The translations under genes and the position numbers were made by a program. DNA of 64,000 nucleotides from an uncultured Candidatus Saccharibacteria bacterium. GTDB taxonomy: Bacteria; Patescibacteriota; Minisyncoccia; Minisyncoccales; Staskawiczbacteraceae. Positions 1 to 64,000 of this stretch are shown here, one piece after another. Position 1 is the first letter of the stretch. Every line of letters starts with the position of its first letter. The stretch lies in assembly GCA_964479955.1 (NCBI GenBank), contig CAYZNK010000001.1, forward strand, positions 144,091-208,090. The letters run 5' to 3'. The notes below the pieces were generated by a model. That model saw nothing but the letters and a program-made list of their open reading frames with translations, searched no databases and had not been told where the DNA came from.

Positions 1-635
1 AGCAAAAAGAGCTTGGGGTTGCTTTAATTGACATAGGTTCATCAACAACTTCTTTGGCTGTCTTTGAGGAGGGAGATTTAATACATCTTGCAATCTTTCC
101 GATAGGTTCAGCGAATATTACAAACGATATTGCAATAGGGTTAAAAATAGAAGTTGCCATGGCAGAGTCAATTAAGAGGCAGCACGGAACATGTATATTC
201 TCCAAAAAAGAAAAAGAATCTTCAAAAGAACAAACCCCCAGAAAGATTGAAGTTTTTGAAAAATCTTCCCTAACCTCTTTTACAAAAAAAGATTTGGTTG
301 ATATTATCGAGCCGAGGGTATCTGAAATATTAGACTTGGCGCAAAAAGAGCTTAAAAAAATCGGCAGGCAAAAATTGCTTCCCGGAGGAATTGTTCTAAC
401 AGGCGGAGGAAGCAAATTGTCTAAAATAAAAGAACTCACAAAAGAATCTCTGGAGCTTGTTTGTGAAATAGGGACTCCAAAGAACATATTAGGAGTTCAA
501 GAAGACCCTTCTTTGGCAACTGTGGCAGGTTTGGCTTTGGAGGGGGTTGATTTTGATGAAGAACCAGGTATACTGGGGATTACAAAGGGATTTGGGTCAA
601 AAATTAAAAAAATTATAAGGATTTTTGTGCCCTGA
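1..635 (+). CDS. ftsA: Cell division protein FtsA, C-terminal part (5' end lies outside the window; reading frame begins at nt 3)
   Basis: Translation QKELGVALIDIGSSTTSLAVFEEGDLIHLAIFPIGSANITNDIAIG...GGIVLTGGGSKL is a typical actin-like FtsA 2A/2B subdomain. It lies directly upstream of ftsZ. Confidence 0.85.
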   Translation, partial: QKELGVALIDIGSSTTSLAVFEEGDLIHLAIFPIGSANITNDIAIGLKIEVAMAESIKRQHGTCIFSKKEKESSKEQTPRKIEVFEKSSLTSFTKKDLVDIIEPRVSEILDLAQKELKKIGRQKLLPGGIVLTGGGSKLSKIKELTKESLELVCEIGTPKNILGVQEDPSLATVAGLALEGVDFDEEPGILGITKGFGSKIKKIIRIFVP

Positions 636-657
636 TATTAACGAATAACGAATTTGA

Positions 658-697
658 ACAATCTGCGAATTCGTGCGTTCGCAGATTATTTTTTTGT
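658..697 (+). terminator. Rho-independent terminator after ftsA (stem atctgcgaa/ttcgcagat, then T7)
   Basis: A 9-bp perfect stem at 661-669 and 679-687 with an 8-nt loop, followed by tattttttt at 688-696. Confidence 0.6.
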
Positions 698-709
698 AAT
701 AATTATTTA

Positions 710-814
710 CCCTTCACCTAAATAAATTTTGGGGGAGGGAAAGAAGATTTTAATTTATAATAAGCAAAATTTTTAAAATTCATTTTTGAAATATAAGCTT
801 ATTTAGGTGAAGGG
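710..814 (+). promoter_or_regulatory. Perfect 16-bp inverted repeat (cccttcacctaaataa at 710-725 and ttatttaggtgaaggg at 799-814) bracketing the ftsZ ribosome-binding site; candidate anti-SD/SD translational control element
   Basis: The arms are exact reverse complements. The downstream arm contains the AGGTGA SD and abuts the ftsZ GTG start at 814. The 73-nt loop is AT-rich and carries a tataat. Confidence 0.45.
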
Positions 815-1734
815 TGAATCCTCAAATTAAAATTGTTGGAGTAGGAGGGTCGGGGTCCAACACCATTTCCAGAATGGCAAAGTTTAACATACAAGAAGTG
901 GGACTTATTGGAGTAAATACAGATGCCCAGGCTTTGCATTTTTGCAAGGCGCAAAAAAAAATTTTAATAGGAAAAGAAACAACCCACGGATTGGGAACAG
1001 GAATGGATATTAACTTGGGGAAATTATCTGCACAAGAGGCCCAGGGAGAAATTTCAGAGAGTCTAAAAGGAGCCGATATGGTTTTTATAACTTGCGGATT
1101 AGGCGGAGGAACTGGGTCTGGAGCTTCCCCTATTATTGCTGAAATTTCAAAGAGTCTTGGAATTCTGACAATTGCAGTTGTGACAACGCCTTTTTCCTTT
1201 GAAGGAGAGCAAAGGAAAAAAATTGCAGAAGCCGCTTTGAAAAATCTAAAAGAAAAGGTGGATTCTCTCTTGATAATTTCCAATGACAAACTTTTAAAAA
1301 TTATTGACGAGAAAACAACCGTTTCAAACGCTTTTCTAATGTGTGATGATATTTTAAGGGAGGCTGTTAGAGGAATAACAGACTTGATTTTAGTGCCCGG
1401 AATTATTAATATTGATTTTGCTTCTTTGGTTTCAATCATAAAAAATTCAGGTAACGCCTTATTTGGGGTTGGCAGGAGCTCTGGCGAAAACAGGGCGGAA
1501 ACGGCTGCAATAGCGGCAATAAATTCTCCTTTGCTGGATTTTTCAATAAAAGGAGCAAAGGGGGTTTTATTTTCTGTTTTTGGAAATGATGTCACTCTAA
1601 ATGAAATCCAGAGAGCAGCTGAAATTATCACAAAAAATGCTGACCCTAAAGCCCAAATTATTTTCGGGGCAGTAAAAGACAACACCCTGAAAAAAGGCGA
1701 GTTGAAAATTTCAGTAATTGCTACAAAATTTTAA
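814..1734 (+). CDS. ftsZ: Cell division GTPase FtsZ
   Basis: Carries the GGGTGSG tubulin signature and an N-terminal IKIVGVGGSGSN. GTG start with an AGGTGA SD. Confidence 0.95.
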   Translation: MNPQIKIVGVGGSGSNTISRMAKFNIQEVGLIGVNTDAQALHFCKAQKKILIGKETTHGLGTGMDINLGKLSAQEAQGEISESLKGADMVFITCGLGGGTGSGASPIIAEISKSLGILTIAVVTTPFSFEGEQRKKIAEAALKNLKEKVDSLLIISNDKLLKIIDEKTTVSNAFLMCDDILREAVRGITDLILVPGIINIDFASLVSIIKNSGNALFGVGRSSGENRAETAAIAAINSPLLDFSIKGAKGVLFSVFGNDVTLNEIQRAAEIITKNADPKAQIIFGAVKDNTLKKGELKISVIATKF

Positions 1735-1843
1735 ATCAATCTGCCAGCGTTTATTTTTAGAAAAAATGCAAGGCAAAAACCTTGTGTTTTTATTTTTTTG
1801 TCTTGGAATAGACTTTTACGGATAAATTATTTTTAGTCAAGAC

Positions 1844-1871
1844 TTGACCTGCTTTCTTGCTAAGGTAAAAT
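1844..1871 (+). promoter_or_regulatory. Candidate sigma70-like promoter for nrdD (TTGACC, 16 nt, TAAAAT) with overlapping gtcaag/cttgac dyad
   Basis: TTGACC at 1844-1849 and TAAAAT at 1866-1871. A palindrome agtcaagacttgac covers the -35 box. Confidence 0.3.
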
Positions 1872-2053
1872 ATAATAATCTGTTAATTTTTTGTCGGCAG
1901 TTTTCAGGAATTATTTAAAAATAAAAATTTTAAAATTAAATAAAATATAAACTCGCTACCTGATATTTTTGCAACCGGGAAAAATATTTTTCTAGCAGCG
2001 AATTTCAGAAGAAATATCGGGCAACGAGTTTAGAAAGGCGGAGGGCCCTTTTT

Positions 2054-4243
2054 TTGTCCCCCAAATTTATGGAAGCAGAATTAAAAACGAAAAACAATAT
2101 AGAAAAAATCCAAAAAAGAAACGGAGCCGTTGTAGCTTTTGATGCAGAAAAAATATCCAATGCAATTCATAAGGCATTGCAGGCGTCCGGGCAGGGTGAC
2201 GGCGAAGTTTCGAAAAAGGTTTCCCAAAAAGTAATAAGCCTATTAAACCGCAGATTTAAAAAAGGGGAAATTCCTAATATTGAGCAAATACAGGACATTG
2301 TTGAAGAGGCTTTGATATTGGAAGATTTGGTTGATACCGCAAAGGCCTACATATTATATAGGGAACAAAGAAGAAGCATCAGGGAAGCAGCAAAAGCAGT
2401 TGACGAGTCATCTGAAAAAATTGACAGCTATTTAAAAGAAATTGACTGGCAGGTTAAAGAAAACGCCAATATGACTTTTTCTTTGCAGGGGCTTAACCAA
2501 TATGTCGGCTCATATATTTCAAAAAAATATTGGCTTAACAAAATTTATCCAAAAGAGATAAGGGATGCGGCTGCAAGCGAAGATTTTCATATTCATAATT
2601 TGGAGCTGTTGGCTCCTTATTGCGCAGGGTGGGATTTGTATGATTTTTTATTAAAGGGATTTGGAGGGGTTTCAGGAAAAATAGAATGCAGGCCTCCAAA
2701 ACATTTCAGGACAGCTTTGGGACAGCTGGTAAACGTTTTGTTTACTTTGCAGGGAGAAACTGCCGGAGCTAATGCTGTTTCAAATTTTGATACGCTTTTG
2801 GCGCCTTTTATAAGATATGACAATCTAAGTTATAAACAAGTTAAGCAGTCAATGCAGGAGTTTCTGTATAACTGCATGGTGCCAACGCGCGTTGGCTTTC
2901 AAACGCCATTTTTAAACGTGTCTTTGGATATAAAACCGCCCTCTTTTTTGGCAAAACAGCCCGTAATTATAGGAGGACAGCCACAAAAAGAAACATACGA
3001 AGAATTCCAGCCTGAAATGGATATGTTTATAAAAGCTTTTTATGAAGGATTAATGGAAGGAGATGCATCGGGCAGGCCTTTTACTTTCCCGATACCAACG
3101 GTTTCAGTTGGAAAAGATTTTGAATGGGATAACAAAAATTTAGCGCCCATGTGGGAAGCAACGGCAAAATACGGAATCAATTATTTTTCAAATTTTATAC
3201 ATTCCGATATGAGCCCGGATGACGCCAGGTCAATGTGCTGCAGATTAAGGCTGGATAACAGGGAATTGTATAAAAGAGGAGGAGGATTATTTGGGTCAAG
3301 CCCCAAGACGGGGAGTATCGGGGTTGTTACAATTGACCTGCCAAGAATTGGGTATCTTTCAAAAACAAAAACCGAATTTTTTGAAAGGCTTTCCAAATTA
3401 ATGGAATTGGCAAAAGAAAGTCTGGAAATAAAAAGAAAAGCCCTGGATAATTTTATGGAAAAAGGATTATATCCTTATTCAAAGCATTATCTTAAGGATG
3501 TCAAAAATCTGAGGGATTCTTATTTTGGAAACCATTTTTCAACAATCGGAATTTGCGGAATGAACGAGTCTTTGCTTAATTTTTTGGATGAGGATATAAC
3601 AACAAAAAAAGGCAAAAAATTTGCAATAGAAATTTTGGATTTTATGCGGGACAAAATGGTAAAATTTCAAGAAGAAACCGGAAATCTTTATAATCTTGAA
3701 GCAACTCCGGCAGAAGGCACAAGTTATAGGCAAGCGAAAGCTGACAAAGAAAGATATCCCGACATTATTACATCCGGGACTCCGGAGGTTCCATTTTACA
3801 CAAATTCGAGTCAATTGCCGGTAGGATTTACAGATGATGTTTTTGAAGCCCTTGAACTTCAGAATGATATCCAGACAAAATATACAGGGGGAACTGTTTT
3901 ACATATATTTTTGGGAGAGAAAATAACAGACCCAGATGCAGCAAAAAATTTGGTTAAAAAAATATTTGAAAAATACAGCCTGCCGTATATTACCTTGACT
4001 CCCACTTTTTCAATTTGCCCCGTACACGGATATTTGCCCGGAGAACATTTTGAATGTCCTCAGTGCGCGATAAAACAGCCATGCGAAGTATACTCAAGGG
4101 TTGTAGGATATATAAGACCAGTTAACCAATGGCACAAAGGGAAACAGCAAGAGTATAAGGAAAGAAAAGAGTTTGTTTGCAAAGAAGGCTCTGGTGCAAA
4201 AGAAGAATTAAAAAAAACTCACGAAGAAAAAGTTCCGGCATAA
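2054..4243 (+). CDS. nrdD: Anaerobic ribonucleoside-triphosphate reductase (class III RNR)
   Basis: N-terminal ATP-cone (IQKRNGAVVAFDAEKISNAI), a C-terminal glycyl-radical motif RVVGYIRPV and a CxxC zinc ribbon (CPVHGY...CPQC). Confidence 0.9.
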   Translation: MSPKFMEAELKTKNNIEKIQKRNGAVVAFDAEKISNAIHKALQASGQGDGEVSKKVSQKVISLLNRRFKKGEIPNIEQIQDIVEEALILEDLVDTAKAYILYREQRRSIREAAKAVDESSEKIDSYLKEIDWQVKENANMTFSLQGLNQYVGSYISKKYWLNKIYPKEIRDAAASEDFHIHNLELLAPYCAGWDLYDFLLKGFGGVSGKIECRPPKHFRTALGQLVNVLFTLQGETAGANAVSNFDTLLAPFIRYDNLSYKQVKQSMQEFLYNCMVPTRVGFQTPFLNVSLDIKPPSFLAKQPVIIGGQPQKETYEEFQPEMDMFIKAFYEGLMEGDASGRPFTFPIPTVSVGKDFEWDNKNLAPMWEATAKYGINYFSNFIHSDMSPDDARSMCCRLRLDNRELYKRGGGLFGSSPKTGSIGVVTIDLPRIGYLSKTKTEFFERLSKLMELAKESLEIKRKALDNFMEKGLYPYSKHYLKDVKNLRDSYFGNHFSTIGICGMNESLLNFLDEDITTKKGKKFAIEILDFMRDKMVKFQEETGNLYNLEATPAEGTSYRQAKADKERYPDIITSGTPEVPFYTNSSQLPVGFTDDVFEALELQNDIQTKYTGGTVLHIFLGEKITDPDAAKNLVKKIFEKYSLPYITLTPTFSICPVHGYLPGEHFECPQCAIKQPCEVYSRVVGYIRPVNQWHKGKQQEYKERKEFVCKEGSGAKEELKKTHEEKVPA

Positions 4244-4246
4244 AAT

Positions 4247-4270
4247 TAAAAGCTCCTAAAAGGAGCTTTT
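4247..4270 (+). promoter_or_regulatory. Stem-loop between nrdD and nrdG (aaaagctcct/aggagctttt)
   Basis: A hairpin with a roughly 10-bp stem sits right after the nrdD stop. No U-tract follows, so it may act as an attenuator or a processing/stability element. Confidence 0.35.
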
Positions 4271-4282
4271 AAAAACTTAGGC

Positions 4283-4990
4283 ATGATAATATCAGGGATA
4301 CAAAAAACTACCCTTATTGATTATCCGGGTAAAATAGCCTGTATTGTTTTTTTGGCAATGTGTAATTTTAGATGCCCCTGGTGTTATTCTTCAGAACTAG
4401 TGTTGCCTTTAAAAATTGCAAAGCAACCCAGAATCTCAGAGCAGGAATTTTTTAAATTTTTAAATGAAAGGAAGGGGCTTCTGGAAGGAGTTGTGATATG
4501 CGGAGGAGAGCCAACAATAAACAAGGATTTGCCAAATTTTATAGAAAAAATTAAACAGTTGGGTTTTTTTGTTAAGTTGGATACTAACGGCTCAAATCCG
4601 CAGATGTTAAAAGATTTGGCTATGGCTAATTTAGTGGATTATGTTGCAATGGATATAAAAGCAGGCCCCAATAATAAAATTTACAACGCAATTTTTGGAG
4701 AAGGAATAAAAATGGAGAACATTAAAAAAAGCGCGGAATTTTTAAAACAAGGGAATATTGACTTTGAATTTCGCACAACAGCAGTGCCTGGAATACATTC
4801 AAAGGAGGATTTTGTCGAAATAGCAAAATGGGCCGGAGCTGAAAATGTAAAATATTATATACAAAACTTCAGGGCTGAAAAAACAATTGACCCTGAATTT
4901 GAAAAAATAAAACCGTTTCAAGAAGAATATCTTGAAAATATTGTAAAAGAAATATCTCCTTATTTTAAAATCTGCCGATTGCGGACATGA
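4283..4990 (+). CDS. nrdG: Anaerobic RNR activating protein (radical SAM)
   Basis: CNFRCPWC (CX3CX2C) radical-SAM cluster motif, about 235 aa, immediately downstream of nrdD. Confidence 0.85.
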   Translation: MIISGIQKTTLIDYPGKIACIVFLAMCNFRCPWCYSSELVLPLKIAKQPRISEQEFFKFLNERKGLLEGVVICGGEPTINKDLPNFIEKIKQLGFFVKLDTNGSNPQMLKDLAMANLVDYVAMDIKAGPNNKIYNAIFGEGIKMENIKKSAEFLKQGNIDFEFRTTAVPGIHSKEDFVEIAKWAGAENVKYYIQNFRAEKTIDPEFEKIKPFQEEYLENIVKEISPYFKICRLRT

Positions 4991-5016
4991 TTATATAAAT
5001 TTTAAAATATCGTAAA

Positions 5017-6513
5017 ATGACGCCGTCTAAGATTTTATTTTATTTAAGCCTGTCTTTTATTGCAGGAATTTTTTTTGAATCTTTGATTGCCATTCCGCAA
5101 ATTTTTGTCTGTATGATTTTGATTCTGGGGATTGTAATTATTTTTTCATCCCTATTTTTAAAAAATAATTTTCTTGTTATTGCCGGATTTTGCGTTTTAT
5201 TTTTATGCCTTGGAATTTTAAGAATGCAGACAAATGAATTTAAGATTGAAAATAACGAGTTGAAGAAAATGAATGAAGGCGACGCTGTAAAACTTACGGG
5301 TTTTATTTATGACGAGCCGGATATTAGGGATACTTATCAGAAAATAAAAGTAAAAGTTGGAGAGAGCATTATTTTAATAACAACAAGTCGATACCCTGAA
5401 TGCAAATATTTGGATGCAATAAAGGTTGAGGGAAAACTTGAAACTCCGCAGGAAACAGAGGATTTCAGCTATAAAAATTATCTTATGAAAGACGGAATTT
5501 ATTCTGTAATGTTTTTCCCTAAAGTTGAATTTGCAGAAACAAACGAAACTGCCGGATTCTGGCAAAAATTTTATTCTTTGATATTGTCCTTTAAGCAGAA
5601 AATAAGACAAAGTATACAAAAAAATTTTGCTCCTCCGCAAAGCTCAATACTGGAGGGCACCATTTTAGGAGACAACGGAGCTATGTCAGAAGACTTAAAA
5701 AACAAGCTTAATATCACAGGGCTTAGGCATATTATAGCTGTCTCCGGAACACACGTTATTATATTAAGCGCGATTATAATGTCTATTTTGTTGATGTTTC
5801 CCATTAAAAAAAGCAAAGCATTTTATTTTGCCATAATCATAATTTTTCTTTATGCTTTTTTAACAGGCCTTCCTGCTTCAGGAGTAAGGGCGTCAATAAT
5901 GGGAAGCCTGTATCTTTTTGCCCAGAAATTAGGCAGGCAGAGTATTGGGATAAGGGTTATTGTCTTGGCCTGTTGCGTTATGCTTTTTATAAACCCAATG
6001 CTTTTAATATATGATGTTGGGTTTCAACTTTCTTTTCTGGCTGTAATAGGGCTTATTTATCTTGAGCCGGTTTTTAGCGGATTTCTGGATTTCTGGGCCA
6101 AAAGGATTTTTAATGAAGCAAAGCAAAAAGCAAACGGATTCATAAAGATTATTTCTTCAACCTTTGCAGCCCAAGTTTTTACCCTGCCAATAATAATTTA
6201 TAGTTTTGGAAACATTTCTTTTGTTTCTCCAATAACCAATCTTCTTGTTCTGCCTGTTGTCTATTGGCTGATGATTTTTGGATTTTTATCGGCGTTTCTT
6301 GGAATTTTTTCAGGTATGCTTGGGTGGGTTTTTTCCGTACCCTGTTATTTTGTGCTTTCATATTTTTTATGGATAATAGATTTTTTTTCGCAAGATTGGG
6401 CTATAAAAAATCTTAATAATGTCCATTGGATTTGGCTTGTTGTATGCTATCTGGCCATTGGATATATTGTAAGGCTTATAAGAAAAAAATATATGCAAAA
6501 TTTTATCACATAA
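5017..6513 (+). CDS. comEC: ComEC/Rec2-family DNA internalization channel (short form: DUF4131 plus competence domain, no metallo-beta-lactamase domain)
   Basis: Multi-TM N-terminus, an OB-like region, and the competence-domain motif LRHIIAVSGTHVIILSAIIM. At 498 aa it is too short to carry the C-terminal MBL domain. Confidence 0.8.
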   Translation: MTPSKILFYLSLSFIAGIFFESLIAIPQIFVCMILILGIVIIFSSLFLKNNFLVIAGFCVLFLCLGILRMQTNEFKIENNELKKMNEGDAVKLTGFIYDEPDIRDTYQKIKVKVGESIILITTSRYPECKYLDAIKVEGKLETPQETEDFSYKNYLMKDGIYSVMFFPKVEFAETNETAGFWQKFYSLILSFKQKIRQSIQKNFAPPQSSILEGTILGDNGAMSEDLKNKLNITGLRHIIAVSGTHVIILSAIIMSILLMFPIKKSKAFYFAIIIIFLYAFLTGLPASGVRASIMGSLYLFAQKLGRQSIGIRVIVLACCVMLFINPMLLIYDVGFQLSFLAVIGLIYLEPVFSGFLDFWAKRIFNEAKQKANGFIKIISSTFAAQVFTLPIIIYSFGNISFVSPITNLLVLPVVYWLMIFGFLSAFLGIFSGMLGWVFSVPCYFVLSYFLWIIDFFSQDWAIKNLNNVHWIWLVVCYLAIGYIVRLIRKKYMQNFIT

Positions 6514-6556
6514 AAACCGCGGCTTTTTCAAGCTGCGGCGTGTGTGGACGAGAGAA

Positions 6557-7051
6557 TTATGCGCAGACAAGCTGCGGAGTTTCTGCAGGTTTTGCAGAGG
6601 AAGGTTGCACCCTCTCAAACGATATTTCTTTTTCGTTGTCTGAAAATGATGCATAATAGGCATAAACTTTTGTGCGATATGCCCTGGAAACTATTTCTAA
6701 AGCTTTAATCAGGTCTTGTCGTTCGGTGTCATTTCCTGCCCGGCCAGATCTCTTTAATTGCTCATATCTTTTGCAATCCTGATGAGCAATTAAGACAATG
6801 CGCTTTATATCAAAATGCTTAGTAAAACAGTCTAGCTGTCCCGTTGCGGACCAAAAACAATTTGTCATTTCTGTTTGCCTGGCTAAAACCCCTGCTCCGC
6901 CCGCTATCTGAATTGCCAAAAAGTCAAATTCACCCATCCCTAATTCTTCTCTGATAAAAAGGTCATGGGCGAGCTTAAACCTTGGATCCAGACAATGCAC
7001 CACTATTGTTTCTGGGACAACACTAACAGCCTTATAACTCTTCCTTCTCAT
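6557..7051 (-). CDS. Small beta-class carbonic-anhydrase-like protein (putative)
   Basis: Cys-x-Asp-x-Arg (VVHCLDPRF) and His-x-x-Cys (IAHQDCKR) motifs sit at beta-CA zinc-ligand spacing. 164 aa, and locally GC-richer than its surroundings. Confidence 0.4.
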   Translation of the reverse strand: MRRKSYKAVSVVPETIVVHCLDPRFKLAHDLFIREELGMGEFDFLAIQIAGGAGVLARQTEMTNCFWSATGQLDCFTKHFDIKRIVLIAHQDCKRYEQLKRSGRAGNDTERQDLIKALEIVSRAYRTKVYAYYASFSDNEKEISFERVQPSSAKPAETPQLVCA

Positions 7052-7111
7052 AACTCACTCTCTCTTTCAATTGTGAAAGACCATCTTTTGTTGCGCTATT
7101 CCAAAAACGCA

Positions 7112-7147
7112 ACACAATAATATAATAACATATTATTGTGTTTTTTG
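7112..7147. promoter_or_regulatory. 12-bp perfect palindrome ACACAATAATAT-N6-ATATTATTGTGT followed by a T-run; candidate operator or bidirectional terminator-like element
   Basis: Exact reverse-complement arms at 7112-7123 and 7130-7141. It lies in the divergent intergenic region between the minus gene starting at 7051 and the plus gene starting at 7236. Confidence 0.35.
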
Positions 7148-7235
7148 AAATATTCCAGCCTAAATAATTCACCCTTGAGGGCAAGGCTATTTTCAATTAT
7201 AATTAAGTAATAAATATTAGTTAACAGTAAGCTCA

Positions 7236-8555
7236 ATGGAACAAAAAAAATCCGAAAGACCTAAGCATGGTCAAAGGGCATGGGTTGTGGCAGCTGATAT
7301 GGGATACGGGCACCAGAGAACAACATATCCTTTAAAGGATATTGCTTTTGGCGGAAAAATTATAAATTCCAATAACTATGATGGTATTCCCGCAAAAGAC
7401 AGAAGTTTTTGGAATCAGACAAGGGTTTTGTATGAATTCATTTCAAGATTTAAAAGAATTCCATTTTTGGGAGAATTTATTTTTTCCATTATGGACAAGT
7501 TTCAGAAAATTTTAAACTATTATCCAAAAAGGGATTTATCGCATCCTGTTTCCAATTTAAAGAATACTTTTCGGCTTATAAAACTTGGCTGGGGCAGGGA
7601 TTTAATAGAAAGATTCAAAAAAAATGTTCTGCCTGTTGTCACAAGTTTTTTTGTGCCAGCTTTTATGGCAGAAGAATTCGGGTATCCTGGCCCGATTTAC
7701 TGTATAATCTGCGATGCTGATTTTAATAGGTCATGGGTGAGCCTGCATCCGCAAAAAAGCAAAATAAAATATTTTGCTCCCTGCACATGGGCAAGGGACA
7801 GGCTGAAACTTTACGGAGTAAAGCAGGAAAATATTTTTTTGACGGGCTACCCTTTGCCAAAAGAAAATATAGGTTCTGAAAAAATGGAAATTTTAAAAGA
7901 AGACTTAAAAAACAGGCTTGTGAACCTTGATCCGCAAAAAAAATACAGAAAAATGTATGACCCTCTAATAAGCAAAGTTTTAGGAAAGCTTCCTGAAAAA
8001 TCAAACCATCCTTTAACAATAATGTTTTCTATTGGCGGAGCGGGCGCTCAAAAGGAAATTTGCGCCAAAGCAATAAATCGCATGGAAGATAAAATTAAAA
8101 AAAACAAGTTGCGGTTTATTATTTCAGTTGGAACTCATACATACCTTAAAAAATACTTTTCAGACAATATTGAGCACTTAAAAATCAACGGACACGTCAG
8201 AATGCTTTACGGGAATACAACAGAAGAATATTTCAAAGCGTTTAACGAAGCCTTGAAGGAAACGGATATTTTATGGACAAAGCCGTCGGAATTATCGTTT
8301 TATGCCGGGCTTGGAATTCCAATAATCATAGCTCCGCCCATTGGTTCGCAGGAAGATTATAACAAAAAATGGCTTTTGCATGTTGGGGCCGGAGTTGCCC
8401 AGGAAAATTTAAGATATATTGACCAATGGATATATGACCTTTTGGATGGAGGAGATTTTGCTGAAATGGCAATGGAAGGGTTTATGGAAATAGAAAAAAT
8501 GGGAACATATAACATAGAAAAAATAATTTCATCCTCATACAATAACAAGTTATAA
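7236..8555 (+). CDS. GT-B fold glycosyltransferase, MGDG-synthase/UgtP/MurG-like (GT28 family), putative glycolipid synthase
   Basis: N-terminal VVAADMGYGHQRTT resembles the G-x-G-H loop of MGDG synthases and UgtP. A C-terminal SIGGAGAQKE Gly-rich loop completes a two-Rossmann-domain architecture. Confidence 0.45.
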   Translation: MEQKKSERPKHGQRAWVVAADMGYGHQRTTYPLKDIAFGGKIINSNNYDGIPAKDRSFWNQTRVLYEFISRFKRIPFLGEFIFSIMDKFQKILNYYPKRDLSHPVSNLKNTFRLIKLGWGRDLIERFKKNVLPVVTSFFVPAFMAEEFGYPGPIYCIICDADFNRSWVSLHPQKSKIKYFAPCTWARDRLKLYGVKQENIFLTGYPLPKENIGSEKMEILKEDLKNRLVNLDPQKKYRKMYDPLISKVLGKLPEKSNHPLTIMFSIGGAGAQKEICAKAINRMEDKIKKNKLRFIISVGTHTYLKKYFSDNIEHLKINGHVRMLYGNTTEEYFKAFNEALKETDILWTKPSELSFYAGLGIPIIIAPPIGSQEDYNKKWLLHVGAGVAQENLRYIDQWIYDLLDGGDFAEMAMEGFMEIEKMGTYNIEKIISSSYNNKL

Positions 8556-8572
8556 GCTATTTTAAAATAAAT

Positions 8573-9496
8573 ATGAAAATTTTAATTACAGGAGGAGCCG
8601 GATTTATAGGCAGCCATGTGGCTGATAAATTAATAGAGAAAAATCACAGTGTGGTTATTGTTGACAATTTGTCCACTGGAAAAAAAGAAAATATAAACCC
8701 AAGAGCAAAATTTTATAAAATAGACATTGGAGATAAAAAAATCTCGGGGATTTTTAAAAAAGAAAAACCTGAAATTGTTTTTCATTTTGCCGCTCAAATT
8801 AATTTAAGGGAATCAGTAAAAAATCCATTAGAAGACGCAAAAATAAATATTCTTGGGGGGTTGAATATTTTGGAGAATTGTAAGAATTTTAATGTTAAAA
8901 AAATTATTTTTTCTTCAACGGGCGGGGCTATTTATGGAGAAGCAGATATTATCCCTACGTCTGAGACCTATCCTGCAGAGCCCCTTTCTCCTTATGGAAT
9001 AGCAAAGTTAGCAACAGAAAAATATTTGAATTATTACAATAGGGTTTTTGGGATTCCGTTTTTGGCCCTAAGATTTGCCAATGTTTACGGTCCTAGGCAG
9101 AATTCCAAAGGAGAGGCCGGAGTAATAGCTATTTTTTGCAGCCAGTTTTTTTTGAATCAACAGCCCGTGATAAACGGAGACGGATTACAGACAAGGGATT
9201 TTGTTTATGTTTCTGATGTTGCAAAGGCGGCATTATTGGCAATGGATTCTAAAAAAACAGGAATTTTAAATGTTGCCACAGCAAAAGAAACAAATATAAA
9301 TGATATTTTTTCAATGATTAAAGAATTAACGGGCTCTGATTTGAAAGAGGCTCATAGGCCTTCTGAAAAGGGAGAACAGCAGAGGAGCTGTCTGGATTAT
9401 TCAAAAATAAATTCAGAATTAAGTTGGATTCCTGAGTATGATTTGCAAAGAGGTCTTAAAGAAACCGTTGAATGGTTTAAAAATAATAAAAAATAA
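8573..9496 (+). CDS. NAD-dependent epimerase/dehydratase (UDP-hexose 4-epimerase-like SDR)
   Basis: TGGAGFIGSH Rossmann motif and a YxxxK (SPYGIAKLATEKY) catalytic motif. Paralog of the gene at 57013. Confidence 0.85.
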   Translation: MKILITGGAGFIGSHVADKLIEKNHSVVIVDNLSTGKKENINPRAKFYKIDIGDKKISGIFKKEKPEIVFHFAAQINLRESVKNPLEDAKINILGGLNILENCKNFNVKKIIFSSTGGAIYGEADIIPTSETYPAEPLSPYGIAKLATEKYLNYYNRVFGIPFLALRFANVYGPRQNSKGEAGVIAIFCSQFFLNQQPVINGDGLQTRDFVYVSDVAKAALLAMDSKKTGILNVATAKETNINDIFSMIKELTGSDLKEAHRPSEKGEQQRSCLDYSKINSELSWIPEYDLQRGLKETVEWFKNNKK

Positions 9497-9498
9497 TT

Positions 9499-10521
9499 AT
9501 GCCAAAGATTATAATAGCAACAGATGCTTGGTTTCCACAGGTCAATGGGGTAGTAAGGTGCATTGACGACCTGATAAAAGGGCTTAAAAAAAAGGAGTTT
9601 GAAATTGTTGTGATACATCCGGGAATGTTTTTTTCTATTCCTTTTATTTTTTATCCCGAAATAAAAATTTCTTTTTTCTGTAAAAATAAAATAAGAAAAA
9701 TTATAAAAAAAGAAAATCCGGATTATATACACATTGTAACAGAAGGACCGATTGGTTTAGCTTGCCGCAGAGTTTGTCTTAAAGAGAAAATAAAGTTTAC
9801 CACTGCAAACCACACAAACTTCCAGACCTATATGAGCTATTATCTGGGGAAGGCCAATTTTTTTTCCGAGCTGGCTTATAAATATCTAAAATGGTTTCAT
9901 AAAGCCGCTTCAAAAACAATGGTAATCACAGAAGGGCTAAAGCAGAATTTGGAAAAACGGGGATTTCTAAATATTACAGTCTGGCCTCTGGGAGTTGATA
10001 CAGAATTTTTTAAAAAAAATGAAAGTTCTGGGGCAAAAGAAAAGTATAAATTAGAATATCCTGTTTTTGTTTATTTTGGCAGGATATCCAAAGAAAAAAA
10101 TGTGGAAGAGTATTTAAAATGCAGGCTTCCGGGGACAAAGCTTGTTATTGGCGACGGGCCTTTAAAAAACAGCCTTGAAAAAAAATATGGAAAAGAAAAT
10201 ATGTTTTTGGGTTATAAAAAAGGGCAAGAATTGATAGATTTATTGTCTGTATGCGATGTTTTTGTTTTGCCTTCATTTACAGACACTTTTCCTTTGGCAA
10301 TCATAGAGGCCTTTTCATGTAAAATTCCGGTTGCCTGCCATGATGTTATGGATTTAAAATATCTTGTTTTAAAAGATGTCGGTGTTTTAGATGAAAATTT
10401 AGAAAAAGCGGCAAATGAATGTCTCGGTCTTTCTAAAGATGCCTGCCGCGAATACGCGCTGAAATTTTCCCTTGAAGAGTCAACTAAAAAATTTATAGAG
10501 AATATTGTAATAACCAGATAA
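9499..10521 (+). CDS. Glycosyltransferase family 4 (SqdX/alpha-mannosyltransferase-like)
   Basis: N-terminal TDAWFPQVNGVV, characteristic of SQD2/SqdX-type GT4 enzymes, plus a C-terminal GT4 EX7E-type region. Confidence 0.75.
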   Translation: MPKIIIATDAWFPQVNGVVRCIDDLIKGLKKKEFEIVVIHPGMFFSIPFIFYPEIKISFFCKNKIRKIIKKENPDYIHIVTEGPIGLACRRVCLKEKIKFTTANHTNFQTYMSYYLGKANFFSELAYKYLKWFHKAASKTMVITEGLKQNLEKRGFLNITVWPLGVDTEFFKKNESSGAKEKYKLEYPVFVYFGRISKEKNVEEYLKCRLPGTKLVIGDGPLKNSLEKKYGKENMFLGYKKGQELIDLLSVCDVFVLPSFTDTFPLAIIEAFSCKIPVACHDVMDLKYLVLKDVGVLDENLEKAANECLGLSKDACREYALKFSLEESTKKFIENIVITR

Positions 10522-10533
10522 ACAAAACATTAT

Positions 10534-11571
10534 ATGAAAAAAGAAATAACTATTTTTTTGTCAATTATTTTAATATTGATTTTAGCTTTTTTTCTGTATT
10601 TTTTTGTGGGATTTAGCAAAGAAAAAGAAGATATAAATTGGGGAATTGATTTTTCCCAGATGCAGGCAGAGGCTTTAAAATTAAATTGGAAGGAGGTTTA
10701 TTTGGGAGCCATTGAAGATTTAGGGGCAAAAAAAATAAAATTACATACGCAGTGGGATTGGGTTGAGGGAAAAAATGACGGTTATTATTTTGACGATATT
10801 GACTGGCAGATAAAGACAGCAGAGAACAGGGGCATAGAAATCATCTATGTTTTAGGGATGAAAACAGGCAGATGGCCGGAATGCCACGCTCCGGAATTCA
10901 CGAAAATACTTTCAAGGGAAGAACAGCAGGAGGAGCTTTTGGAATATATAGAAAAAGTTGTTTTAAGATATAAAGACAGCAAAGCCATTGCTTATTGGCA
11001 GGTTGAAAATGAACCGCTGTTTGAATTTGGTGAATGCCCGGCGTGGTATTATGAAGACAACGGAAAGTTTTTAGAGAAAGAAGTGGAGCTTGTAAAATCA
11101 CTTGACCCAGAAAGGCAGATAATTATTTCTGATTCAGGAGAGCTTTCATGGTGGACAAAAGCGGCAAAGATTGGAGATATAGTGGGTTCTACAATGTATA
11201 GAAAAGCATGGGTTAATGTAAATAACAATTTTGGGTTTTCAGGCGGTTTTTATCCTAAATTTTACGGAACATATCCCTTACCCCCTGTTTTTTATTCAAG
11301 AAAGGCTGCAATCATTAAAGCATTATTTGGTAAAAAGGTTATATGTGTTGAACTGCAGGCAGAGCCGTGGGCCGAAAAGCCGTTTTATGATGTGCCTTTA
11401 GATGAACAAGAAAAAACAATGAATCTGGAGAAGTTTAAAGAAAACGTGGAATATGCGAAAAAAACCGGATTTGATACTTTTTACTTATGGGGCGCAGAGT
11501 GGTGGTATTGGATGAAAACAGTTCAGAACCAGCCCCAAATTTGGCAGGAAGCCAAAAAGTTGTTTCAGTAG
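10534..11571 (+). CDS. Membrane-anchored putative glycoside hydrolase (clan GH-A TIM barrel, GH5-like)
   Basis: N-terminal TM helix. WQVENEP (the NEP acid/base motif of clan GH-A) and a downstream ELQAEPW. Confidence 0.5.
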   Translation: MKKEITIFLSIILILILAFFLYFFVGFSKEKEDINWGIDFSQMQAEALKLNWKEVYLGAIEDLGAKKIKLHTQWDWVEGKNDGYYFDDIDWQIKTAENRGIEIIYVLGMKTGRWPECHAPEFTKILSREEQQEELLEYIEKVVLRYKDSKAIAYWQVENEPLFEFGECPAWYYEDNGKFLEKEVELVKSLDPERQIIISDSGELSWWTKAAKIGDIVGSTMYRKAWVNVNNNFGFSGGFYPKFYGTYPLPPVFYSRKAAIIKALFGKKVICVELQAEPWAEKPFYDVPLDEQEKTMNLEKFKENVEYAKKTGFDTFYLWGAEWWYWMKTVQNQPQIWQEAKKLFQ

Positions 11572-11610
11572 ATTACCTATACTGATATTTAAAAATAATT
11601 TTAAAAAAAT

Positions 11611-12921
11611 ATGTACGAATCGCCAAATATTAATTTTACAAAAATAAAAAACAAAGTTTTAAAAAACCTGCGGAGCAAGATTTTTTTAAATGGTTTTTAT
11701 TTTATTTTGATTGTAGTTGTAATAATTATCTTATCGTTTGCAATGCTGATAAGATATTTCCCAAAAGAAGCTGAAATGCTGTCAGAATCTTTAAAATTTC
11801 CGCAAATAGAACGGGAGAATAATAAAGCAGTCGAAAATCTGTTAGAAGAACCAGAAAGCTATGAATCAAAAATTTCTTATGAGCAGGCAATTATAGATGT
11901 TGTAAAGAATTCAAGCCAATCGGTTGTAAGCATTGTGATTTCCAAAAATTTGCCTATTTATGAACAAGAATGGGTTAATCCATTTGGGGATGATTCATTT
12001 TTTGACATACAAATACCTCAATATGTGCAAAAAGGAACAGAATATCAGGAAGTAGGGTCTGGCTCCGGATTTGTTGTTTCGTCTGATGGATTGATTTTAA
12101 CAAACAAGCACGTTGTTTCTGATAAGGACGCAGATTACACGGTTATAACGAACGGCGAAGAAAAATATTCTGCCAAAGTTTTGGCAACAGATCCTGTTCA
12201 GGATTTGGCAATAATAAAAATAGAAGACGCCGGAGGAAAAATTTTTAGTCCTTTAAGACTGGGAGATTCTTCTGGCATACAAATAGGGCAAACAGTAATT
12301 GCCATAGGTAATGCGCTAGGGGAGTTTGGCAACACGGTTTCAGTGGGAGTTGTTTCCGGCCTTGGAAGAACAATTTTAGCTTCTGATAAAACAGGGTCAG
12401 TGTCTGAAACATTGGAAGACATTATACAAACCGATGCGGCCATAAATTCCGGCAACTCAGGAGGCCCTTTGCTTAACTTAAAAGGCGAGGTAATTGGGAT
12501 AAGTACAGCAATGGCTGAACAGGCAGAGAATATTGCTTTTGCTATTCCCATCAATTATGCAAAAAGGGATATAGAGCAATCAATTACCACCAGTAAAATC
12601 ATATATCCTTTTTTGGGGGTCAGATATATTTTAGTGACAGAGGAAGTAAAAAAAGAATATGATTTGGGTGTTAATTACGGAGCTCTTATTTCAAAGGGTC
12701 CTGATGGACAGGCGGCTGTGACAAAAGGTTCTGCGGCAGAATCAGCCGGACTTAAAGAAAACGATATTATACTGGAAATAAACGGTCAAAAAATTAATCA
12801 AAGCAACACCCTGTCCAAAATAATACAAAAATATAATGCAGGAGATACGGTAAATTTAAAAATTTTAAGAAACGGCCAGGATTTTAATGTGGATGCAACG
12901 CTTGGGGAGAGAGCAGATTGA
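11611..12921 (+). CDS. htrA: HtrA/DegP-family serine protease with PDZ domain
   Basis: Trypsin-like fold with GSGSGFVV...TNKHVV (His), TDAAINSGNSGGPLLN (Ser), a C-terminal PDZ and an N-terminal TM anchor. Confidence 0.9.
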   Translation: MYESPNINFTKIKNKVLKNLRSKIFLNGFYFILIVVVIIILSFAMLIRYFPKEAEMLSESLKFPQIERENNKAVENLLEEPESYESKISYEQAIIDVVKNSSQSVVSIVISKNLPIYEQEWVNPFGDDSFFDIQIPQYVQKGTEYQEVGSGSGFVVSSDGLILTNKHVVSDKDADYTVITNGEEKYSAKVLATDPVQDLAIIKIEDAGGKIFSPLRLGDSSGIQIGQTVIAIGNALGEFGNTVSVGVVSGLGRTILASDKTGSVSETLEDIIQTDAAINSGNSGGPLLNLKGEVIGISTAMAEQAENIAFAIPINYAKRDIEQSITTSKIIYPFLGVRYILVTEEVKKEYDLGVNYGALISKGPDGQAAVTKGSAAESAGLKENDIILEINGQKINQSNTLSKIIQKYNAGDTVNLKILRNGQDFNVDATLGERAD

Positions 12922-13139
12922 CATTTATTTTTATTTTGCTAATATAAATTTAAGAACATGAAAAATCAAATTAACCTCACAACAAACTTTTGGTTTTATT
13001 TTAGCCCCTTTGAGAAAGAGGTTTATTTGAGCATTCCAATCTAATAAGAAACCAAAAAAGAAAATTCAAATAAGCCCCTTTCCAAAAGGAGCTTTTTTGT
13101 TCATTGCCAATTTAAGGAAACAAGAAAAAGGAGAAAACA

Positions 13140-13403
13140 GTGGTTATTTTTATGCAAGATGCAAATATGGATAAAGCTGGAGATGTGGCAAGAAAATTTA
13201 CCAGCAGAGGAATGGATGTTCTTGCAAAAAACGGAGATGGTAGAATCGTTTTGGCTGTAATAGGGCTTGGGGCAGACAGAACAAAACTATCTGAGATTGA
13301 TAAAATGCCCGGTGTTGAAAGATGCGAAAGGAAGAACAATTTTTTTACTGATAATCACGGAGACTTTAAGGACGCTTGTTTTTTCTTTAGGTGGGGATAC
13401 TAA
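13140..13403 (+). CDS. Hypothetical small protein (about 85 aa) with canonical SD, inside the foreign-looking island
   Basis: AAGGAGA SD 5 nt before a GTG/ATG start. The ORF is followed by stable hairpins. No recognisable domain. Confidence 0.3.
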   Translation: MVIFMQDANMDKAGDVARKFTSRGMDVLAKNGDGRIVLAVIGLGADRTKLSEIDKMPGVERCERKNNFFTDNHGDFKDACFFFRWGY

Positions 13404-13426
13404 TTTCCTGCCAAGCAAAGTTTTTT

Positions 13427-13471
13427 GCGGGAGCTTTTGCCCCGCTTTTTTATTGCAATAAAAAAGCGGGC
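13427..13471. terminator. Tandem hairpins including a perfect palindrome (cccgcttttttatt/aataaaaaagcggg); possible bidirectional terminator
   Basis: GC-clamped, AU-rich palindromic stem at 13441-13470 preceded by gcggg/cccgc. It lies between convergent small ORFs. Confidence 0.4.
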
Positions 13472-13519
13472 TTTCGTGATGTAAAAGTCCGCTATTGGTT
13501 TTTGCCTAGTTCAGGCCTG

Positions 13520-13699
13520 CTAAACGGTCATCATCTTAAAGCGATGACGGCGCCCTCCGGGACCCATCATAGGTCCACTTTGCGGGGAACTGGTAATTCT
13601 GATATTGGGCCGAGGGTCTTTGGTCCTGGGTTTTGCCGCACGCGTGGTCTTGCTCTTCTCTTTCATACGTTCCAGAATACGTTTGACCCTCTCTTCCAT
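13520..13699 (-). CDS. Hypothetical 59-aa protein encoded in a GC-rich (about 50%) segment, with strong SD
   Basis: AAGGAGA SD 5 nt upstream of an ATG (MEERVKRILERMKEK...GPMMGPGGRRHRFKMMTV). Composition is strongly atypical for this genome. No known domain recognised. Confidence 0.35.
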   Translation of the reverse strand: MEERVKRILERMKEKSKTTRAAKPRTKDPRPNIRITSSPQSGPMMGPGGRRHRFKMMTV

Positions 13700-13799
13700 A
13701 CCATTCTCCTTTGCAAATGCCAAGTCCTTCCAGACTCCTTCTTTCAAACCACCTCCAAGATGGCCTGAAAAAAAGACGGGACTTTGGCGCAAAATATAT

Positions 13800-14057
13800 T
13801 TATTCCACTCTGAACTCAAACGGCAACGGCCTTTGCGACAAAACAAAAATCCATTTTCCTTTTATATCCCTTACTATAGATTTGTAGTAATAGGTTTTGT
13901 AAGTCCTGAAATTTATCTCTCGGGTTTCGTAACGTAATTTGTATCTGCCTTTGGGCAGGCAATTAGCATCAATACCTATACCCAGCAATATGCAGATTTT
14001 TGTGTAGAGTCGCAACAGTTCTGTTAACATGGTCAGCCTTTCTTTGTTCTGGTTCAA
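13800..14057 (-). pseudogene. Possible DDE-transposase remnant (IS4/IS5-like fragment)
   Basis: An 85-aa ORF, LGIGIDANCLPKG, resembles the first catalytic-Asp region (IDxT) of IS4/IS5-family transposases. It is truncated and has no partner ORF. Confidence 0.25.
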
Positions 14058-14232
14058 AATTCGTTCCCTATAATTTATCTTATCATATTATTGTATTTAT
14101 GTCAATAGTATGGCGAAAGTTGGGCGCAATAATGCTAATTTCCACCATTGGCAATTTATTCTTAAAACTTGATTTTTACTAAATTTTGGGTTATAAATAA
14201 TGAAAACTTAAAAATAAATATAAATTTAAACA

Positions 14233-16938
14233 ATGAACGGAGGAGCAAATTTTACAAATAAAGCCCAGGATGCAATAATGCAGGCTCAGCAATTTGCGCA
14301 GGAAAAATCCCAGCAGCAAATTGATGCCTTACATTTGCTGCTTTCTTTGATTTTGCAGGAAGGGAGTATTGTATCTGTAATATTGCAAAAATTGGGAGTT
14401 GACACAGAAAGCCTTAGAAAAAAGGTTGAACTTCAAATTACAAAAATTCCAATAGTCTCAACTCCGCAGACATTTGGGCAGTTTTACCTTACACAGGATA
14501 TGGCAAAAGTTTTGGAAAGGGCGCGCCAAGAATCAATAAAAATGAATGATGAATTTATTTCCGTTGAGCATTTGTTTTTGGCTTTACTGGATACAAAATC
14601 GGTTGCAAAAGATATTTTAGAAAAAGTGCAGTTTTTTGCAGCAGAAGGGGCAAACAGCTTTAAATCTTCCAAGCTTGATTATGAAACTGTTCTAAAAATT
14701 TTATCGCAAATCAGGGGAGGCCAAAGAATCACTGACCCGGAGCCCGAATCAAAATACCAGGTGATTGAAAAATATACAAGAAATCTGACTGATTTGGCAG
14801 CCGCAGGAAAAATTGACCCGATAATCGGCAGGGATAATGAAATAAGAAGACTGATGCAGATAATTTCTCGCAGGACAAAAAATAATCCTGTTTTAATAGG
14901 AGAAGCCGGAGTTGGAAAAACCGCTATTGTTGAAGGTTTTGCCCAAAGAATTGCAAAAGGAAATGTGCCGGAGTTTTTAAGAAACAAAGAAATTATTTCA
15001 TTGGATTTGGGGGCTATGATAGCTGGCACAAAGTACAGGGGAGAATTTGAAACAAGAATGAAGGCTCTTTTAAAAGAGCTGGCAAGGTCTGCTGGCAAAT
15101 ATATTTTGTTTATTGATGAGCTGCACACTTTGGTTGGAGCAGGGGCCGCTGAAGGAGCTATTGACGCTTCAAATCTTTTAAAGCCGGCATTGGCCAGGGG
15201 AGAGCTTAGGGCTGTTGGAGCTACAACTTTAAAAGAATATCAAAAATACATTGAAAAAGACCCGGCTTTGGAAAGAAGGTTTCAGCCCATTTATGTGCAG
15301 GAGCCCAATGTTGACGACGCAACAGCAATTTTAAGAGGAATAAAAGAAAAATACGAAGTCCATCATGGAGTAAGGATAAAAGACTCTGCAATAAAAGCCG
15401 CGGTTGATTTGGCAAACAGATATATTTCTGACAGGTTTTTGCCAGACAAGGCAGTTGACTTGATGGATGAGGCAGCCTCTGCGTTAAGGCTTGAGATTGA
15501 GTCTGACCCCCAGGAGCTTGAAAAATATGATGAAGAAATTACAAAACTTGAAATTGAAAAGCAGGCTTTGAAAAAAGAAAAAGGCTCTGAAAGGAGGTTA
15601 AAATCAATTGCGCGGGAATTGGCGGATTTAAAAGAAAAATCAAAGGGATTAAGGGCAAAGTGGTCTGCTGAAAAAGACCTTATAAACAAAATAAAAGAAA
15701 CAAGGCAAAAGCTGGATGAGCTGTCTTATCAGACTGAAATTGCGCAGAGAGATGCAAATTTAGAAAAGGTTGCCGAGATAAAATATGGAAAGATTCCCGA
15801 ATTGTTAAAAGAGCAAAAAACAGCTGAACAAAAATTGGTTAAGCTTCAGCAAACCCATCATTTTCTGAAAGAAGAAGTAACTGAAGAGGATGTTGCAAAA
15901 GTTGTTTCAAGGTGGACAGGAATTCCGGTTACAAGGCTTATTACAGAAGAGGCAAAGAAATTGGAGACAATGGAGGCTGTTTTGAATAAAAGGGTAATTG
16001 GGCAGCAAGAGGCTATTTCAGCTATTTCAAGGGCAATCAGAAGGGCAAGAGCCGGAATTTCAGAAGAAAATAAGCCACTGGGGTCGTTTTTATTTTTGGG
16101 ACCAACCGGAGTTGGAAAAACAGAAACAGCAAGAGCTTTGGCAGAATTTTTATTCAACGATGAAAAGGCAATGATAAGGCTGGATATGTCAGAGTATATG
16201 GAGCGCCACACTGTTTCAAAAATTATTGGTTCTCCCCCGGGCTATGTTGGATATGAAGAAGCCGGCCAGCTTACAGAAAAAGTAAGGCGCAGGCCGTATT
16301 CCGTGCTTTTGCTAGATGAGATTGAAAAAGCTCATCCAGATGTTTTTAACATTTTACTGCAAATTTTTGAAGACGGCAGGCTTACGGATTCCAAAGGCAG
16401 AATGGTTTCTTTCAAAAATACAATAATCATAATGACTTCAAATACGGGCTCTGACTACATCAACAAAATGTCTGCAATTGGATTCAGCAACAAAGAAGAT
16501 GTGGCTGAAAGGGAATCAATGCGCGACAAAATTTTTGACGCGTTAAAAGAGTCTTTTAGGCCCGAATTCTTAAACAGAATTGATGAGATTGTAATTTTCA
16601 ATTATCTGAAAAAAGAAGAAATCAAAAAAATTGTTGATTTGGAATTGTCAAAAGTTGAGAAAAGATTACAGGCAAAGGAAATTAAAATACAAATTTCTGA
16701 AAAAGCCAAAGAACTTTTGATTAAAGAGGGATTTGACCCCAGCTTGGGGGCCCGCCCGTTAAAGAGAATAATCCAAAAGCTGATTTTAGATCCGTTGTCT
16801 GTTAAAATTGTAGCAGGAGAAATTTTTGAGGGGAGCAGGGTTTTGATTGACGAAGAAAACGGAAAAATTATTTTTGAAATTCCAAAGCCATTGCCAAAAC
16901 CCAAAAAATCTCCAAAGCTGTTAAAAGCTAAAAAATAA
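14233..16938 (+). CDS. clpB: ATP-dependent chaperone ClpB (two AAA+ modules plus M-domain coiled coil)
   Basis: Clp_N repeats, two Walker A motifs ([16 protein letters not shown]), a long coiled-coil middle domain and ClpB sensor motifs. 901 aa. Confidence 0.95.
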
Positions 16939-16956
16939 TGCAATAGCTATAATATA

Positions 16957-17001
16957 AAACTGCCCCTGTGTTTTGCATTGGGGCAGTTTTATTATTTTTT
17001 T
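16957..17001. terminator. Bidirectional rho-independent terminator shared by clpB (+) and the pilin gene (-)
   Basis: Perfect stem aaaactgcccc/ggggcagtttt with a 12-nt loop. A T-run follows on the plus strand and an A-run (T-run on the minus strand) precedes it. Confidence 0.7.
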
Positions 17002-17006
17002 AAATA

Positions 17007-17408
17007 TCAGTTGCAGCTTGAAATGGTTTGTATGCACTGGGTTTCATTTATTTCTTTTCTTATTCCGTTATAGTCAACGCACCAAGCTTTTGAGCTGTTT
17101 TGATGAAGCTTTGCGCAAGCAGTCCAAGCCCCGCCTGTGTGACGGCAGTATTTTTTATCAGAATCAAGGCCATTAATAACCTTTTGGACATCGCTGGTAT
17201 TGCAGAAAGACCCAAAAGAGTCATGAGTCTGGGCATAGTCTGTTCCAATTGAAATTAAAAAGTTCAACTCTTCTTTTATCCTAACGTCTTTGCTTTTGGA
17301 GGTTTGGTCTAAGATATAATACAAGACAACTGAAACTAAAACAGCTATTGTGCCGATTGATATGACAATCTCTATTAGTGTGAACCCTTTTGTTTTTTTA
17401 TTTTTCAT
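17007..17408 (-). CDS. Type IV pilin / pseudopilin (prepilin with class III signal peptide)
   Basis: MKNKKTKGFTLIEIVISIG: a KG/FTLIE prepilin peptidase site with Glu+5 and a hydrophobic N-terminal helix. Cys-rich C-terminal region. Confidence 0.85.
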   Translation of the reverse strand: MKNKKTKGFTLIEIVISIGTIAVLVSVVLYYILDQTSKSKDVRIKEELNFLISIGTDYAQTHDSFGSFCNTSDVQKVINGLDSDKKYCRHTGGAWTACAKLHQNSSKAWCVDYNGIRKEINETQCIQTISSCN

Positions 17409-17677
17409 ATTATTTCATTTTACCACAAAAAAACATTTTTGTTGTTTTTGCCTATCCCACAAATTAAAAAGTCAATTATGAGGTGTCCGATATCCCACAC
17501 AATAGCTGTATTGCAAAACAAAAGCCCCGGCGCATTGCCAAAGGATTTGGAAATGTTAAGTTATTCACAGTCATTGCTTTGTTTTTATGTTTTTTATTCT
17601 TTATAATTAACCAATTGTTGCAACCAAAGCTCAAAAAAGAGCTAAATTTTGGTTTATAAAATATAAAAAATAAAAAC

Positions 17678-17713
17678 TGCTACTGAATTTGCTACTGAGC
17701 AAATTCAGTAGCA
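17678..17713 (+). promoter_or_regulatory. Very stable hairpin (15-bp perfect stem tgctactgaatttgc/gcaaattcagtagca, loop tactga) 9 nt upstream of the ATG of the next gene
   Basis: Exact reverse-complement arms at 17678-17692 and 17699-17713. The stem contains CTACTGA twice. Confidence 0.45.
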
Positions 17714-17721
17714 AAAACTTT

Positions 17722-18540
17722 ATGAAAATTTCAAAAATAGCAGCTGTAATTTTAAAAACCATAATTGTTTTATTTATGGTTTTTTATACGTATGGAGTAT
17801 TTTTTATTATAAAAGACACAAGCCTTTATAATTGGGCAGTTATAACAATTGTTTTTGTATTTTTGCCTGCCCTGTTTTTTATGTTTTTTGATAAAAAATT
17901 TGTCTTAAAGTTTCCCAAATGGAAAACAAGGGTCCTTGTTGCCAAAGCCATATATATCTGCCTTATTGTTTTGCTTATTGTTGCTATGGCCCTAAGGTAT
18001 AATTACAAAACAAAAACAGAAGATGCTTTGGCTAAAATAAACAGCGCTGTTTTGACAATTGATGATGTTATGGGCACAAATTTGCCCCCAAAGCCAATTC
18101 AAGAGCTAAATGACATGACAGTTGCCGGTTTTGATGTAAACAACAATGGCATAAGGGACGATGTTGAGCTTGCAATTTTTGAAAAATATCCTGATTCTGC
18201 AAAAATCAGGGCAGGAATGTTGCAATATGCCCTTGCTTTGCAGTTGGAGCTTACAGAAGTTATTAATTCAGAGACACTTGTGGCAGTTTTACAGAAAAGG
18301 AGTAATGCTAGAATTTGCATAGACAATGCTGGATTAAAAATAAATCTTGAAACTAATCCTGAAGTGGCAAAAGAAGCTATTGATATTACTGAAAAAAGGA
18401 AAGAAGAAGTAGACAATCTTATATTAAACACGGATTTGCGTTCACAAAAACAAACGGATATTTATAATAATTATATGACAACATATTCAACATCTTTTGA
18501 GACAAATTGCGATATTGAATTATCATCTTTATTTAATTAG
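17722..18540 (+). CDS. Hypothetical membrane protein (3-4 N-terminal TM helices, soluble C-terminal domain)
   Basis: ORF with a hydrophobic N-terminus. Start taken at ATG 17722 rather than 17689, which lies inside the hairpin. No recognisable domain. Confidence 0.5.
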   Translation: MKISKIAAVILKTIIVLFMVFYTYGVFFIIKDTSLYNWAVITIVFVFLPALFFMFFDKKFVLKFPKWKTRVLVAKAIYICLIVLLIVAMALRYNYKTKTEDALAKINSAVLTIDDVMGTNLPPKPIQELNDMTVAGFDVNNNGIRDDVELAIFEKYPDSAKIRAGMLQYALALQLELTEVINSETLVAVLQKRSNARICIDNAGLKINLETNPEVAKEAIDITEKRKEEVDNLILNTDLRSQKQTDIYNNYMTTYSTSFETNCDIELSSLFN

Positions 18541-18545
18541 TTAGC

Positions 18546-20516
18546 ATGAAAAGATTTTTAGTTGTTTTATTTTTATTTGGATTTTTATTATTTCCTTTTA
18601 TTGGTTTTGCAGATTGTAATAAGGATGGAACAACTATTATTTTTATAAATGGAATTTTTGGTAATGAGGCAGCGGCAACGAATGACAAAAAATTACTTGA
18701 AGATACATTTTTTAGATATACTCAAGATAAAAATGTTAAGTTTATTAATGGTTTTAATCCATCGCATGTTGGAAAAATAGGGGATTTAATAAAAGCAGTA
18801 ATGCAGGCCTATGGAAACCAGGATTTGGATTTTGACTTAACAACCATTTTAAACCAAGTTCACAGCCAAATTGAAACAAGAAAAGTTTTGCTTGTGGGTC
18901 ATTCCCAGGGAACTTTTTATACCAATTCAGCTTATGAATATCTGGTTAAAAACGGAGTTTCTCCAAAGTCAATTGCTGTTTATAACATTGCAACTCCCGC
19001 TGATTATGTTGCAGGCAATGGCAGTTATATAACTTCAAGCACAGATAAGGTTATAGAATCAATTGTCAGAGAGCTTACAGAAATTGGCTCTGCAAAAACA
19101 CCGCTTCCCTCAAACATAACAATAGAGCTGTCAGAACAGGAGCAAGCAGATGCTTTTGGTGGACATTCTTTTAGCGGGGTGTATCTTGATGCTGTTCCTG
19201 GTAGAATTATAGGAGATATTTATGATTCTTTGCAAAGCCTTTCTGCAGAAGATAAAAATGATTTAAATGAATGTTTTGAAAAGCCAGGAGAAAGCGTTGC
19301 TTATAAAATGCAAAAATTGGGCCTTGGATTTTTAGATAGCGGATTTAAAACAGCATCAAGTCTGGAGGCAACCGATTTTGTAACAACATCACAAGAAACT
19401 CTGGCAAAAGTATTCAACTGGGGAAAGAGGGTTGTAAGCTATATCGCAAAAGTTTTTGAAAATGGCGGTTTACTTCAGGCGGCTTTGAATAATTTGCAGG
19501 ATAACAATGAAAATAACGGCCAAAATGAAGAGCCGTTTTTTAATGAACAAAACAGCAATTATTCAGAGGAATTATCAGAAGACAGTAAAGACTTTGAGGA
19601 TTTTACAGGAATGGGCGGGCCTGACCCGGATTTGGTTTTTGAAACAGAATTAGACGACCTGTTAGATGAAATTGAAGAAAAGTTAGATGTAATCAATCAA
19701 CAGATAATTGAACTGCAAAGTCAAAACAATGAAAACCAAAAAGAAGACGTCCAAAAAGACAAGGAAGATGAGGATAATAAAGATGGGAAAGAGGACACCC
19801 AAGAAAACGATACAGAGGAAGAAGGCGCAGACCCCCAGGAAATCGTGAACACAACCGGAGGAGGGACCTTAGTAAACTATTTTAAAATCTTGATTTCTGA
19901 AGTTCAAGTTTCAGGTGTGTCTGATTCAAAAGAGGAATTTATTGAGCTTTATAATCCAAACAATGAGACGGTTGACCTAACCGATTGGTATTTGCAGAGA
20001 AAAACAAAAACAGGTTCAGGGTATTTAACACACGCCTCAAAAAATTCATTTTTAGGGAAGAAAATAATGGCCAAAAGTTATTTTTTGATTTCAAGGTGTG
20101 GATATTTTGAAACTTTGTCTGATATCTGCGTTGATAACGCTGTTTCAGATGATAATTCGTTTGTATTAAAAAATCCGTCCGGAGATATATCAGATAAACT
20201 TGGGATAGGAGACGCTCAGGAATACGAAAGTTTGCCGACTCAAAATCCATTGCAGGGCAAAAGTCAGACAATAGGCAGAAAAGTTAACACAGATGGTTCA
20301 GAGCAAGAATCGGACAATAATTTTATGGATTTTGAACTGCAAAATCCAACTCCAAAAGCAGAAAATATTGTTTTTACAGAAACCATAACTCCTAAGGAAC
20401 CCGAATTAAAAAAAATTCTTATAAATGAAATACAAATTGCCGGCACGGAAGACAAAAAAGCCGAGTTTGTTGAGCTCTATAATCTTAATGATGAGGATAT
20501 TGACCTAATTATTTGA
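18546..20516 (+). CDS. Secreted multidomain surface protein, N-terminal segment: signal peptide, lipase-like alpha/beta-hydrolase (GHSQG), acidic linker, lamin-tail domains; frame is interrupted at 20514
   Basis: Signal peptide MKRFLVVLFLFGFLLFPFIGFA. LVGHSQGT nucleophile elbow. A D/E-rich low-complexity linker. LTD motifs EFIELYNPNNETVDLTDWYL and EFVELYNLNDEDIDLI. It ends within the second LTD. Confidence 0.7.
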   Translation: MKRFLVVLFLFGFLLFPFIGFADCNKDGTTIIFINGIFGNEAAATNDKKLLEDTFFRYTQDKNVKFINGFNPSHVGKIGDLIKAVMQAYGNQDLDFDLTTILNQVHSQIETRKVLLVGHSQGTFYTNSAYEYLVKNGVSPKSIAVYNIATPADYVAGNGSYITSSTDKVIESIVRELTEIGSAKTPLPSNITIELSEQEQADAFGGHSFSGVYLDAVPGRIIGDIYDSLQSLSAEDKNDLNECFEKPGESVAYKMQKLGLGFLDSGFKTASSLEATDFVTTSQETLAKVFNWGKRVVSYIAKVFENGGLLQAALNNLQDNNENNGQNEEPFFNEQNSNYSEELSEDSKDFEDFTGMGGPDPDLVFETELDDLLDEIEEKLDVINQQIIELQSQNNENQKEDVQKDKEDEDNKDGKEDTQENDTEEEGADPQEIVNTTGGGTLVNYFKILISEVQVSGVSDSKEEFIELYNPNNETVDLTDWYLQRKTKTGSGYLTHASKNSFLGKKIMAKSYFLISRCGYFETLSDICVDNAVSDDNSFVLKNPSGDISDKLGIGDAQEYESLPTQNPLQGKSQTIGRKVNTDGSEQESDNNFMDFELQNPTPKAENIVFTETITPKEPELKKILINEIQIAGTEDKKAEFVELYNLNDEDIDLII

Positions 20517-20547
20517 TGGAAAAATTATAAGGGGGAAAAACTATTTT

Positions 20548-23088
20548 TTGATATCAAGAGAAGAATACCTCGCAGATAAAGCGGATATTTTTGTTGTTAA
20601 TCCTCTAACCGAAGATAATACTTTGGTTTTAAAGAGGCCCGATAAAAGCATTTCTGATAAAATTGGTTGGCAGAATGCAACTGATTTTGAAACAACCCCT
20701 GCTTGTTCTTTTGCTGACGGCCAAAGCATTGAAAGGAAAATAATCGGCAAAGATACAGATAATAATTTTGATGATTTTAGGGTTTCTGGCGCTCCAAGCC
20801 CAAGGGAAAGCTTTATTAAGGCTGGAATTGAAGACAAAACAGATTATGACAGCAGCCTTAAGTGTGATGACGGAGTTTATTTTTATGAGTTAAGCTTAAG
20901 TTGGGATTCAACATTGCCTGATGTTGAATTTTTCCATTTGCAATATAGATTAAATAATGGGGATTGGCAGGATTGGTTTTTAGAAACAAAAGAAACATCA
21001 GCTAATTTTAAGGGTTTTTATTCTTTGATTGAGGAAGAAAATTTGTATTCTTTTAGAGTAAAAGCGCAGGATATATATGGAAATGAATCTGATTGGCAGG
21101 AAATAGACATTGATTTATCGGTTCCTGTTGTGATTAATGAAGTTGCTTTATTCGGAACAATTGCCGGCAACAGCGACAATTGGCTTGAGCTTTATAATAG
21201 GTCAGAAAATGATGTTGATTTGACAGGATGGCAGATAACTTTTGAAGGAGGAAGCATTTTGTTATCAGAAAAAATTCCGGCAAAAGGATTTTATGTTTTG
21301 GAAAAAGGGGACGATAATGTCTTAGATACGCCCGCTGATAGTATTTTTGAAAGCGGTTTTTCAGGCAGATTTCTTTATTTGAAAGACAGTAAAAACAGGC
21401 GTGTTGACGAGGTTTACGACAATGGAGACTGGAACTACTGTAATGTGGAACAAAATAATTTTTCGTTGGAAAGGATAAGCCCGTATTCTTTTGGGTTTGT
21501 TAAGGAAAATTGGAAGCTTAATGACTCAAAAAAAATGAACGGTAAAGACCGGGATGGAAATTCTGTTTACGGCACTCCGGGAAATGAAAACAGCCATTAC
21601 CAACTATATACGGTTTTGCCAACTGGTTTTGGCAGAGATATTGTTTTGCCAAAAAATTTAAGCCCTTATACGTTTTTTGAAAATACAAAAGTTTTTGAGG
21701 GCACAAAGTTAACAGTTTCCGAGGGGACTGTTTTAAAGGCAATAAATCCGTTTGGCAAGATTGTAATTGAAGGGACATTAAAGGCAATTGGCAGTTCTGA
21801 AGAAAAAATCGTTTTTACTTCTGTTCTTGATGACGAGTTTGGCGGAGATACAAATGATGACCTTTCAGAAACTGTCCCAGGCCCTGGAAACTGGTTTGGC
21901 ATAGAGTTTACCAAAAAAAGCGTGAATTCTGAGATAGATAATGTTATTTTCCGTTATGGCGGGTCATCTTTGATTGAATTTGGCGCTAGCGTGAAAATAA
22001 ATCAAGCTGCTGTGAAAATAAAAAATTCAATATTTGAAAATAACCTTAACAAAGGATTATTTTTGGTAAATTCATCATCTGAAATTGAATCAAGTCAATT
22101 TTTAAATATGCAAGAATCCAGCCCAAACACCGGATTTAATGCGGTGGGAATTTCTGTTTTGGGCGGAGCGGATATTATCAAAGACTGTTATTTTAAAGAA
22201 AACAATTATGGAATTACAGTTGAAAATTGGAATGATGAAAACGGTGAAGTTTTTAATTCTCAAGTTTTAATACAAAATAATAATTTTGAAAAAAACGGAA
22301 AGCCAATATATGCCGGGACCCTGAATAGTCCTGTTTTTTCAGACAATAAAGCTGTAGAAAACGATTGCAACGCAATTGTATTTTTCAGGCATGCAATAAC
22401 AAATGATTTAACCTTAAGGCCGGATTTGCCATATTCGGCAGATGGGTTCTTTTTCGTTCCGGAGAACGCAACATTAAGCTTGGAGCCAGGAGTTGTGATG
22501 AATCTTTCTGGAATAAATATTGACGGAACATTAAAGGCAATAGGAACACAAGAAAGTCCAATTATCTTTAGGGATTATTATTGGGACCAAGAGTGGGCTC
22601 AAAGGCCAGGCAAGTGGCATGGTTTAAGATTTTCAGAAGCAAGTAAAGATTCAGAGCTTGAAAATATTGAAATATCTTTTGCCGGGGATAATTCGCTTGA
22701 AGGGCGTGAATTTGAGGCGGCAATAAGGGCAGAAAACTGCAATATATCTTTAAAAAATTCAAATTTGTATGATAATCAAAATAACGGGTTGTATTTGATA
22801 AACGCAGATGCAGTTGTTGATACGGTTGTTTTTAAAAATCATACTGAAGTGGGATATCTTGGGGCAAGCGCAAATGCAATACATATAAAAGGAGGCAAAA
22901 CAGAGGTAAAAAACTCATATTTTGAAAACCAGACATTCGGTATTTATCTGGAAAAATGGATAGACCCTGATGGCAATGAAATTCTTCCTGATGCCAATTT
23001 GCATACAGACCCAGATGACCCTGAAAAAAATATTTTTGTAAATACTATCACTCCGGGAGGGGATATCTTTGACTCCACTCTTCCTTAA
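20548..23088 (+). CDS. C-terminal segment of the same surface protein: LTD remainder, Fn3-like region, third LTD, right-handed parallel beta-helix (PbH1) repeats
   Basis: The +1 frame, open from 20509, continues the interrupted LTD (KNYFLISREEYLADKADIFVVNP...). A third LTD (NWLELYNRSENDVDLTGWQI) follows. The C-terminus carries many N/G-rich PbH1-type repeats. Confidence 0.7.
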   Translation: MISREEYLADKADIFVVNPLTEDNTLVLKRPDKSISDKIGWQNATDFETTPACSFADGQSIERKIIGKDTDNNFDDFRVSGAPSPRESFIKAGIEDKTDYDSSLKCDDGVYFYELSLSWDSTLPDVEFFHLQYRLNNGDWQDWFLETKETSANFKGFYSLIEEENLYSFRVKAQDIYGNESDWQEIDIDLSVPVVINEVALFGTIAGNSDNWLELYNRSENDVDLTGWQITFEGGSILLSEKIPAKGFYVLEKGDDNVLDTPADSIFESGFSGRFLYLKDSKNRRVDEVYDNGDWNYCNVEQNNFSLERISPYSFGFVKENWKLNDSKKMNGKDRDGNSVYGTPGNENSHYQLYTVLPTGFGRDIVLPKNLSPYTFFENTKVFEGTKLTVSEGTVLKAINPFGKIVIEGTLKAIGSSEEKIVFTSVLDDEFGGDTNDDLSETVPGPGNWFGIEFTKKSVNSEIDNVIFRYGGSSLIEFGASVKINQAAVKIKNSIFENNLNKGLFLVNSSSEIESSQFLNMQESSPNTGFNAVGISVLGGADIIKDCYFKENNYGITVENWNDENGEVFNSQVLIQNNNFEKNGKPIYAGTLNSPVFSDNKAVENDCNAIVFFRHAITNDLTLRPDLPYSADGFFFVPENATLSLEPGVVMNLSGINIDGTLKAIGTQESPIIFRDYYWDQEWAQRPGKWHGLRFSEASKDSELENIEISFAGDNSLEGREFEAAIRAENCNISLKNSNLYDNQNNGLYLINADAVVDTVVFKNHTEVGYLGASANAIHIKGGKTEVKNSYFENQTFGIYLEKWIDPDGNEILPDANLHTDPDDPEKNIFVNTITPGGDIFDSTLP

Positions 23089-23138
23089 TAAAAAAGCCCC
23101 CAGAATTCCTTCTGAAGGCGTAATTGGTTTCTATGGGG

Positions 23139-23582
23139 CTAACTGCAGAGAGATGCCCATCTCCTGAAGAAAGATTTCTTCGGTTTTGGGTTAAAATCAG
23201 TGCTTACTCCCCACAAATTACCACTTTGAATAAGCCCCAAGATCTTGTCGCGAAGCTTGTTCAAATTGCCTGCCGACCTTGCCTGTACGGCAATGGTCAA
23301 TGTACGGCAGGCGTACTTTACATCGTTTGCAAACCTGCCCTCTTTGACAAGCTCTTTGAACCCATCGCTACGCACTTGGCCCCAAGCATCACCGAGGTAA
23401 AAATATGCCAGAGGAGGCTCTCTGTGGCGGATGTTATCAAGGGGGTCCCTAGATGAAACCTCAATCTCCTCTTTCCAACTCACTGTCATACCTTCTGGCA
23501 CAACAAAGTTTTCTGGCAAGGAAACAAATTGAAGTTTCCTTGCAACCTCCCCCTCGCTGTTTAAAAGAACCAAACTAGACAT
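23139..23582 (-). CDS. Hypothetical protein (147 aa) in GC-rich island, strong SD
   Basis: AAGGAGA SD 6 nt before an ATG. About 48% GC against a roughly 32% background. A divergent promoter lies upstream. No recognisable domain. Confidence 0.5.
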   Translation of the reverse strand: MSSLVLLNSEGEVARKLQFVSLPENFVVPEGMTVSWKEEIEVSSRDPLDNIRHREPPLAYFYLGDAWGQVRSDGFKELVKEGRFANDVKYACRTLTIAVQARSAGNLNKLRDKILGLIQSGNLWGVSTDFNPKPKKSFFRRWASLCS

Positions 23583-23679
23583 AGCCATTCTCCTTTCTTC
23601 TTTGCGTCTTGAGTGGTCTCAAGATCGCTAGTGGAGTGAACAAATCCTATATATTATATATATCACATAAATATTATTT

Positions 23680-23720
23680 TTGTCAATAGAATTGACATAA
23701 ATATAAAAATGAATTATATT
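23680..23720. promoter_or_regulatory. Divergent promoter pair sharing the palindromic operator TGTCAAT-aga-ATTGACA; each half-site is the -35 box of one promoter
   Basis: Plus strand: TTGACA (23692-97), 17 nt, TATATT (23715-20). Minus strand: TTGACA (rc of 23682-87), 18 nt, TG-n-TATATA. Perfect 7-bp inverted repeat with a 3-bp spacer. Confidence 0.55.
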
Positions 23721-23782
23721 TTATGTCAGGTGAATGCGCGTTGCATTTACAACGTTCTTTGTTCTTTTTTTGGAGGTGCGTT

Positions 23783-24061
23783 ATGGCCGACACAACTAAA
23801 CTGGCCGATACGTTTCCCGCGCTGCGCATTGTTGTTACGGTAAGCCCGCAAAATCTGTACGTTACTCTCGAGCATTGCAACAATTTGGGGCTTCTTCCCA
23901 ATGTGTGTGGCTATGAACCTCGGGGGAATCTTATTTTGTTTCAAGTTCTTGTGCCCGACCTTTCTTCTGGCGCCGAAGAAAGATTCAGTGCGGAAATAAA
24001 TCAGTTTGGCGCGAGAATTTGGAAAGTAACCAAAACCAAACTGATATGTCCGGTTTTCTGA
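23783..24061 (+). CDS. Hypothetical protein (92 aa) in GC-rich island, strong SD
   Basis: GGAGGTG SD 6 nt upstream of the ATG (MADTTKLADTFPALRIVV...). About 50% GC. Followed by a rho-independent terminator. Confidence 0.5.
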   Translation: MADTTKLADTFPALRIVVTVSPQNLYVTLEHCNNLGLLPNVCGYEPRGNLILFQVLVPDLSSGAEERFSAEINQFGARIWKVTKTKLICPVF

Positions 24062-24074
24062 TAGCCAACACTAG

Positions 24075-24113
24075 CCCCCTGCGTATTTAAAAGAATACAT
24101 AGGGGGATTTTTT
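24075..24113 (+). terminator. Rho-independent terminator (ccccctgcgtatt / aatacataggggg plus T-run)
   Basis: GC-clamped stem with a small internal loop, followed by attttttat. Confidence 0.6.
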
Positions 24114-24219
24114 ATGGTATTTTGACTTTTGGTTTTTTATTTGATAAATTTAAAATAATTGGCGCAAAAATGCGCGTATAGTTTTGTTTATGCTTTATAT
24201 TTTTTGAGCAAGATAAATC

Positions 24220-24813
24220 ATGAAAGAGGATTTTTTAAAATTAACCAGTTCTGCCTACAGATTGTCAGAGTATTTTCCAGAGTCAGACCCTTTGAAGGCA
24301 AAAGCAAAAGAAAGAATTTTATCTGTAATGGAAACGCTTGTTGCAATTGGGTGCGAGGCAAATTGGGCTGTTTTAGGAGTTTCAAGCCAACAGCGAATAA
24401 TAGGGGATATTGACGCTCTTTTGGGATATTTTGAAATTGCCAAAAATCAGGAATGGGTAAGCTCAATAAACTATCTGATAATTTCAGGAGAATATAAAAA
24501 GATAAGAGATGAAGTTTTGCAGGTTAAGGTTGTTAAAGAAACAATAGCAGATAATAGTGATAAAGAAACGGTTATCAGGCAGAATATAATAGTTGGTGAT
24601 TTAAAAGAGCAAAAATCGCAAAAGTTTTCTGAAAGACAGAAAAAAATAGTTGACTTTTTAAAAGAAAACAAAAAAGCCCAAGTTATGGATTTGCAGGCAG
24701 TATTGCCAAACATAACAAAAAGGACAATAAGAAGGGATTTGGACCAATTATTGGCAACAGGGGAGGTTATCAGAATGGGGGAATTTAATCAGGTATTTTA
24801 TAAAATAAGTTGA
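24220..24813 (+). CDS. Putative transcriptional regulator with C-terminal winged-helix (DeoR-like) HTH
   Basis: C-terminal RQKKIVDFLKENKKAQVMDLQAVLPNITKRTIRRDLDQLLATGEVIR is a DeoR-type HTH signature. N-terminal helical domain of unknown function. Confidence 0.55.
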   Translation: MKEDFLKLTSSAYRLSEYFPESDPLKAKAKERILSVMETLVAIGCEANWAVLGVSSQQRIIGDIDALLGYFEIAKNQEWVSSINYLIISGEYKKIRDEVLQVKVVKETIADNSDKETVIRQNIIVGDLKEQKSQKFSERQKKIVDFLKENKKAQVMDLQAVLPNITKRTIRRDLDQLLATGEVIRMGEFNQVFYKIS

Positions 24814-24821
24814 TGAGTTTT

Positions 24822-24870
24822 GATAGGACATAGTAATGTCAGATAGGACAAAAATATAAGAGATAGGACA
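24822..24870 (+). repeat. Three direct repeats GATAGGACA spaced exactly 20 bp apart (24822, 24842, 24862); putative regulator-binding array upstream of the ECF sigma gene
   Basis: Exact 9-mers with 20-bp periodicity, starting 9 bp after the stop of the HTH gene. Confidence 0.6.
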
Positions 24871-24891
24871 TTTTTACACAAAATAATAAAA

Positions 24892-24990
24892 TAGTCGTAT
24901 TTCCCTTGATTTATTTTTGAGTTTATAGTATAATAAAAAATCATTGAAAAGATAGATATGAATATTATTTTTAGTCGGGAAATACGACTA
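24892..24990 (+). promoter_or_regulatory. 14-bp inverted repeat tagtcgtatttccc ... gggaaatacgacta flanking an AT-rich promoter-like segment (tatagtataat) upstream of the ECF sigma gene
   Basis: Arm 1 at 24892-24905 and arm 2 at 24977-24990 are exact reverse complements. The second arm is itself palindromic (tagtcg-N7-cgacta). Confidence 0.4.
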
Positions 24991-25007
24991 AATAGCATAA
25001 TTAAAAA

Positions 25008-25505
25008 ATGGACGAGATTAGAGAACAATTTAGCCGGATTTATGACCAATATATAGGCAAAATATACAGGTTTGTTTATTTGAAGGTTAGCTCAGAAGAA
25101 GTTGCGCAGGATATTACTTCCAAGGTGTTCACAAAAGGCTGGGAAGCCTATCAAAAAGGGGTTAAAAACCCAGGGGCTTTTCTTTATCAGATAGCCAGAA
25201 ATTCTGTTATTGATTATTATAGAGAAAAAGGTAGGACAAACACAGTATCTTCGGATTCAATTCCTGAATTGCAAGATAATAGCAAAAGCATAGAAGAAAA
25301 CGCTATTTTGGCTGCTGATGTAAAAATGGTAAAAACAGCCCTATTAAGGATAAAAAAAGACTATCAGGATGTCCTTATTTGGCATTATTTGGATGATATG
25401 CCGATAAGCCAGATTGCCGAAAATCTTAATAAAAAAGAAGGGGCGGTCAGGGTAATGATACACAGGGGCCTAAAAGACCTAAAAGATATTATTCAATCCT
25501 CCTAA
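25008..25505 (+). CDS. RNA polymerase sigma-70 factor, ECF subfamily
   Basis: Sigma-2 region (YRFVYLKVSSEEVAQDITSKVF) and sigma-4 HTH (DDMPISQIAENLNKKEGAVRVMIHRGLKDL). Confidence 0.85.
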   Translation: MDEIREQFSRIYDQYIGKIYRFVYLKVSSEEVAQDITSKVFTKGWEAYQKGVKNPGAFLYQIARNSVIDYYREKGRTNTVSSDSIPELQDNSKSIEENAILAADVKMVKTALLRIKKDYQDVLIWHYLDDMPISQIAENLNKKEGAVRVMIHRGLKDLKDIIQSS

Positions 25506-25584
25506 ATATTGGGAGGTCGGACCTCCCAATGACTAAAATGTAACAAAAGTGGGATTTTTTCGTCATACTTATAAAGGACATAAA

Positions 25585-26340
25585 ATGGCAAAAATAACCG
25601 AAACACAACTTATTGACACATTGAAAGGACTTAAAGATATCAAACCCAATAAACAATGGGCTGTTTTGCTTAAAAGCCAGATATTAGATTGTGGGGCAGA
25701 AAAGCAGGTTGAATTTAACGCCGCAGATTTTCGGACAAACAAAGCAGGAATTGGAGAGATTGTTTTAAGAATGTTTTCTCAAAAGAAACTTGCTTATGCT
25801 TCAGCAACTTTTGCGTTCCTGGTTATTGGAATTTTTGGATTTGCAAGATATACAATGCCGGGCGACATATTTTATCCTGTTAAGAGAATAGCAGAACAGA
25901 CACAGCAAACTCCGCTTCAGATTGCATATAACAGGTCAGAAGATTTGATTAAAGTTGTAAAAGAAAATAAGACTCAGAATTTGGCTCCGGCAATAACAGA
26001 ATATAAAGCCAGCATATCGGATGCAGTTAAAAATTTATCAGACAGTTTGGTTGTTGCCAAGGGAGGGGATAAAAATGCTGTTGAAGAGATTATAAACGAA
26101 GTCAAAAAAATACAGGAAAACCAAAAGCAATTGGAAACTTTAGGAGTAAATATTGAAGATTCAGAACAGATTTCCGAGCTTGATGCTGCATTGTCTTTTA
26201 TAGTTGAAAATCAGATAGCTGATTTGGAGGATTCAACCCTTACAGATAAACAGCAGGAAACTTTGGAGAAGGTAAAAGAGTTGTTTATGCAGGGAGAATA
26301 TTCCCAGGCACTGGAAGAAATTTTACAGATGTCAGAATAA
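25585..26340 (+). CDS. Putative anti-sigma factor (single-pass membrane protein downstream of ECF sigma)
   Basis: One TM helix (LAYASATFAFLVIGIFGFA) and a coiled-coil-rich periplasmic domain. Synteny with the ECF sigma gene. Confidence 0.45.
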   Translation: MAKITETQLIDTLKGLKDIKPNKQWAVLLKSQILDCGAEKQVEFNAADFRTNKAGIGEIVLRMFSQKKLAYASATFAFLVIGIFGFARYTMPGDIFYPVKRIAEQTQQTPLQIAYNRSEDLIKVVKENKTQNLAPAITEYKASISDAVKNLSDSLVVAKGGDKNAVEEIINEVKKIQENQKQLETLGVNIEDSEQISELDAALSFIVENQIADLEDSTLTDKQQETLEKVKELFMQGEYSQALEEILQMSE

Positions 26341-26375
26341 AATTTAAAAACATTGTTCCGGGGTGTTTGCGTATA

Positions 26376-26421
26376 CCCCGTTAGAAATTTACGATTTTAA
26401 AATGGCAAATTTCTAACGGGG
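26376..26421 (+). promoter_or_regulatory. Stable stem-loop (15-bp perfect stem ccccgttagaaattt/aaatttctaacgggg, 16-nt loop) in the long leader upstream of the surface-protein gene
   Basis: Exact reverse-complement arms. No U-tract follows. It sits roughly 130 nt upstream of the ATG at 26555. Confidence 0.45.
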
Positions 26422-26554
26422 TAAATCCCGGGCAAATTATAAACAATGGACAAGTCGCAGATTCGTTGTTAGTACGTAAAGCAATGAGTCAATATGGTCG
26501 ACCGGCGAGAAATAAAATTATTATAAATTTAACTAAAGAAATACACACACAACA

Positions 26555-29500
26555 ATGAGTATAAAAAGAACAATTATTTCGACTATAGTCGCTTTGGCTA
26601 TGGTTGCGACAGTTGCTCCTTCAGTTGCTCAGGGTGTAACAATTGAAGAATTGTTAGCCCAGATTGCTGCTTTGCAAGCTCAATTATTGGCTTTGCAAGG
26701 AGGCACAACAACAACCGGAACATCAACTTATACAGCTTGCGCTGGAGTTACCTTCACAAGAGCTTTAACAGTTGGTTCAACCGGATCTGATGTAAAGTGC
26801 TTACAGCAAATCTTAAATGGAACCGGTTATACGGTTGCAACAACAGGAGCAGGCTCACCAGGCTCAGAAACAACCTACTTTGGAAATTTAACCTTAGCGG
26901 CTGTTAAGAACTGGCAGGCAGCTCAAGGATGGACACCTGCAAACCAGGTTGGCCCATTATCAAGAGCCAAATTAAATTCAATCCTTGCTGGTTCTTCAAC
27001 TGGCACAGGAGGAACCGGAACAGTTATTCCAACAGGCGCAGGATTATCAGTTGCATTAGCGTCTAATAATCCAGCATCAGGAACAGTTGTTGCCGGACAA
27101 GCTCAAGCTCCCTTGGCAAGACTGGTCTTTACAAACGGCGATAATGCCGAGGTAAAGGTTACAACATTGAGATTGATGAGAGGAGGCGTTTCATCTGATT
27201 CGGCTTTATCAAATGTTTATTTGTTTGATGGAGCAGTCAGGTTGACAGATGCAGCTTCAGTTTCGGCTGGAGTCATTGGTTTTAATGATTCAATGGGACT
27301 TTTCACAATTCCTGCATACAGCTCAAAAACAATTACAGTTGCAGCTGATATCTTGAGCACATTAACTGGCGGAACAGTATCTGTAAGCTTAAATTCATCT
27401 TCAGATATCACAGCAAATTCAAGTTCCATAAAAGGAATGTATCCTTTGTACGGGAATACAATGTCAATCGTTGCTAACAACAACAATTTGGCAACAGCTT
27501 ATTTCTCGGTTAACAATGGAACAAGCGGTTTGGATGGTTCATATAACCCAGACGTAACACCAGCAGGAACATCTTCAACAAGCGGAATTGACCCGCAGAA
27601 TGATTATCCTGTTTGGTACACAAACCTTAATGTAAACATTAGCAATGGAACAGTAAGAATGAGCAGGTTTGCATTAAGAGAAGTCGGCTCAATCAACTAT
27701 TCTGATCTTCAAAACTTCAGGTTATATGTTGATGGAATACAGGTAGGTTCAGCAGTACAAAGCCTGGACGCAAACGGATATGTAACATTTGATTTGTCAT
27801 CAAGCCCGGTTTCAATGCAATCCGGAGCAAGACAAATAAAAATGTTAGCAGACATAACTGGAGGATCAAGCAGGTACTTCAGCTTCCAGTTAAAAACATC
27901 AGCCGATATCACATTAACCGATGGACAATACAATGTTAACATTGCTCCAACTTATAACAATGGTTCAGCCACTACAACAACATTTACAGCATTGAGAAGC
28001 TGCTGGTATAATACCGGTTCAGCGTATCAGTGTTATATCAATTCAGGTGCCACCACAACAACAAAGACATCTGATTCTCCATCAGGAGATGTTGTTAATT
28101 CAGCAAGCGGACAATTGTTAGGAAAATGGACATTGAAATCCAACGGTGAAAGAATTAAAGTTGATACTTTAAAGGCATACGTATTGTTTGGAAACACCGT
28201 AGCTACGGGAGATGATACAGAGTCTGCAACTTCTACAACATTGAGAAATGCAGCTTTGTATGCCAATGGAGTGCAGATTGGAAACACGGCCAACTTAGCA
28301 ACAGTAACATCAACCTATGTTGGTTCAGTTACTCCAACTACATTCAATTTGGGATCGTCTTTAATAGTTGATCCGTCAACTCCAGTAACATTGGAGTTGA
28401 AGGCAGATATCTACGATAACGCAGGTAGCAACAACGACATTGACGCAACCGACACATTGCAAGCAAAATTGTATGTCGGTTCAGGAAACGGTCAGGGAAT
28501 GGTATCTTCAACAACAAGCAATGTCCCAACAGCAACAACTGCAGCTAACCAATTGACAGTTGCGGCCGGAGGATTAACGTTGTCTCAGTATACAGCTTAT
28601 ACAGCTCAGACAATCGTTGCTCCTCAGACAAACTTTAAATTAGCTCACTTCACATTATCAGCCAGCACAACAGACACTGTTAATGTTTCAACAATTGAAG
28701 CTGATTTAGACTATGTCTCAGCCTTTGTAACCAATCTTTATGTAAAAATTGGTGATTACATGACAACGACAAAGGCCACAGTATCAGCTGCAAACACATG
28801 GTCCGTTAATTATGCTTTGCCAGCAGGCAACATAGTTGATGTAACGGTATACGGAGATTTGTCATCTTCAGCAGTTTGTCCATCAGGAAATCCATGCAAT
28901 GCCAGCGTATTGGTATCTGGAACAACAGCCAATTCGGCAACATCTGTAACAGGTCCTTCCAATGGAAGTGCCGCTACGGGTCAATCCATTGTGGTTGGAA
29001 CAGCTTCCTTCACAGGAACAGTTGACGGCTCAACTCCGTTAGCCGGAGCAGTTGCCGGAAACCAGTTGGTCGCAGGAGCCAAGTTTAAACTTACGGCTCT
29101 CTATGATAGCTACACGGTTACAGAAGCTAAAGTGCAGGCAAAAGACGACAATAACAGCAACAATGGAGCCGTTATTAAATCAGCCACTTTAACTGATGGA
29201 ATAAACAGCTACACAGTTCCATTTGACTCAGCGAATAACTACTTCTACTTTACCGGAATGAGCATTCCTGTTACCGCCAATTCAAACAAGGTATTAACAG
29301 TTAACCTTGATTTGTCTAATCCTGTAGCAGACACGTCAACAACCGGACAAAACGTAAAGCTTACTTTGTACGGATTAAAGGCTCTTAACAGCCAGGGAGA
29401 AGTGAAAGCCGATGGAACAGGTATTACGGGATCTGGCATCACTCTAAGTAATGCTGCCGGAAACCATATGTATGTTTACAGGTCAGTTCCAACCTTCACT

Positions 29501-30184
29501 AAACTTGCTGTAACAGGACAGGGAACAAATTTGAAGGCAGGCAGTGAAATCGTTTTGTACAGATTTACTGCAGGGGCTGATGCAAAAGGACCAGTTGCCT
29601 TGAAACAAATCAAGTTTACGGTAACAGTAGCTGATGATCCTGCTGCAGATACTTCACCTGTATTGGGAACCTTCAAGTTCTTTAGAACTGCATCAGGAAG
29701 CGAGACAGATATTTCTGATTATGTCCATATAACTGGAAATGGCTCAACTGATTTGGAGGCATCTGACACAATCGTAGAAGGAGGCAGCACTTATGCATAC
29801 GTAATCTTTGATACAGAGGAAACAATTCCAGCTGGTCAGACATATACATATGAATTAAGAGCAACTCCATCAGGATTTGCCGGATCAACTACAGATGCTG
29901 ACTCAGTCGCAACAAGCGTTGCAGTTGATTCAGCTCCAGCTGATACAACAGCGGGATACGATGTGACAGAGCCATACTTGTCAGCAGCTAGTGCATACAA
30001 CATCTATACATTGCACTCAGCTCAAAACGGTGGTGGGTCAGATACAGCTGAAAATGTCATCTGGTCTGATAACTCAGCTCTTAGCCACGACTGGACATAC
30101 TCAGCTTCTTCAGCTGACTGGTTCGGAGGCTACTTGATTAAGAGTTTGCCACTTTCAGCCACAGGTATTAACTACAACAACTAG
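26555..30184 (+). CDS. Large secreted cell-surface (S-layer-like) protein with N-terminal peptidoglycan-binding domain and long Thr/Ser/Gly/Ala-rich beta-rich region
   Basis: Signal peptide (MSIKRTIISTIVALAMVATVAPSVAQG). PG_binding_1-like segment (LTVGSTGSDVKCLQQILNGTGY...YFGNLTLAAVKNWQAAQGW). 1209 aa with strongly biased T/S/A/G/N/V composition. Confidence 0.75.
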   Translation: MSIKRTIISTIVALAMVATVAPSVAQGVTIEELLAQIAALQAQLLALQGGTTTTGTSTYTACAGVTFTRALTVGSTGSDVKCLQQILNGTGYTVATTGAGSPGSETTYFGNLTLAAVKNWQAAQGWTPANQVGPLSRAKLNSILAGSSTGTGGTGTVIPTGAGLSVALASNNPASGTVVAGQAQAPLARLVFTNGDNAEVKVTTLRLMRGGVSSDSALSNVYLFDGAVRLTDAASVSAGVIGFNDSMGLFTIPAYSSKTITVAADILSTLTGGTVSVSLNSSSDITANSSSIKGMYPLYGNTMSIVANNNNLATAYFSVNNGTSGLDGSYNPDVTPAGTSSTSGIDPQNDYPVWYTNLNVNISNGTVRMSRFALREVGSINYSDLQNFRLYVDGIQVGSAVQSLDANGYVTFDLSSSPVSMQSGARQIKMLADITGGSSRYFSFQLKTSADITLTDGQYNVNIAPTYNNGSATTTTFTALRSCWYNTGSAYQCYINSGATTTTKTSDSPSGDVVNSASGQLLGKWTLKSNGERIKVDTLKAYVLFGNTVATGDDTESATSTTLRNAALYANGVQIGNTANLATVTSTYVGSVTPTTFNLGSSLIVDPSTPVTLELKADIYDNAGSNNDIDATDTLQAKLYVGSGNGQGMVSSTTSNVPTATTAANQLTVAAGGLTLSQYTAYTAQTIVAPQTNFKLAHFTLSASTTDTVNVSTIEADLDYVSAFVTNLYVKIGDYMTTTKATVSAANTWSVNYALPAGNIVDVTVYGDLSSSAVCPSGNPCNASVLVSGTTANSATSVTGPSNGSAATGQSIVVGTASFTGTVDGSTPLAGAVAGNQLVAGAKFKLTALYDSYTVTEAKVQAKDDNNSNNGAVIKSATLTDGINSYTVPFDSANNYFYFTGMSIPVTANSNKVLTVNLDLSNPVADTSTTGQNVKLTLYGLKALNSQGEVKADGTGITGSGITLSNAAGNHMYVYRSVPTFTKLAVTGQGTNLKAGSEIVLYRFTAGADAKGPVALKQIKFTVTVADDPAADTSPVLGTFKFFRTASGSETDISDYVHITGNGSTDLEASDTIVEGGSTYAYVIFDTEETIPAGQTYTYELRATPSGFAGSTTDADSVATSVAVDSAPADTTAGYDVTEPYLSAASAYNIYTLHSAQNGGGSDTAENVIWSDNSALSHDWTYSASSADWFGGYLIKSLPLSATGINYNN

Positions 30185-30230
30185 TACTTGCCTCTCACCT
30201 TGCTTGTGACAAGGTTGCGAGAGAAAAACA

Positions 30231-30260
30231 AAAACTCCCCTTAAGGGGAGTTTTTGTTTC
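30231..30260. terminator. Bidirectional intrinsic terminator between the convergent surface-protein gene and the Wzy_C gene
   Basis: Perfect stem aaaactcccc/ggggagtttt with loop ttaa, then tttttgtttct. An additional upstream hairpin lies at 30192-30226. Confidence 0.75.
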
Positions 30261-30274
30261 TGGGTTGTTGAGAA

Positions 30275-32533
30275 TTAGTGGGGAAGAGTTTGAAGAAACA
30301 TATCTACCTCTTCTTTTGCATCAGGCATAAGCTGTAAAAATATCATTGCTTGTTCCCTTGCTTTTTTATATTCTTTTAATTGGACATAAACAAAAGCCAA
30401 AGAGGCATAATTTTGTGCAACATCGGGTTTTCTTTTTATAATTTCTTGGTAAACAATTACAAGGCTTGAATAATCATTTATCTCAGTAAAAGCATTTGCC
30501 AGTTGATATAAATAAGTTATGCTGATGTTTCCATATTTTTCAATAAATGTCTGAAAATTTTCATTTGCTTGTTCTATTTTTTTTAAATATATTTCCGACA
30601 TAATTTTTATCCAATAGCATTCTGCTAAATCTGGCTCCAATTCAATACACTTTAGTGCCATTTTTTCCATTTCTCCATAATTTCCTGCTACCATATTAAG
30701 CTTTGCTTGTTCTATTACTACTTCTGGATGAAGGGGGGCCAGTTGCTCTGCTTTTTTAAGATAAGAGTCAGATTTTTGTAATAATAAATCTTTTTGACTT
30801 AAGTCTTTTTCTGAAGCTGCTTTTATATTTGTAAATCCTCCCAAAAAAAGCCAAAAACGAGAATATGTTGGTCTAATTTCTATTGCTTTTTCTAAAATTT
30901 TGCTTCCCATCTCTGCATATTCTAAATTTTTATCAGGATTTATTGATGCGCATAATTTTATATTTTCAACATAATGAATTATAATGTGCGCATCTAAAAA
31001 ACTGTGTTTTTTAAGAAGATTCTCAGATATTGAAAAAGATTTTTCGCACTTTTCGTTTTCCGCAAGGTCATCTGCATCGTTAACTTGTTTGTTAATTTGC
31101 AGAGGCAAAAAATTGTATTGCCATAAAAAAATCAATAAAAAAACAGATAAAACAGTTACAATAAATCTTTTCCCTTTTATTTTTTTATAATTTTTTTGAT
31201 TGTTTGCATCTTCATTTTTATGAGGATATATTAAAAACATTGAATATCCTACTATTAAATAAAATAAAAGGTATGAAGAAAATCCGTCAAAACTAAAAAA
31301 GTTTGCAGCAGAATATGCAATTATCGTAGCTTGAATTCCATGGCAAATTTTGTTATCGCTGACCTTCTTATTTTTTTGTAGGAGTAAAAAAATTGCCATA
31401 AAGAGAACAATATATACTATAGTAGCCGGAATTCCGCTAGTTACCGCAACATCCAAAAATGCATTGTGAGACCTGTCCCACCATCCTCCCCATGTTTTTG
31501 ATATATAAGGAAGGGAAGGGTCATAATGTTTATCAAATCCAATAGCAAGATTTTCTGGACCCCATCCTAAAATAGGTTTTTCTATTATTGCTTTTATAAC
31601 TACTTTCCATGCAGAAAATCTTGGGTCTGCTAAGGCTGAATCTATGGAAAGTCTGTTTTTAACTGAGTTAAAAATTCTATTGTCTTCCAAGAACTCCGGA
31701 AATATTTTTTGAGAGTTAATATAATAAACGGTAAAAAATCCAAGAACAATTAATGCCCCAAAAATAATTTTTAAAATAATAATTTTTTTAAAAACGGGTT
31801 TGTTTTTGGGTGTATTTTTAATCGGATAAAACAATAAAAAATATGTTGCTCCGGCCAGTAATCCAATATATGAGGCCCTAGACCCCGTTATTAGAATTGT
31901 AAATAAAAATAATAGAACAGCTGAAAAATAAAAGATTTTACGCCAGCGGATTTTTTCTTTTATGGCAAAGACAAATGTTATAAAAAATAGCAAAAGAATA
32001 TAAATACCCAACATTATTGGGTTTCCCATTGTTGACGGAGGCCTGTCTCCTGAGGAAATAAATATATTGCTGAATAGTCCATAGTACTGGATAAAGGCTA
32101 TTAAAGATGCCAAAACCCCTACAAGTATAGAGAAATCAAGAAGTTTTTTCCAGTCTTCTGCTTTTATACTTAAAAAAGTAAAAACAGCAAAGATTATATA
32201 AAATAAAAAATTTATCGCACCTTGTGCTCTGTAGGGAGAGCCCCATAAACTAAAATTTATGTCTTGAGAAAATATTGTTGATAATATTATTAACAGAAAA
32301 TATATCCCAAAAATCCAAAAAACTTTGTTGTTTTTGAAGCTTGGCAGGTGTAACTCGTTTCTTTTATAAAGGAATTGCCACATAAAAAGAAATAATAGAA
32401 TTGACATGACAATTCTAAAAATGATTCCTTTACCCCAATCAACAGGATGGAGATAGTTAGGACCTGCTAAAATTGGCAAAAATAAAATTATTAAAATTCC
32501 TATAAGATAAACCTTGTATAATGAATTTTGCAT
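30275..32533 (-). CDS. O-antigen ligase / Wzy_C-family polytopic membrane protein with C-terminal TPR repeats; candidate O-oligosaccharyltransferase or polymerase
   Basis: More than 10 TM helices. The Wzy_C hallmark ILITGSRASYIGLLAGA. The C-terminal roughly 250 aa form TPR-like repeats. Confidence 0.8.
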   Translation of the reverse strand: MQNSLYKVYLIGILIILFLPILAGPNYLHPVDWGKGIIFRIVMSILLFLFMWQFLYKRNELHLPSFKNNKVFWIFGIYFLLIILSTIFSQDINFSLWGSPYRAQGAINFLFYIIFAVFTFLSIKAEDWKKLLDFSILVGVLASLIAFIQYYGLFSNIFISSGDRPPSTMGNPIMLGIYILLLFFITFVFAIKEKIRWRKIFYFSAVLLFLFTILITGSRASYIGLLAGATYFLLFYPIKNTPKNKPVFKKIIILKIIFGALIVLGFFTVYYINSQKIFPEFLEDNRIFNSVKNRLSIDSALADPRFSAWKVVIKAIIEKPILGWGPENLAIGFDKHYDPSLPYISKTWGGWWDRSHNAFLDVAVTSGIPATIVYIVLFMAIFLLLQKNKKVSDNKICHGIQATIIAYSAANFFSFDGFSSYLLFYLIVGYSMFLIYPHKNEDANNQKNYKKIKGKRFIVTVLSVFLLIFLWQYNFLPLQINKQVNDADDLAENEKCEKSFSISENLLKKHSFLDAHIIIHYVENIKLCASINPDKNLEYAEMGSKILEKAIEIRPTYSRFWLFLGGFTNIKAASEKDLSQKDLLLQKSDSYLKKAEQLAPLHPEVVIEQAKLNMVAGNYGEMEKMALKCIELEPDLAECYWIKIMSEIYLKKIEQANENFQTFIEKYGNISITYLYQLANAFTEINDYSSLVIVYQEIIKRKPDVAQNYASLAFVYVQLKEYKKAREQAMIFLQLMPDAKEEVDMFLQTLPH

Positions 32534-32539
32534 GGTTTT

Positions 32540-32698
32540 TTAAAATAAAGGATAAATTAACGGAGCTATTGCCGAGCTTTCTGCAAAAATTATCAATAAT
32601 CCGCAAATTAGCAGAAATATTATAATAGGGGCCAGCCACCATTTTTTTCTGGTTTTTAAAAAATCCCATATTTCTCTGACAATCAAAATTTTGCTCAT
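32540..32698 (-). CDS. DUF5989-like small membrane protein (52 aa), missed by the ORF track
   Basis: Reverse-strand translation MSKILIVREIWDFLKTRKKWWLAPIIIFLLICGLLIIFAESSAIAPLIYPLF matches the conserved small protein found next to SxtJ-like and carbamoyltransferase genes (SxtK-like). Confidence 0.55.
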   Translation of the reverse strand: MSKILIVREIWDFLKTRKKWWLAPIIIFLLICGLLIIFAESSAIAPLIYPLF

Positions 32699-32718
32699 GT
32701 ATTTTTATTTAAGGTATT

Positions 32719-33135
32719 TCAAAATTGTTTTTTATATTCTTCTTTTTTTATATCAGCAGTTTTTACAACTGTCCAATAACTTTTGGATTTTTTATCTATT
32801 TTTATATTCAGGAGGTCTTTGCCTGATAATTTTAAAAATAAAGAAATGGGAGTTAATATTATAAAAAATAATATAATCAAAATCATGGATGATATTATTA
32901 TCCCAATAATGATTCCTATCGTCATCCATGTTTTTTGCAGGGGCTTTAACACAGATGGCAGAAACAAGGATAATAGTAAAACAGCAATAGATGCTAAAAA
33001 AAGCAACAGAGAATAATTATATTTTTTAAGAAAAATAAAATATACAGCAAAAATAACCATTAAGGATACTAAAACAAGAGAAAATTTTGATATCTCCTTT
33101 TTATCGCTTTTTATATTTTTTATACTATCTAACAT
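32719..33135 (-). CDS. SxtJ-family small membrane protein
   Basis: Two TM hairpins with the conserved LKPLQKTWM...LTPISLFLKLSGKDLLNIKIDKKSKSYW. Syntenic with the carbamoyltransferase. Confidence 0.7.
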   Translation of the reverse strand: MLDSIKNIKSDKKEISKFSLVLVSLMVIFAVYFIFLKKYNYSLLLFLASIAVLLLSLFLPSVLKPLQKTWMTIGIIIGIIISSMILIILFFIILTPISLFLKLSGKDLLNIKIDKKSKSYWTVVKTADIKKEEYKKQF

Positions 33136-33148
33136 TATTTTAATTTTT

Positions 33149-34960
33149 TTAATCTATCTCAAAAGTTTTTTTCCAGTCTGTATCATTTTTAATTGGTTTT
33201 TGCTCTTTTTTATCCAAAAGAAAATCTCCAAGCAAAAGATAATCCATGTTTGTTCTTAAAAAACATAAATACGCGTCTTTTGGTGAACAAACAATTGGCT
33301 CTCCTCTTACATTAAATGAAGTGTTTACAATTACAGGACAGCCGTATTTTTTAAAAAATGCGGCAATAATACTGTAGTAAAATGGGTTTGATTCTTTTGC
33401 AACAGTTTGTAATCTGGCAGAAAAATCAACATGGGTTACAGCAGGTATTTTAGAGCGGATTACATCAAGTTTCATTTCTTTTTCCGATTTATTTTCGCTT
33501 ACCTCAAGGCGTAAATTTTTATTTACAGGAGCCGTTAAAAGCATGTAAGGAGACTCTGTATCTAAATCAAAAAACTTTTTTGATTCTTCAGTTAAAACAG
33601 AAGGAGCAAATGGCCTGAAACTCTCCCTGAATTTTATTTTTAGATTCATTATTTTTTGCATTTCAGGGCTTCTTGGGTCTCCGATAATAGACCGATTTCC
33701 AAGCGCCCTTGGCCCAAACTCCATTCTGCCATGAAATATACCTATAACTTTTTGGCTATTTATAAGGTCTGCAATTTTATCCGGAATTTCTTCTGGAGTT
33801 AGCTTCAAAGAGGGGATATTATCAGATTCTAAAAAATTTTGTATTTCTTGATTGCTAAATTCTGGACCAAGAAGAGATGAGTTTTGAAAGTCATGGATTT
33901 CATCTGCTATTCTTTGATTTTGCAGATATTGGTAAAAAACGGACAATGCGGCCCCTAAGGCCCCTCCGGCATCTCCGGAAGCTGGCTGTATCCAAATATT
34001 TTTAAAAGGTCCCTCTTTTAAAATTTTTGAATTAGCCACACAGTTTAAGGCTACTCCTCCTGCCATGCATAAATTTTTTTGCCTAGTAATTTTAAAAAGA
34101 TAATTTGCAGTTCTAAGAACTATTTCTTCTGTAACATCTTGTATTGACCTGGCAATGTCTGCCTCTCTTTGGCTAATTGGGGTTTCTGGTTTTCTTGCAG
34201 GTCCCTTAAAAAGTTTTTCAAATTTTTTGTTTGTCATTTTTAATCCTGTGCAGTAATCAAAGTAATCCATATTCATTCTGAATGAGCCGTCTTCTTTAAG
34301 GTCAATTAATTCAGAAAGTATTATTTCTTTATATTTAGGTTTTCCGTAGGGAGCTAATCCCATTAGTTTATATTCTCCGGAGTTAACTTTAAATCCGCAA
34401 AAATAAGTGAAAGCAGAATAAAACATTCCCAAAGAATGGGGAAAATTGATTTCAGAAATCATTCTTAACTCATTTCCTTTTCCTATCCAACAACTTGTGG
34501 TGGATTTTTCTCCAACAGCGTCCATTATTAAAATTGCTGATTCTTGAAATGGTGAGGCAAAAAAAGCCGATGCGGCGTGAGACTGATGATGGCTTATAAA
34601 TAAAATATTTTTAGCAGGATTTAGTTTTTTTTCTATGATATCTTTTATCCAGATTTTTTCTTTTATCCATAAGGGCATTGATTTTAGAAAAGACTTTATG
34701 CCAAAAGGCGCAAAAGAAAGATAAGTTTCCAGTAGTCGCTCAAATTTTAAAAACGGCTTTTCGTAAAAAGCTATATAATCAATATCTTTTTCTGATAACC
34801 CCTGAGATTTTAAGCAGTAGTTAATTGCGTTTTGTGGAAAAGAAGCATCATGTTTTTTTCTGGTGAATCTTTCTTCTTGGGCTGCGGCTACTATTTTGCC
34901 GTCTTTTACAAGACAGGCCGCACTATCATGATAAAAAGCTGAAATTCCTAAAACATTCAT
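33149..34960 (-). CDS. Carbamoyltransferase (NodU/CmcH/SxtI family)
   Basis: N-terminal VLGISAFYHDSAACLVKDGKIVAAAQEERFTRKKHD (the Kae1/YgjD-like domain of NodU-type carbamoyltransferases) plus a C-terminal YrdC-like domain. 603 aa. Confidence 0.9.
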   Translation of the reverse strand: MNVLGISAFYHDSAACLVKDGKIVAAAQEERFTRKKHDASFPQNAINYCLKSQGLSEKDIDYIAFYEKPFLKFERLLETYLSFAPFGIKSFLKSMPLWIKEKIWIKDIIEKKLNPAKNILFISHHQSHAASAFFASPFQESAILIMDAVGEKSTTSCWIGKGNELRMISEINFPHSLGMFYSAFTYFCGFKVNSGEYKLMGLAPYGKPKYKEIILSELIDLKEDGSFRMNMDYFDYCTGLKMTNKKFEKLFKGPARKPETPISQREADIARSIQDVTEEIVLRTANYLFKITRQKNLCMAGGVALNCVANSKILKEGPFKNIWIQPASGDAGGALGAALSVFYQYLQNQRIADEIHDFQNSSLLGPEFSNQEIQNFLESDNIPSLKLTPEEIPDKIADLINSQKVIGIFHGRMEFGPRALGNRSIIGDPRSPEMQKIMNLKIKFRESFRPFAPSVLTEESKKFFDLDTESPYMLLTAPVNKNLRLEVSENKSEKEMKLDVIRSKIPAVTHVDFSARLQTVAKESNPFYYSIIAAFFKKYGCPVIVNTSFNVRGEPIVCSPKDAYLCFLRTNMDYLLLGDFLLDKKEQKPIKNDTDWKKTFEID

Positions 34961-36369
34961 TTTATGTTTTGATTTAAAAAATCAGTAATAATATTCCCCG
35001 AGAGAAAATGCCCCAAATCGTTCAAATGTTCGTTATCTTTTGAGTATATATTTTTGTAATTATTATTTTTTACATAATCCCTGAAATATGGTAAAAGGTC
35101 AAGGTAGGGAATTTGATTTTCTATTGAATAATTTTCTATATATTTTTGCGGAAAATTAATGTCATAATCTTGGCCGGATTCTGCAGTAGCATAAACTTGG
35201 TTTTTAAAAGGCAGAGTCACAATCATAAGTTTTATATTATTCTCTTGGCACAAATTTTTGATGGCTTCCAATTCCAAAGTAACTTTTGAAACAGTTTCTT
35301 TTCCAATCTCCGGATATTCTTTTTGGCACCAAAAATTAGAAGAAGCAAAAGATTTATTATCCGTAAAATCAACGGGGCCATAACTGTTGTCTGATTTTTG
35401 AGCTACATTTTCTAAAAAGCTGTTTAATAGAGTATAAAAGTAAGTGTTCCTTATTGCAATAGTGGTATTTTTTATAAAATAGAGAATAGGATTTTTAGGA
35501 TTTGTTTGGGGAGTTATAAAATCTTTTGAAATTTCCTGAGGCATATCTTTTAGCAAATTTTCATTAAATACCAATATCCCTCCTTCTTCGTTAAATAATT
35601 TTTCACCAAAATAAGTGTCTCTAAAATCATTTCCGTTATAGGAAACTAAAATGAGATATTTGGGCCCAAAATTTATTACGTCGTTTTTTAACTGAATGGC
35701 CTCGTGGGAAAATCCATATCCTGGCATTCCAAAGTTTATTACTTCAAATTGGTTTTGGTTTATCTTGGAGTTAAATACTCCAACAAAAGAATTTTCAACA
35801 GTTGAGGACCATGCGCCAAAAGTTTGAGAGTCCCCCATAAAAGCAATGCGCTCTTTTTCAGAATTATTATTGATGGAAACTTCCTGCCATCTTAATCCCA
35901 TTGAATTTGTTTTTATATTCATTGTTTGGCCTCCTATCGTAATATTTATATCCAAATTTGGTTTTGTTTTATAGGGCAGGTTATCTTCTCCTTTTTCAAA
36001 AATTTGTAAACCGCCACGCTGTTTTAAAATAATTTTTTCAGAGGGAATAATTAAGTGCAAAACCCCTTCTGCTGCAAAAAAACATAAAATTAAGGAGGTT
36101 ATAAAAATAAATATATTAGTTTGTTTGCTTAGATTTTTTCTATATAATAACAAGATAGCCCCAATTGTAATCAAAATAATAGAGCCCGTCCAAAGCATAA
36201 TTTTATGGGAGAGCGGAAATTGACTGCCTTGCCATACAAAAAGTTTTGCTAAAACCCATTGGTTGAATACAATTGGAAGCGCAACAAAACCAAACCCGCA
36301 GGCTGTGTATATACCGGATAATATTCCTTTAAATTTAAGGACATTTTTCTTTTCTAAATGCGGTTCCAT
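34957..36369 (-). CDS. Membrane-anchored SGNH/GDSL-family hydrolase or acyltransferase
   Basis: N-terminal TM helices. GDSQTFG block I and a C-terminal DLGHF (DxxH) block. Confidence 0.7.
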   Translation of the reverse strand: MEPHLEKKNVLKFKGILSGIYTACGFGFVALPIVFNQWVLAKLFVWQGSQFPLSHKIMLWTGSIILITIGAILLLYRKNLSKQTNIFIFITSLILCFFAAEGVLHLIIPSEKIILKQRGGLQIFEKGEDNLPYKTKPNLDINITIGGQTMNIKTNSMGLRWQEVSINNNSEKERIAFMGDSQTFGAWSSTVENSFVGVFNSKINQNQFEVINFGMPGYGFSHEAIQLKNDVINFGPKYLILVSYNGNDFRDTYFGEKLFNEEGGILVFNENLLKDMPQEISKDFITPQTNPKNPILYFIKNTTIAIRNTYFYTLLNSFLENVAQKSDNSYGPVDFTDNKSFASSNFWCQKEYPEIGKETVSKVTLELEAIKNLCQENNIKLMIVTLPFKNQVYATAESGQDYDINFPQKYIENYSIENQIPYLDLLPYFRDYVKNNNYKNIYSKDNEHLNDLGHFLSGNIITDFLNQNIK

Positions 36370-36460
36370 TCTCTTTTTATTTTTGTTATTTTATGATATA
36401 AAAATAGTATCTTATTCCCAAGAGACATAGTTGTATTATTATTGATAATACCAATTTAAC

Positions 36461-36925
36461 ATGGTCAAATCAATTAAAAAAATAGTGGTCACTTCCGGAT
36501 TTTTTAATCCTATGCATATTGGGCATATTAACTTGTTCAAAGAAGCAAAAAGCCTTGGGGATTTTTTAGTTGTAATAGTAAACAACGATGAGCAAGTAAA
36601 ACTAAAAGGAAGTTTTCCTTTTATGTCAGCCCAAGAGAGGTCAGAGATAATAAAGGCGTTAAAATATGTTGATGAAGTTTTTTTATCGGAAGATTTTTTT
36701 ATTGACGGAAAGGAAGTTCCAATTCCAAAATCTTTGCAGATAATAGCTGAAAGGTACCCCGGAGAGTTAATTTTTGCAAAAGGCGGGGACAGGGATATAA
36801 ATCATATTCCTTGGCAAGAAAAAGAAGTTTGCGATAAATTTAAAATAAAAGTAGTTACGAATGTTGGGGGAGATAAAATCCAAAGTTCTTCCTGGCTAAT
36901 ATCTAAGGTTGTCACTAAAAATTGA
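36461..36925 (+). CDS. Cytidylyltransferase-like nucleotidyltransferase (TagD/RfaE-II superfamily, HxGH)
   Basis: VVTSGFFNPMHIGHINLF HxGH motif. 154 aa. Confidence 0.8.
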   Translation: MVKSIKKIVVTSGFFNPMHIGHINLFKEAKSLGDFLVVIVNNDEQVKLKGSFPFMSAQERSEIIKALKYVDEVFLSEDFFIDGKEVPIPKSLQIIAERYPGELIFAKGGDRDINHIPWQEKEVCDKFKIKVVTNVGGDKIQSSSWLISKVVTKN

Positions 36926-38411
36926 AACAATGTTTTTGAAGGTCCAAAAATTTTTGTTTGAGAATATATCACTCAAGCAAACCATTTTTAAAAATACTTT
37001 CTGGCTGGCTTTGGCAGAATTAGTTTCCAGACTGCTTGAAGCGGTTCTTTTTATTTATATAGCAAGAATTTTAGGAGCCGAAGATTTTGGAAAGTTTGCC
37101 TTTGCCTTGGCAACTTCTTCAATATTTATAGCATTCTCAAGTATGGGGTTTTCTGATGTTTTTACCAGGGAGTTTTCTGGCTCAAAGGAAATTAAAAAAG
37201 AATATTCAGCTGTTTTAACCCTAAAGGTTATATTGGGAATTTTAGCTATATTTTTAGCTATAATTGCTTCATTTTTTATAACCACAGACCATACAATTAT
37301 GCTAATGATAGGGGTTTTGGCTGTTTTTTATTTTTTTAATGATTTTTTTCTCTTTATATATTCTTTTTTGAGAGCCTACCAAAAAATGGAATATGAATCG
37401 GCTTTTAAGATATTTAGGTCTTTGGTATTGTCGGCAGTAGTGCTTTTTATAATTTTTGAAAGCCCCTCTTTAAAAAATATCAGCCTTGGATATTTGTCAG
37501 CTAATATTTTTGCTTTAATTTTGGTATTAATCTTTTTCCATTTTAAGATTTACCCCTTAAAGCTGGACTTCAATATAAACGTTTGGAAAAAATTTTTAAA
37601 GCTTTCGTGGCCCGTGGGGCTTGCTGCCATTTTTGGAGCAATTTTTATAAATGCAGATTCTGTAATTTTGGGATATTTTAATCTTATAGTTGAAAACGGA
37701 TGGTATGGAGCCGCCAGAAGAACTGTGGCGATTATAATTATACCGTCATCTTTGGTTTCAATGAGTTTTTATCCTGTGTTAAGCCAGTTGTTTTTGGAGT
37801 CAAAAGCAAAGATGCAAAAGGTTTGGAATTATTATTTGGGCTCAATGATAATTTTTGCTTTGCCCGTTACCTTTGGAGGGGTGGTAGCTGCCTCTAAAAT
37901 TATTAATTTTATTTATGGGCAAAACTTTTCTCCTGCAATTCTTATTTTTCAAATTTTGATATTTATTGCCGGAATAAATTTTGTATACAGCGCTTATTCT
38001 ATAATGTTGATAGTTTCCAGACACCAAGAAAAATATTTGTTTATAAATATGACAGCTGCTTTGATTAATATTGTTTTAAATTTTGTTTTAATATCTCTAT
38101 ATGGTCCGTATGGGGCAGCTGTTGCGGCTGTGATTACTTATATTATCTTGTTTTTTATGGCAGTTTTTCTTCTACATAAATTTTCAATTATGACTACTTT
38201 TAACATATATCTATTCAGGATTCTTATTTTATCTGTTATCGCGACTGCAATAATGCTGATTTTCATAGGTATTCCAATTATTCAAAGCCTTAATGTTATA
38301 TTCTTAGTTTCTTTTGGAATATGTATTTATTTTGTTGTGTTTTCCGGCCTATATAAAACTTTTCAAAAAAAATGGAAATTGCCTCGATTAATATTGTTTA
38401 AGTATGATTAA
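36909..38411 (+). CDS. Polysaccharide flippase (Wzx / MOP superfamily)
   Basis: About 14 TM helices. N-terminal FWLALAELVSRLLEAVLFIYIARILGAEDFG is typical of Wzx/MurJ-type flippases. Confidence 0.8.
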   Translation: MSLKIETMFLKVQKFLFENISLKQTIFKNTFWLALAELVSRLLEAVLFIYIARILGAEDFGKFAFALATSSIFIAFSSMGFSDVFTREFSGSKEIKKEYSAVLTLKVILGILAIFLAIIASFFITTDHTIMLMIGVLAVFYFFNDFFLFIYSFLRAYQKMEYESAFKIFRSLVLSAVVLFIIFESPSLKNISLGYLSANIFALILVLIFFHFKIYPLKLDFNINVWKKFLKLSWPVGLAAIFGAIFINADSVILGYFNLIVENGWYGAARRTVAIIIIPSSLVSMSFYPVLSQLFLESKAKMQKVWNYYLGSMIIFALPVTFGGVVAASKIINFIYGQNFSPAILIFQILIFIAGINFVYSAYSIMLIVSRHQEKYLFINMTAALINIVLNFVLISLYGPYGAAVAAVITYIILFFMAVFLLHKFSIMTTFNIYLFRILILSVIATAIMLIFIGIPIIQSLNVIFLVSFGICIYFVVFSGLYKTFQKKWKLPRLILFKYD

Positions 38412-39258
38412 AAAACAAAATAATAAAATAATAGCTGTTACCGGAGCCGATGGGTTTTTAGGAAAAAAACTTTGTTTAAGGCTTGAAGAGCTTGGTTATG
38501 AAGTTTTAAGGCTTGACCTTGAAAATTTTGATGTAAAAAATAAAATAGAATTACCTCAAAACATAGACGTTATATATCACTTGGCCGCCATCAATAAGCC
38601 TTATTTATCAAAAGAAGCGCCCCTTGAAACCTTCAAAACAAATGTTTTGGGAACATTAAATCTATTGGAGGCTGTAAAAAATTACGGCGTTAAAAAAATA
38701 ATTTTTACTTCATCTGTATTCGTTTATAAGGACCTGCAAAAAACTAAAGAGAGCGATTTGGTAGAATATAACGGCATTTATCCTTATGGATTGGAAAAAT
38801 TGGTTTGTGAAGAATATATAAAGATATATTCTGGCTTGTGCGGATTTGATTATGCAATACTAAGAATTACTGGAGTCTATGGTCCCGGAATGTACAAAAA
38901 TCCTATTTATGACTTCATACAGGGATTTTTGAGGGGAGAGATTAACCTTTATGTAAATAAAAAATCCGTATATAATTTTGTTTATATTGATGACGTTGTT
39001 TCAGGGCTTATAAAAGCATTAAAATGGAAAAATCAAATTCTTAATTTATGTTCTGACAAAAGCGTAAAACTGACAGAAATTTATAATTTATTGTCTAAAA
39101 TGTTAAAAAATAAGTCCGAAGTTAGTGACACAAAAAATATTATTAAAATTAAAGGTAATAACAAAAAAATAAAAAAAATGGGCTGGAATCCAGCTTATTC
39201 TCTTGAAAAAGGATTAATTAAAACTTATAAATTTTTAAAAGATAATGAAAAAAAATAA
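38404..39258 (+). CDS. NAD-dependent epimerase/dehydratase (SDR)
   Basis: AVTGADGFLGKKL Rossmann motif and a YxxxK (YPYGLEKLVCEEY) catalytic motif. Confidence 0.8.
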   Translation: MIKKQNNKIIAVTGADGFLGKKLCLRLEELGYEVLRLDLENFDVKNKIELPQNIDVIYHLAAINKPYLSKEAPLETFKTNVLGTLNLLEAVKNYGVKKIIFTSSVFVYKDLQKTKESDLVEYNGIYPYGLEKLVCEEYIKIYSGLCGFDYAILRITGVYGPGMYKNPIYDFIQGFLRGEINLYVNKKSVYNFVYIDDVVSGLIKALKWKNQILNLCSDKSVKLTEIYNLLSKMLKNKSEVSDTKNIIKIKGNNKKIKKMGWNPAYSLEKGLIKTYKFLKDNEKK

Positions 39259-40360
39259 TTACGACAAAAAAGAATGGGCAAGCCCTTACAATGAGTTTAA
39301 TTCCATAAAAATTCTTTATTTCAAAGAGCACTTGGATGGGATAATAAAAGGCAAATTTTTGCCTCCTATCACTGTTGATACAGACCCTACCAATTTATGT
39401 AATTTTAATTGTATTTGGTGCAATGCCAAAGGATTCAGAAAAGAGTCGGCTTCCTCAATGCCCCGTGAGCATTTGCTTAAATTGGCAGATTTTTATAAAG
39501 AATGGGGGGTCAAATCAACCTGTGTGGCAGGCGGAGGAGAGCCAATGGCAAATCCGGGTTTTGCTGATTTTTTAAAAAGATTGCATAAAAACGGAATAAA
39601 AATAGGGGTAATATCAAATGGCAGTTTATTGGATCAAAAGAATGCAGAAGCTGTTGTAAAATATGCAAGTTGGTGCGGAATTTCAATGGATGCGGGAAGT
39701 AGCAGTGTTTTTATGAAAATAAAAGGTTTGAAAGACAAAACAATGTTTGATAAGGTTGTTGCCAATATAAAAAGAATGGTTGCTTTAAAAAGAAAGTTAA
39801 AATCAAACGTGGAAATTACTTACAAATACCTTTTGCATCCCTATAATGTTAAAGATATCTACAAGGCTGCAAAGCTTGCAAAATCCTTAGGAATGAATAC
39901 CTTTCATTTAAGGCCTGTTTGCTGGGATAATTTATATAATCAAGAGCATTCAGAGCCCATAAATTTTTCTGATTATACAGAGTTAATAGAGAAAGAAATA
40001 GAAAAGGCCAAGAAATTGGATGACAAGAATTTTAAGTTTTATAGCGTTAGGCATAAGTTTGGAGAAAATTTTGAAAGAAAAATTAATTTTAAAAAATGTT
40101 TGGCAACGCCATTATTGGCAACTTTTGGAGCGGATGGGAACGTTCATTTATGTTTCGACGTGAGGGGTAAAAAAGAGTGGGTGCTATGCAGTCATTATCC
40201 TGACCCGCGTAAAATTTTAAAAGTTTGGGGCAGTGCTCGTCATAAAAAAATTATAGACAGCATCAATGTTAAAAAATGCCCCAGGTGCACCTTTGGGCCG
40301 TATAACGAGATAATAGAAAAGGCGGTAATTGAAGACAAAATGTTTTTGGATTTTATTTAA
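39245..40360 (+). CDS. Radical SAM enzyme (Cys-rich C-terminal auxiliary-cluster region), putative sugar-modifying enzyme
   Basis: CNFNCIWC CX3CX2C motif and additional C-terminal cysteines (CLATPL, CFDVRG, CPRCTF). Confidence 0.85.
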   Translation: MKKNNYDKKEWASPYNEFNSIKILYFKEHLDGIIKGKFLPPITVDTDPTNLCNFNCIWCNAKGFRKESASSMPREHLLKLADFYKEWGVKSTCVAGGGEPMANPGFADFLKRLHKNGIKIGVISNGSLLDQKNAEAVVKYASWCGISMDAGSSSVFMKIKGLKDKTMFDKVVANIKRMVALKRKLKSNVEITYKYLLHPYNVKDIYKAAKLAKSLGMNTFHLRPVCWDNLYNQEHSEPINFSDYTELIEKEIEKAKKLDDKNFKFYSVRHKFGENFERKINFKKCLATPLLATFGADGNVHLCFDVRGKKEWVLCSHYPDPRKILKVWGSARHKKIIDSINVKKCPRCTFGPYNEIIEKAVIEDKMFLDFI

Positions 40361-40367
40361 ATCTTGT

Positions 40368-41438
40368 ATGAAAATATTTTACGCGGCTTTTAAATATGAA
40401 TATGGGAACGTTGAGCGCGGTTTTAGTTTTGAACATTATAATTTTTATGATACGCTGGTAAAAATGAATGGAGGAGAAAACAGCGTGATTTATTTTCCTG
40501 TTGATCAAATGTTAAAGGAGCACGGCAGAGATAGAATGAATAGCCTTCTTTTAGATATTGTTTTCAAGGAAAAACCGGATTTATGCTTCTTTTTTCTTGT
40601 TGGAGAAGAAATAAAAAAAGAAACAATAGGGGATATTACCAAAAAATCTGGAGCATTAACTTTAAATTGGTTTGCTGATGACCATTGGAAGTTTGATGTT
40701 TTTTCTAAGCATTGGGCCCCATGTTTTAGCTGGATTGTTACAACAGACCCTTTGGCTGTTGGGAAATATTATAAAATAGGTTACAAAAATGTAATACATA
40801 GCCAGTGGGCCTGCAACCATTTTTTGTGCAAGCCCTTGGATTTACCTAAAATTTATGATGTCACTTTTCTGGGCCAACCTCACGGCAATAGAAAAAAAAT
40901 AGTAAAAAAAATCAAAAAAGCCGGGATACGCATAGAGTGTTGGGGATGGGGATGGCCTCGAGGATGTGTTTCGGAAGATAAAATGGTTGAAATTTTTTGT
41001 CAGAGTAAAATAAATCTTGGTCTGACTAATAGTTCCTTTGAAGGACTCTTGAAGTCATTATTCAGAATATTTTTAAAAAAATCCACTGACAAAAAGATAA
41101 AGATTAGTAATCCTTTCCACTGGATAGGAAATTTAAAAATGATTTTGAATAAACGGAAAAATCAATTAAAGGGAAGAAATTATGATATTCCCGGATGCAG
41201 GTCTTTTTTGCTTACTCAGGATGCAGATGATTTAAAGAAGCGCTATCAAGATGGTAAGGAAATAGTTATTTTTAAAGATGATGATGACCTTATAAAAAAG
41301 ATAAAATTTTATTTAAAAAACGAGAAAGAAAGAGAAAATATTGCCAGAGTAGGGTATGAAAGGACTATTAAAGAACATACTTATGAAAAAAGGTTTAACG
41401 AAATTTTTAATATAATGGAATTAAATAAAAATGGATAA
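40368..41438 (+). CDS. CgeB-like / DUF3880 glycosyltransferase (GT1-like fold)
   Basis: CgeB-family architecture with a C-terminal GT-B half (YERTIKEHTYEKRFNEIF). Confidence 0.6.
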   Translation: MKIFYAAFKYEYGNVERGFSFEHYNFYDTLVKMNGGENSVIYFPVDQMLKEHGRDRMNSLLLDIVFKEKPDLCFFFLVGEEIKKETIGDITKKSGALTLNWFADDHWKFDVFSKHWAPCFSWIVTTDPLAVGKYYKIGYKNVIHSQWACNHFLCKPLDLPKIYDVTFLGQPHGNRKKIVKKIKKAGIRIECWGWGWPRGCVSEDKMVEIFCQSKINLGLTNSSFEGLLKSLFRIFLKKSTDKKIKISNPFHWIGNLKMILNKRKNQLKGRNYDIPGCRSFLLTQDADDLKKRYQDGKEIVIFKDDDDLIKKIKFYLKNEKERENIARVGYERTIKEHTYEKRFNEIFNIMELNKNG

Positions 41439-42294
41439 TCCTTTAGTTTCAGTTGTAATTACTGTTTATAATGGGGAGAAATTTATTAAAAGGGCCGTTG
41501 ATAGTGTTTTGCGCCAAAGTTATAAAAATATAGAGCTGGTTTTGGTTGATGACGGCTCAAAAGACAAAACATTAGAGGTGTTAAGAGAGCTTGAGAGACA
41601 GAATGAAAATGTTATTGTTTTGGTTAATGAGCAAAATCTTGGTTTTGTAAAATCATTAAATAAAGGAGTTGGGGCCGCAAATGGAAAATATATTGCAAGG
41701 CTTGATGATGATGACTTTTGGTTTGACGACAAAAAAATTGAAAAGCAGATTAATTTTTTGGAAAAAAACAGCGATTATGTGCTTTGCGGAGGCGGATTAA
41801 TAAAAATAGATTTTAATGGTTCAGAAAAAATAAGATATTTGTTTCCGGAAAAAGACCAGGACATAAGAAAAAATATTTTAGTTGATAATCTTTTTGCCCA
41901 TAGTGCCACGGTTTTTTTGAAGGAAGCTTTCTTGGGGGCTTCAGGATACGACCAGAATTTTGGATTTTTTGCAGATATGGATTTATGGTTGAAACTTGGA
42001 AAAATAGGAAAATTTTATAATTTTCCCGAATATTTCGTTTATTATTTAGATAAGGAGAGTGATAATAACTATAATACCAGAAATAATCTCACAAGAAGGA
42101 AATTTTTTTCTAACATTAAACTGAGAAGTAAATACAGGAAGGATTACCCCGGATTTTTCAAATCAATCCTTGTTTGTTTTGCAAGCTTTATTTATTCTTT
42201 TTTACCCCTTAGAAACAAATTTTGGAAAATATTATTTAAAACAAGGTCTTTGGTTGTCGGAAAACCTCCCTATAAATATTACAAACAAAAATGA
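41431..42294 (+). CDS. Glycosyltransferase family 2
   Basis: VSVVITVYNGEKFIKRAVDSVLRQSY...LVDDGSKD, with a DxD region. Confidence 0.9.
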   Translation: MDNPLVSVVITVYNGEKFIKRAVDSVLRQSYKNIELVLVDDGSKDKTLEVLRELERQNENVIVLVNEQNLGFVKSLNKGVGAANGKYIARLDDDDFWFDDKKIEKQINFLEKNSDYVLCGGGLIKIDFNGSEKIRYLFPEKDQDIRKNILVDNLFAHSATVFLKEAFLGASGYDQNFGFFADMDLWLKLGKIGKFYNFPEYFVYYLDKESDNNYNTRNNLTRRKFFSNIKLRSKYRKDYPGFFKSILVCFASFIYSFLPLRNKFWKILFKTRSLVVGKPPYKYYKQK

Positions 42295-43034
42295 CTATCC
42301 AATTTATCAAAAAAATATTTCCAGAAAGAATAAAGTTTTTAATTCGCCCCATTTATCATTTCTTTGATATAAAAATCAGCGAAGAGATTATAAGGGATTT
42401 AGAGGAATATTTTAATTTACCTCGGAAAAAGGTAAAATATTTTCTAAAAAACGGCCATAAATTAAGCGCTGATTTATGGAAATGTTTTAACCCAAAAACA
42501 GAAAAAGAAATCAGCGATTTTTATAAATTGAATCCTTTTTATGTTTTTGACCTTTTATATTGGCAGGGAACGTCGATGCAAAAAGAATTCAGACAAAATA
42601 TATTAAAATTGGCGAAAGGTAATGTTTTAGATTACGGGGCAGGAGCCGGAGATATGTCAGTCGCGCTTTTTAAAAGCGGATTTTCGATTGATTATGCGGA
42701 TTTGCCCTCAAAAACTTCTGACTTTGCAAAGTGGTGGTTTAACAAGCATAATTGTAAAATAAAAATAATTGATTTAGAAAAAGAACAAATTTCTCAAAAG
42801 TACGATACCGTTTTATGTTTGGATGTTATAGAGCACATTGTAAAACCAGATGAATTATTAAAGAAGTTTTCAAATTATTTAAACAAGGACGGAGTTCTTA
42901 TTATAACTAACTTAAAAGCAGACGTTTCAAAAGACGCCCCAATGCATTTTAAGATAAATTTTGATGCAGAAAAATATCTTAAATCTTTGGGAATGGAAAA
43001 ATCAAAAAAGCCGTTTTTATGGATAAAAAAATAA
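42291..43034 (+). CDS. Class I SAM-dependent methyltransferase
   Basis: VLDYGAGAGDMS motif I and VLCLDVIEH. Confidence 0.8.
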   Translation: MTIQFIKKIFPERIKFLIRPIYHFFDIKISEEIIRDLEEYFNLPRKKVKYFLKNGHKLSADLWKCFNPKTEKEISDFYKLNPFYVFDLLYWQGTSMQKEFRQNILKLAKGNVLDYGAGAGDMSVALFKSGFSIDYADLPSKTSDFAKWWFNKHNCKIKIIDLEKEQISQKYDTVLCLDVIEHIVKPDELLKKFSNYLNKDGVLIITNLKADVSKDAPMHFKINFDAEKYLKSLGMEKSKKPFLWIKK

Positions 43035-43948
43035 AAAAAATTTTAATTACAGGGTCTTCGGGTACTATTGGCACGCGGCTTTTTGAAAAGCTTTTAGAGG
43101 GAGGATTTGAGGTTATTGGTTTTGATAAAAGAAAGAATAAATGGCATAAAAGAATAAATGATTTGACAATCATTGGAGATTTATTGAATAAAAAAGATAT
43201 AGAAAAATTAACGAAAGACTTTGATTTGATAATTCATTTGGCAGCTAACGCAAGGGTTTATAAACTTGTTTTAGAGCCTAAATTGGCCCTAGATAATATA
43301 ACAGCAACTTATAACATTTTAGATTTTGCAAGAAAAAATAATATAAAAAAAATTATTTTTTCAAGTTCAAGAGAAGTTTACGGCAATAGAAAAAAGATAA
43401 CTGCGACAGAGAAAGAGGTTGCTTTGCAAACATGCGAAAGTGCTTATTCAGCCAGTAAAATGTCCGGTGAAGCACTTTTATATTCCTTTTCTAAATGTTA
43501 CAGAATGGACTATATTGTTTGCAGGTTTTCCAATGTTTTTGGCATGTACGACGATAGTGAAAGATTTATGCCGTTGGTGATAAAGAGAATGAAGAACAAC
43601 GAAGATATAAAAATATACGATAAATCTAAAGTGCTGGATTTTACCTACATTGACGACTGTGTGGCGGGAATAATAAAGTGCGTTGATAAGTTTGACAAGG
43701 CAAAAAATAATACTTTTAACATAGCATCAGGTCGTGGAGAAAAAATTTTAGATGTTGCAAAAGGAATCAAGGATAAATTAAATAGCAGTAGCAAAATTAT
43801 TTTGAAAAAAAATCTTCAGGGAGAAATTATAAAATTTGTTGCCGATATATCAAAAGCAAAAAGGCTGCTCGGTTACAAGCCGGAAAATTTTATTGGAAAA
43901 AGCATTGATAAAACCATTGATTGGTATAAGAAAAATTTATGGATGTAA
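43019..43948 (+). CDS. NAD-dependent epimerase/dehydratase (SDR)
   Basis: ITGSSGTIGTRL Rossmann motif and a YSASKMSGE YxxxK motif. Confidence 0.8.
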   Translation: MDKKIKKILITGSSGTIGTRLFEKLLEGGFEVIGFDKRKNKWHKRINDLTIIGDLLNKKDIEKLTKDFDLIIHLAANARVYKLVLEPKLALDNITATYNILDFARKNNIKKIIFSSSREVYGNRKKITATEKEVALQTCESAYSASKMSGEALLYSFSKCYRMDYIVCRFSNVFGMYDDSERFMPLVIKRMKNNEDIKIYDKSKVLDFTYIDDCVAGIIKCVDKFDKAKNNTFNIASGRGEKILDVAKGIKDKLNSSSKIILKKNLQGEIIKFVADISKAKRLLGYKPENFIGKSIDKTIDWYKKNLWM

Positions 43949-44862
43949 TAATTGTTTGCCATACTGAATTTGGGTTTGTTAGCGGAAAAAAAATAGTTTT
44001 TGATAAAAAAGCCGCGCAAGGGGTCACATCCGGAGTTTTAAATTTAGTAAAAATTGCAGAAAAATACGGAGCCAAAGTATCTTTCGCTGTGATGCCAGAG
44101 GTTGCAAGCCATTTTCCTCAGAATATAAAGCATGAGATAGGCTTGCATATCCATCCGGGTTGGCAAGAATTTAAAGAAAAAGATTATTCTTTTTTTGTGG
44201 GAGACGCTTATTTTAAAAAAAACTGCAGGCAAGATTCTGATTCAACGGCTCTAAGAGACCACTCATATCAAAGCCAATTTGATATGATTAAAACAGGCAA
44301 AAGTTATCTGAAAGAAACCCTTAATTGCGAACCTAAATTTTTTGTGGCAGGCAGGTGGTCTTTAAATAACGACACCATAAAAGCCCTAATTGAGAATGGA
44401 TTTGTTCATGATTGTTCTGCGGTTCCAAATTCAAAGGCGGGCCATCATAACTGGTCAGAGCTGCCAAGAATTTGCATGCCTTATAATCCTGATAAAAATG
44501 ATTATCAAAAAGAGGGGAGTTTGCCCATTTTAATGGTTCCTGTTTCCCAGTTTTTTCCGGCAGGAAGTGTTAATGTGGAATCATTCCCTTATTACGGGCT
44601 TTCTTGGCTAAAAGCCTGTTTTTTAGAATATTATAAACAGGGCGCTCCTTTGTTCCATATTTGCCTTCATTCTCCTTCAATGACAGATGATTATTTTATT
44701 TCTGCATTGGACAGTCTTTTATATTTTATTTCAAAACATAAAGAAATAAATTTCAGATTTGTTTCTGAAATTAAAAAATATCCGGAAAAAAAATATAAGA
44801 CCAATCTTGTGCCCTATATTTTAAATATCAATTCTAAAATTATAAAAAGATTATTTTTTTAA
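43939..44862 (+). CDS. Hypothetical protein, possibly polysaccharide deacetylase-like (CE4-like His motifs)
   Basis: GLHIHPGW and CHTEFG motifs. Sits in a glycan-cluster context. Weak assignment. Confidence 0.35.
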   Translation: MDVIIVCHTEFGFVSGKKIVFDKKAAQGVTSGVLNLVKIAEKYGAKVSFAVMPEVASHFPQNIKHEIGLHIHPGWQEFKEKDYSFFVGDAYFKKNCRQDSDSTALRDHSYQSQFDMIKTGKSYLKETLNCEPKFFVAGRWSLNNDTIKALIENGFVHDCSAVPNSKAGHHNWSELPRICMPYNPDKNDYQKEGSLPILMVPVSQFFPAGSVNVESFPYYGLSWLKACFLEYYKQGAPLFHICLHSPSMTDDYFISALDSLLYFISKHKEINFRFVSEIKKYPEKKYKTNLVPYILNINSKIIKRLFF

Positions 44863-45762
44863 GATTGCTTTATAAACGCCCTTTTCATCTATTTTATGGT
44901 AGGATTTTAAAAATGATTTTGATCCGGAAATATTTTTAAATTTATCTGCCACACCAAGATTTTTTATAATTTTATTTTTAATCCCGTTTTTTACCAAAAT
45001 TTGGTTAACAATGCTTCCTAGCCCACCCATAATACTGTGTTCTTCTAAGGTAATTATTTTTTTGATATTTTTCAATTCTTTTATTAAAAATTTTTCATCA
45101 ACTGGTTTTAATGTATGCATATGTATTATTTTAAAATCAAGATTATCTCTTTCCGCCAAGTTTGAAACTCCAAGGGCAACTTCCAAACAAGTTCCTGTTG
45201 TTATTAAAGCAATTTTTTTTCCGTTTTTGTAAACAACGGGCTTTCCTATGGAAATTTTTTTAATTTTTTGATGTGTTGTATTGCCTGATTTATCCATCCT
45301 CATATAGGTTGATTTTTTGTTGGCATAAGATTTTAACATAAGTTTTTCTGTTTCTTCTGGATTTGCCGGAGATAATAACACTAAGTTTGGCAAAGCGTTT
45401 AATATTGAAATATCTTCTATTCCATAATGGGTAAAATCATGCGGACCATAGGAAAATCCGGCTCCCATCCCAATTATTTTTACATTTAGATTTGGATAGC
45501 AGATGTCGTTTCTTACCTGTTCAAAACACCTCATTGTTGCAAACGGAATAATAGAATAAACATAGGGTTTTTTCCCTTCCAATGCCAATCCGGAAGCAAT
45601 TCCCATCATTGTCTGTTCAATTAACCCGCAATTTATGAATCTGTCTGGGAATTTTTTTGCAAAATTTTCAAACACAGAAAATCCAAGGTCTCCGGTCAGA
45701 AGATAAATATTTTTATCTTTTTCTGCTAACTTTTCCAGTGTTTTTATAAAAGCCTTTCTCAT
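44851..45762 (-). CDS. Transketolase, C-terminal subunit (pyrimidine-binding plus C-terminal domains) of a split transketolase
   Basis: GIAEQHAV-equivalent region (INCGLIEQTMMGIASGLALEGKKP). About 300 aa, directly downstream of the N-terminal subunit. Confidence 0.9.
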   Translation of the reverse strand: MRKAFIKTLEKLAEKDKNIYLLTGDLGFSVFENFAKKFPDRFINCGLIEQTMMGIASGLALEGKKPYVYSIIPFATMRCFEQVRNDICYPNLNVKIIGMGAGFSYGPHDFTHYGIEDISILNALPNLVLLSPANPEETEKLMLKSYANKKSTYMRMDKSGNTTHQKIKKISIGKPVVYKNGKKIALITTGTCLEVALGVSNLAERDNLDFKIIHMHTLKPVDEKFLIKELKNIKKIITLEEHSIMGGLGSIVNQILVKNGIKNKIIKNLGVADKFKNISGSKSFLKSYHKIDEKGVYKAILKK

Positions 45763-45764
45763 TT

Positions 45765-46571
45765 TTAGTTTTCAAGATTTTTTAAAAATAATTCATATTC
45801 TTCTTTTCCTGGAGATTTATAATGAGACTCCAATTTTCCCTCCATTGTTTTTATGCCCTTACCCTTTATTGTATCGGCAATTATAACATTGGGTGCGTCT
45901 TTCTTAAAAGGAAGATCTTTTAAAGTTTTTTCTATTTCATAAAAATCGTGGCCATTAATTCCTTTTACCTGCCATCCAAACGAAATCCATTTTTCTTTTA
46001 ATGGCTCCAAATTTAGAACTTCATTGGTTTTTCCAAGAGCCTGCAGTTTGTTATAGTCAATAATAACGGTTAGGTTGTCTAATTTATGATGGCTGGCAAA
46101 TAAAGCCGATTCCCAGGTTGTTCCTTCATCGCATTCTCCGTCTGAAATTAAAACAAAAATGCGGTGTTTTTCTTTATCTTTCTTTGCGGCTAAAGACATT
46201 CCAATCGCAATGGGAAGGCCGTGTCCTAAAGCTCCTGTTGAAGCTTCAATCCCGGGAACGGTTCCTTTTGTGGCATGTCCAGGAAGTCTACTTTTATTTT
46301 GACAATAAGTTTTTAACAAGTCTTTTGAAAAAAAACCTTTTTCTGCCAGCACAGCATATAGGGCGCTTACAGCATGGCTTTTACTCATTATAAACCTGTC
46401 TCTGTTTTTATTGTTGGGATTTTTGGGTTCAATGTTCATTATCTTAAAATATAAAACAGCCAAAATGTCAGCGCACGACAAAGCAGACCCAATGTGCGAG
46501 TCTTGGGAAAGATAATGCATGTTTAATATACTTTTTTTTATTTCTTTTAAATAATTATTCATATAAGTCAA
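45765..46571 (-). CDS. Transketolase, N-terminal subunit (TPP-binding) of a split transketolase
   Basis: GHATKG...GALGHGLPIAIGMSLAAK...ISDGECDEGTTWE TPP-binding motifs. Confidence 0.9.
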   Translation of the reverse strand: MTYMNNYLKEIKKSILNMHYLSQDSHIGSALSCADILAVLYFKIMNIEPKNPNNKNRDRFIMSKSHAVSALYAVLAEKGFFSKDLLKTYCQNKSRLPGHATKGTVPGIEASTGALGHGLPIAIGMSLAAKKDKEKHRIFVLISDGECDEGTTWESALFASHHKLDNLTVIIDYNKLQALGKTNEVLNLEPLKEKWISFGWQVKGINGHDFYEIEKTLKDLPFKKDAPNVIIADTIKGKGIKTMEGKLESHYKSPGKEEYELFLKNLEN

Positions 46572-47508
46572 TATTTTTTTTGAACCATTCTATGTCTTTT
46601 TTTATTCCTTGTTCCAGGTTATATTTGGGCTCCCAATTTAAAAGTTTTTTGGTCTTTGAAATGTTTGCTACCCAGCTTTTTGGTTCTGTTTGGGAGATTT
46701 TCATTTTTCCATAGTTAGGCCTTACTGAACTCATGGCGATTTTTTTGGTTGTTTTAAATACTTGGTCTATTGTGCTTTGTTTGCCAGATCCTAAGTTAAA
46801 AATTTCACCCTTAACTTTTCTAATATTTTTGATTGTAGCCAAGTATCCGTCAATTAAATCTTCAATAAAAATAAAATCCCTTACAGATTTTGGGTTTGAA
46901 AGGTTTAACTCTGTATTTTTAAGACAAGATTTTATAATGTCTGTAAATAATCTTCCTTCTTCTTCAAAATATCCATAAACAGCAAATGGTCTTATAGTGA
47001 CAATGGGGAAGTTAAATTTTCTTGCCATCATTTGGCCGTATTGGGTGATAGCTGATTTTGTAATGCCATAAAGATTATCTGGCTCTAAAACATCGGTTTC
47101 TTTCATTGGCTTTGACTTTATGCCGTATTCGGAGCTTGAGCCTGTGTTGATAAAACACTTAACGCCAACCTTGTCGCAGGCGTTTATCAAATTTATTGAG
47201 CTTATTACATTTGTATCTATTGTGGCTTCTGTATCCTGTTGAAACCTTTGATATGCCCCGTAAGCTGCAAAATGTATTACAATATCGGGTTTGATTTTTG
47301 ATATTATTTTTTCAGTTTCATTATAGTCTGTTAAATCGGGGGAGTATAAATGTATTTTATTTTTTATTTTTTCAATGCGCCATAAATTTGCTTCTTTTCT
47401 TTCAAAAACAGAAACGTTGTGTCCTAATTCTAAGAATTTATAAATAAAATTAGCGCCGATAAACCCGGCACCACCAGTAATCAGAATTTTTTTATTATTT
47501 TCAACCAT
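46555..47508 (-). CDS. NAD-dependent epimerase/dehydratase (CDP-sugar epimerase/reductase-like SDR)
   Basis: ITGGAGFIGANF Rossmann motif and a YGITKSAITQY YxxxK motif. Confidence 0.8.
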   Translation of the reverse strand: MVENNKKILITGGAGFIGANFIYKFLELGHNVSVFERKEANLWRIEKIKNKIHLYSPDLTDYNETEKIISKIKPDIVIHFAAYGAYQRFQQDTEATIDTNVISSINLINACDKVGVKCFINTGSSSEYGIKSKPMKETDVLEPDNLYGITKSAITQYGQMMARKFNFPIVTIRPFAVYGYFEEEGRLFTDIIKSCLKNTELNLSNPKSVRDFIFIEDLIDGYLATIKNIRKVKGEIFNLGSGKQSTIDQVFKTTKKIAMSSVRPNYGKMKISQTEPKSWVANISKTKKLLNWEPKYNLEQGIKKDIEWFKKNIDLYE

Positions 47509-47522
47509 TTTTACCTATTTAA

Positions 47523-48494
47523 TTAGATTTTGGTTTTTATCCAGTCAAAGGTTTCTTTTATTCCATCTTCAAAGCTTGTCTTTGGCTCCCATTCAAGAAC
47601 TTCTCTTGCTTTTGTCCAGTCAAGATATTGCTCTGGTATTTCGTTTTTAGAAATATTAAGAACTTTATAATTTGTGTTTGTATTTAGGGCTTTGTCTATT
47701 TTATTTACTGTTTCTATAACATTAAAAATATTTTTGCTGCCAAAATTAAATGCCTGCCCCAAAACTTTTTCTTTATTTTCAATAAGTTTTATGCATCCTT
47801 GCACAATGTCTTTTACATAAGTATATTCTCTTATCATTTTCCCGTCGCTTCTTATGGGAAATTCTTTATTTTTAATAATTGCTTCCATTGTGCCTGGAAT
47901 TATTCTTGAAAGATTTAAATCTCCTGGTCCGTAAACATTACTGAATCTTGTTATTACAACAGGAAGTTTGTAGGTTGAAAAATATGTTTGGGCAATTAAG
48001 TCTGCTGAAGACTTTGAAGCGTCATAGGGGTGGTCTCCTTTAAGTGGGCAGGTTTCTTTATAGGGTAGTTTTTCGGCTTTTCCATAAGCTTTGTCAGAAG
48101 ATACAACAACAATTGTTTCCAGATTTCCTTGTAGTCTGCAAGCTTCTAAAATATTAACTGTTCCCATAACGTTTGTTTCTATTGCCTCGTAAGGATTTTC
48201 AAAAGCCTTATCAACAATTGGCTGAGCGGCAAAATGAAAAACGATATTTGGTTTTTCATTTTCAAAAATTTCAAAAATAGCTTTTTTGTCTCTTACGTCA
48301 GCTTCATAAAATTTGGTCAATGAATTTATATTTTCTTCTTTTCCAGATGACAAATTGTCTATCACAACAACAGCATGATTTTTTTTAACCAATTCATTAA
48401 CTAAATTAGACCCTATAAACCCAGCTCCGCCAGTTATGATTATTTTTTTAGAATTTAATTTTGCCATATTTTCCATTTTGGGTCTTTTTCCCAA
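47523..48494 (-). CDS. CDP-glucose 4,6-dehydratase-like SDR (RfbG/DdhB-like); true start is probably the internal Met (MAKLNS)
   Basis: ITGGAGFIGSNL Rossmann motif and YDASKSSADL YxxxK motif. Immediately downstream of glucose-1-phosphate cytidylyltransferase. Confidence 0.6.
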   Translation of the reverse strand: MGKRPKMENMAKLNSKKIIITGGAGFIGSNLVNELVKKNHAVVVIDNLSSGKEENINSLTKFYEADVRDKKAIFEIFENEKPNIVFHFAAQPIVDKAFENPYEAIETNVMGTVNILEACRLQGNLETIVVVSSDKAYGKAEKLPYKETCPLKGDHPYDASKSSADLIAQTYFSTYKLPVVITRFSNVYGPGDLNLSRIIPGTMEAIIKNKEFPIRSDGKMIREYTYVKDIVQGCIKLIENKEKVLGQAFNFGSKNIFNVIETVNKIDKALNTNTNYKVLNISKNEIPEQYLDWTKAREVLEWEPKTSFEDGIKETFDWIKTKI

Positions 48495-49261
48495 AGGTCG
48501 TTTAAAAATAAATAATCTTTATATGTATCCATTCCATACCAAAAACCATCGTGTTTGTATAAAGCGATCTGTTTTTCTGAAATTAATCTTGCCATAGCAT
48601 CTTCTATCATATCTCCGGGCTTTAGATAATTAAAAAATTCTTTGTTAAAAACCATAAATCCACCATTTACATAATCATACAACATTGGCTTTTGGGCAAA
48701 TTCTGTAATTAAATTTTCGCTATCAGAATTTACTAACCCCCATCTTGAAACAGGATGAACTCCTGTAACGGTTCCAATTTTTCCGTGTTTTTTATGGAAT
48801 TCAATTAATTTTTCTATATTAATATCGGAAATTCCATCTCCATAGGTTACCATAAACATATCTTCTGTGATATATTTTTTTAGCCTTAAAACCCTTTCTC
48901 CGTGAGGTGTTTCTAATCCTGTGTCAGAAAAAATAATATTAAAATCATCTACAGGGTCATCTGGAGTATTATTATCAAATGTAATAACTTTGCCGTCTTT
49001 TGTGTTTATAGAAATATCGTTATTGCAATGTTTTTGTTTAATAAAATGTTCTTTTATAGCAGAGCCCTTATATCCCAATGCTAAAATGAAATCACGATAA
49101 CCATAATGGTTATATATTTTCATGATATGCCACAAAATAGGAGCACCTCCAATTTCAACCATTGGCTTTGGTTTAAATTCTGTTTCTTCTTTAAGTCTTG
49201 TTCCTGTTCCACCGCAAAGTATTATTGTTTTTATTTTAGAATTAGGATTGTTTTGTTCCAT
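48455..49261 (-). CDS. rfbF: Glucose-1-phosphate cytidylyltransferase
   Basis: ILCGGTGTRLKEETEFKPKPMVEIGGAPILWHIMKIYNHYGYRDFILALGYKGSAIKEHF closely matches RfbF/DdhA. Confidence 0.85.
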   Translation of the reverse strand: MEQNNPNSKIKTIILCGGTGTRLKEETEFKPKPMVEIGGAPILWHIMKIYNHYGYRDFILALGYKGSAIKEHFIKQKHCNNDISINTKDGKVITFDNNTPDDPVDDFNIIFSDTGLETPHGERVLRLKKYITEDMFMVTYGDGISDINIEKLIEFHKKHGKIGTVTGVHPVSRWGLVNSDSENLITEFAQKPMLYDYVNGGFMVFNKEFFNYLKPGDMIEDAMARLISEKQIALYKHDGFWYGMDTYKDYLFLNDLWEKDPKWKIWQN

Positions 49262-49278
49262 ATTTATAGTTTAATAAT

Positions 49279-49998
49279 TTATTGGCTATTTTTTTTACCT
49301 ATTTTTTTTATTGACTTTGGTAAGTGTAAATCTCCTGCAAATATATAAAAATTTTTAGAAAAAAGTTTATATCTGTTTTCAAAGCGGTCTTTTAAAGAAT
49401 TTTTTTCCACTTTTGTTGCAAAGGTAATTGAATTTACGGTGTTAATATTTTTAAAATATTTTGATTTATAAACTAAATTTTTGACAACCTTTTTTGGGCC
49501 CGGAAATCCGTTACCAACACTGTCATGAAAAGCCATTATTCCTCCATTTATAACTTTAGGGAACCATAAATCAAAATCTAATTTTACAGACTCATATTTG
49601 TGGTCTCCGTCTATAAAAATAAATTCAACTGGTTCATTAAAATTTTTTACGGCTTGTTCAGATGTTTTTATAATGGGAAAAATAATATCATCTACATTTG
49701 CTGTTTTAATATTTTTTTTAAATTCTTCAAAGGTTGTTAAAGATTTTTGATTTTCAATAAGTCCTGCATTTTCGTTTAGAGAACCTGTATACGGGTCAAT
49801 AGCATAAATTTTTATTTTTTTTCCTTCTTTTGACCCTAATCCTATCCAAACTGTGGAGGTTCCTTTCCATGACCCTATTTCAACAATTACGCCTCTGTCT
49901 TGGCAATTTTTTGCCGTATTAAACAAAAACAGACCCTCGTCTTCGGCTAAAAAACCATCAATATTTTGAGCTATTTTTTTAATTTCTGTTATTAACAT
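49279..49998 (-). CDS. Class I SAM-dependent O-methyltransferase (Methyltransf_24 / CmcI-like)
   Basis: VEIGSWKGTSTVWI...FIDGDHKYESV. The ORF-track N-terminal extension to 50118 is AT-rich low-complexity, so the start is taken at MLITEIK. Confidence 0.7.
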   Translation of the reverse strand: MLITEIKKIAQNIDGFLAEDEGLFLFNTAKNCQDRGVIVEIGSWKGTSTVWIGLGSKEGKKIKIYAIDPYTGSLNENAGLIENQKSLTTFEEFKKNIKTANVDDIIFPIIKTSEQAVKNFNEPVEFIFIDGDHKYESVKLDFDLWFPKVINGGIMAFHDSVGNGFPGPKKVVKNLVYKSKYFKNINTVNSITFATKVEKNSLKDRFENRYKLFSKNFYIFAGDLHLPKSIKKIGKKNSQ

Positions 49999-50136
49999 AA
50001 AATTCTTTTGGGTTCTAAAACATCTTGATTCTAAGTATTTTAAGGAATATAATAAGCAAATAAATATTATATAAATATATAATAAATAAATAAGAATTAC
50101 AAGCTTATAATAGAACAAAATAGTGCTAAAAACTTT

Positions 50137-51129
50137 ATGAAAATTCCTAAAATTAGTGTAATGCTTTTAACTTATAATAGAGGGAAATTAGTCTCAAGGT
50201 CTATTAAAAGCGTTTTAAATCAAACTTTTAAAGATTTTGAATTGGTAATTGTTAATAATGCAGCAGAAGATAACACAGACCAAGTTATAAAGCCATTTTT
50301 AAGCGATTCAAGGGTTGTTTATAAAAAACTTGATAAAAACATAGGTCCTTTTGGCGGAATAAACACAATGTTAGATATGGTAAAGGGCAAATATATAATT
50401 AATATGGCAGATGATGATGAATTATTACCCGATGCCTTACAAATCATTTCAGATAATTTTGATAAATTTGAACCAAAAGGAATAAAAATATTGTGGTTTG
50501 ACTGCGTTGACGCAGAAGCTCAAAGGTATAGCGGAATTGGTATAAGAGAGGAGGGCCCAATAACCTATGAAGATTATTTATGTAATAGGTTTCAAGGTGA
50601 TTACCAAGTGATTATGTCAAGGGAAGTTATATGTAAAGAAAGGTTTGATCAAAACGCATGGGGAGGGATGACAACAGTGTTTAATTTAAGATGCCACAAA
50701 GGAAATAAAGCATATTATATACCAAAAGTTATTGAAAAAATGTATAGAGAACATGGAGAAAGCCGTATTACTGTTCCTGAAACCTCTTTGCTTAACCATA
50801 TACCCAAAATAGTTTGTACAATGAAAATGTTTATAGAAGAATTTGGCAAAGAAATTAAAAACTTATGCCCAAGATGCTATGGACCAAGACTGGCTTCTTT
50901 GGGGTTTTACCAAATTTTAAACGGAGAGAAAAAAGACGGCAGAAAAACTATTTTAGAATCTTTTAAGTATAGTTTTTCTTTATTTCACTTTTTTATTTTT
51001 TTATTTTCTTTTATTTTAAACAAAGATCAAATTAAATTTGTTTGCCTTAAATTTTTTTTGATAAGAAAAATAGTTGTTGACTTTTTAAAAAAATTTACAA
51101 AACCAGTAATTATTTCTAAGGCAAACTAA
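50137..51129 (+). CDS. Glycosyltransferase family 2
   Basis: ISVMLLTYNRGKLVSRSIKSVLNQTF...VNNAAEDNT. Confidence 0.85.
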   Translation: MKIPKISVMLLTYNRGKLVSRSIKSVLNQTFKDFELVIVNNAAEDNTDQVIKPFLSDSRVVYKKLDKNIGPFGGINTMLDMVKGKYIINMADDDELLPDALQIISDNFDKFEPKGIKILWFDCVDAEAQRYSGIGIREEGPITYEDYLCNRFQGDYQVIMSREVICKERFDQNAWGGMTTVFNLRCHKGNKAYYIPKVIEKMYREHGESRITVPETSLLNHIPKIVCTMKMFIEEFGKEIKNLCPRCYGPRLASLGFYQILNGEKKDGRKTILESFKYSFSLFHFFIFLFSFILNKDQIKFVCLKFFLIRKIVVDFLKKFTKPVIISKAN

Positions 51130-51145
51130 ATAAAAATGCAAAAAA

Positions 51146-52621
51146 ATGTCAGAAAATAAAATATTTATTAAAAGAATTGTAATAGTATTTGCCTCTAAAT
51201 TTATAACAAGCCTTAGAGGTTTAATTTTATTGCCTCTTTTAACTAAATTTATGGGGCCATCAAATTATGGCATCTGGTCTCAAATTCTAGTAACAATTGG
51301 TATTTTTTCACCTGTTATAATGTTAAATCTAACTGGATCTACTGTAAGGTTTTTATCAGCAGAAAAAGATAATAAAAAAATTTCTCAAGGTCTTTTTACG
51401 GTTTTCTTTACAACTTTTTTTGTTGGTATATTTTTTGCTTTAGCGTTGTTTTTATTTTCAGATTCTTTTGCAAATATTTTATTAAAAGAACCGTCGGCAT
51501 CTTTTTTTATTAAACTAACCTCTGTTCTTTTAATTTTAGAAGCATTAAATCAAACAGCATTAGAATCTTTTAGAGTTATAGGTCAAATTAAAAAATATTC
51601 CAAATTAACTATTTTCCAAAATATTTTTGAAGTAGGTCTTATAGCAATATTTATTTTTTCTGGTTTTGGTTTGTTTGGCGCAATAATAGCCCTATTAATA
51701 GGCAGAATTTTGATTATATTAATTTCTTTATATTCCATTATTTCTTCTGTAGGATTTAACGCGCCAAATTTTTCAGTTTTAAAAACATATTTAATATTTG
51801 GATTGCCATTTTTACCAATGGGAATTTTTGAAATGTTAATTAACTTAAGCGACAGGTATATAATAGGATTTTTTAAAGGAGCCCAAGCTGTTGGAATTTA
51901 TTCGGCCACACACAGTATAGGGCTTTTGGCTGGAGTTTTTGTTTTTCCAATTGCCTATATTTTATCTCCAACTGTTTTTAAATTTTTTGATGAAAATAAA
52001 ATAGATAAAGTAAAAAGTTATTTATCTTTTGCATTAAAATATTTTTTATTGTTTTCAATTCCATCTATTTTTGGGCTTTTTATTTTAGCAAAAACTATGT
52101 TAAGAACGCTTGCAACTCCAGAATTTGTTTTATTAAATAGTATGTTTATTGTATTGTGGGTTGCTATGGGGTCGGTTTTTTATGGAATTCAAGCAATTTA
52201 TAGCAACATAATAATGATAGAAAAGAAAACAAAATTTTTTATTTTTGCTTTTGCTATAGGTTTTTTTGTCAATATTGTTTTAAATATAATTTTTATTCCT
52301 ATTTTTGGCATAATGGCCGCAGCATTCAATGCGGCAATTAGTCATTTTATAGTTGCCTTTTTAATATATTTAAAATCAATCAAATATATTAAATTTAATT
52401 TTGATTTTTTATTTTTTATAAAAAGTATTTTTGCCTCTTTAATAATGTCGTTATCAATTTATTTTATAAATCCAATAGGGATAACAAAAACTATATTGGT
52501 GATTGTTTTGGGTGTTATTGTTTATTTTATAGTTTTGTTTTTGACAAAATCATTTTCTAAAGAAGAAATTAAAATTTTAATTTCTTCTGTTAAAAAAGAT
52601 AATTTTTCTAAAAAATATTAA
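51146..52621 (+). CDS. Oligosaccharide flippase (Wzx / MOP superfamily), second copy
   Basis: A polytopic protein of about 14 TM helices with the Wzx-like N-terminal motif. Confidence 0.75.
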   Translation: MSENKIFIKRIVIVFASKFITSLRGLILLPLLTKFMGPSNYGIWSQILVTIGIFSPVIMLNLTGSTVRFLSAEKDNKKISQGLFTVFFTTFFVGIFFALALFLFSDSFANILLKEPSASFFIKLTSVLLILEALNQTALESFRVIGQIKKYSKLTIFQNIFEVGLIAIFIFSGFGLFGAIIALLIGRILIILISLYSIISSVGFNAPNFSVLKTYLIFGLPFLPMGIFEMLINLSDRYIIGFFKGAQAVGIYSATHSIGLLAGVFVFPIAYILSPTVFKFFDENKIDKVKSYLSFALKYFLLFSIPSIFGLFILAKTMLRTLATPEFVLLNSMFIVLWVAMGSVFYGIQAIYSNIIMIEKKTKFFIFAFAIGFFVNIVLNIIFIPIFGIMAAAFNAAISHFIVAFLIYLKSIKYIKFNFDFLFFIKSIFASLIMSLSIYFINPIGITKTILVIVLGVIVYFIVLFLTKSFSKEEIKILISSVKKDNFSKKY

Positions 52622-53748
52622 TGGAAAATAAAATTTTATTAAGCATTGTTATACCAACTTACAATAGGGCTTTATATATAGCTAATCTTTTAAATTGTAT
52701 CACTTCACAAATTAAAGAATTTAAAGATTCTATTGAAATATGTATTTCAAATAATTGCTCTACTGACAACACAAGAGAGGTTATTATAAATTTTTCTAAA
52801 AAATATCCGGAGCTTATAAAGTATAACGAAAACGAAAAAAATTTGGGATTTAACAAAAATATGTTTAAGGTAATTCATATGCCAAAAGGTGAGTTTGTTT
52901 GGTTTTTTTGTGACGACGACACTATTGCAAATAATGGAATAAAAAAAGTTATAGATTTTTTAAAAAATAGCCAAAAAGAAAATACAGGATTTGTGAGTGT
53001 GGCAACAAGGTCATATTTTATTGATAAACAAACAGGCAAACAAATAACTTATTCCAAAAGTATAGAAGAGAATAAACCCAATATTTATGAGTTAGATTTA
53101 AAAGATATTATGGGACAAACAATTCCTACATCGGTTTTTACTCCGTCAATGATTTTTAATAATTATTATTTAAAAAAAATTCTTGAGGAAGAAAAAGAAT
53201 TATTAAATAAAGCGGTAGAAGCAGGAGAATATATACAAACCTTTTTATATCGTTTATTGTTTTTAAAATATCCAACTTTAAAAGCGTTGCGTTTTAATGA
53301 AGAGGTGATTAATGACGAGGCCCATCTTTATAAGTTTTACCTTGACGATATTTTTCAATTACACTATATTACTTGGACAAAGCTGTGCGACATTTTGATT
53401 AAAAATAAATACGCAAACGACTATTATAAAAAAATAATTGAGAAAGATAAAAAGAGAGCGATGAAGACTGTTATTATTGAAATGGGTTTAATGAGGTGTT
53501 TTGCTGCGTTTAATTATTCTTCTTTTTCTGGGTGTATCAAAATGTTTTTTAGAGAGGCGCCATTTTTCCGTGCGTTGTTATTTTCCATCTTTTTTATTAT
53601 TTTTAATATCATTCCTCCATTTATCCTAAGAAATTTATACAAAACCTATATCAAAATAAGACATAAAAAAAACTGGAAGAAAACATGGCTTTATATTACT
53701 GTTAAAAATTCAGAGATGGCCAAGGGTAGCCGCAGATTATATGATTAA
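52621..53748 (+). CDS. Glycosyltransferase family 2
   Basis: LSIVIPTYNRALYIANLL...SNNCSTDNT, and FCDDDT (DxD). Confidence 0.8.
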   Translation: MENKILLSIVIPTYNRALYIANLLNCITSQIKEFKDSIEICISNNCSTDNTREVIINFSKKYPELIKYNENEKNLGFNKNMFKVIHMPKGEFVWFFCDDDTIANNGIKKVIDFLKNSQKENTGFVSVATRSYFIDKQTGKQITYSKSIEENKPNIYELDLKDIMGQTIPTSVFTPSMIFNNYYLKKILEEEKELLNKAVEAGEYIQTFLYRLLFLKYPTLKALRFNEEVINDEAHLYKFYLDDIFQLHYITWTKLCDILIKNKYANDYYKKIIEKDKKRAMKTVIIEMGLMRCFAAFNYSSFSGCIKMFFREAPFFRALLFSIFFIIFNIIPPFILRNLYKTYIKIRHKKNWKKTWLYITVKNSEMAKGSRRLYD

Positions 53749-53762
53749 AAATATATGAATAT

Positions 53763-54482
53763 ATGATGGAAAAAAATGTATATGACGATATTGACCCTGA
53801 AGTTTACGAAAGCAGGCGGGGTCAGGATCAAAAGCAAGAATATTTATATGAACATTGGGAACCCTTTGTATCAGATTTAATTGTTAAATATTCAAAAGGA
53901 CATATTGTTTTAGACTTAGGGTGCGGAACCGGAAAGTATTCTTTTGAAATCGCAAAGCATGCTAAAAAAGTTTTTGCATTAGATTCTTCAGAAAGAATGT
54001 TGGATTATGCTAAGAAAAAGTATCCAGAGATGAAGTTTATATATGCTGATGCAACAAACACTCCGCTTGAGGATAATAGCATTGATGTTGTGTTTTCTTT
54101 TGGACTTCTGGAATATGTCAAAAATAAAGAAAAGTTAATTAAAGAAATATCAAGGCTGTTAAAACATGGAGGAACAGCTATAGTTTCATCAACAAATATA
54201 TATAGTATTCCCTGTTTTTTTATAGCGATATATTATAAGATTATTGGCAAGAAGAGAATGACTACAGAACCCTCTTTTGGCAAGATGAAAAAAATATTTA
54301 ATGCTCTTGGTTTTGAAATTATCGATTATAAAATGGATGATGGATTATTCTGGTTACCGTGTAAATTGGATAAACTCTTTGGTAAAAAAACATATTTATT
54401 TATAGAAAATTTTTTTAAGATTTTTAAACGGAATCCTTTTAGTACGGTAATGTTTTTTATCATTAAAAAATTAGATTACTAA
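53763..54482 (+). CDS. Class I SAM-dependent methyltransferase (Methyltransf_11-like)
   Basis: VLDLGCGTGKYSFEIA motif I and LKHGGTAIVS. Confidence 0.85.
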   Translation: MMEKNVYDDIDPEVYESRRGQDQKQEYLYEHWEPFVSDLIVKYSKGHIVLDLGCGTGKYSFEIAKHAKKVFALDSSERMLDYAKKKYPEMKFIYADATNTPLEDNSIDVVFSFGLLEYVKNKEKLIKEISRLLKHGGTAIVSSTNIYSIPCFFIAIYYKIIGKKRMTTEPSFGKMKKIFNALGFEIIDYKMDDGLFWLPCKLDKLFGKKTYLFIENFFKIFKRNPFSTVMFFIIKKLDY

Positions 54483-54520
54483 AATTAAAAAATAAATATT
54501 AATTATTATTTTAAAAAATT

Positions 54521-55168
54521 ATGTTAACAAAAAATTATTTTATTAAAATTTTAAAAAATATATATACTAAAATACCCGGCAAAGGGATGCCTCGCAGATA
54601 TAAATATCTATGTAAAACCGTAAAAGAAAATAAAGCCCGCAAGATTATGGAAATAGGCACTTGGACGGGCATACATGCTTTAGAAATGATAGAAGAGGCA
54701 AAAAAGAATTTTAAGCCGGAGGAAATTGAATACTATGGTTTTGATTTATTTGAGATGTTAGATGAAAATACTAGCACAAAGGAGTTTTCTATTCCACCAC
54801 CATCCTTTAAAGAAGTTGAGGAAAAATTAAAAAAAACAGGAGTGCATATAAACTTATACAAAGGTTATACTAAAGATACTCTTGCTGAACAGGTTGGTAA
54901 ATTACCTAAAATGGATTTTATTTACATAGACGGAGGACACAGTGTTGAAACCATTGAAAATGATTGGAGATATGCGGAAATGTTTATGGGTAAAAATACG
55001 GTAGTCATCTTTGATGATTATTGGAATAAAGACGATGCGGGTTGTAAAAAGATTATTGAGAGTATAGATAGTAATAAATTTGATGTAGAAATTTTGCCCG
55101 TACAAGATAAGTTTAAAAAAGATTGGGGAATTTTAACAATAAATTTTGCAAAGATTACTAGAAAATAA
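54521..55168 (+). CDS. Class I SAM-dependent O-methyltransferase-like (Methyltransf_24-like)
   Basis: IMEIGTWTGIHAL...YIDGGHSVETI. Confidence 0.7.
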   Translation: MLTKNYFIKILKNIYTKIPGKGMPRRYKYLCKTVKENKARKIMEIGTWTGIHALEMIEEAKKNFKPEEIEYYGFDLFEMLDENTSTKEFSIPPPSFKEVEEKLKKTGVHINLYKGYTKDTLAEQVGKLPKMDFIYIDGGHSVETIENDWRYAEMFMGKNTVVIFDDYWNKDDAGCKKIIESIDSNKFDVEILPVQDKFKKDWGILTINFAKITRK

Positions 55169-55182
55169 CAAACATAACATAA

Positions 55183-55899
55183 ATGAAATATAATAAATTT
55201 TTTAGGTTTTTAATTTTTTTTACAAGAAGGATAAAAGACAATCTGATAAGACTTTGGGTAATGCCTCAAAATAAGTTAAGAATTTTAAATTATTTAAAAA
55301 ATCATAATATAAAAAAATTGCACTTAGGAGCAGGTGGAAATATTTTAAAAGATTGGCTTAATACAGATATAAACCCTGATATTAAAACAGGGGCTTATCT
55401 TAATGTTGCAAAAAAATTTCCTTTTAAAAATAATACTTTTGACTATATATTTTCAGAACACCTTATTGAACACCTAGAAATTAGAAAAGGAATTTTTTCA
55501 TTAAAAGAATGTTTTCGCGTTTTAAAACCGGGTGGAAAAATAAGAATTTCTACTCCTAATCTTGGATTTTTAATAGAACTTTATAATCCACAAAAAAGCG
55601 AAATACAAACTCAAGAAATAAAAAGAATTGTAGATATGGTTTATGCTGATTTAAAAATATATCAAGATATTTTTGTGATAAATAATTTTTTTAGAAGCTG
55701 GGGGCATAAATTTATTTATGACTATAAACTACTTAAAGAGCTTGTAGAAAAAATAGGGTTTATAAATGTGGGTAGTTTTGAAGTTAAAAAATCTGATGAT
55801 GAAAACTTGCGGGGATTAGAAGCACATGGAAGATTTATTTCTGAAGAAATTAATAAACTACAAACATTTATTATTGAGGCACAAAAACCTAAAAATTAA
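55183..55899 (+). CDS. SAM-dependent methyltransferase (type 11-like)
   Basis: LHLGAGGNILKDWLNTDIN...VLKPGGKIRISTPN. Confidence 0.6.
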   Translation: MKYNKFFRFLIFFTRRIKDNLIRLWVMPQNKLRILNYLKNHNIKKLHLGAGGNILKDWLNTDINPDIKTGAYLNVAKKFPFKNNTFDYIFSEHLIEHLEIRKGIFSLKECFRVLKPGGKIRISTPNLGFLIELYNPQKSEIQTQEIKRIVDMVYADLKIYQDIFVINNFFRSWGHKFIYDYKLLKELVEKIGFINVGSFEVKKSDDENLRGLEAHGRFISEEINKLQTFIIEAQKPKN

Positions 55900-55901
55900 C
55901 C

Positions 55902-57011
55902 ATGAAAATAGCAATTGTGGCTTCAAGATTTCCACCACAAGGAGAGGTTGGTGGAATTGAAATAGCCAGTCAAAACATATCAAATCAATTATCAAAGATG
56001 GGAAACAATGTTTTTATTGTTGCTTTTGGCAAAGAAAAAAATATAGAAATTTTAGATAATAATTTAACTATATATAGACTGTCGTATCCTAAAATAAAAA
56101 TTTTAGGCAATTTAATTTTTTGGATTAAAATTTTTTTTGCGTTAAGAAAAATAAATCCAGACATTGTCCATTGTCAAACAATACAAATGGGCTTGCCGTG
56201 TTTTTTATTTAAAAAAATTTATAAAAAGCCATATATTGTTTGGTGTCATGGTTTTGATGTTTATTTTTTATGGAAATTTAAAAAAATTATTTCTAAAATT
56301 GTTTTAAATTCGGCAAATGCTGTTGTTGCGCTTACAGAAGATATGAAAAAAGAGATTAAAAAGAATTTTAAAAATGAAATTTTAGTATTGCCAAATGGAG
56401 TTGATTTAGAAAAATTTAAGGGGTTTTCAAAAGAAATTGTTCATGATAAGCTCAAAATACCAATTGAGGAAAAAGTAATTCTTTTTGTGGGGGAGCTTAA
56501 AAAAGTAAAGGGACTAGAGTATTTGATTGAAGCTTTTAAAAAAATAAATCAAAGATTTGTAAATTCTAAATTATTATTAGTAGGAGGCGGGTTAGAAAAA
56601 GAAAACTTAGAGAATATTGTTAAAAAAAACAATTTGCAAAACAAGATTATTTTTGTGGGCAGAATTGCAAATCAAGAAGTTTGTGAATATATGATAGGAT
56701 CTGATGTATTTGTTTTACCAAGCTTATCAGAAGGTTTTCCATTAGTTATTTTAGAGGCAATGGCATCTGGTCTTCCTATTGTTGCAACAAAAGTAAGAGG
56801 TTTGTCTGAAATATTAAAAGATAATAAGAATGGGTTTTTAGTTGACCCAAAAAATTCAGAAGATCTTTTTCAAAGAATTTTGATTCTTTTAGAAAACGAC
56901 CAGTTAAGAAAAGAAATATCTAATTTAAATAAAAATCAGGCAAAAGAATATAGTTGGGAAAAAATTACAAAAGAAATTGAAAAAATATATTTAAAAGCAA
57001 TATCTAAATAA
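55902..57011 (+). CDS. Glycosyltransferase family 4
   Basis: GT4 GT-B fold with C-terminal FVLPSLSEGFPLVILEAMASGLPIVAT. Confidence 0.9.
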   Translation: MKIAIVASRFPPQGEVGGIEIASQNISNQLSKMGNNVFIVAFGKEKNIEILDNNLTIYRLSYPKIKILGNLIFWIKIFFALRKINPDIVHCQTIQMGLPCFLFKKIYKKPYIVWCHGFDVYFLWKFKKIISKIVLNSANAVVALTEDMKKEIKKNFKNEILVLPNGVDLEKFKGFSKEIVHDKLKIPIEEKVILFVGELKKVKGLEYLIEAFKKINQRFVNSKLLLVGGGLEKENLENIVKKNNLQNKIIFVGRIANQEVCEYMIGSDVFVLPSLSEGFPLVILEAMASGLPIVATKVRGLSEILKDNKNGFLVDPKNSEDLFQRILILLENDQLRKEISNLNKNQAKEYSWEKITKEIEKIYLKAISK

Positions 57012-57012
57012 T

Positions 57013-57924
57013 ATGAAAATATTAGTTACCGGCGGAGCCGGATTTATTGGTTCTCATTTAGTAAATGAACTTATAGAACAGGGGAATGAAGTTGTGATAA
57101 TTGATAATTTGTCTACAGGTAAAAAAGAAAATATAAATTCAAAAGCAAAATTTTATAATCTTGATATTTGCGAATTTGAAAAAATTAAACCTGTTTTTAA
57201 TGGCATAGATTTTGTTTTTCATTTAGCTGCTATACCAAGGGTTCCTGTTTCAGTTCAAAATCCAATTGAAACCTCAAAAGTAAATATTTTAGGAACAATC
57301 AATGTTTTTAAGGCATCTGCAGAGGCCAATGTTAAAAGAGTTGTTTTTGCTTCTTCTTCGTCTGTTTACGGTGACCAAAAAACTTTGCCCTTAAAAGAGG
57401 ATATGATATCAAGTCCAAAAAGCCCTTATGCTCTTCAAAAATCAGTTGGAGAGCAGTTTGCAAAATTGTTCAATAATCTCTATAATATACCAATAGTTTC
57501 TTTGAGATATTTTAATGTTTATGGCCCAAGAATAGACTTTAACTCTGAATATAGTTTGGTTTTGGGAAAATTTTTAAAATTAAAAAGCCAGTCAAAACCC
57601 CTAACAGTTTTCGGTACGGGTAGTCAAACAAGGGGTTTTTGCTTTATTGATGATGTTGTAAAAGCTAATATTGCAGCCGCAACATCCAAAAATATAAAAG
57701 GAGGAGAGGTTATAAATGTGGGAAGCACTAAATCTTATTCAATCAATTATTTGGCAGAGTTTATAGGGGGCAAAATTAAATACCTGCCTGAAAGGGAAGG
57801 CGATGTAATGCACACGAAAGCTGATATATCTTTGGCAAAAAAACTTCTTTTATGGCAACCCGAAGTTTCTTTTGACGACGGGGTTAAAAGGGTAATAAAT
57901 TGGTTTGAAAAATTATACAGTTAA
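57013..57924 (+). CDS. NAD-dependent epimerase/dehydratase (UDP-hexose 4-epimerase-like); paralog of the gene at 8573
   Basis: MKILVTGGAGFIGSHL...DNLSTGKKENIN and a YALQKSVGEQF YxxxK motif. Its N-terminus is nearly identical to that of the 8573 gene product. Confidence 0.85.
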   Translation: MKILVTGGAGFIGSHLVNELIEQGNEVVIIDNLSTGKKENINSKAKFYNLDICEFEKIKPVFNGIDFVFHLAAIPRVPVSVQNPIETSKVNILGTINVFKASAEANVKRVVFASSSSVYGDQKTLPLKEDMISSPKSPYALQKSVGEQFAKLFNNLYNIPIVSLRYFNVYGPRIDFNSEYSLVLGKFLKLKSQSKPLTVFGTGSQTRGFCFIDDVVKANIAAATSKNIKGGEVINVGSTKSYSINYLAEFIGGKIKYLPEREGDVMHTKADISLAKKLLLWQPEVSFDDGVKRVINWFEKLYS

Positions 57925-57942
57925 ATTAAACAAAATAAAAAT

Positions 57943-58773
57943 ATGGAGAAATCTTTAAAAGATATAAAAGTAGGCATAATAGGGGTTGGAATGGTTGGTG
58001 GGGCGCTGAAAAGATATTTTGAGAAAAAAGGAATTACACCCTTTGCCTATGACAAGGGCCAAAATTTAGGGTCTATGAATAATGTTAACCAAGCAGACAT
58101 GATTTTTATTTGCGTGCCAACTCCCTTTGATAAAGAAAAACAAGGTTTTGACCTGTCTTATGTAAAAGAAGCATGTAATAATATTAAAGGTGAAAAGATC
58201 ATAATTATAAAATCCACAGTTGTTCCGGGAACTACAGAGAATTTTCAGAAAGAATACCCTCAACACAAATTTTTATTTAATCCAGAATTTTTAACAGAGC
58301 TTACCGCTGACCAGGACATGGGTTATCCTGATAGGCAAATCGTAGGATATACAAAAGAAAGTTATAATGTGGCGGGAGATTTGCTCTTAATGCTCCCGTT
58401 GGCTCCTTTTGAAAAAACTATGCCTGCCAAAGAAGCCGAGCTAGTCAAATATTTTGGAAATACCTGGTTTGCTGTAAAAGTTGCCTTTGCAAATCAAATG
58501 TATGACTTGTGCCAAAAAATAGGCGTAAATTATGATACTATAATGGAGTCTGCTTCAGCTGATAAAAGAATCGGAAGGTCTCATTTAGAAGTATGGCATA
58601 AAGAATATAGAGGATATGGGGGGAAATGTTTGCCAAAGGATATTAGAGCTCTGATACAATACGCAAAGGCAAATGGAATTGATTTGACACTTCATAGAAC
58701 AGCAGAAGACATCAATAACAAGCTTATGGAAGACCAAAATATTCAGGACCCTGAAAAATTTTCAAAAAGATAA
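57943..58773 (+). CDS. UDP-glucose/GDP-mannose dehydrogenase family protein, short form lacking the C-terminal UDP-binding domain
   Basis: N-terminal GIIGVGMVGGAL NAD-binding motif and the catalytic-Cys motif YGGKCLPKDIRAL. Only 276 aa. Confidence 0.7.
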   Translation: MEKSLKDIKVGIIGVGMVGGALKRYFEKKGITPFAYDKGQNLGSMNNVNQADMIFICVPTPFDKEKQGFDLSYVKEACNNIKGEKIIIIKSTVVPGTTENFQKEYPQHKFLFNPEFLTELTADQDMGYPDRQIVGYTKESYNVAGDLLLMLPLAPFEKTMPAKEAELVKYFGNTWFAVKVAFANQMYDLCQKIGVNYDTIMESASADKRIGRSHLEVWHKEYRGYGGKCLPKDIRALIQYAKANGIDLTLHRTAEDINNKLMEDQNIQDPEKFSKR

Positions 58774-58779
58774 CTTTAA

Positions 58780-59952
58780 ATGCAGAATAAAACGAAGGCA
58801 ATTTTTATAACTTTCAATGGAATTTCGGATCCGCTTGGGCAGTCGCAGGTTCTGCCATATTTGCAGGGATTAAGCAAAAGCGGAATAAAATTTTATTTGG
58901 TGAGCTTTGAAAAAAATATTAAAGATTCAGCAAAATTTTTTAAAATTTTATCCGAGGCGGGCATAAATTGGTATAGACTGAAATATTTTAAATTTCTTAA
59001 ACTTGGAATGGCCTTGAATATTTCGCAATGTTTTTTCTGCGTTAGTTATTTGTTAATTTTAAAGAAAGCAAGAATTATTCATTCCAGGTCATATCTTCCG
59101 ATATTTTCTATTTTTTTTATTAAAAAAATATTTAAGGCAAAAATTATTTTTGATATGAGAGGATTTTGGCCAGAAGAGTTAATAGATGGAAAGCGCATTA
59201 AAAAAAGTTCATTTTTTTATAAAATACTGAAATATTTGGAGAAAAAGAGTATTTTGGCATCGGACTATATAATAACTCTTACTCCGGAGGCAAAAAAAAT
59301 AATTGAGGACAATTATAGCCAAAAGAAAGTGGTATGGATGCCAACATGTGTTGACCCAGATAAATTTAGAAATAAAAGCGCAGTATCTCTTGAAAAAAGA
59401 TTTACAATGGTTTATGCTGGCAGTTTGTGGAGTTTTTATGATTTAGGTTCTTGTGCAGATTTTTTTAATATTTTAAAGACAAAGATTTCCGGAGCGCATT
59501 TTTTAGTTTTGGGAAATAATAACGAGCAGAAGTTAGACAAGCTTTTTTTAGAAAAAGGTTTGAAAAAAGAAGAATACACCATTATGAATTTAAGGCCATT
59601 GGATGTTCCTGGATATCTTTTGTCAGCAGACTTAGGAATATCTTTTAGATATGATTTTTATTCTCAAAAAGCGGCTTTTCCAACAAAACTTGCAGAATAC
59701 CTTATTGCTGGTTTGCCCGTGCTTATAAATACTCCCTCTGATTTTATTAAAGAATTTATAGAATCAAACAAAATTGGGGTTGTTGTGAATAATTTTGACA
59801 AAGAATCTTTTGAAAAAGCGGCTGATAAATTATTGGTCCTGCTGTCTGATAAAAATTTAAAACAAAGATGCGAGATTGCGTCCCAGAAATATCTATCTAA
59901 GAATGTTTGTGTTGAAAAATATACGGAAGTTTATCAAGAATTAACAAAATAA
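58780..59952 (+). CDS. Glycosyltransferase family 4
   Basis: GT-B fold with a C-terminal EYLIAGLPVLINTPSDF-type region. Confidence 0.8.
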   Translation: MQNKTKAIFITFNGISDPLGQSQVLPYLQGLSKSGIKFYLVSFEKNIKDSAKFFKILSEAGINWYRLKYFKFLKLGMALNISQCFFCVSYLLILKKARIIHSRSYLPIFSIFFIKKIFKAKIIFDMRGFWPEELIDGKRIKKSSFFYKILKYLEKKSILASDYIITLTPEAKKIIEDNYSQKKVVWMPTCVDPDKFRNKSAVSLEKRFTMVYAGSLWSFYDLGSCADFFNILKTKISGAHFLVLGNNNEQKLDKLFLEKGLKKEEYTIMNLRPLDVPGYLLSADLGISFRYDFYSQKAAFPTKLAEYLIAGLPVLINTPSDFIKEFIESNKIGVVVNNFDKESFEKAADKLLVLLSDKNLKQRCEIASQKYLSKNVCVEKYTEVYQELTK

Positions 59953-59957
59953 TATTT

Positions 59958-60491
59958 ATGATATTTCATAAAAATAAAATTGAAGGTCTTTATACGATAG
60001 AGCAGGATTTAAAATCAGATGAAAGGGGATATTTTGTCCGAAATTTTTGTTATAAAGAAATTTTAAAAGCAACCGGTGTTGAGTTCAATATAAAGCAAAT
60101 AAACCAGTCGCTTAGCAAAAAGCAGGGAACCTTAAGGGGGGTGCATTTTCAGATTTACCCCAAGGCTGAAAATAAAATAGTGCAGTGCTTAGCAGGAAAA
60201 ATTTTTGATGTTGCTCTTGATTTAAGGGAAGGGTCTGCCACTTACGGACAGTGGGTGGGAGAAGAATTATCTGCTGAAAATAAAAAACTGTTTTTTATAC
60301 CGAAAGGATTTGCTCACGGTTTTATATCTTTAGCGGATAATTGTTTAATACAATATTATTTATCCGAATTTTATTCTCCAGAATATGAAAGAGGTATTCG
60401 TTGGGATGATGCTTATTTTGGCATTAAATGGCCGGTAAAACCTTTGGTTATTTCTGAAAAAGATAAAAATTGGCCGTTAATCAAAGAATGA
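59958..60491 (+). CDS. rmlC: dTDP-4-dehydrorhamnose 3,5-epimerase (cupin)
   Basis: RGVHFQ...QCLAGKIFDVALDLREGSATYGQW...IPKGFAHGF matches the RmlC family. Confidence 0.9.
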   Translation: MIFHKNKIEGLYTIEQDLKSDERGYFVRNFCYKEILKATGVEFNIKQINQSLSKKQGTLRGVHFQIYPKAENKIVQCLAGKIFDVALDLREGSATYGQWVGEELSAENKKLFFIPKGFAHGFISLADNCLIQYYLSEFYSPEYERGIRWDDAYFGIKWPVKPLVISEKDKNWPLIKE

Positions 60492-61357
60492 AAAAAATTT
60501 TATTAACAGGAAAGACAGGACAGTTGGCCGGAGAAATTATAAAGGACGCAAAAAAATTTGGGTTTAAAGTTTTTGCTTTTGACAAACAGAATTTAGATAT
60601 ACAAGATAAGAATGAAGTTGAAAAAAAAATCAGAAAAATTAAACCAAACATACTTATAAATACTGCCGCTTATCATGTTCTTTCCTCATGCGAAGAGAAT
60701 CCTCCCTCTGCAATGAACGTTAATTTTTTAGCAGTTGCAAATTTGGCTATGTTATGCAAAAAATATAAAATAAAATTTATAACCTATAGCACAGATTATG
60801 TTTTTGACGGCAAAAAAGACTCTCCCTACAAAGAAAATGACACTCCAAATCCTTTGCAAATTTACGGAATTTCAAAACTTGCCGGCGAATATGCAGCTAT
60901 TAATATCTATCCTAAAAATAGTTTTATTATAAGAACCTGCGGGCTTTACGGTGGAAAAACGGGGAGTCCGGAAAAAGGCGGAAATTTTGTTTTAAATATA
61001 AGAAAGCAGGCCCTTAGAAAGGATAGTATAGAAATCAGTTCAGAGCAGATTGTGAGCCCCACTTATGCAGGAGACTTGAGCAAGGCAACACTAAAACTTA
61101 TTAGTAAAAAAATTGCAAAACCCGGGATATATCATCTTGTAAACAAAGGATTTTGCAGTTGGCATGAGTTTGCAGAGGAAATATTTAATTTATCAGGCAT
61201 TAACACAAAAATTAAGCCAATTGACAGAAAAGGAAGTTTTGAAAACATCAAAAAGCCAAAATTTTCCGCCTTGGAAAATACCAGGGCAAAATTAATAGGT
61301 ATAGGCCTCCCTCATTGGAAAGAAGGGTTGAAAGCCTATTTTAAGGAAATTTTATAG
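60489..61357 (+). CDS. rmlD: dTDP-4-dehydrorhamnose reductase
   Basis: MKKILLTGKTGQLAGEI...INTAAYHVLSSCEENP...YSTDYVFDG...YGISKLAGE (RmlD family). Start chosen at ATG 60489, overlapping the rmlC stop. Confidence 0.9.
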
Positions 61358-61361
61358 ATTT

Positions 61362-62459
61362 ATGAGAGTATTATTTTTAGCCGCTTATTCTGAAATAGCA
61401 GCGGCTAGCAGAATTAAGGTTTACCAGCTTTTGCCTTTATTAGAGAAAAAGGGAATAAAATGCAAGGTCATTTGTTTTACTCCGTCTTTTGTTTTCAAAA
61501 TAAGACAAGCTTCTGTTGCAAACAGGAATTTATTGCTGGTTTATTATGCTTTTCTTTACCTTATCAGGCCGCTTAAAACTGTTCTGGCTATTTTATTGGC
61601 TCCGGGATTTGATATTGTTTATATTCAAGAACCCATAATCCCATTTGGCATGGAAAGAATTTTGAAAATAGCAAACAAAAATATAGTTTTTTTGTTTACG
61701 GACGCTATTTTTTTAGGACCCCAAAAAAAAGATAAATTTTTGGAAAAGGCAAGAAAAAAGATTTTATCAAAATATTGGAAAAGAATATCAAATGTTTCCA
61801 AATACTGTCTGGTTGAAAATGATTATAATAAGGAAGCTGTATTGAAATTTTGTCCTAATGTAGAAAAAATAGCAGGGCCAATGGATACAGATAGGTATAT
61901 TGTAAAGGAATATAAAAAACATTCCGGCCCTATTGTTATCGGATGGGTTGGAACTGTTTTTACTTCAAAATATTTATATGGAATTAAAAGCGCCCTTCAA
62001 AATTTGGCAAAAAAACATGATATTGTTTTAAGAGTAATGGAGGCGACAAAAGATTTTAATATTAAGGGGGTAGTTTGTGAGAAAAAAACATGGAAAAAAG
62101 AAATAGAGCTTGATGAAGTTTCAAAATTTGACATTGGAATTATGCCTTTGCCAGATGATGAATGGACTAGGGGAAAAGGGGGGTTTAAGCTTTTGCAGTA
62201 TATGTCTCTGGGAGTTTGCGCTGTTGCTTCTCCTGTTGGAATCAATAAGGAAATAGTAGATGACGAAATAAACGGATTTTTAGCAAAAGACCAAGAAGAA
62301 TGGGAGCAAAAACTATCCAGACTAATTGAAGATGAAAATCTGCGCCGTAAAATGGGGGAAAATGCCAGAGCTACAATTGAAAATAGATATTCTTTGCAAA
62401 AAGCTATTGAAAAAATATTAAAAATTTTTAACCAAATTCAAAGCAATGGAAATTTTTAA
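61362..62459 (+). CDS. Glycosyltransferase family 4
   Basis: GT-B fold with C-terminal LQYMSLGVCAVASPVGINKEIVDDEINGFL (EX7E-like). Confidence 0.8.
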   Translation: MRVLFLAAYSEIAAASRIKVYQLLPLLEKKGIKCKVICFTPSFVFKIRQASVANRNLLLVYYAFLYLIRPLKTVLAILLAPGFDIVYIQEPIIPFGMERILKIANKNIVFLFTDAIFLGPQKKDKFLEKARKKILSKYWKRISNVSKYCLVENDYNKEAVLKFCPNVEKIAGPMDTDRYIVKEYKKHSGPIVIGWVGTVFTSKYLYGIKSALQNLAKKHDIVLRVMEATKDFNIKGVVCEKKTWKKEIELDEVSKFDIGIMPLPDDEWTRGKGGFKLLQYMSLGVCAVASPVGINKEIVDDEINGFLAKDQEEWEQKLSRLIEDENLRRKMGENARATIENRYSLQKAIEKILKIFNQIQSNGNF

Positions 62460-63933
62460 AAACAAATTATTTTCAACAATAACAACGCTTTTTTTAATTT
62501 TTGTTTTACTGGCAATATTTTATTTTGACAAGGCCTTATTGGTTGGCCTTGTTTTTGTCGGGGTTCTTATAATACTTACTTTTTTAACGCTTAAAAAGTA
62601 CAATTTATTGGATAAGCGAGTCTCTATAGCCTTCTGGTTTGGGTTTTTAATTCATTTTATTTTAGCTTTGCTTATGTATTACGCTAATTTTCATCCTTTG
62701 GGGCAGGGAGATTTTGTGTTGTACCACCAAATAGCAGAAAACGTGGCGAATAGAATTCATTCAGGAGTTTTTTATTTGGACGGTCTTAATTATCTGCACT
62801 ATTATCCTGTGTTAATTGGCGCAATTTATAGCTTTACAATACCCAAAATGATAATAGGCCAAATTTTATCAGCCTGGCTGGCAGGTATTTCTGTTTTGCT
62901 TGCTTATTTTCTGATGATTGAAATTGGAAGCTCAAAAAAAATGGCTTTCTTGGTCAGCGCAATCATTTGTTTTTATCCAAGTTTTGTTTATTTTGGAAGC
63001 TTAATGCTTAAAGACACTGTTATTTTACCCTTAGTTCTTTCTGGATTACTATTGTGCGTAAGAATGTTTAAAAATTACGAACCCTTAAAATTTTTTTCTT
63101 TTTTTATTATTTTAACTTTTATAATCCATCTAAGGTTTTACGTGGGTTTTGCATTAATGTTTAGTTTTATTATCTGTTGGTTTTTGATTTCTAACCTAAA
63201 AATTAAAAAAAGAATTGCATATGGTTTTATTTTTATTTTTATTTTAGGTTTTTCTCCATATATTATAGGATATGGTTATTATGGATTAACACCCCTTAAA
63301 GGATATTTAAACAAAGAAACAATAATAACCTACAGGGAAATCGTTTATGCCCCAACTCCAGCAATTTCTGAAGCAAATCCGGCTTCAGGATCAGGTTTTG
63401 GATTTAATATTGGCTCAATTTTTGGCATAAAGCCGGAAGGATCCAGTTCAGGTACGGGCACAGGGTCGTCTTTTATTGTAAAAACAGGCCTTGAAGAAAA
63501 CAACGCAAAATTCATTGAAAATTATTTTATTTCTTTTGTGTATGCATTCTTAGGTCCCTTTCCATGGCAATTAAAAAGTTTAAAACACTTGCTTTTTCTT
63601 ACAGAGACAGTACCGTGGTACTTTTTTCTTTACTTGATTTTATCGGGAATATCAAAATCATTTAAGACAGCAGGATTTTTTGAAACAATAAATCGTTATA
63701 AATTTTCGTTGATTCTTTTGCTGTTTTCTGCTATGGCTTTGGGGGCTCTTTCTCTTTTTATAAATAACTTTGGGATTATCGTCAGAATAAGGATACCCGC
63801 AGTTATTGCTATTTTATGCCTTCTTGGAATTGATAAAAATATGGATAATATAATTAACAAATTAACGGGATATTTTTATGAAAAAAAATTTGTTAAATTT
63901 TTTGGTTTGCCCGGATTGCAAGGGAAGTCTTAA
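62446..63933 (+). CDS. Polytopic membrane protein, GT-C fold glycosyltransferase-like (ArnT/PMT/oligosaccharyltransferase-like)
   Basis: About 12 TM helices with DxD-like loop motifs. Terminal gene of the glycan cluster. Confidence 0.5.
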   Translation: MEIFKNKLFSTITTLFLIFVLLAIFYFDKALLVGLVFVGVLIILTFLTLKKYNLLDKRVSIAFWFGFLIHFILALLMYYANFHPLGQGDFVLYHQIAENVANRIHSGVFYLDGLNYLHYYPVLIGAIYSFTIPKMIIGQILSAWLAGISVLLAYFLMIEIGSSKKMAFLVSAIICFYPSFVYFGSLMLKDTVILPLVLSGLLLCVRMFKNYEPLKFFSFFIILTFIIHLRFYVGFALMFSFIICWFLISNLKIKKRIAYGFIFIFILGFSPYIIGYGYYGLTPLKGYLNKETIITYREIVYAPTPAISEANPASGSGFGFNIGSIFGIKPEGSSSGTGTGSSFIVKTGLEENNAKFIENYFISFVYAFLGPFPWQLKSLKHLLFLTETVPWYFFLYLILSGISKSFKTAGFFETINRYKFSLILLLFSAMALGALSLFINNFGIIVRIRIPAVIAILCLLGIDKNMDNIINKLTGYFYEKKFVKFFGLPGLQGKS

Positions 63934-64000
63934 TTTAAAAGCACTTAAAGAAGAAAACTCAGAAACAAAAGAGGGTATTCTTTTGTGTAACTGTGGACAA
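63878..64000 (+). CDS. Trm112-like (DUF343) small protein, 5' part (continues beyond the window)
   Basis: MKKNLLNFLVCPDCKGSLNL carries the LxxLVCPxCKGxL zinc-ribbon signature. Confidence 0.5.
   Translation, partial: MKKNLLNFLVCPDCKGSLNLKALKEENSETKEGILLCNCGQ

Follow-up and report, generated by a model that had tools for sequence, protein, structure and literature searches.

The window, the whole 64,000-nucleotide stretch of DNA analysed in the present study, contains a convergent gene pair, confirmed by an ORF check, that encodes a secreted surface protein (BIG; ORF 26555-30184, +, 1209 aa) and a Wzy_C-family membrane protein (WZYC; ORF 30275-32533, -, 752 aa), followed by at least 31 kb of glycan genes, two Wzx flippases among them. 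BIG consists, in this order, of a signal peptide, a helix, a PG_binding_1 domain and approximately 1050 aa of beta-sandwich domains.

26555..30184, +, BIG, whole gene: surface protein of 1209 aa, secreted and anchored to peptidoglycan, rich in beta-sandwiches
26555..26632, +, BIG signal peptide, aa 1-26: single N-terminal hydrophobic segment at aa 3-30, predicted cleavage site
26738..26992, +, BIG PG_binding_1 domain, aa ~62-146, with low-confidence Ser/Thr/Gly-rich linkers on both sides
27044..30181, +, BIG body, aa ~164-1209: a series of diverged beta-sandwich repeats

The sole Pfam match in BIG is PG_binding_1 (aa 76-127, E 3.8e-7), the composition is rich in Thr (13.4%), Ser (11.2%; Ser+Thr 24.6%), Ala (11.5%) and Gly (9.5%), and the AF2 model (pLDDT 81.2) is all-beta past aa ~160. 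The Pfam match, signal peptide, model and composition agree with an earlier note on this DNA, which had described a secreted protein with an N-terminal peptidoglycan-binding domain and a beta body. The S-layer type assigned there was not borne out, as BIG resembled none of the known S-layer proteins, and the fold matches were instead to PG-binding domains and cohesin/Ig-like adhesin domains. BIG is conserved full-length across Candidatus Staskawiczbacteria and other Parcubacteria, and because the homologs bear these names, the organism had rightly been called CPR-like. The N-terminus is conserved (M-x-I-K...VAP..A; alignment A1), and both a GAGSPGxETTYFG loop inside the PG_binding_1 domain and a C-terminal W-S-D...H...D-W motif of the body are invariant; the wall-binding module with this unusual loop is common to BIG and extra secreted proteins of Paceibacteria. 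The C-ending codon bias of BIG is the strongest among the 51 genes of the window (+3.3 SD), and this bias, as in highly expressed genes, suggests that BIG is probably very abundant.

Upstream, BIG belongs to a conserved unit of HTH, ECF sigma, DUF5667 and RNA-leader elements, which the earlier note had not covered.

24220..24813, +, HTH (DeoR-like) protein, opening the conserved unit upstream of BIG: HTH_DeoR at aa 139-185, E 3.9e-7
25008..25505, +, ECF-type sigma-70 factor: Sigma70_r2 and r4_2; TIGR02937 ECF superfamily, 79 bits
25549..26340, +, single-pass membrane protein, DUF5667-like: weak DUF5667 match, E 0.0025; TM at aa 80-99
26373..26424, +, perfect hairpin past the DUF5667 stop codon: CCCCGTTAGAAATTT...AAATTTCTAACGGGG, no T-run
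26435..26520, +, structured RNA leader of BIG: blocks A and C and a P2 hairpin, 21-sequence alignment A4

The HTH gene is syntenic in nearly all Staskawiczbacteria-type loci, and weak HTH homologs are also located upstream of BIG in Paceibacteria-type loci. The ECF sigma gene is kept upstream of BIG in related loci, and the DUF5667-like gene, encoding a putative anti-sigma factor or sensor, is always positioned between the sigma gene and BIG; its homologs in loci L083 and L084 carry PF18915. The hairpin past its stop codon is a possible terminator or attenuator, and was also matched by spurious miRNA models. The RNA leader comprises block A (TTGACrAGTCG), block C (GGTCGACCGrCGAGAAAUAAA) and a 10-bp P2 hairpin with the invariant loop AGUACGUAA. 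In alignment A4, 97.9% of cells were paired compared with 25-51% in slid-register controls, four compensatory pairs were obtained using RNAalifold, and the covariation was 0.375 compared with 0.253 in shuffles (0/500). CM R1 matched approximately 40 copies of the leader, including loci left out when the model was built, all directly upstream of BIG homologs, and no Rfam family matched. The covarying RNA leader upstream of BIG is new.

The convergent partner, WZYC, is also conserved full-length across Candidatus Staskawiczbacteria and other Parcubacteria (mean pairwise identity 39% across 22 loci; database homologs 40-75% identical to WZYC).

30275..32533, -, WZYC, whole gene: membrane protein of 752 aa, Wzy_C (O-antigen-ligase) family, TPR domain at the C-terminus
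31100..32533, -, WZYC 13-TM core, aa 1-478: fold like that of WaaL
31463..31711, -, WZYC large extracytoplasmic catalytic loop, aa 275-357: invariant alignment columns
30278..31096, -, WZYC extracytoplasmic TPR domain, aa ~480-752: TPR Pfam, PDB TPR profiles, AF2 repeats
30226..30259, bidirectional intrinsic terminator common to BIG and WZYC: 17-nt arms, 100% complementary

Pfam matches to Wzy_C (aa 205-375, E 1.6e-22) and, weakly, to TPR (aa ~580-740), together with strong PDB TPR profile matches and AF2 helical repeats at aa 480-752, confirm the Wzy_C protein with C-terminal TPR repeats that had been claimed, and the AF2 model (pLDDT 87.7) has a WaaL/PglL-type fold. The PglL-specific Pfam motifs PglL_A and Wzy_C_2 gave no signal in WZYC even at E <= 10. 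In the loop, R305, E327, N328, W351, D353 and H356 are invariant, and R305 and H356, together with R219 at the TM7/8 boundary, match the catalytic R/R/H of WaaL 7tpg and the OTase 9rmk in the alignment. Because the protein has 13 TMs, a cytoplasmic N-terminus and K/R-rich inside loops, the TPR domain is placed outside, and both this domain and the catalytic loop are on the outer face of the cell. The domain is similar to the TPR domain with which OGT binds proteins. WZYC has the fold and the catalytic residues of WaaL and PglL, with scores of 48.3 bits for PglL and 47.1 bits for WaaL, and sequence and structure place it equally far from both; NCBIfam weakly (E 2e-4) matched it to 'oligosaccharide repeat unit polymerase'.

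The 90-bp gap between the two genes holds a palindrome with the arms AAACAAAAACTCCCCTT/AAGGGGAGTTTTTGTTT and a folding z-score of -4.38. Its A-run, GC core and T-run identify it as a bidirectional intrinsic terminator, as previously proposed, and it was not flagged by a simple terminator scanner.

The glycan locus (32719-63933) encodes many GT2/GT4 transferases, epimerases, methyltransferases, RmlC/RmlD, a UDP-glucose dehydrogenase, a carbamoyltransferase and an SGNH protein. It reaches the window end, so that the earlier figure of ~34 kb is roughly right, and the two Wzx flippases claimed for it are present as Polysacc_synt genes.

32719..36369, -, genes co-oriented upstream of WZYC (Pfam/NCBIfam)
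32719-33135, -, SxtJ-like small membrane protein (Pfam/NCBIfam)
33149-34960, -, NodU/CmcH-type carbamoyltransferase (Pfam/NCBIfam)
34957-36369, -, SGNH/GDSL membrane protein (Pfam/NCBIfam)
36461-36925, +, cytidylyl/adenylyltransferase-like gene (Pfam CTP_transf_like; NCBIfam generic RfaE-II/TagD-like)
36909-38411, +, Wzx flippase #1 (Pfam)
38404..63933, glycan-biosynthesis cluster, variable between related genomes, with Wzx #2 at 51146-52621
62446-63933, GT39/PMT-like GT-C (ORF495): GT39-like, not Wzy

WZYC is the last gene of the carbamoyltransferase/SGNH operon in this window, an arrangement that the earlier note had missed. Relatives lack the genes of 32719..36369 at that position, WZYC there directly facing the cytidylyltransferase, and on this gene order the block is a window-specific insertion of glycan-decoration genes. 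The genes of 36461..38411 are the conserved divergent neighbours of WZYC; the cytidylyltransferase is kept in 19 of 22 loci, and a Wzx1-like gene is present in 7 of 21 related loci within the 4-7 kb sequenced beyond WZYC. Beyond WZYC, 60 gene families (42 singletons) were observed across 22 loci, with NeuB/CMP-NulO, DegT, Acyl_transf_3 or carbamoyltransferase depending on the genome. No second Wzy-type polymerase besides WZYC was found within the window. ORF495, related to proteins with the protein O-mannosyltransferase domains PMT and PMT_2, is a second candidate for extracytoplasmic glycosylation that was not in the earlier note.

The pairing of BIG and WZYC recurs in related genomes. Among 80 species-level loci, 39 Wzy_C-family ORFs were observed in 465 kb downstream of BIG, all within 6 kb of it, compared with 0 in 595 kb upstream. 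Such a gene is present in 26 of 30 sigma-type loci and in 12 of 26 other loci; the 14 of these 26 distant loci without a Wzy_C gene in the sequenced flank count against glycosylation of BIG by WZYC. In the reverse direction, all three WZYC homologs picked regardless of BIG face a 1037-1148-aa protein with DUF5667, and with sigma and HTH genes where the locus extends far enough. The two genes converge in Staskawiczbacteria and run in the same direction in L030, L039-L050, L061, L063 and L079, and the pairing is kept in at least five arrangements and strand orientations in lineages with unrelated flanking genes and a BIG of only ~31-35% identity. In one Paceibacteria-type locus (L045), BIG is followed in a co-directional operon by a secreted protein, a PG_binding protein, a TM-TPR protein and a Wzy_C-TPR protein; housekeeping genes surround this run, with FtsK/RecA/EF-P on one side and L10/MscS on the other, and glycan genes are absent from the vicinity. 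TPR modules are also found downstream of BIG in L065, L066, L068 and L073, the Wzy_C gene being absent from the sequenced flank. The BIG-WZYC spacer is variable, with insertions of a beta-lactamase-like gene, an IS200-like gene or a PRTase. These genomes also share the gene order far upstream of BIG (up656, up846, HtrA, ClpB), and because of this colinearity in Staskawiczbacteria, part of the synteny is phylogenetic inertia. The pair is nevertheless a conserved, non-random association surviving rearrangement.

Herein, we propose, at slightly less than even chances, that BIG is the major PG-anchored envelope protein of this Parcubacteria lineage and that WZYC is an en-bloc transferase of the WaaL/PglL fold glycosylating BIG. 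We infer a protein acceptor, and BIG as this acceptor, from the linkage: the BIG gene stays beside an O-antigen-ligase-family gene across many genomes, and therefore the enzyme probably adds glycans, differing between strains, to BIG. Moreover, the conservation of WZYC while the neighbouring glycan clusters vary is expected of a ligase or OTase, not of a polymerase. The genes of O-OTases usually adjoin the substrate gene, as for 21 of 31 pglL homologs (PMC3643930), and the Wzy_C plus TPR layout matches that reported for WsfB, a predicted S-layer O-OTase (PMC2943079). In this mechanism, the strain-variable cluster would build glycans on a polyprenyl-diphosphate carrier, Wzx would flip the carrier-linked glycans across the membrane, and WZYC, the TPR domain of which might hold the protein substrate, would move them onto Ser/Thr/Tyr of BIG during its emergence from the membrane. 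Other proteins with the same N-terminal PG-binding module would probably be targets too, the expression of BIG might be set by the adjacent ECF sigma/DUF5667 pair and the RNA leader, and the resulting coat could be S-layer-like or fibrillar. For the O-glycosylation pair suggested earlier, the linkage, the WaaL/PglL fold with an extracytoplasmic TPR domain, the variable clusters and the codon bias of BIG are favourable; the lack of PglL_A and Wzy_C_2, a PglL score barely above that of WaaL, the finding of no other Wzy-type polymerase in the window and the unlikeness of BIG to S-layer proteins count against it, as does the cytidylyltransferase facing WZYC, often followed by Wzx, which also fits a polymerase or a wall-polymer ligase.

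In Bacillus anthracis (csaAB) and Clostridioides difficile, S-layer genes adjoin loci for secondary cell-wall polymers (SCWP) or anchoring polymers. WZYC, as a ligase or polymerase-ligase, might likewise join the glycan flipped by Wzx to an acceptor other than protein, e.g. a PG-linked or lipid-anchored SCWP, and BIG would be linked to WZYC because the wall polymer anchors or coats BIG. We consider this unlikely, despite the WaaL-like fold and catalytic residues, the conserved divergent cytidylyltransferase with Wzx often next, the wall-binding module with its invariant loop in BIG and all the extra Paceibacteria proteins, and the fact that a conserved WZYC beside variable glycans fits any acceptor-specific ligase. 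The TPR domain may also be compatible with a scaffold role in polysaccharide export, a function of TPR domains for which PMC2943079 cites a reference. However, BIG is anchored by PG_binding_1, which binds peptidoglycan itself, rather than by SLH or CWB2, the L045 operon contains only secreted, PG-binding and TPR proteins with WZYC and no glycan genes, and the known Gram-positive Wzy_C plus TPR enzymes are assigned to protein O-glycosylation. Wall polymers of monoderms are normally attached by LCP-family enzymes, and a Wzy_C protein would not be the usual attacher.

That WZYC is instead the Wzy polymerase of the neighbouring Wzx/Wzy pathway, with BIG a mere cell-envelope neighbour, appears quite unlikely. 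Pfam Wzy_C spans polymerases as well as ligases, the weak NCBIfam match points to a polymerase, and WZYC is the only Wzy_C-family gene of the window, beside Wzx (Wzx1-like genes recurring in the related loci noted above), ORF495 not being a Wzy. However, a Wzy polymerase is specific for its repeat unit and normally diverges along with its cluster, whereas WZYC is conserved although the cluster content changes completely, accompanies BIG away from glycan genes in Paceibacteria-type loci, retains the catalytic His at the aligned position where WaaL and PglL have their essential one, and carries a large extracytoplasmic TPR domain for which polymerases have no known need. It is highly improbable that the adjacency reflects phylogenetic inertia alone, any glycosylation of BIG being performed by an ORF495-family GT-C or another enzyme: the colinear genes far upstream, the spacer accepting unrelated insertions and the PMT and PMT_2 domains of the ORF495 relatives would agree with this, but the pairing persists through the rearrangements with divergent BIG and unrelated flanks, Wzy_C matches occur on the downstream side only, and TPR proteins independently follow BIG.

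Among known systems, WZYC resembles WsfB of Paenibacillus alvei (Wzy_C domain plus C-terminal TPR) by description and, also by description, WsaB+WsaA of Geobacillus stearothermophilus, in which a separate small TPR protein lies beside the Wzy_C gene (PMC2943079); both layouts occur among BIG loci. WsfB and WsaB+WsaA are predicted S-layer protein O-oligosaccharyltransferases of slg loci, and share with WZYC a monoderm envelope, a large wall-anchored surface protein as the putative target, and an enzyme gene beside a glycan locus with a small cytidylyltransferase (tagD in P. alvei; CTP_transf_like here). In contrast, their glycans are exported by Wzm/Wzt ABC transporters rather than Wzx flippases, their S-layers are anchored by SLH domains and SCWP rather than PG_binding_1, and the present locus belongs to a CPR bacterium and adds the ECF sigma/DUF5667 pair and the RNA leader to the BIG unit. 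PglL and PilO(TfpO) of Gram-negatives are also of the Wzy_C family with aligned catalytic R/R/H; PDB 9rmk, 'Oligosaccharyltransferase', is the best PDB sequence match to the WZYC TM-core profile (E 6e-12; profile positions 126-375, through the PglL_B-like region). As with PglL, the gene adjoins the presumed substrate gene, and the variable clusters suggest donor promiscuity. Unlike PglL, WZYC lacks PglL_A (PF15864) and Wzy_C_2 and has a large, clear TPR domain, and its putative substrate is a 1209-aa wall protein, not a pilin as for PglL/PilO. WaaL of Cupriavidus metallidurans (7tpg/7tpj), with lipid A-core as the acceptor, differs in having 12 TMs and no TPR, whereas a 13th TM takes the 270-aa TPR domain of WZYC outside; CPR bacteria are considered monoderms that lack LPS. 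The fusion of a polytopic or soluble glycosyltransferase to a substrate-side TPR domain is shared with TfpW, the pilin arabinosyl-OTase of Pseudomonas aeruginosa, TMTC and OGT, and tfpW lies directly downstream of its own substrate gene pilA. Unlike WZYC, TfpW and TMTC fall outside the Wzy_C family: both are ArnT/PMT-type GT-C enzymes, have a DDx motif and use polyprenyl-P-monosaccharide donors.

For BIG, comparison by description revealed similar proteins in the study of Kuroda et al. 2024 (PMC10936435), with a signal peptide, a PG-binding domain and a beta-rich body. One of them, PMX_810_sub_00350, adjoins a DUF5667 gene as BIG does but has only 693 aa. In Ca. Yanofskyibacterium and Minisyncoccaceae, these PG-binding-domain proteins rank in the top five secreted proteins by expression, and they were interpreted in that study as host-attachment enzymes (PMC10936435).

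The gene pair proposed in the earlier note was borne out exactly, with both open reading frames confirmed to the nucleotide and encoding products of 1209 aa and 752 aa, respectively. The features of the window that bear on this pair are the following.

26373-26424, plus strand: perfect 15-bp hairpin with no T-run, right after the DUF5667 stop codon
26435-26520, plus strand: structured RNA element in the 214-bp leader of BIG, with conserved blocks and a covarying 10-bp hairpin
26555-30184, plus strand: BIG, the secreted peptidoglycan (PG)-binding protein
30226-30259, both strands: bidirectional terminator with 17-nt perfect arms (A-run, GC core, T-run)
30275-32533, minus strand: WZYC, the Wzy_C-TPR membrane protein
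32719-36369, minus strand: membrane-anchored SGNH/GDSL protein, NodU/CmcH-type carbamoyltransferase and SxtJ-like small membrane protein, directly upstream of WZYC
62446-63933, plus strand: ORF495, polytopic with 11 TMs and no Pfam match of its own

As had been supposed, the two genes share a bidirectional terminator, a perfect palindrome in their 90-bp gap that folds far better than shuffled sequence (z = -4.4); this palindrome was detected by direct repeat finding and folding, and a simple terminator scan reported nothing there. The glycan pathway with two Wzx flippases was likewise found downstream, from 32719 to the end of the window, and homolog names together with other window genes (NrdD, ComEC, HtrA, ClpB) place the CPR-like host as Candidatus Staskawiczbacteria-like, within Parcubacteria. 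The BIG-WZYC pair is a genuine conserved functional module, and protein O-glycosylation is, on genomic inference, the best available reading of it, with direct precedent.

The interpretation of BIG as a major wall-anchored surface protein is well supported. Its expected character as a secreted, PG-binding and Thr/Ser-rich protein was reflected in a single N-terminal hydrophobic segment, in PG_binding_1 (aa 76-127) as its sole Pfam match and in its composition (T 13.4%, S 11.2%, A 11.5%, G 9.5%). The AF2 model (pLDDT 81.2; pTM 0.43, a value in line with a beads-on-a-string layout) comprises, from N to C in precursor numbering, a helix, a low-confidence Ser/Thr/Gly linker, the helical PG_binding_1 domain, a second low-confidence linker and a modelled body of ~1050 residues of beta-sandwich domains, which are divergent copies of each other (hhalign, up to 93.6% probability). 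Unlike typical adhesins with variable repeat numbers, BIG homologs keep a length of ~1120-1240 aa, with many single residues conserved end to end. No homology to known S-layer proteins or anchoring modules (SLH, CWB2, etc.) was observed in BIG. Its share of C-ending codons in two-fold pyrimidine families is the highest of the 51 window genes (0.436 vs 0.229 ± 0.063), and such an excess typically marks highly expressed genes under translational selection. The strong terminator and the long structured leader may be further indirect hints of high expression. In three Paceibacteria, signal-peptide proteins with PG-binding domains and similar predicted structures are reported to rank in the top five by expression among secreted proteins, and one of them adjoins a DUF5667 gene (Kuroda et al. 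2024, PMC10936435); compared with BIG by description, these proteins are no more than a lead. Within PG_binding_1, an insertion loop of low model confidence, GAGSPGxETTYFG (26846-26884; BIG aa 98-110), has invariant G98, G100, S101, G103 and E105 and could serve in binding or as a site of modification; a similar GxGSxGxETT loop is also present in extra PG-binding proteins of other loci. The C-terminal motif I-W-S-D-x-S...H...D-W-x-x-G-Y (30059-30133; aa ~1169-1193) is invariant within an otherwise variable tail.

WZYC is a member of the Wzy_C/WaaL-fold family and, by its Pfam motifs, lies outside the PglL subfamily. The description of this protein as a Wzy_C protein with C-terminal TPR was upheld by Pfam Wzy_C (PF04932; 80.4 bits vs a gathering cutoff of 31.7, aa 205-375) and by weak TPR matches near the C-terminus, and Wzy_C was also above cutoff in distant partners (74.6, 68.9 and 78.2 bits in the related loci L040, L030 and L063, respectively). 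The AF2 model is confident (pLDDT 87.7, pTM 0.83) and has a polytopic WaaL-like fold with a large extracytoplasmic loop, followed by a C-terminal part resembling TPR superhelices, that of O-GlcNAc transferase included. The model contains 13 TM helices, and their K/R-rich loops obey the positive-inside rule if the N-terminus is cytoplasmic, which predicts a location outside the cell for both the catalytic loop (aa 275-357) and the TPR domain of 270 aa. A single-sequence search of the PDB with the TM core gave noise only, and relatives surfaced when a profile of this core, distant partners included, was searched against PDB sequences: 9rmk, a 610-aa 'Oligosaccharyltransferase' whose GQRNNLGHY motif resembles that of PglL (E 6e-12, profile positions 126-375), and WaaL 7tpg (E 1.4e-11, positions 204-385). 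The two scores are nearly equal (48.3 and 47.1 bits), with a longer aligned span for 9rmk, which is absent from both fold-search results for WZYC, obtained with libraries that may not include it. R219, R305 and H356 of WZYC are invariant in two alignments (A2 and A5) and align with SRT/PRQ/SHN of 9rmk and TRG/VRL/AHN of 7tpg; the catalytic Arg, Arg and His are R215/R288/H338 in E. coli WaaL, where they are reported to be essential, and are conserved in PglL as R224/R298/H349 (PMC3643930). PglL_A (PF15864) and Wzy_C_2 gave no match in WZYC or in two distant partners, even at E <= 10. The kinship with O-oligosaccharyltransferases (OTases) claimed earlier stands for the WaaL/PglL-type fold and the Arg/Arg/His residues and fails for the PglL_A and Wzy_C_2 motifs. 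By sequence and structure, WZYC could be placed no nearer to OTases than to ligases, a distinction that is a general problem within the Wzy_C family (Schulz et al., PMC3643930).

BIG closes a plus-strand unit in which it is preceded by a DeoR-like HTH gene, an ECF sigma factor and a single-pass DUF5667-like membrane protein, and the HTH/ECF sigma/DUF5667 unit is kept upstream of BIG homologs in dozens of genomes. The RNA element in the leader looks like a new cis-regulatory RNA for a surface-protein gene. Its 10-bp hairpin has a nearly invariant 9-nt loop, AGUACGUAA, and four compensatory pairs and is ~99% paired; slid-register controls fall to 25-51%, and the observed covariation was reached by no shuffle. 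Conserved single-stranded blocks, TTGACrAGTCG and GGTCGACCGrCGAGAAAUAAA, flank this hairpin. When 1.46 Mb were searched with a covariance model, ~40 copies emerged; every one of them immediately precedes a BIG homolog in the right orientation, also at loci left out of model building, and one locus carries two tandem copies (L067, 9761-9928). The element accompanies the sigma/DUF5667 arrangement, and none was found in Paceibacteria-type loci; among 4227 Rfam covariance models no family matched the leader, with only sub-threshold chance miRNA-model matches on a neighbouring hairpin. Variable hairpins are inserted between the leader blocks. The reading of the first two successive pieces of the leader, A and P2, as a -35/-10 promoter pair was rejected, as hairpin insertions of 25-38 nt separate them in L053, L006 and L041 and the stem covaries. 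A short outer helix P1, pairing GUCG with CGAC with U-A, U·G and C-G variation, is tentative, as a local RNAalifold hairpin in block C (GUC-GACC-GAC) fits equally. The leader also contains an 8-nt palindrome, GGTCGACC, that could be a DNA operator. The hairpin at 26373-26424, which has analogous and unrelated counterparts at the post-DUF5667 position in L005, L007 and L017, may be a terminator or attenuator parting the sigma operon from BIG.

To follow the pair across genomes, a BIG-anchored search was limited to one genome per species, giving 80 loci with 10-kb flanks onto which all window proteins and profile HMMs were mapped. Hundreds of full-length homologs at 40-75% identity were observed for BIG and for WZYC. 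The TM-core Wzy_C profile matched 39 times in 465 kb downstream of BIG and never in 595 kb upstream. Synteny of the pair in related genomes, a check suggested earlier, was found in 26 of the 30 loci of the sigma/DUF5667 type whose sequence extends 3 kb or more downstream; in these 26, a convergent WZYC lies 0.1-5.6 kb away. The spacer is variable and holds unrelated inserts, including class-A beta-lactamase-like, IS200-like and phosphoribosyltransferase genes; the class-A beta-lactamase-like/serine-hydrolase gene (PF13354) is found between the pair at L002 13537-14550 and likewise in L003, L004, L006, L007 and L013, all Staskawiczbacteria loci, and is absent from the window. With the anchoring reversed, three WZYC homologs picked regardless of BIG each face a protein of 1037-1148 aa with DUF5667, and the sigma and HTH genes were also found at these loci where the locus was long enough.

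Beyond WZYC, the gene content changes from locus to locus. In the 4-7 kb past WZYC, 22 loci together hold 60 gene families, of which 42 occur once; the mean Jaccard index is 0.18, and apart from two generic families 52% of locus pairs have no family in common. The only consistent neighbour is a small cytidylyl/adenylyltransferase-like gene (19/22 loci), which could be assigned neither to TagD nor to RfaE-II. In the window, the two Wzx-type flippases (36909-38411 and 51146-52621) are accompanied by GT2 and GT4 transferases, epimerases/dehydratases, methyltransferases, RmlC/RmlD and UDP-glucose dehydrogenase. The SGNH, carbamoyltransferase and SxtJ-like trio is probably co-transcribed with WZYC, since it lies immediately upstream on the same strand. 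Relatives lack this trio, and in L083 two Acyl_transf_3 genes, co-transcribed with WZYC, take its place, which suggests lineage-specific O-carbamoylation or O-acetylation of the glycan. Other loci carry a DegT aminotransferase (L081) or two NeuB genes and a CMP-sugar synthetase, indicating nonulosonic acid (L084). The cluster in the window also contains a split transketolase, with the N-terminal and the pyrimidine-binding/C-terminal halves in two genes (44851-46571, minus strand), and a radical-SAM enzyme (39245-40360, plus strand), which hint that the glycan contains an unusual sugar, branched or rearranged. In the sub-cluster surrounding the second Wzx (50137-57011), GC (0.26-0.27), GC3 (0.13-0.25) and the use of C-ending codons are markedly below those of the rest of the window; this region may be a glycan island that was acquired recently or evolves fast.

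Part of the linkage between BIG and WZYC could be inertia, because genes farther upstream of BIG are also colinear in the clade. The decisive point on linkage is the behaviour of distant lineages, with BIG ~31-35% identical, where the flanks are unrelated, no sigma/DUF5667 genes were detected at the BIG loci and a Wzy_C(+TPR) gene is still found downstream of BIG on the same strand; such same-strand arrangements occur in several layouts (L030, L039-L050, L061, L063, L079). That BIG and WZYC have no functional link is very improbable. In the Paceibacteria-type locus L045, the order is an HTH-like gene, BIG, a Thr/Ser-rich secreted protein, a 300-aa protein with a BIG-like PG_binding_1 module at its C-terminus, a membrane-anchored TPR protein and Wzy_C-TPR; this run lies between FtsK/RecA/EF-P and ribosomal protein L10/MscS, and no gene for glycan synthesis is present within ~8 kb. 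A small membrane-anchored TPR protein directly follows BIG, with no Wzy_C in range, in L065, L066, L068 and L073, and a TPR protein sits between BIG and WZYC in L062 and L064. Since TPR proteins adjoin BIG with or without Wzy_C, BIG is coupled to an extracytoplasmic TPR module and, by way of this module, to a Wzy_C enzyme. Small TPR proteins or split-TPR layouts after BIG are located as follows.

L040, 13562-18194
L045, 13381-17907
L062, 13812-14489
L066, 13549-14331

Herein, we propose that the variable cluster would make Und-PP-linked glycans that are flipped by Wzx, and that WZYC would transfer them en bloc onto hydroxyl residues of BIG and probably also of other proteins with the same N-terminal module, with its external TPR domain presenting the protein substrate. 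The candidate sites would be the flexible Ser/Thr/Gly linkers on either side of the PG-binding domain, segments that are kept as low-complexity sequence even in relatives with a replaced BIG body. This mechanism as a whole is given slightly less than an even chance. If WZYC were instead the Wzy polymerase of the cluster, its gene would fill a role for which no other candidate is visible in the window; against this, WZYC is conserved while the content downstream varies (mean Jaccard 0.18), and a WZYC-type gene stays with BIG in L045 apart from any glycan genes within range, and we consider this role quite unlikely. Conservation of WZYC while the donor pathway changes, and its persistence beside BIG without glycan genes, is the behaviour of an acceptor-specific, donor-tolerant ligase/OTase rather than of a Wzy polymerase with repeat-unit specificity. 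Such an enzyme might also act on a wall or lipid polymer serving to anchor or coat BIG, a reading that is, in our judgement, unlikely. CPR bacteria are regarded as monoderm, and no lpx/kdt genes of the LPS pathway were found within the 64-kb window. For glycosylation of BIG by WZYC, described systems supply the following comparisons.

The closest described system is the S-layer protein O-glycosylation of Paenibacillus alvei and Geobacillus stearothermophilus. Wzy_C is found in both predicted S-layer OTases, WsfB (P. alvei) and WsaB (G. stearothermophilus). In WsfB a TPR motif lies at the C-terminus, a small TPR protein of its own, WsaA, is encoded ahead of WsaB, and the P. alvei locus includes the cytidylyltransferase tagD (PMC2943079). 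Judged by described features, Wzy_C, the fused and split TPR layouts and a cytidylyltransferase all recur at BIG loci: WZYC combines Wzy_C with C-terminal TPR, other BIG loci have an adjacent TPR protein, and the small membrane-anchored TPR proteins after BIG in other lineages form a split layout analogous to WsaA/WsaB. However, the described systems use an ABC transporter and SLH anchoring of the S-layer protein, whereas here Wzx flippases and PG_binding_1 are found, in a different phylum and with an attached regulatory unit. In addition, the O-OTase gene adjoins the substrate gene in 21 of 31 pglL homologs (PMC3643930), and for the pilin OTase TfpW the TPR domain is on the substrate side. 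Literature searches on Patescibacteria S-layer glycosylation and Parcubacteria O-antigen ligase found nothing relevant.

The CPR/Patescibacteria form a large share of bacterial diversity and live attached to other cells, and to our knowledge almost nothing is known of their surface molecules. The present locus gives a concrete candidate, conserved in many genomes, for the principal surface protein anchored to the wall in Staskawiczbacteria and related Parcubacteria. It also supplies the enzyme that most probably links this protein to hypervariable glycan clusters, as well as regulatory parts in the form of an ECF sigma factor, a DUF5667 protein and a new RNA leader. A more far-reaching reading, possible and on balance doubtful, is that BIG is the major and long-sought S-layer-type envelope glycoprotein of Parcubacteria, decorated by WZYC with strain-variable glycans that would include nonulosonic acids and carbamoylated or acetylated sugars, and that the whole, controlled by ECF sigma/DUF5667 and a previously undescribed RNA leader, would be a self-contained surface-coat module diversifying the cell surface of episymbiotic CPR bacteria. 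If glycosylation by WZYC is true, protein O-glycosylation of the Wzy_C+TPR type would be extended from Firmicutes to CPR, O-antigen-ligase genes in CPR genomes without LPS would be explained, and targets would be available for metaproteomics, heterologous glyco-engineering (possibly with a donor-promiscuous OTase) and cryo-ET labelling. With a wall polymer as the acceptor instead, the locus would represent an unusual, LCP-independent way of ligation for a monoderm bacterium.

ORF495 had no PDB relatives by sequence. It was considered as the Wzy polymerase of the cluster and rejected, as it is unrelated to Wzy_C (hhalign probability 8%) and its relatives are of the GT39/PMT_2 type. These relatives contain PMT and PMT_2 domains and bear the name glycosyltransferase family 39, some of them being fused to GT4 domains, and a 39%-identical homolog is present in the otherwise different cluster of L081. 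By its relatives, ORF495 is a GT-C enzyme and a second candidate for the glycosylation of glycans or proteins outside the cytoplasm. Upstream and apart from the main cluster, genes for a DUF6938 protein weakly similar to diglucosyl-diacylglycerol synthase, an NAD-epimerase and a GT4 transferase (7236-10521, plus strand) may act in glycolipid synthesis.

Follow-up and report, generated by a model that had tools for sequence, protein, structure and literature searches.

A probable cell-envelope glycan locus of at least 34 kb with operon-like packing and recurrent cassettes

A run of genes for flippases, glycosyltransferases and sugar-modifying enzymes at positions 30275-63933 of the window (the whole 64 000-nucleotide stretch of DNA analysed here) raises the question of whether these genes form an intact locus, and what kind of glycan, or glycans, such a locus would make. 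A preliminary description had proposed four alternating operons for glycan biosynthesis, with unusually many tailoring enzymes. Families were assigned here by Pfam domain searches, with NCBIfam equivalog cut-offs for specificity. The genes of the locus are intact: ORF analysis gave 33 ORFs, which occupy 98.3% of the interval and are all full length compared with homologues, none with a frameshift or an internal stop; most adjacent genes either overlap or are separated by 1-18 nt. They are thus neither scattered fragments nor pseudogenes, and the four operons correspond to four alternating strand blocks with operon-like packing (Table 1). The next conserved gene is cut by the window end: its translation (63878..64000) matches the start of a 361-aa methyltransferase located after the GT-C gene in the related locus L004. 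The cluster therefore continues past 64000 and is not bounded at 63933. We conclude that the region is probably a functional locus for the biosynthesis of a cell-envelope glycan, at least 34 kb long and composed of recurrent cassettes.

Table 1. Strand blocks and genes of the locus and its border; genes are cited in the text by their first coordinate
Feature	Coordinates	Strand	Basis
Strand block A	36369->30275	minus	
Strand block B	36461->44862	plus	
Strand block C	49998->44851	minus	
Strand block D	50137-> beyond 64000	plus	
PG_binding_1 protein, secreted, 1209 aa, flanking gene	26555..30184	+	Pfam, composition, signal-like N-terminus
Wzy_C membrane protein, C-terminal TPR repeats, 752 aa, ~11 TM helices	30275..32533	-	Pfam PF04932 80.4 bits + TPR matches
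SxtJ-like small membrane protein, 138 aa, 3 TM helices	32719..33135	-	Pfam PF19588 32.5 bits
NodU/CmcH-family O-carbamoyltransferase, 603 aa, cytoplasmic	33149..34960	-	Pfam Carbam_trans_N 368.9 bits, Carbam_trans_C 237.3 bits
GDSL/SGNH protein, membrane-anchored, 470 aa, 3 N-terminal TM helices	34957..36369	-	Lipase_GDSL_2 (see text)
Small cytidylyl/adenylyl-transferase-like protein, 154 aa	36461..36925	+	Pfam CTP_transf_like 63 bits
Wzx/MOP flippase 1, 500 aa, 14 TM helices	36909..38411	+	Pfam Polysacc_synt 112 bits
Short SDR, 284 aa	38404..39258	+	Pfam Epimerase 133 bits
Radical SAM enzyme, 371 aa	39245..40360	+	Pfam Radical_SAM
CgeB-like glycosyltransferase (Glyco_trans_1_2), 369 aa	40329..41438	+	Pfam PF13524 99 bits
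GT2 glycosyltransferase, 287 aa, SpsA/chondroitin-synthase-like	41431..42294	+	Pfam 130 bits
Class I SAM methyltransferase, 247 aa	42291..43034	+	Pfam Methyltransf_23 53 bits
SDR epimerase/dehydratase-family protein, 309 aa	43019..43948	+	Pfam Epimerase 155 bits
307-aa protein, weak DUF2334 (deacetylase-like) hint	43939..44862	+	Pfam DUF2334 19.8 bits, under cut-off
Split transketolase-like C-terminal (Pyr + C) half, TKc, 303 aa	44851..45762	-	Pfam; PDB 6yaj
Split transketolase-like N-terminal (ThDP/PP) half, TKn, 268 aa	45765..46571	-	Pfam Transketolase_N 148 bits
SDR, 317 aa, SSSEYG motif	46555..47508	-	Pfam, PDB neighbours, motif
NDP-hexose 4,6-dehydratase-like SDR, 323 aa	47523..48494	-	NCBIfam, motif
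Glucose-1-phosphate cytidylyltransferase-like protein, 268 aa	48455..49261	-	NCBIfam TIGR02623
Methyltransf_24 (CmcI/O-MT-like) methyltransferase, first gene of minus block	49279..49998	-	Pfam 88 bits
GT2 glycosyltransferase, 330 aa, two C-terminal TM helices	50137..51129	+	Pfam, TM count
Wzx/MOP flippase 2, 491 aa, 13 TM helices	51146..52621	+	Pfam, TM count
GT2 glycosyltransferase, 375 aa	52621..53748	+	Pfam
Class I SAM methyltransferase, 239 aa	53763..54482	+	Pfam Methyltransf_11 91.6 bits
Methyltransf_24 methyltransferase, 215 aa	54521..55168	+	Pfam 45 bits
Divergent class I methyltransferase, 238 aa	55183..55899	+	Pfam Methyltransf_11 36 bits, partial match
GT4 glycosyltransferase, 369 aa	55902..57011	+	Pfam Glycos_transf_1 164 bits
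GalE/TviC/WbpP-like sugar-nucleotide 4-epimerase-type SDR, 303 aa, SSSSVYG motif	57013..57924	+	NCBIfam, motif
Two-domain UGDH-family dehydrogenase, 276 aa	57943..58773	+	Pfam, motifs
GT4 glycosyltransferase, 390 aa, third of SDR-UGDHshort-GT4 trio	58780..59952	+	Pfam
RmlC, dTDP-4-dehydrorhamnose 3,5-epimerase	59958..60491	+	TIGR01221 189.2 bits, above 155.75 cut-off
RmlD, dTDP-4-dehydrorhamnose reductase	60470..61357	+	TIGR01214 274.6 bits, above 224.05 cut-off
GT1/GT4-like glycosyltransferase, 365 aa	61362..62459	+	Pfam matches on C-terminal part only
GT-C-fold integral membrane glycosyltransferase, 495 aa, ~11 TM helices	62446..63933	+	Homologue annotation, fold search
N-terminus of further methyltransferase (Zn-ribbon/Trm112-like), cut by window end	63878..64000	+	Translation vs L004

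Nearly every family named in the preliminary description was found, and its observation as a whole is confirmed; its interpretation is partly supported. The radical SAM enzyme, split transketolase, cytidylyltransferase, CDP-hexose branch and carbamoyltransferase are all present, together with two MOP/Wzx flippases, five SDRs (38404, 43019, 46555, 47523 and 57013) and seven GT-A/GT-B glycosyltransferases (CgeB-like 40329; GT2 41431, 50137 and 52621; GT4 55902 and 58780; GT1-like 61362). The six methyltransferases reported, three of them CmcI/O-MT-like, become five within the interval (42291, 49279, 53763, 54521 and 55183) and a sixth cut by the window end, with two of the five being of the Methyltransf_24 type. 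RmlC and RmlD are the sole two proteins to exceed NCBIfam equivalog cut-offs, so the other substrate assignments are made at the level of homology. As had been stated, no RmlA/RmlB-type gene was detected anywhere in the window. Neither an initiating phosphoglycosyltransferase, a chain-length regulator nor an LCP ligase was found in the window, and no polyprenyl-phosphate GT2 is recognisable there; two of the three GT2s (41431 and 50137) were tested and are SpsA-like, not GtrB-like. The Wzy_C-TPR, SxtJ-like and GT-C proteins had not been listed before.

The reading that best fits these genes, and that we consider likely, is that a lipid-linked, heavily tailored glycan is made by a Wzx-dependent pathway and completed extracellularly by the Wzy_C-TPR and GT-C proteins. 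Judged from gene families throughout, 48455 would convert Glc-1-P to CDP-glucose, the Asp-Lys-motif dehydratase 47523 would give CDP-4-keto-6-deoxyglucose, and the split transketolase-like ThDP enzyme (45765/44851) would modify this CDP-keto sugar, most likely attaching a two-carbon hydroxyacetyl unit to it; SDR 46555 would reduce the product and methyltransferase 49279 would then methylate it. L-Rhamnose would be completed by RmlC and RmlD from a 4-keto-6-deoxy substrate provided by RmlA/RmlB encoded elsewhere in the genome, whereas genes 57013-59952 (4-epimerase-type SDR, two-domain UGDH and GT4) would make and transfer a uronic-acid-type sugar. The DesII-like radical SAM enzyme 39245 and short SDR 38404 may perform radical sugar remodelling of the deoxygenation or deamination type, and the CgeB-like 40329 would transfer the resulting sugar. 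On a polyprenyl carrier, the seven GT-A/GT-B transferases would assemble the glycan; the phosphoglycosyltransferase that starts assembly presumably lies past the window end, as in relatives. Decoration would fall to five or six methyltransferases and to the carbamoyltransferase together with its partners, the SxtJ and SGNH proteins. The two flippases would export lipid-linked intermediates; outside the membrane, Wzy_C-TPR would polymerise or ligate the glycan, and the GT-C protein, using a lipid-linked donor, would graft a lipid-linked unit onto an acceptor. The acceptor would be a polymer of the wall or else a protein of the cell surface, for instance the Thr/Ser-rich PG-binding protein encoded next to the locus.

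Comparison with loci in relatives (denoted by L numbers) suggests that the locus is mosaic, its cassettes being found apart from one another in those relatives; examples are the CDP-hexose and transketolase-like cassette and the DesII-like radical SAM block. Block D is syntenic with L004/L005 (50-90% identity), L090 (62-81%) and L006 (51-60%), and block B with L087 (50-80%); in L008 the transketolase cassette adjoins a GT-C gene (68-75%), and cassette order differs among relatives. An initiating transferase lies downstream in two of them, Bac_transf in L006 and Glycos_transf_4 in L087, each with a CapD/PglF-like dehydratase. The closest labelled relatives are Saccharibacteria MAGs and one 'Parcubacteria group' MAG, both Patescibacteria, pointing to an ultra-small bacterium of the Patescibacteria (CPR) as host; a reduced-genome type of host had been supposed before. 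The 33.7-kb locus would occupy approximately 2.6-4.8% of a genome assumed to be 0.7-1.3 Mb. To call this an extraordinary investment is an overstatement: relatives have loci of the same kind of at least 20 kb. The kind of locus is ordinary, and the present one owes its greater length chiefly to the adjacency of several recurrent cassettes. To our knowledge, several of these cassettes contain enzymes that have been characterised by nobody.

The two flippases had been taken to point to two distinct glycans. The flippases are present, but two glycans are not implied by them; a GT-C and a Wzy_C protein accompany them in the locus. Among Gram-positive cell-wall polysaccharides, one composite polymer results when a second Wzx, together with a GT-C protein, grafts a separately flipped side or second chain onto another chain (PMC9574508). 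Two separate, heavily modified glycans, exported independently (block B by flippase 1, block D by flippase 2), may still be entertained tentatively, since the Wzx genes lie in different strand blocks and blocks B and D occur apart in relatives (L087 versus L004/L090), where each is accompanied by a flippase and transferases of its own; however, the window holds a single Wzy_C and a single GT-C protein, and within the 21 kb read L087 has two Wzx yet one GT-C and one initiating transferase.

The Wzy_C superfamily comprises O-antigen ligases, polymerases and O-oligosaccharyltransferases, and the domain is common to O-oligosaccharyltransferases of the PglL/WsfB type. The Wzy_C-TPR protein, a homologue of which (26% identical) lies near a transketolase cassette in L011, is a candidate extracellular polymerase or ligase. 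Rather unlikely, in our view, is a surface-layer type of protein O-glycosylation modelled on Paenibacillus (WsfB) or Tannerella, in which Wzy_C-TPR would transfer the flipped oligosaccharide to the adjacent PG_binding_1 protein; the Wzy_C sequence would suit this role but cannot separate polymerase, ligase and O-oligosaccharyltransferase. In the PG_binding_1 protein 26555, Thr, Ala, Ser and Gly are abundant (13% Thr, 11% Ser), which makes this protein a candidate for a surface-layer or acceptor role. In L006 and L087, too, a PG_binding_1 protein stands at the edge of the locus, although its side and orientation vary between loci, and we include it in the glycan system only tentatively. In favour of O-glycosylation, methylated and carbamoyl- or amide-modified sugars are known from the Tannerella S-layer O-glycan (PMC4030854), whereas the slg-type ABC transporter, a feature of the Geobacillus and Paenibacillus systems, is absent here.

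For the preferred Wzx-dependent pathway, the remainder of block A would supply decoration. Carbamoyltransferase 33149 scores 149 bits with the NodU model, under cut-off, and has a 64% identical homologue in L091, where the same trio of carbamoyltransferase, SxtJ-like and GDSL genes suggests that the SxtJ-like 32719 is its partner; L091 also carries the trio of SDR, short UGDH and GT4. The reported SGNH hydrolase is marginal (Lipase_GDSL_2 32.7 bits, just under the cut-off of 32.9, with a weak AlgX-like match), and 34957 may act as an esterase or instead as an O-acyl transferase.

In block B, 36461 matches NCBIfam rfaE domain II (65 bits) and TagD (48 bits), both under cut-off, and its top PDB matches are ethanolamine-P and glycerol-3-P cytidylyltransferases; its putative substrate could be of the alcohol phosphate or heptose-1-P type. 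Flippase 1 has a 51% identical orthologue within the syntenic block of L087, and methyltransferase 42291 a 50% identical one. The radical SAM enzyme has a CX3CX2C motif and further conserved Cys residues, and the best 120 homologues listed, at 50-80% identity, span several phyla. According to the AF2 model (pLDDT 89), its nearest fold is that of the NDP-sugar enzyme DesII (top Foldseek match 8hzv, TM 0.66-0.68), with BlsE and viperin also matched. We propose as its reductase partner the short SDR 38404, whose stop overlaps the radical SAM gene start and whose counterpart in L087 (64% identical) holds the same position. The CgeB-like gene 40329 appears to travel with the radical SAM gene: its counterparts are 71% identical in L087, adjoining that gene, 58% in L003, and 33% near that gene in the Brocadiaceae loci L088/L089. 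GT2 41431 has orthologues in L002, L003 and L087, and GtrB reached just 25.6 bits in the PDB search. Every NCBIfam match of SDR 43019 is under cut-off, and 43939, without a match in the PDB or NCBIfam searches, overlaps the convergent transketolase gene by 12 nt at its 3' end.

Block D has close counterparts for flippase 2 (66% identical in L004/L005), GT2 52621 (70% in L090, 60% in L004), methyltransferase 53763 (L004, L090) and methyltransferase 55183 (68% in L090). GT2 50137 is SpsA-like rather than GtrB-like, with no GtrB/DPMS match in the PDB search, and the top NCBIfam match of GT4 55902 is the TuaC model, under cut-off. SDR 57013 (TviC 183 bits, GalE 182 bits; under NCBIfam cut-off) is of a type always found directly upstream of the short UGDH in L004, L090 and L091, and GT4 58780 holds the same position in L090 and L091. 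The UGDH itself had been called truncated. It turns out to belong to a highly conserved two-domain family and is not a remnant: the 120 homologues listed, mostly of 271-294 aa, are 69-86% identical, and the range over all homologues compared is 69-90%. The NAD domain is present, as is the central domain bearing the catalytic Cys, including the motifs GVGMVG (GxGxxG) and GYGGKCLPKD; only the C-terminal UDP-binding domain is missing, and the alignment to UGDH 4a7p ends at residue 301 of 446. Gene 61362 overlaps the GT-C gene at its 3' end and occupies the same position in L004 (83% identical) and L006 (60%). Homologues of the GT-C protein carry PF02366/PF13231, some being named GT39; its own PMT_2 match has E=0.006, and Asp89 in the first outer loop is invariant. 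The GT-C fold is weakly supported by the AF2 model (pLDDT 88.9), the top 19 Foldseek matches of which are all GT-C enzymes at low significance (E 8e-3 to 1, TM 0.3-0.48).

In block C, 48455 scores 247.5 bits with TIGR02623 (cut-off 300.25) versus 40 bits with rmlA_long. Dehydratase 47523 scores 211 and 197 bits with the dTDP- and CDP-glucose dehydratase models, both under NCBIfam cut-off; its Asp-Lys motif SSDKAYG is of the CDP-glucose dehydratase type and recurs in most cassette-linked homologues. SDR 46555, the proposed ketoreductase or epimerase of the cassette, has homologues flanking the transketolase pair in many loci. The longest ORF of methyltransferase 49279 extends to 50118 (49279-50118), and its start is most likely ATG 49998, leaving a 138-nt AT-rich divergent region. 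Hydroxyacetyl transfer onto keto sugars has been proposed for split-gene transketolases, never shown (review PMC12247030). That the pair is instead a housekeeping pentose-phosphate enzyme lying in the operon by chance, with the CDP branch leading to an ordinary 6-deoxyhexose, seems improbable. The best PDB match of TKc is a genuine split transketolase (6yaj, 178 bits), its cofactor-activating Glu is retained, and TKn, with 216 metagenome relatives, conserves the canonical donor and cofactor residues (equivalents of H26, H66, H100, D155, N185 and H261 in an E. coli transketolase sequence that we assume to be correct). However, GEDGxSHQ, an acceptor-site motif common to transketolase and DXS, is replaced throughout the TKc family (61 cassette homologues compared), and the pair overlaps or adjoins the SDR gene of its cassette. 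In all 57 loci that left room for it, TKn is followed by TKc. Of 27 well-flanked metagenome loci, 20 have a cytidylyltransferase homologue no more than 6 kb from the pair, in two different gene orders; these counts include close kin and are thus not independent events.

A decaying, horizontally acquired island with many non-functional genes, as the GC content (0.304 in the cluster against 0.367 upstream) and the variable cassette order might suggest, is hardly credible and already contradicted by the intact ORFs and by the conservation of the short UGDH at nearly equal length and of the radical SAM gene across phyla, and surface-glycan loci are usually low in GC.

The 33 ORFs of the surface-glycan locus (30275–63933) occupy 98.3% of its bases and form four blocks on alternating strands (see the table). 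The G+C content of the cluster is 0.304, compared with 0.367 in the 30 kb upstream. Neighboring genes mostly overlap or are separated by 1–18 nt. The 18-nt gap between the divergent blocks C and D is an artefact, because the longest ORF was taken; the methyltransferase gene 49279 most likely starts at the ATG at 49998, from which the divergent region is 138 nt long and very AT-rich. Blocks B and C converge in two genes whose 3' ends share 12 nt. This overlap (44851–44862) contains no terminator-like hairpin, and the nearest plus-strand site, 44594–44619, lies inside the last gene of block B. Promoter-like sites numbered 118 in 30000–49999 (89.8 in shuffled controls, sd 10.4) and 95 in 44001–64000 (96.0 in the controls), and terminator-like sites numbered 23 (13.1) and 10 (11.3), respectively. 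These scans mark no operon boundaries in the AT-rich DNA of the locus and, because they are uninformative, the case for co-transcription comes only from spacing and strand. Scans of the whole 64 kb for tRNA genes and Rfam families found nothing.

Blocks and selected features of the surface-glycan locus and its upstream flank (a single number is the position by which a gene is cited)
Feature	Coordinates	Strand
Block A	36369 to 30275	minus
Block B	36461 to 44862	plus
Block C	49998 to 44851	minus
Block D	50137 to beyond 64000	plus
Housekeeping genes	814–16938	
Small glycan-related gene set	7236–11571	
SDR	8573–9496	
Two Lamin-tail (LTD) proteins	18546–23088	
ECF sigma factor	25008–25505	
Region of the ECF sigma factor and PG_binding_1 genes	25008–30184	
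Wzy_C plus TPR membrane protein (752 aa)	30275–32533	
SxtJ-like small membrane protein	32719–33135	
Flippase Wzx1	36909	
Short SDR (SDR284)	38404	
Radical SAM enzyme	39245	
GT2	41431	
Last gene of block B, convergent with block C	43939–44862	plus
Split transketolase, C-terminal half	44851–45762	minus
Split transketolase, N-terminal half	45765	
Second SDR of block C	46555	
4,6-dehydratase-like SDR	47523	
Cytidylyltransferase-like protein	48455	
Block C methyltransferase	49279	
GT2 with two C-terminal TM helices	50137	
Flippase Wzx2	51146	
GT4	55902	
4-epimerase-type SDR (SDR303)	57013	
Short UGDH	57943	
GT-C protein	62446–63933	

A preliminary description had read this region as a glycan super-cluster of about 34 kb, and nearly all of the families that it named were recovered in Pfam and NCBIfam scans of the window ORFs. 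They include two Wzx/MOP flippases (Polysacc_synt/Polysacc_synt_3 domains, 13–14 TM helices), seven GT2, GT4 or CgeB-like transferases, five SDRs in addition to RmlC and RmlD, a small cytidylyltransferase-like protein, a radical SAM enzyme and both halves of a split transketolase. The proposed CDP-hexose branch is represented by a glucose-1-phosphate cytidylyltransferase-like protein that adjoins a 4,6-dehydratase-like SDR, and the decoration genes by a NodU/CmcH carbamoyltransferase and a membrane-anchored GDSL/SGNH protein, the latter scoring at the Pfam cut-off. The count of six methyltransferases needs adjustment: five lie within 30275–63933, and the sixth starts at 63878 and runs past the end of the window. 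Only two of the five belong to Methyltransf_24, where three of the CmcI/O-methyltransferase type had been described. To the original list we add the Wzy_C plus TPR membrane protein, the SxtJ-like protein and the GT-C ORF. Pfam, NCBIfam and PDB comparisons placed the product of 43939 in no family.

Comparison with related loci from other genomes and metagenomes indicates that the locus is a mosaic of recurrent cassettes. The closest syntenic relative is locus L004; block D is syntenic with L004 and L005, with identities of 66% for Wzx2, 60% for the GT2, 66% for a methyltransferase, 50% and 56% for the GT4 proteins, 81% for SDR303, 90% for the short UGDH (the value for the L004 copy), 83% for a GT1 and 78% for the GT-C protein. 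Locus L090 is likewise among the closest in block D synteny (62–81% identity, RmlC and RmlD included). The core of block B (Wzx1, SDR284, radical SAM enzyme, CgeB-like transferase, methyltransferase and GT2) recurs at 50–80% identity in locus L087; there the core adjoins a GT-C gene, and after the core come a WecA-type initiating transferase, a CapD-like gene and a PG_binding_1 protein. Block C stands beside a GT-C gene in another locus (L008, 68–75% identity), and a further one (L091) holds together both the carbamoyltransferase–SxtJ–GDSL trio and the SDR303–short UGDH–GT4 trio. Among species-representative genomes, only two close homologues of the GT-C protein were found, both in Candidatus Saccharibacteria MAGs (52% and 49% identity); others that are close bear the labels "Parcubacteria group", Staskawiczbacteria or Nealsonbacteria. 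An origin of the window in Patescibacteria (CPR), the level to which the assignment extends, thus has good support.

In the relatives, the GT-C gene is followed on its 3' side by genes for a Trm112-like methyltransferase and an AsnB-like amidotransferase. In locus L006 these are followed in turn by an SDR, a GT4, a Bac_transf initiating transferase, an acetyltransferase, an aminotransferase and a CapD/PglF-like dehydratase. The last 123 nt of the window encode the N-terminus of the Trm112-like methyltransferase. The window thus ends in the next conserved gene, and therefore the cluster continues past it. Pfam scans of the window ORFs revealed no initiating phosphoglycosyltransferase of either the WbaP/PglC (Bac_transf) or the WecA (Glycos_transf_4) type, and this enzyme is probably encoded beyond the window end.

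RmlC and RmlD alone among the proteins of the locus exceed NCBIfam equivalog cut-offs, and are bona fide; the substrate assignments of all the others are predictions at the family level. The absence from the window of RmlA- and RmlB-type genes, already pointed out in the preliminary description, was borne out. The only NTP_transferase is cytidylyltransferase-like, and no SDR in the window has the TDEVYG motif of RmlB; the SDRs 8573–9496 and 47523 were both ruled out as RmlB by motif. That block C, with its cytidylyltransferase/dehydratase pair, also feeds RmlC and RmlD is a speculative idea; in locus L028, RmlC/D-like genes lie directly beside a block C-like cassette. The simplest reading is that RmlA and RmlB are encoded elsewhere in the genome. 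RmlABCD occupies the same slot in L006, and in L090 RmlA and RmlB, both absent from the window, follow RmlD on the opposite strand. L090 also has an extra gene ahead of RmlC (6999–8210, Methyltransf_13/14, of the sugar C-methyltransferase type) that is absent from the window.

The transketolase cassette of block C is itself a recurrent unit. A metagenome scan with the N-terminal half gave 216 relatives, from which 80 loci were kept. The C-terminal half directly follows the N-terminal half in all 57 loci with room for it, and a homologue of the glucose-1-phosphate cytidylyltransferase lies within 6 kb in 20 of the 27 loci flanked by 3 kb or more on each side, counts that are not independent because many of the loci come from related organisms. 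A 4,6-dehydratase-like SDR and a second SDR are usually present too, in two gene orders. The window's cytidylyltransferase-like protein scores 247.5 bits against the NCBIfam glucose-1-phosphate cytidylyltransferase model (cut-off 300.25), and its dehydratase 197 bits against the CDP-glucose 4,6-dehydratase model (cut-off 278). The dehydratase carries an Asp-Lys pair in SSDKAYG, and most cassette-linked homologues have (T/S)(T/S)DK(V/C)Y. The Asp-Lys motif is reportedly the signature of CDP-glucose 4,6-dehydratases (papers on 1rkx and 1wvg), TDEVYG being that of RmlB; the RmlB of L006 carries TDEVYG.

In the transketolase N-terminal half, the equivalents of E. coli TktA H26, H66, H100, D155, N185 and H261 are conserved, a set that covers ThDP/Mg binding and the donor-site His residues. 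The C-terminal half keeps the cofactor-activating Glu (EQ motif) and has GPHDFTHY in place of the acceptor/phosphate-site motif GEDGxSHQ. The consensus of the cassette family at this site is YGxxG(Y)(T/S)HH, as against GEDGASHQ in 6yaj, the nearest solved split transketolase to the C-terminal half. No protein of the DegT_DnrJ_EryC1 family, and hence no PMP-dependent 3-dehydrase (E1/RfbH), was found in Pfam scans of the window. Because no 3-dehydrase is present, this is not the classical 3,6-dideoxyhexose route, and in the absence of E1/E3 a 6-deoxy sugar, not a 3,6-dideoxy one, would serve as the substrate. We infer that the cassette produces a CDP-activated 6-deoxyhexose that is C-branched or otherwise C2-modified; it would be reduced by the SDR and possibly then methylated.

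Split-gene transketolases have only been proposed to transfer a hydroxyacetyl group to a keto sugar, according to a 2025 review; the proposed cases (miharamycin, amipurimycin and 13 Streptomyces sequences) have not been characterised (PMC12247030). The architecture of the window's genes is the same as that of these Streptomyces candidates. Other ThDP-dependent comparators for C-branching include YerE and PDH-E1-like alpha/beta enzymes; YerE/YerF sit beside ddh genes, and the window's ThDP enzyme likewise lies directly beside the putative CDP-glucose 4,6-dehydratase and a reductase (PMC12247030). Unlike the C-branching enzymes of antibiotic clusters, the transketolase described here belongs to a cell-surface glycan locus, in CPR and in many environmental bacteria. 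Its family has no characterised member, and its acceptor-site motif is distinct. In the literature that we searched, which was covered incompletely, we found no description of such a cassette in polysaccharide loci. Branching of a keto sugar by a transketolase has yet to be demonstrated (PMC12247030), and on this open question of enzymology the set bears.

The UDP-glucose dehydrogenase (UGDH)-like gene of block D had been regarded as truncated, but turns out to belong to a conserved short family. The protein has an N-terminal NAD domain (GxGxxG), the central dimerisation domain and the catalytic Cys motif GGxCxxKD, and is missing the C-terminal UDP-sugar-binding domain (PF03720). Its ORF ends at a position equivalent to residue ~301 of the 446-aa UGDH 4a7p, and the next gene begins 6 nt further on. 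The best 120 homologues listed are 69–86% identical to it; most are 271–294 aa long, many come from CPR sources, and PF03720 is present in none of them according to precomputed Pfam annotations. A pseudogene is ruled out by the retained GxGxxG and catalytic Cys motifs and by the conserved length of the family. Compared with the UDP-glucose 6-dehydrogenases UGDH, TuaD and AglM, the window's protein thus represents a form without the C-terminal domain, conserved at ~276 aa across CPR genomes. Its gene adjoins those for a 4-epimerase-type SDR and a GT4. Two members of the family (P0178 and P0204, 451–457 aa) are fused to an APS-kinase domain (PF01583), a possible pointer to sulfation or nucleotide chemistry.

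The best 120 homologues listed of the radical SAM enzyme are 50–80% identical to it and come from CPR, Deltaproteobacteria, Brocadiaceae and Pacearchaeota. The start of its gene overlaps the stop of the short SDR gene both in the window and in L087; in Brocadiaceae the SDR position is taken by a 259-aa SDR-like gene, and a CgeB-like transferase is found nearby in all three. The closest structure to its predicted model (pLDDT 89) is DesII (TM 0.66–0.68); BlsE, viperin and peptide maturases are further matches. DesII, BlsE and viperin all have nucleotide-linked sugars or nucleotides as substrates. DesII is a TDP-4-amino-4,6-dideoxyglucose lyase. Although DesII is the best structural match, its sequence identity to the window's enzyme is only 12–13%, and the window's block has no aminotransferase partner. 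AprD4/AprD3 is a pair of radical SAM dehydratase and reductase, and the overlap of the radical SAM and SDR genes resembles its dehydratase-plus-reductase logic. The proposed reaction is a radical remodelling of a sugar that is coupled to a reductase. The Brocadiaceae LPS-like locus that holds a radical SAM homologue (L088/L089) also encodes, at 8973–13075, two B12-binding radical SAM enzymes, a GT10 and a HepT/MNT toxin–antitoxin-like pair.

Read jointly, these three enzyme sets allow a tentative picture, to which we give rather less than even credence. Block C (48455–44851) would be the first case of transketolase-type C-branching of a nucleotide sugar at the cell surface, adding hydroxyacetyl to CDP-4-keto-6-deoxyglucose through an uncharacterised family widespread in environmental bacteria; the two-domain UGDH-like dehydrogenase would need no UDP-binding domain to function; and the DesII-like radical SAM enzyme and its SDR would produce one more unusual sugar. 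If this joint picture is true, CPR surface glycans contain sugar types not yet described. All three sets, namely the split transketolase-like cassette with its CDP-hexose genes, the two-domain UGDH and the DesII-like enzyme with its SDR, are conserved and uncharacterised, and each is open to tests in vitro that need no culture of the organism.

The last ORF is predicted to encode a GT-C glycosyltransferase. It has no significant Pfam match of its own (PMT_2, E=0.006); its homologues have PMT/PMT_2 domains, and some are named GT39. The 19 best PDB matches of its AlphaFold model (pLDDT 88.9) in Foldseek are all GT-C enzymes, with weak scores (PglB, Pmt4, Pmt1/2, AglB, STT3, AftB, ALG12, DPY19 and ArnT), and comparison of homologues reveals an invariant Asp in the first outer loop. 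Some homologues (P0034, P0036, P0038 and P0042) have a C-terminal GT4 domain, that of P0034 being 29% identical to the GT4 55902 of the window; such fusions hint at functional coupling of the GT-C enzyme with a GT4.

The glycan would be built on a polyprenyl carrier by GT-A and GT-B transferases, from activated sugars that the cytoplasmic cassettes supply; its methylation and carbamoylation would follow, and the Wzx proteins would flip the lipid-linked intermediates. Outside the membrane, the glycan may be polymerised or ligated by the Wzy_C-TPR protein, and the GT-C enzyme may pass a lipid-linked unit to an acceptor. The carbamoyltransferase, in which no TM helix is predicted, is probably cytoplasmic; its SxtJ and SGNH partners are membrane proteins. 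The Wzy_C domain is common to polymerases, ligases and O-oligosaccharyltransferases, and the only features bearing on the last of these are the Wzy_C protein itself and its Thr/Ser-rich neighbor. This adjacent secreted PG_binding_1 protein (1209 aa, 13% Thr, 11% Ser) is a candidate acceptor; L006 and L087, too, have a protein of this type at the border of the locus.

The two flippases had been taken to point to two distinct glycans, a conclusion that does not follow: in streptococci and lactococci, a Wzx flippase works with a GT-C enzyme to attach a unit made separately to another chain (PMC9574508). The analogy is incomplete, because two of the three GT2s look SpsA-like and not of the GtrB/GacI type. 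Those two, 50137 and 41431, were SpsA/chondroitin-synthase-like in comparison with solved structures, where GtrB scored 25.6 bits against 41431 and was absent among the matches for 50137; the comparison does not support either as a GtrB/GacI-type partner of the GT-C enzyme.

The locus is best read as a Wzx-dependent surface-glycan locus with GT-C-mediated extracytoplasmic steps. It is like O-antigen/capsule, rhamnose-wall-polysaccharide and S-layer glycan loci, yet within the window it lacks defining features of each: no initiating transferase, Wzz, ABC exporter or recognisable GtrB-like GT2 is present. With Wzx/Wzy O-antigen, capsule and exopolysaccharide loci it shares sugar-nucleotide cassettes, several GT2 and GT4 genes, a MOP/Wzx flippase, a Wzy_C-superfamily protein, a G+C content below that of the flanks and a gene content that is mosaic between relatives. 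Unlike them, it has no initiating transferase and no Wzz (no scanned ORF matched the Wzz/PCP chain-length regulator family), but two flippases and a GT-C enzyme, and its Wzy_C protein carries a TPR domain. CPR bacteria are generally described as being without an outer membrane and LPS.

The rhamnose-rich wall polysaccharide loci of Gram-positive cocci (GacI/J/K/L; L. lactis WpsA-J) resemble the window in their rml genes, in the combination of a Wzx-family flippase, a GT-C-fold transferase and a Wzy-like protein, and in their modular, variable side-chain genes (PMC9574508). In contrast to these, the window has no recognised GacI/GtrB-like polyprenyl-phosphate GT2, ABC exporter, RgpA-F type rhamnosyltransferase set or LCP ligase. 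The S-layer slg clusters of Paenibacillus and Geobacillus and the general O-glycosylation locus of Tannerella forsythia share with the window a Wzy_C candidate O-oligosaccharyltransferase, rml genes, methyltransferases, carbamoyl/amide-type decoration and an adjacent large secreted Thr/Ser-rich protein. They differ in that the window has no ABC transporter, that protein glycosylation is only a candidate role of its genes, and that its tailoring includes the transketolase cassette, the radical SAM enzyme and the short UGDH. The less ordinary feature of the locus is its concentration of conserved but uncharacterised tailoring enzymes.

The locus would make up ~2.6–4.8% of a genome of 0.7–1.3 Mb, a reduced size that is assumed and reasonable. 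Such an outlay is large and had been called extraordinary, but it is not clearly exceptional for the lineage, because relatives also hold loci of at least 20 kb. The locus would not greatly surprise a specialist; it is a solid finding, useful for enzyme discovery and CPR surface biology. Together with its relatives it shows that small CPR genomes keep large, modular, strain-variable glycan loci, of a kind expected to influence recognition by hosts, susceptibility to phages and visibility to the immune system. The CPR bacteria in culture grow attached to other microbes, and the chemistry of their surfaces has hardly been studied. In a recent study, glycosylation in Saccharibacteria was called "unexplored" (bioRxiv 10.1101/2024.11.25.624915), and our incomplete search of the literature gave no direct description of glycan clusters in these organisms.

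Several other features were found upstream of the locus. The PG_binding_1 protein is rich in Thr, Ser, Ala and Gly, and its gene has a G+C content of 0.42, compared with ~0.30 in the glycan cluster. Directly upstream of this gene are those for the ECF sigma factor and for a 263-aa protein that has only a weak DUF5667 match and is possibly an anti-sigma factor. Two large Lamin-tail proteins, the second of which also has a right-handed beta-helix, are probably surface proteins. The small glycan-related set, 20 kb upstream, comprises a DUF6938 protein (439 aa), a GalE-like SDR (307 aa), a GT4 (340 aa) and a 345-aa protein with weak hints of a TIM-barrel glycosidase. The housekeeping genes encode FtsZ, the anaerobic ribonucleotide reductase NrdD and its activase, ComEC, an HtrA-like protease and ClpB.

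Follow-up and report, generated by a model that had tools for sequence, protein, structure and literature searches.

The window analysed here, a 64,000-nucleotide stretch of a Parcubacteria-like genome, contains a 34-kb glycan cluster in which six minus-strand genes occupy positions 44851-49998. As mechanically called, the six open reading frames (ORFs) span 44851-50118, and the spacing between neighbours (-17 to +17 nt) gives the set an operon-like layout. This spacing, together with Pfam and NCBIfam domain matches that identify the genes at the family level, bears out the order given in a sequence-only reading of this DNA: a methyltransferase, an RfbF-like enzyme, two SDRs, and the N- and C-terminal subunits of a transketolase (TK). 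The first gene (49279-49998) encodes a Methyltransf_24 protein (Pfam PF13578, 88 bits). Its mechanical ORF reaches a TTG at 50118, and the internal ATG at 49998 is favoured as the start because homology to the orthologue at the same position in the CPR locus L005 (71% identical) begins at ORF residue 43.

The second gene (48455-49261, minus strand) encodes an RfbF-like sugar-1-phosphate cytidylyltransferase that matches the Pfam NTP_transferase family with 73 bits and covers the whole glucose-1-phosphate cytidylyltransferase profile of NCBIfam (TIGR02623, profile positions 1-255 of 255), with 247.5 bits against an equivalog cut-off of 300.25. The third gene (47523-48476, minus strand; its mechanical ORF begins at a TTG at 48494, and the start is likely at about 48476) encodes SDR1, a probable NDP-hexose 4,6-dehydratase of the Asp-Lys type (Pfam Epimerase/GDP_Man_Dehyd, 199/211 bits). 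SDR1 scores 211 bits against the dTDP-glucose 4,6-dehydratase model of NCBIfam and 197 bits against the CDP-glucose 4,6-dehydratase model, both below cut-off. In its SSDKAYG motif lies an Asp-Lys dyad of the kind usual in CDP-glucose 4,6-dehydratases; SSDKAY is common to SDR1 and its CPR orthologues, whereas bona fide RfbG proteins of related loci carry TTDK[VC]Y. Among solved structures, SDR1 comes closest to an annotated UDP-glucose 4-epimerase (4zrm), followed by dTDP-glucose 4,6-dehydratases. Thus, the labels ‘RfbF-like’ and ‘CDP-glucose 4,6-dehydratase-like’ assigned previously hold for the families but not as equivalogs, and the assigned nucleotide and dehydratase activity are putative because both scores fall under the equivalog cut-offs.

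SDR2 (46555-47508, minus strand) is an extended SDR (Pfam Epimerase/GDP_Man_Dehyd, 172/154 bits) whose top NCBIfam match, GalE, is below cut-off at 146 bits. Its gene is translationally coupled to that of the TK-like N subunit (TK-N, 45765-46562, minus strand), which carries the ThDP diphosphate-binding domain (Transketolase_N PF00456, 148 bits) and most likely starts at 46562, with the M4 start agreeing with the 265-aa orthologue P0001. The C subunit (TK-C, 44851-45762, minus strand) supplies the pyrimidine-binding and C-terminal domains (Transket_pyr PF02779, 102 bits; Transketolase_C PF02780, 62 bits). A convergent plus-strand gene for a 307-aa protein (43939-44862), for which a Pfam search returned no matches, is a conserved neighbour of the cassette, with orthologues at the same position in L001 (82% identical) and L005 (69%). 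In the closest relatives, rfbH lies between this gene and TK-C, whereas the window has no rfbH there, and a tblastn search found no RfbH anywhere in the 64 kb.

The closest solved structures of both TK subunits are those of the split transketolase ChTK (241 bits for TK-N against 6YAK and 178 bits for TK-C against 6YAJ). No ThDP-binding or catalytic histidine is missing, and the donor-side equivalents of H66, H100 and H473 (EcTK numbering) are all retained. These features would suit a housekeeping split transketolase of the non-oxidative pentose-phosphate pathway that lies in a glycan cluster by chance. No second tkt was found within the 64-kb window, a small genome is usual in the CPR, and a split TK may serve as a housekeeping enzyme (PMC7661550). 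However, the acceptor side of the enzyme departs from that of canonical TKs. TK-C carries the motif GMGAGFSYGPHDFTHYG where the canonical counterpart is ATHAGLTVGEDGASHQ, and MDKSG where canonical enzymes have LGRSG. In its acceptor/phosphate pocket H461, a phosphate-binding residue, is replaced by Gly, D469 is lost, R520 is replaced by Lys, and one loop is shorter. TK-N bears the subfamily signatures SHIGS, GALGHG, SDGECDEG and SHY.

This remodelled pattern recurs in 143 of the best 150 representative clusters of the TK-C subfamily. Among these clusters, H461 has become Gly in 143 and R520 has become Lys in 91, and D469 is still Asp in only 4; the cofactor Glu is retained in 149, H473 in 150 and R358 in 137. 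Acceptor specificity of TK is attributed to R358, S385, D469 and R520 (PMC7661550). All 150 clusters outscore canonical ChTK-C. In neighbour-joining (NJ) trees, TK-N stands apart from human TK, ChTK and Clostridial TKs in 285 of 300 bootstraps, and TK-C stands apart from canonical TKs in 256 of 300, although strict monophyly of the TK-C clade depends on one long-branch sequence (57/200 before its pruning). The pair therefore belongs to a large, distinct subfamily and is very probably not a pentose-phosphate transketolase. The trees and the altered pocket also support the earlier proposal that these subunits serve a glycan pathway rather than central metabolism.

Genomic context likewise argues against a housekeeping role. 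The subfamily always occurs in a glycan context, in 8 CPR contigs as well as in about 30 loci from other phyla, with no recognisable central-pathway genes beside the TK, and in the window the pair is translationally coupled to sugar-nucleotide SDRs. Moreover, several carriers come from groups that normally possess a full-length tkt, such as Paenibacillus, Gammaproteobacteria and Actinomycetota. We therefore consider a housekeeping function highly improbable.

Subfamily TKs adjoin NDP-hexose 4,6-dehydratases in at least eight phyla, usually as RfbF plus RfbG and often with RfbH. An RfbF-like gene and a D-K-type 4,6-dehydratase gene lie no more than 10 kb away in most of about 40 subfamily loci but in 0 of 4 canonical-TK loci, which indicates a linkage beyond chance. 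The linked loci come from Patescibacteria, Elusimicrobia, Gamma- and Betaproteobacteria, Gemmatimonadota, Actinomycetota, Verrucomicrobia and Bacillota, and the loci of relatives include a true RfbG (392 bits) and RfbH (738/733 bits). The order SDR2-TKN-TKC is kept in the CPR loci L001, L003, L005 and L046 and in the P0050 contig. One CPR variant instead pairs the TK with a PglF-like UDP-HexNAc 4,6-dehydratase, which, set beside the CDP-type cassettes, suggests NDP-4-keto-6-deoxyhexose as the common denominator. Gene fusions also connect the components. The NTP-transferase and SDR1 form a single protein in L005 and the P0050 contig (578 and 547 aa, respectively), TK-C is fused to a Zn-alcohol dehydrogenase in P0153, and an SDR is fused to TK-N on a Paenibacillus cellulosilyticus plasmid with the gene order rfbF-rfbG-MT-SDR::TKN-TKC-OMT-GT.

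On balance, we consider it probable that the operon supplies a surface glycan with a modified, nucleotide-activated 6-deoxyhexose, with ketol transfer to a C4 ketone by the TK-like enzyme followed by SDR reduction. A hexose-1-phosphate would be activated by the RfbF-like enzyme, probably to a CDP-sugar, and SDR1 would then yield an NDP-4-keto-6-deoxyhexose. Because adjacency to NDP-hexose 4,6-dehydratases is conserved in many phyla, this compound is the most plausible acceptor, in agreement with the 4-keto-6-deoxyhexose that the sequence-only reading had deduced from context. Since the window lacks RfbH, the sugar is expected to be 6-deoxy rather than 3,6-dideoxy and the acceptor to keep its 3-OH. 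TK-N and TK-C, which may form a heterotetramer representing a neofunctionalised, ThDP-dependent member of the transketolase superfamily, would carry a two-carbon ketol unit as dihydroxyethyl-ThDP, derived from hydroxypyruvate or a ketose. Attack on the C4 ketone would create a tertiary alcohol bearing a 4-C-glycolyl branch. SDR2 may act as the ketoreductase of this product, reducing the branch (or ring) ketone, or may have another sugar-tailoring role. The methyltransferase would then decorate the product, and neighbouring glycosyltransferases and flippases would use the finished sugar. The donor, acceptor, position of attack and order of steps are inferred. If true, two-carbon branching of a cell-surface sugar would be a reaction never before shown for the TK-like class.

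A pyruvate donor is possible, given that TK-C scores slightly higher against the NCBIfam DXS model (166 bits) than against the TK model (152 bits) and that the SH(I/V/L)GS motif of TK-N resembles GHLGSS, the corresponding motif of DXS. E. coli DXS is also the second-ranked solved match of TK-C, loss of D469, which reads the acceptor 2-hydroxyl, is common to enzymes of non-canonical specificity, and the RfbF-RfbG-RfbH context of relatives is the exact yersiniose precursor pathway. In such a DXS/YerE-like action, pyruvate would be decarboxylated, its acetyl equivalent added to the C4 ketone, and the adduct reduced by SDR2 to a 4-C-(1-hydroxyethyl) branch, giving a yersiniose-type sugar in RfbH-bearing relatives and its 3-hydroxy analogue in the window organism. 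However, TK-N scores 254 bits against TK models and 27 bits against DXS, and ChTK, a characterised split TK, does not accept pyruvate. A hydroxylated ketol donor is favoured because the subfamily as a whole retains the equivalent of EcTK His100, whereas this position is Phe in all DXS, and the H100F/L replacement allows a TK to use pyruvate (PMC7661550). Pyruvate-derived branching thus appears fairly unlikely.

The acceptor raises a separate question, as every characterised TK uses aldehydes rather than ketones (PMC7661550; PMC12247030); acceptance of a ketone has yet to be demonstrated for any TK, and this subfamily has no characterised member (PMC12247030). The enzyme might therefore serve the glycan pathway without branching at C4. 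It could extend an aldehyde (e.g. a C6-aldehyde or open-chain intermediate) to an octulose-type higher sugar, provide a small ketol or amino-alcohol substituent for later attachment to the sugar, or act jointly with the DegT aminotransferases found after TK-C in many relatives. In L001, L003, L005, L046 and L047 the gene immediately after TK-C belongs to the DegT/RfbH family, and in some loci (L003, L006, L010-L012, L022 and L028) neither RfbF nor a dehydratase was identified in the fetched flank. Against these roles, neither the window nor the P0050 contig has an aminotransferase gene next to the TK, the C6 hydroxyl required by the C6-aldehyde route is lost on 4,6-dehydration, and the sole partner common to the cassette variants is a 4,6-dehydratase, of CDP or PglF type. 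We regard a function without C4 branching as unlikely.

Ketol transfer to the C4 ketone has a chemical precedent in the YerE/YerF system for yersiniose A of Yersinia pseudotuberculosis, in which ThDP-dependent addition of a C2 unit to the C4 ketone of a CDP-4-keto-(3,)6-deoxyhexose (CDP-4-keto-3,6-dideoxyglucose for YerE) is followed by ketoreduction. ErwE, JanthE and MMAR_2332 are YerE-like enzymes. The upstream enzymes RfbF, RfbG and RfbH also occur in relatives of the window locus, and the yersiniose product likewise ends in a surface glycan, although the window locus, without RfbH, would retain the acceptor 3-OH. However, YerE is a single-chain enzyme of the AHAS/decarboxylase superfamily that uses pyruvate (PMC12247030), whereas the window enzyme has two subunits, belongs to the transketolase superfamily, and retains the His that marks hydroxylated donors. 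Yersiniose was therefore wrongly cited by the sequence-only reading as a precedent for a split transketolase. A TK-type parallel, by description, comes from miharamycin/amipurimycin biosynthesis in Streptomyces, where a split-gene TK paired with an oxidoreductase has been proposed to generate a tertiary alcohol by adding a hydroxyacetyl unit to a keto sugar (PMC12247030). TK-type branching has so far been proposed only for this system, without in vitro reconstitution (PMC12247030), and there it concerns secondary metabolism and a nucleoside high-carbon sugar rather than the CDP-hexose of a surface glycan.

Other two-subunit ThDP enzymes, the alpha-KADH2 class (PDH-E1-like, e.g. KbDH-alpha/beta), install acyl branches on keto-sugars of antibiotics (PMC12247030), but these use pyruvate and belong to the E1_dh superfamily, against which TK-N scores only 20 bits (Pfam). 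DXS shares the transketolase superfamily, comparable TK-C scores and an N-terminal His motif resembling SHxGS, but is a single-chain, pyruvate-using enzyme with Phe at the EcTK H100 position (PMC7661550). ChTK of Carboxydothermus hydrogenoformans has the same domain split (PP / Pyr+TKC), presumably in an alpha2beta2 assembly, and has the ThDP/metal ligands and catalytic histidines in common with the window pair. However, ChTK is a real aldehyde-accepting TK with ATH..GEDG..HQ and GRSG, whereas the window pair carries GMG..GPHD..HY and DKSG, has SDG in place of GDG and a shortened loop following the DADL/TGDL motif, and lies in a glycan context.

Six open reading frames (ORFs) lie on the minus strand from 44851 to 50118 with intergenic spacings of -17 to +17 nt, and this spacing indicates an operon-type arrangement. 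The group is bounded upstream by a divergently transcribed glycosyltransferase gene at 50137 and downstream, at 44862, by a convergent conserved gene whose family was not recognised. In order of transcription, Pfam assigns the encoded proteins to Methyltransf_24, NTP_transferase, two extended SDRs (SDR1 and SDR2), Transketolase_N (TK-N), and Transket_pyr plus Transketolase_C (TK-C). Alignment with homologues places the start of the methyltransferase gene at 49998, that of SDR1 at about 48476 and that of TK-N at 46562. The six-gene operon described in a sequence-only reading of this DNA is borne out by the ORFs, by their Pfam and NCBIfam identities and by these homologue-supported starts, the first of which agrees with the boundary that reading had given. 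A scan of 44.5-50.4 kb revealed no excess of predicted promoters (32 versus 27.7±6.4 in shuffled sequences) or terminators (5 versus 3.6±1.8).

That reading had also named an RfbF-like cytidylyltransferase and a CDP-glucose 4,6-dehydratase-like SDR, and these names hold as descriptions of likeness, whereas both proteins score below the equivalog cut-offs. The nucleotidyltransferase matches the NCBIfam model for the glucose-1-phosphate cytidylyltransferase RfbF (TIGR02623) over its full profile (positions 1-255 of 255) with 247.5 bits, short of the 300.25 cut-off, and is approximately 40% identical to RfbF-type genes of other phyla. It is predicted to work like RfbF at the family level, with strict RfbF membership falling below the cut-off. 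SDR1 scores 197 bits against the CDP-glucose 4,6-dehydratase RfbG model (TIGR02622, cut-off 278) and 211 bits against a dTDP-glucose 4,6-dehydratase model, which is the higher score and is likewise below its cut-off. Its sequence includes SSDKAYG, where an Asp-Lys dyad follows Ser/Thr, and YDASK (YxxxK). In true RfbG genes of related loci the dyad appears as TTDK[VC]Y. It is a feature of CDP-glucose 4,6-dehydratases, with a role known from the Salmonella and Yersinia structures. SDR2 is GalE-like by NCBIfam in a generic sense only.

The last two genes divide the three transketolase (TK) domains (PF00456, 148 bits; PF02779, 102 bits; PF02780, 62 bits) in the manner of ChTK, the characterised split transketolase of Carboxydothermus hydrogenoformans, whose N part (6YAK, 241 bits) and C part (6YAJ, 178 bits) are the best solved-structure matches. 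The TK fold itself is beyond doubt. In E. coli transketolase (EcTK) numbering, the pair holds every catalytic or donor His (H26, H66, H100, H261 and H473) and the cofactor-activating Glu; TK-C retains H473, this Glu and R358. Differences from canonical enzymes are nevertheless found in both subunits. TK-N has SHIGS for GHPGGS, GALGHG for GSLGQG, SDGECDEG for GDGEIQEG and SHY for WHG, so that its ThDP/metal motif reads SDG...N where the canonical form is GDG...N. TK-C carries GMGAGFSYGPHDFTHYG at a site where canonical enzymes have ATHAGLTVGEDGASHQ, and MDKSG where they have LGRSG. In addition, its loop past the DADL/TGDL motif (after S385) is one residue shorter, H461 is replaced by Gly, D469 by His and R520 by Lys. 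Positions R358, S385, D469 and R520 determine acceptor specificity, and H66, H100, G114 and H473 concern the donor (PMC7661550). Across the acceptor/sugar-phosphate pocket (R358, S385, H461, D469 and R520), R358 alone is retained, and the pocket is not of the canonical type. H461 contributes to phosphate binding in this pocket. With Gly in its place, Lys at R520 and a shorter loop, the funnel through which substrate enters could plausibly be wider and admit a nucleotide-sugar, and basic residues would still be there for the diphosphate.

When TK-C was queried against 1.84 billion representative proteins and the best 150 clusters were analysed, all 150 outscored canonical ChTK-C. The H461 position is Gly in 143 of the 150, H473 is conserved as His in every cluster and the cofactor Glu is present in 149. 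By comparison, D469 is Asp in only four clusters (Leu is commonest), and R520 is represented by Lys in 91 and by Arg in 38. Judged by its conservation, the pocket signature marks a family and is not an accident. Simple neighbour-joining trees with few canonical references separated the subfamily from human TK, ChTK and Clostridial TKs in 285 of 300 bootstraps for TK-N and, after removal of one rogue long-branch sequence, in 256 of 300 for TK-C. The pre-defined TK-C set was strictly monophyletic in only 57 of 200, owing to one long-branch representative, P0253, which carries the subfamily motif despite its branch length.

The sequence-only reading had considered that the subunits might cluster with housekeeping transketolases and serve as the central enzyme of the organism. 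The trees do not group them in this way, and the signatures, the survey and the trees are three independent lines that set the pair apart from canonical TKs, making a housekeeping enzyme unlikely. No second TK was found in the 64-kb window. The pair belongs to a TK subfamily that is widespread, uncharacterised and dedicated to glycans, and we are confident that the TK-like enzyme is dedicated to its pathway. Subfamily proteins are named 'transketolase' or 'transketolase family protein' in databases and can be diagnosed by Gly at EcTK H461, loss of D469, Lys at R520 and the motif SDGECDEG.

Eight contigs from CPR bacteria carry TK-N and TK-C inside glycan clusters, mostly in the order SDR2-TKN-TKC. 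A scan of one genome per species yielded 39 loci from Patescibacteria, Elusimicrobia, Gamma- and Betaproteobacteria, Gemmatimonadota, Actinomycetota (many of them Planktophila/Nanopelagicales), Verrucomicrobia, Planctomycetes and Bacillota. In BLAST searches with the window proteins, most subfamily loci proved to have, within a few kb, both a D-K-type 4,6-dehydratase and an RfbF-like gene (approximately 40% identity), whereas such partners accompany none of the four loci whose TKs bear canonical or otherwise divergent motifs. The partners in relatives include a CDP-glucose 4,6-dehydratase above the cut-off (392 bits) and RfbH/E1 proteins that bear the CxCx7C iron-sulfur motif (738 and 733 bits). 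In one CPR variant the TK is paired instead with a PglF-like UDP-HexNAc 4,6-dehydratase and a DegT aminotransferase. An enzyme producing an NDP-4-keto-6-deoxyhexose is common to the cassette variants. It is possible that the TK uses another acceptor or has another role in the pathway, such as aldehyde extension or cooperation with DegT enzymes.

Several loci encode fusions between cassette members. NTP-transferase::SDR1 fusions are 578 and 547 aa in length, and a TK-C of the subfamily is joined to a C-terminal zinc-type medium-chain alcohol dehydrogenase in the 658-aa protein P0153. A 635-aa SDR::TK-N fusion whose TK-N domain is of the glycan subfamily (L045:7097-9004), annotated only as 'SDR family oxidoreductase', is found on the Paenibacillus cellulosilyticus plasmid NZ_CP054609.1, where the order is rfbF-rfbG-MT-SDR::TKN-TKC-OMT-GT. 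This species is a cultured carrier of the cassette. An ORF for a 287-aa HNH/NUMOD3 endonuclease lies between TK-N and TK-C in a CPR relative (L046:7794-8657) and looks like a homing-endonuclease-type mobile insertion within the cassette. The TK-N of Clostridium sp. UMGS1864 is broken into two ORFs of 133 and 146 aa (L041:9962-10787); it is a pseudogene, or else a frameshift or an error of assembly accounts for the break. A Firmicutes MAG has a second, divergent TK-N/TK-C pair (L040:11075-12800) 7 kb from a canonical split TK; this pair has its own pocket variant, LGVNSGLLGGEREGVTHQ, and may likewise be a split TK that has acquired a new function, such as one of a sulfosugar or catabolic type.

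The closest relatives of the window are the loci L001 (TK-N 89% identical) and L005, and each carries two genes that are absent from the window. One is a NUDIX gene located between SDR1 and SDR2. The other is rfbH, for CDP-6-deoxy-4-hexulose 3-dehydrase, which follows TK-C directly in both L001 (11714-13030; 738 bits to NF011936) and L005 (9709-11016; this copy is 74% identical), with the CxCx7C motif in both. In these loci rfbH sits between TK-C and a conserved convergent gene, whose 307-aa counterpart in the window (43939-44862) has no Pfam or NCBIfam match and occupies the same position next to the cassette as in L001 (82%) and L005 (69%). No RfbH was found in the window by tblastn; rfbH is cleanly absent there, and TK-C and the convergent gene overlap by 12 nt (44851-44862). 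The acceptor would thus keep its 3-hydroxyl and be a 6-deoxy rather than a 3,6-dideoxy sugar. Because the RfbH-less layout recurs in the P0050 contig and in Planktophila loci, TK function is independent of RfbH. The same distribution eliminates the TK as a stand-in for the missing E3 reductase of RfbH.

The operon belongs to a glycan super-cluster that starts at about 30.2 kb, continues to the end of the window and encodes a Wzy_C protein, a carbamoyltransferase, a GDSL protein, two flippases, a radical-SAM enzyme, several GT2/GT4 glycosyltransferases, four further methyltransferases, RmlC and RmlD. Housekeeping genes (FtsA, FtsZ, NrdD/G, ComEC, HtrA and ClpB) occupy the left half. Overall G+C is about 30%. 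The best homologues carry Candidatus Staskawiczbacteria or Parcubacteria annotation, which places the host among the CPR/Patescibacteria; the exact TK-N sequence of the window matched no record. At 50001-58000, G+C is 26-28% versus 34-43% in the housekeeping half, a difference that is compatible with horizontally exchanged glycan genes. Adjoining minus-strand genes at 30275-36369 encode the Wzy_C protein (752 aa), a small SxtJ-like protein, a NodU/CmcH-type carbamoyltransferase (603 aa) and the GDSL-family protein, suggesting that this glycan or a neighbouring one is O-carbamoylated or acylated. The radical-SAM gene lies among glycosyltransferase genes at 39245-40360 and is 88% conserved in L001 (16621-17736); a radical-SAM gene is also present near the TK in two further loci (L047 and L041). 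A 276-aa ORF at 57943-58773 aligns with UDP-glucose/GDP-mannose dehydrogenases only over the central domain and a portion of the N domain; it lacks the C-terminal domain and may be a truncated or degenerate gene.

In the pathway we propose, the RfbF-like enzyme would activate a hexose-1-phosphate, and SDR1 would dehydrate the activated hexose to a 4-keto-6-deoxy sugar, as suggested by family-level homology and the gene fusions. The TK-like enzyme, as an alpha2beta2 assembly, would then transfer a ThDP-borne C2 ketol unit to the C4 ketone. The new ketone would be reduced by SDR2 and the product methylated by the methyltransferase. These latter steps draw on an analogy with YerE/YerF and on two observations, the conserved linkage and the remodelled acceptor pocket, and on balance we lean slightly toward ketol transfer to C4 as the mechanism. 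The equivalent of EcTK H100 is conserved in TK-N, which makes a hydroxylated compound such as hydroxypyruvate or a ketose a likelier donor than pyruvate. This position is Phe in DXS, and TKs in which H100 is replaced can use pyruvate (PMC7661550). Acetyl transfer from pyruvate in the manner of DXS or YerE is nonetheless possible, and TK-C scores marginally higher to DXS models. With the favoured hydroxylated donor, the product would carry a 4-C-glycolyl or 1,2-dihydroxyethyl branch; we regard this glycolyl-branch chemistry in particular as tentative. A 4-C-glycolyl branch occurs in the antibiotic sugar pillarose. We know of no 4-C-glycolyl or 4-C-(1,2-dihydroxyethyl) branch in bacterial polysaccharides. 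Conceivably, though with the odds somewhat against it, the cassette encodes the first surface-glycan enzyme of the TK superfamily with a ketone acceptor, adding a glycolaldehyde unit to C4 of an NDP-4-keto-6-deoxyhexose to create either of these branches.

This locus and its relatives together form a large TK subfamily that can be recognised by sequence and is linked to 4,6-dehydratases; this linkage, the signature and the existence of at least one carrier in culture open the question to direct testing. Carriers include CPR bacteria, acI Actinobacteria (Planktophila/Nanopelagicales, which are abundant in freshwater), Methylopumilus, Paenibacillus and others. If the proposal is correct, unknown branched sugars would be predicted in CPR and abundant freshwater bacteria, and the wide distribution of the subfamily would imply an overlooked class of such sugars on many environmental cell surfaces. 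A ketone acceptor would constitute a new reaction type for transketolases, of interest for making tertiary alcohols by biocatalysis. Confirmation would also correct the generic 'transketolase' label, by which pentose-phosphate-pathway calls in metabolic reconstructions of reduced genomes are now inflated.

Several known ThDP-dependent systems can be compared with the pair. A YerE-like branching lyase is excluded by the match of the subunits to TK-type Pfam domains only, and no gene with the AHAS-like TPP_enzyme N/M/C architecture is present among the annotated ORFs of 30-64 kb. TK-type domains likewise exclude a phosphonate (AepY-type) decarboxylase, and the genomic context, which is devoid of catabolic genes, argues against a sulfoquinovose-type split TK (6-deoxy-6-sulfofructose transketolase; PMC11659671). 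Literature searches found no description of an RfbF/RfbG/TK cassette. C-branching of nucleotide sugars by ThDP-dependent enzymes is established for YerE-like and PDH-E1-like enzymes only, whereas TK-type branching is so far a proposal from two antibiotic clusters. The sole TK-type precedent is the split-gene TK proposed for miharamycin and amipurimycin, which was never reconstituted, and a review reports neither a structure nor in vitro proof for a TK that accepts ketones (PMC12247030). The sequence-only reading was upheld in assigning the TK to a glycan pathway, as judged by signatures, trees and context, but its use of yersiniose as a precedent for split TKs fails, since YerE belongs to the decarboxylase superfamily (PMC12247030). 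The proposed function is nevertheless like that of YerE/YerF in yersiniose biosynthesis, and among the forms of ThDP-dependent sugar branching this TK subfamily member is best regarded as a variant.
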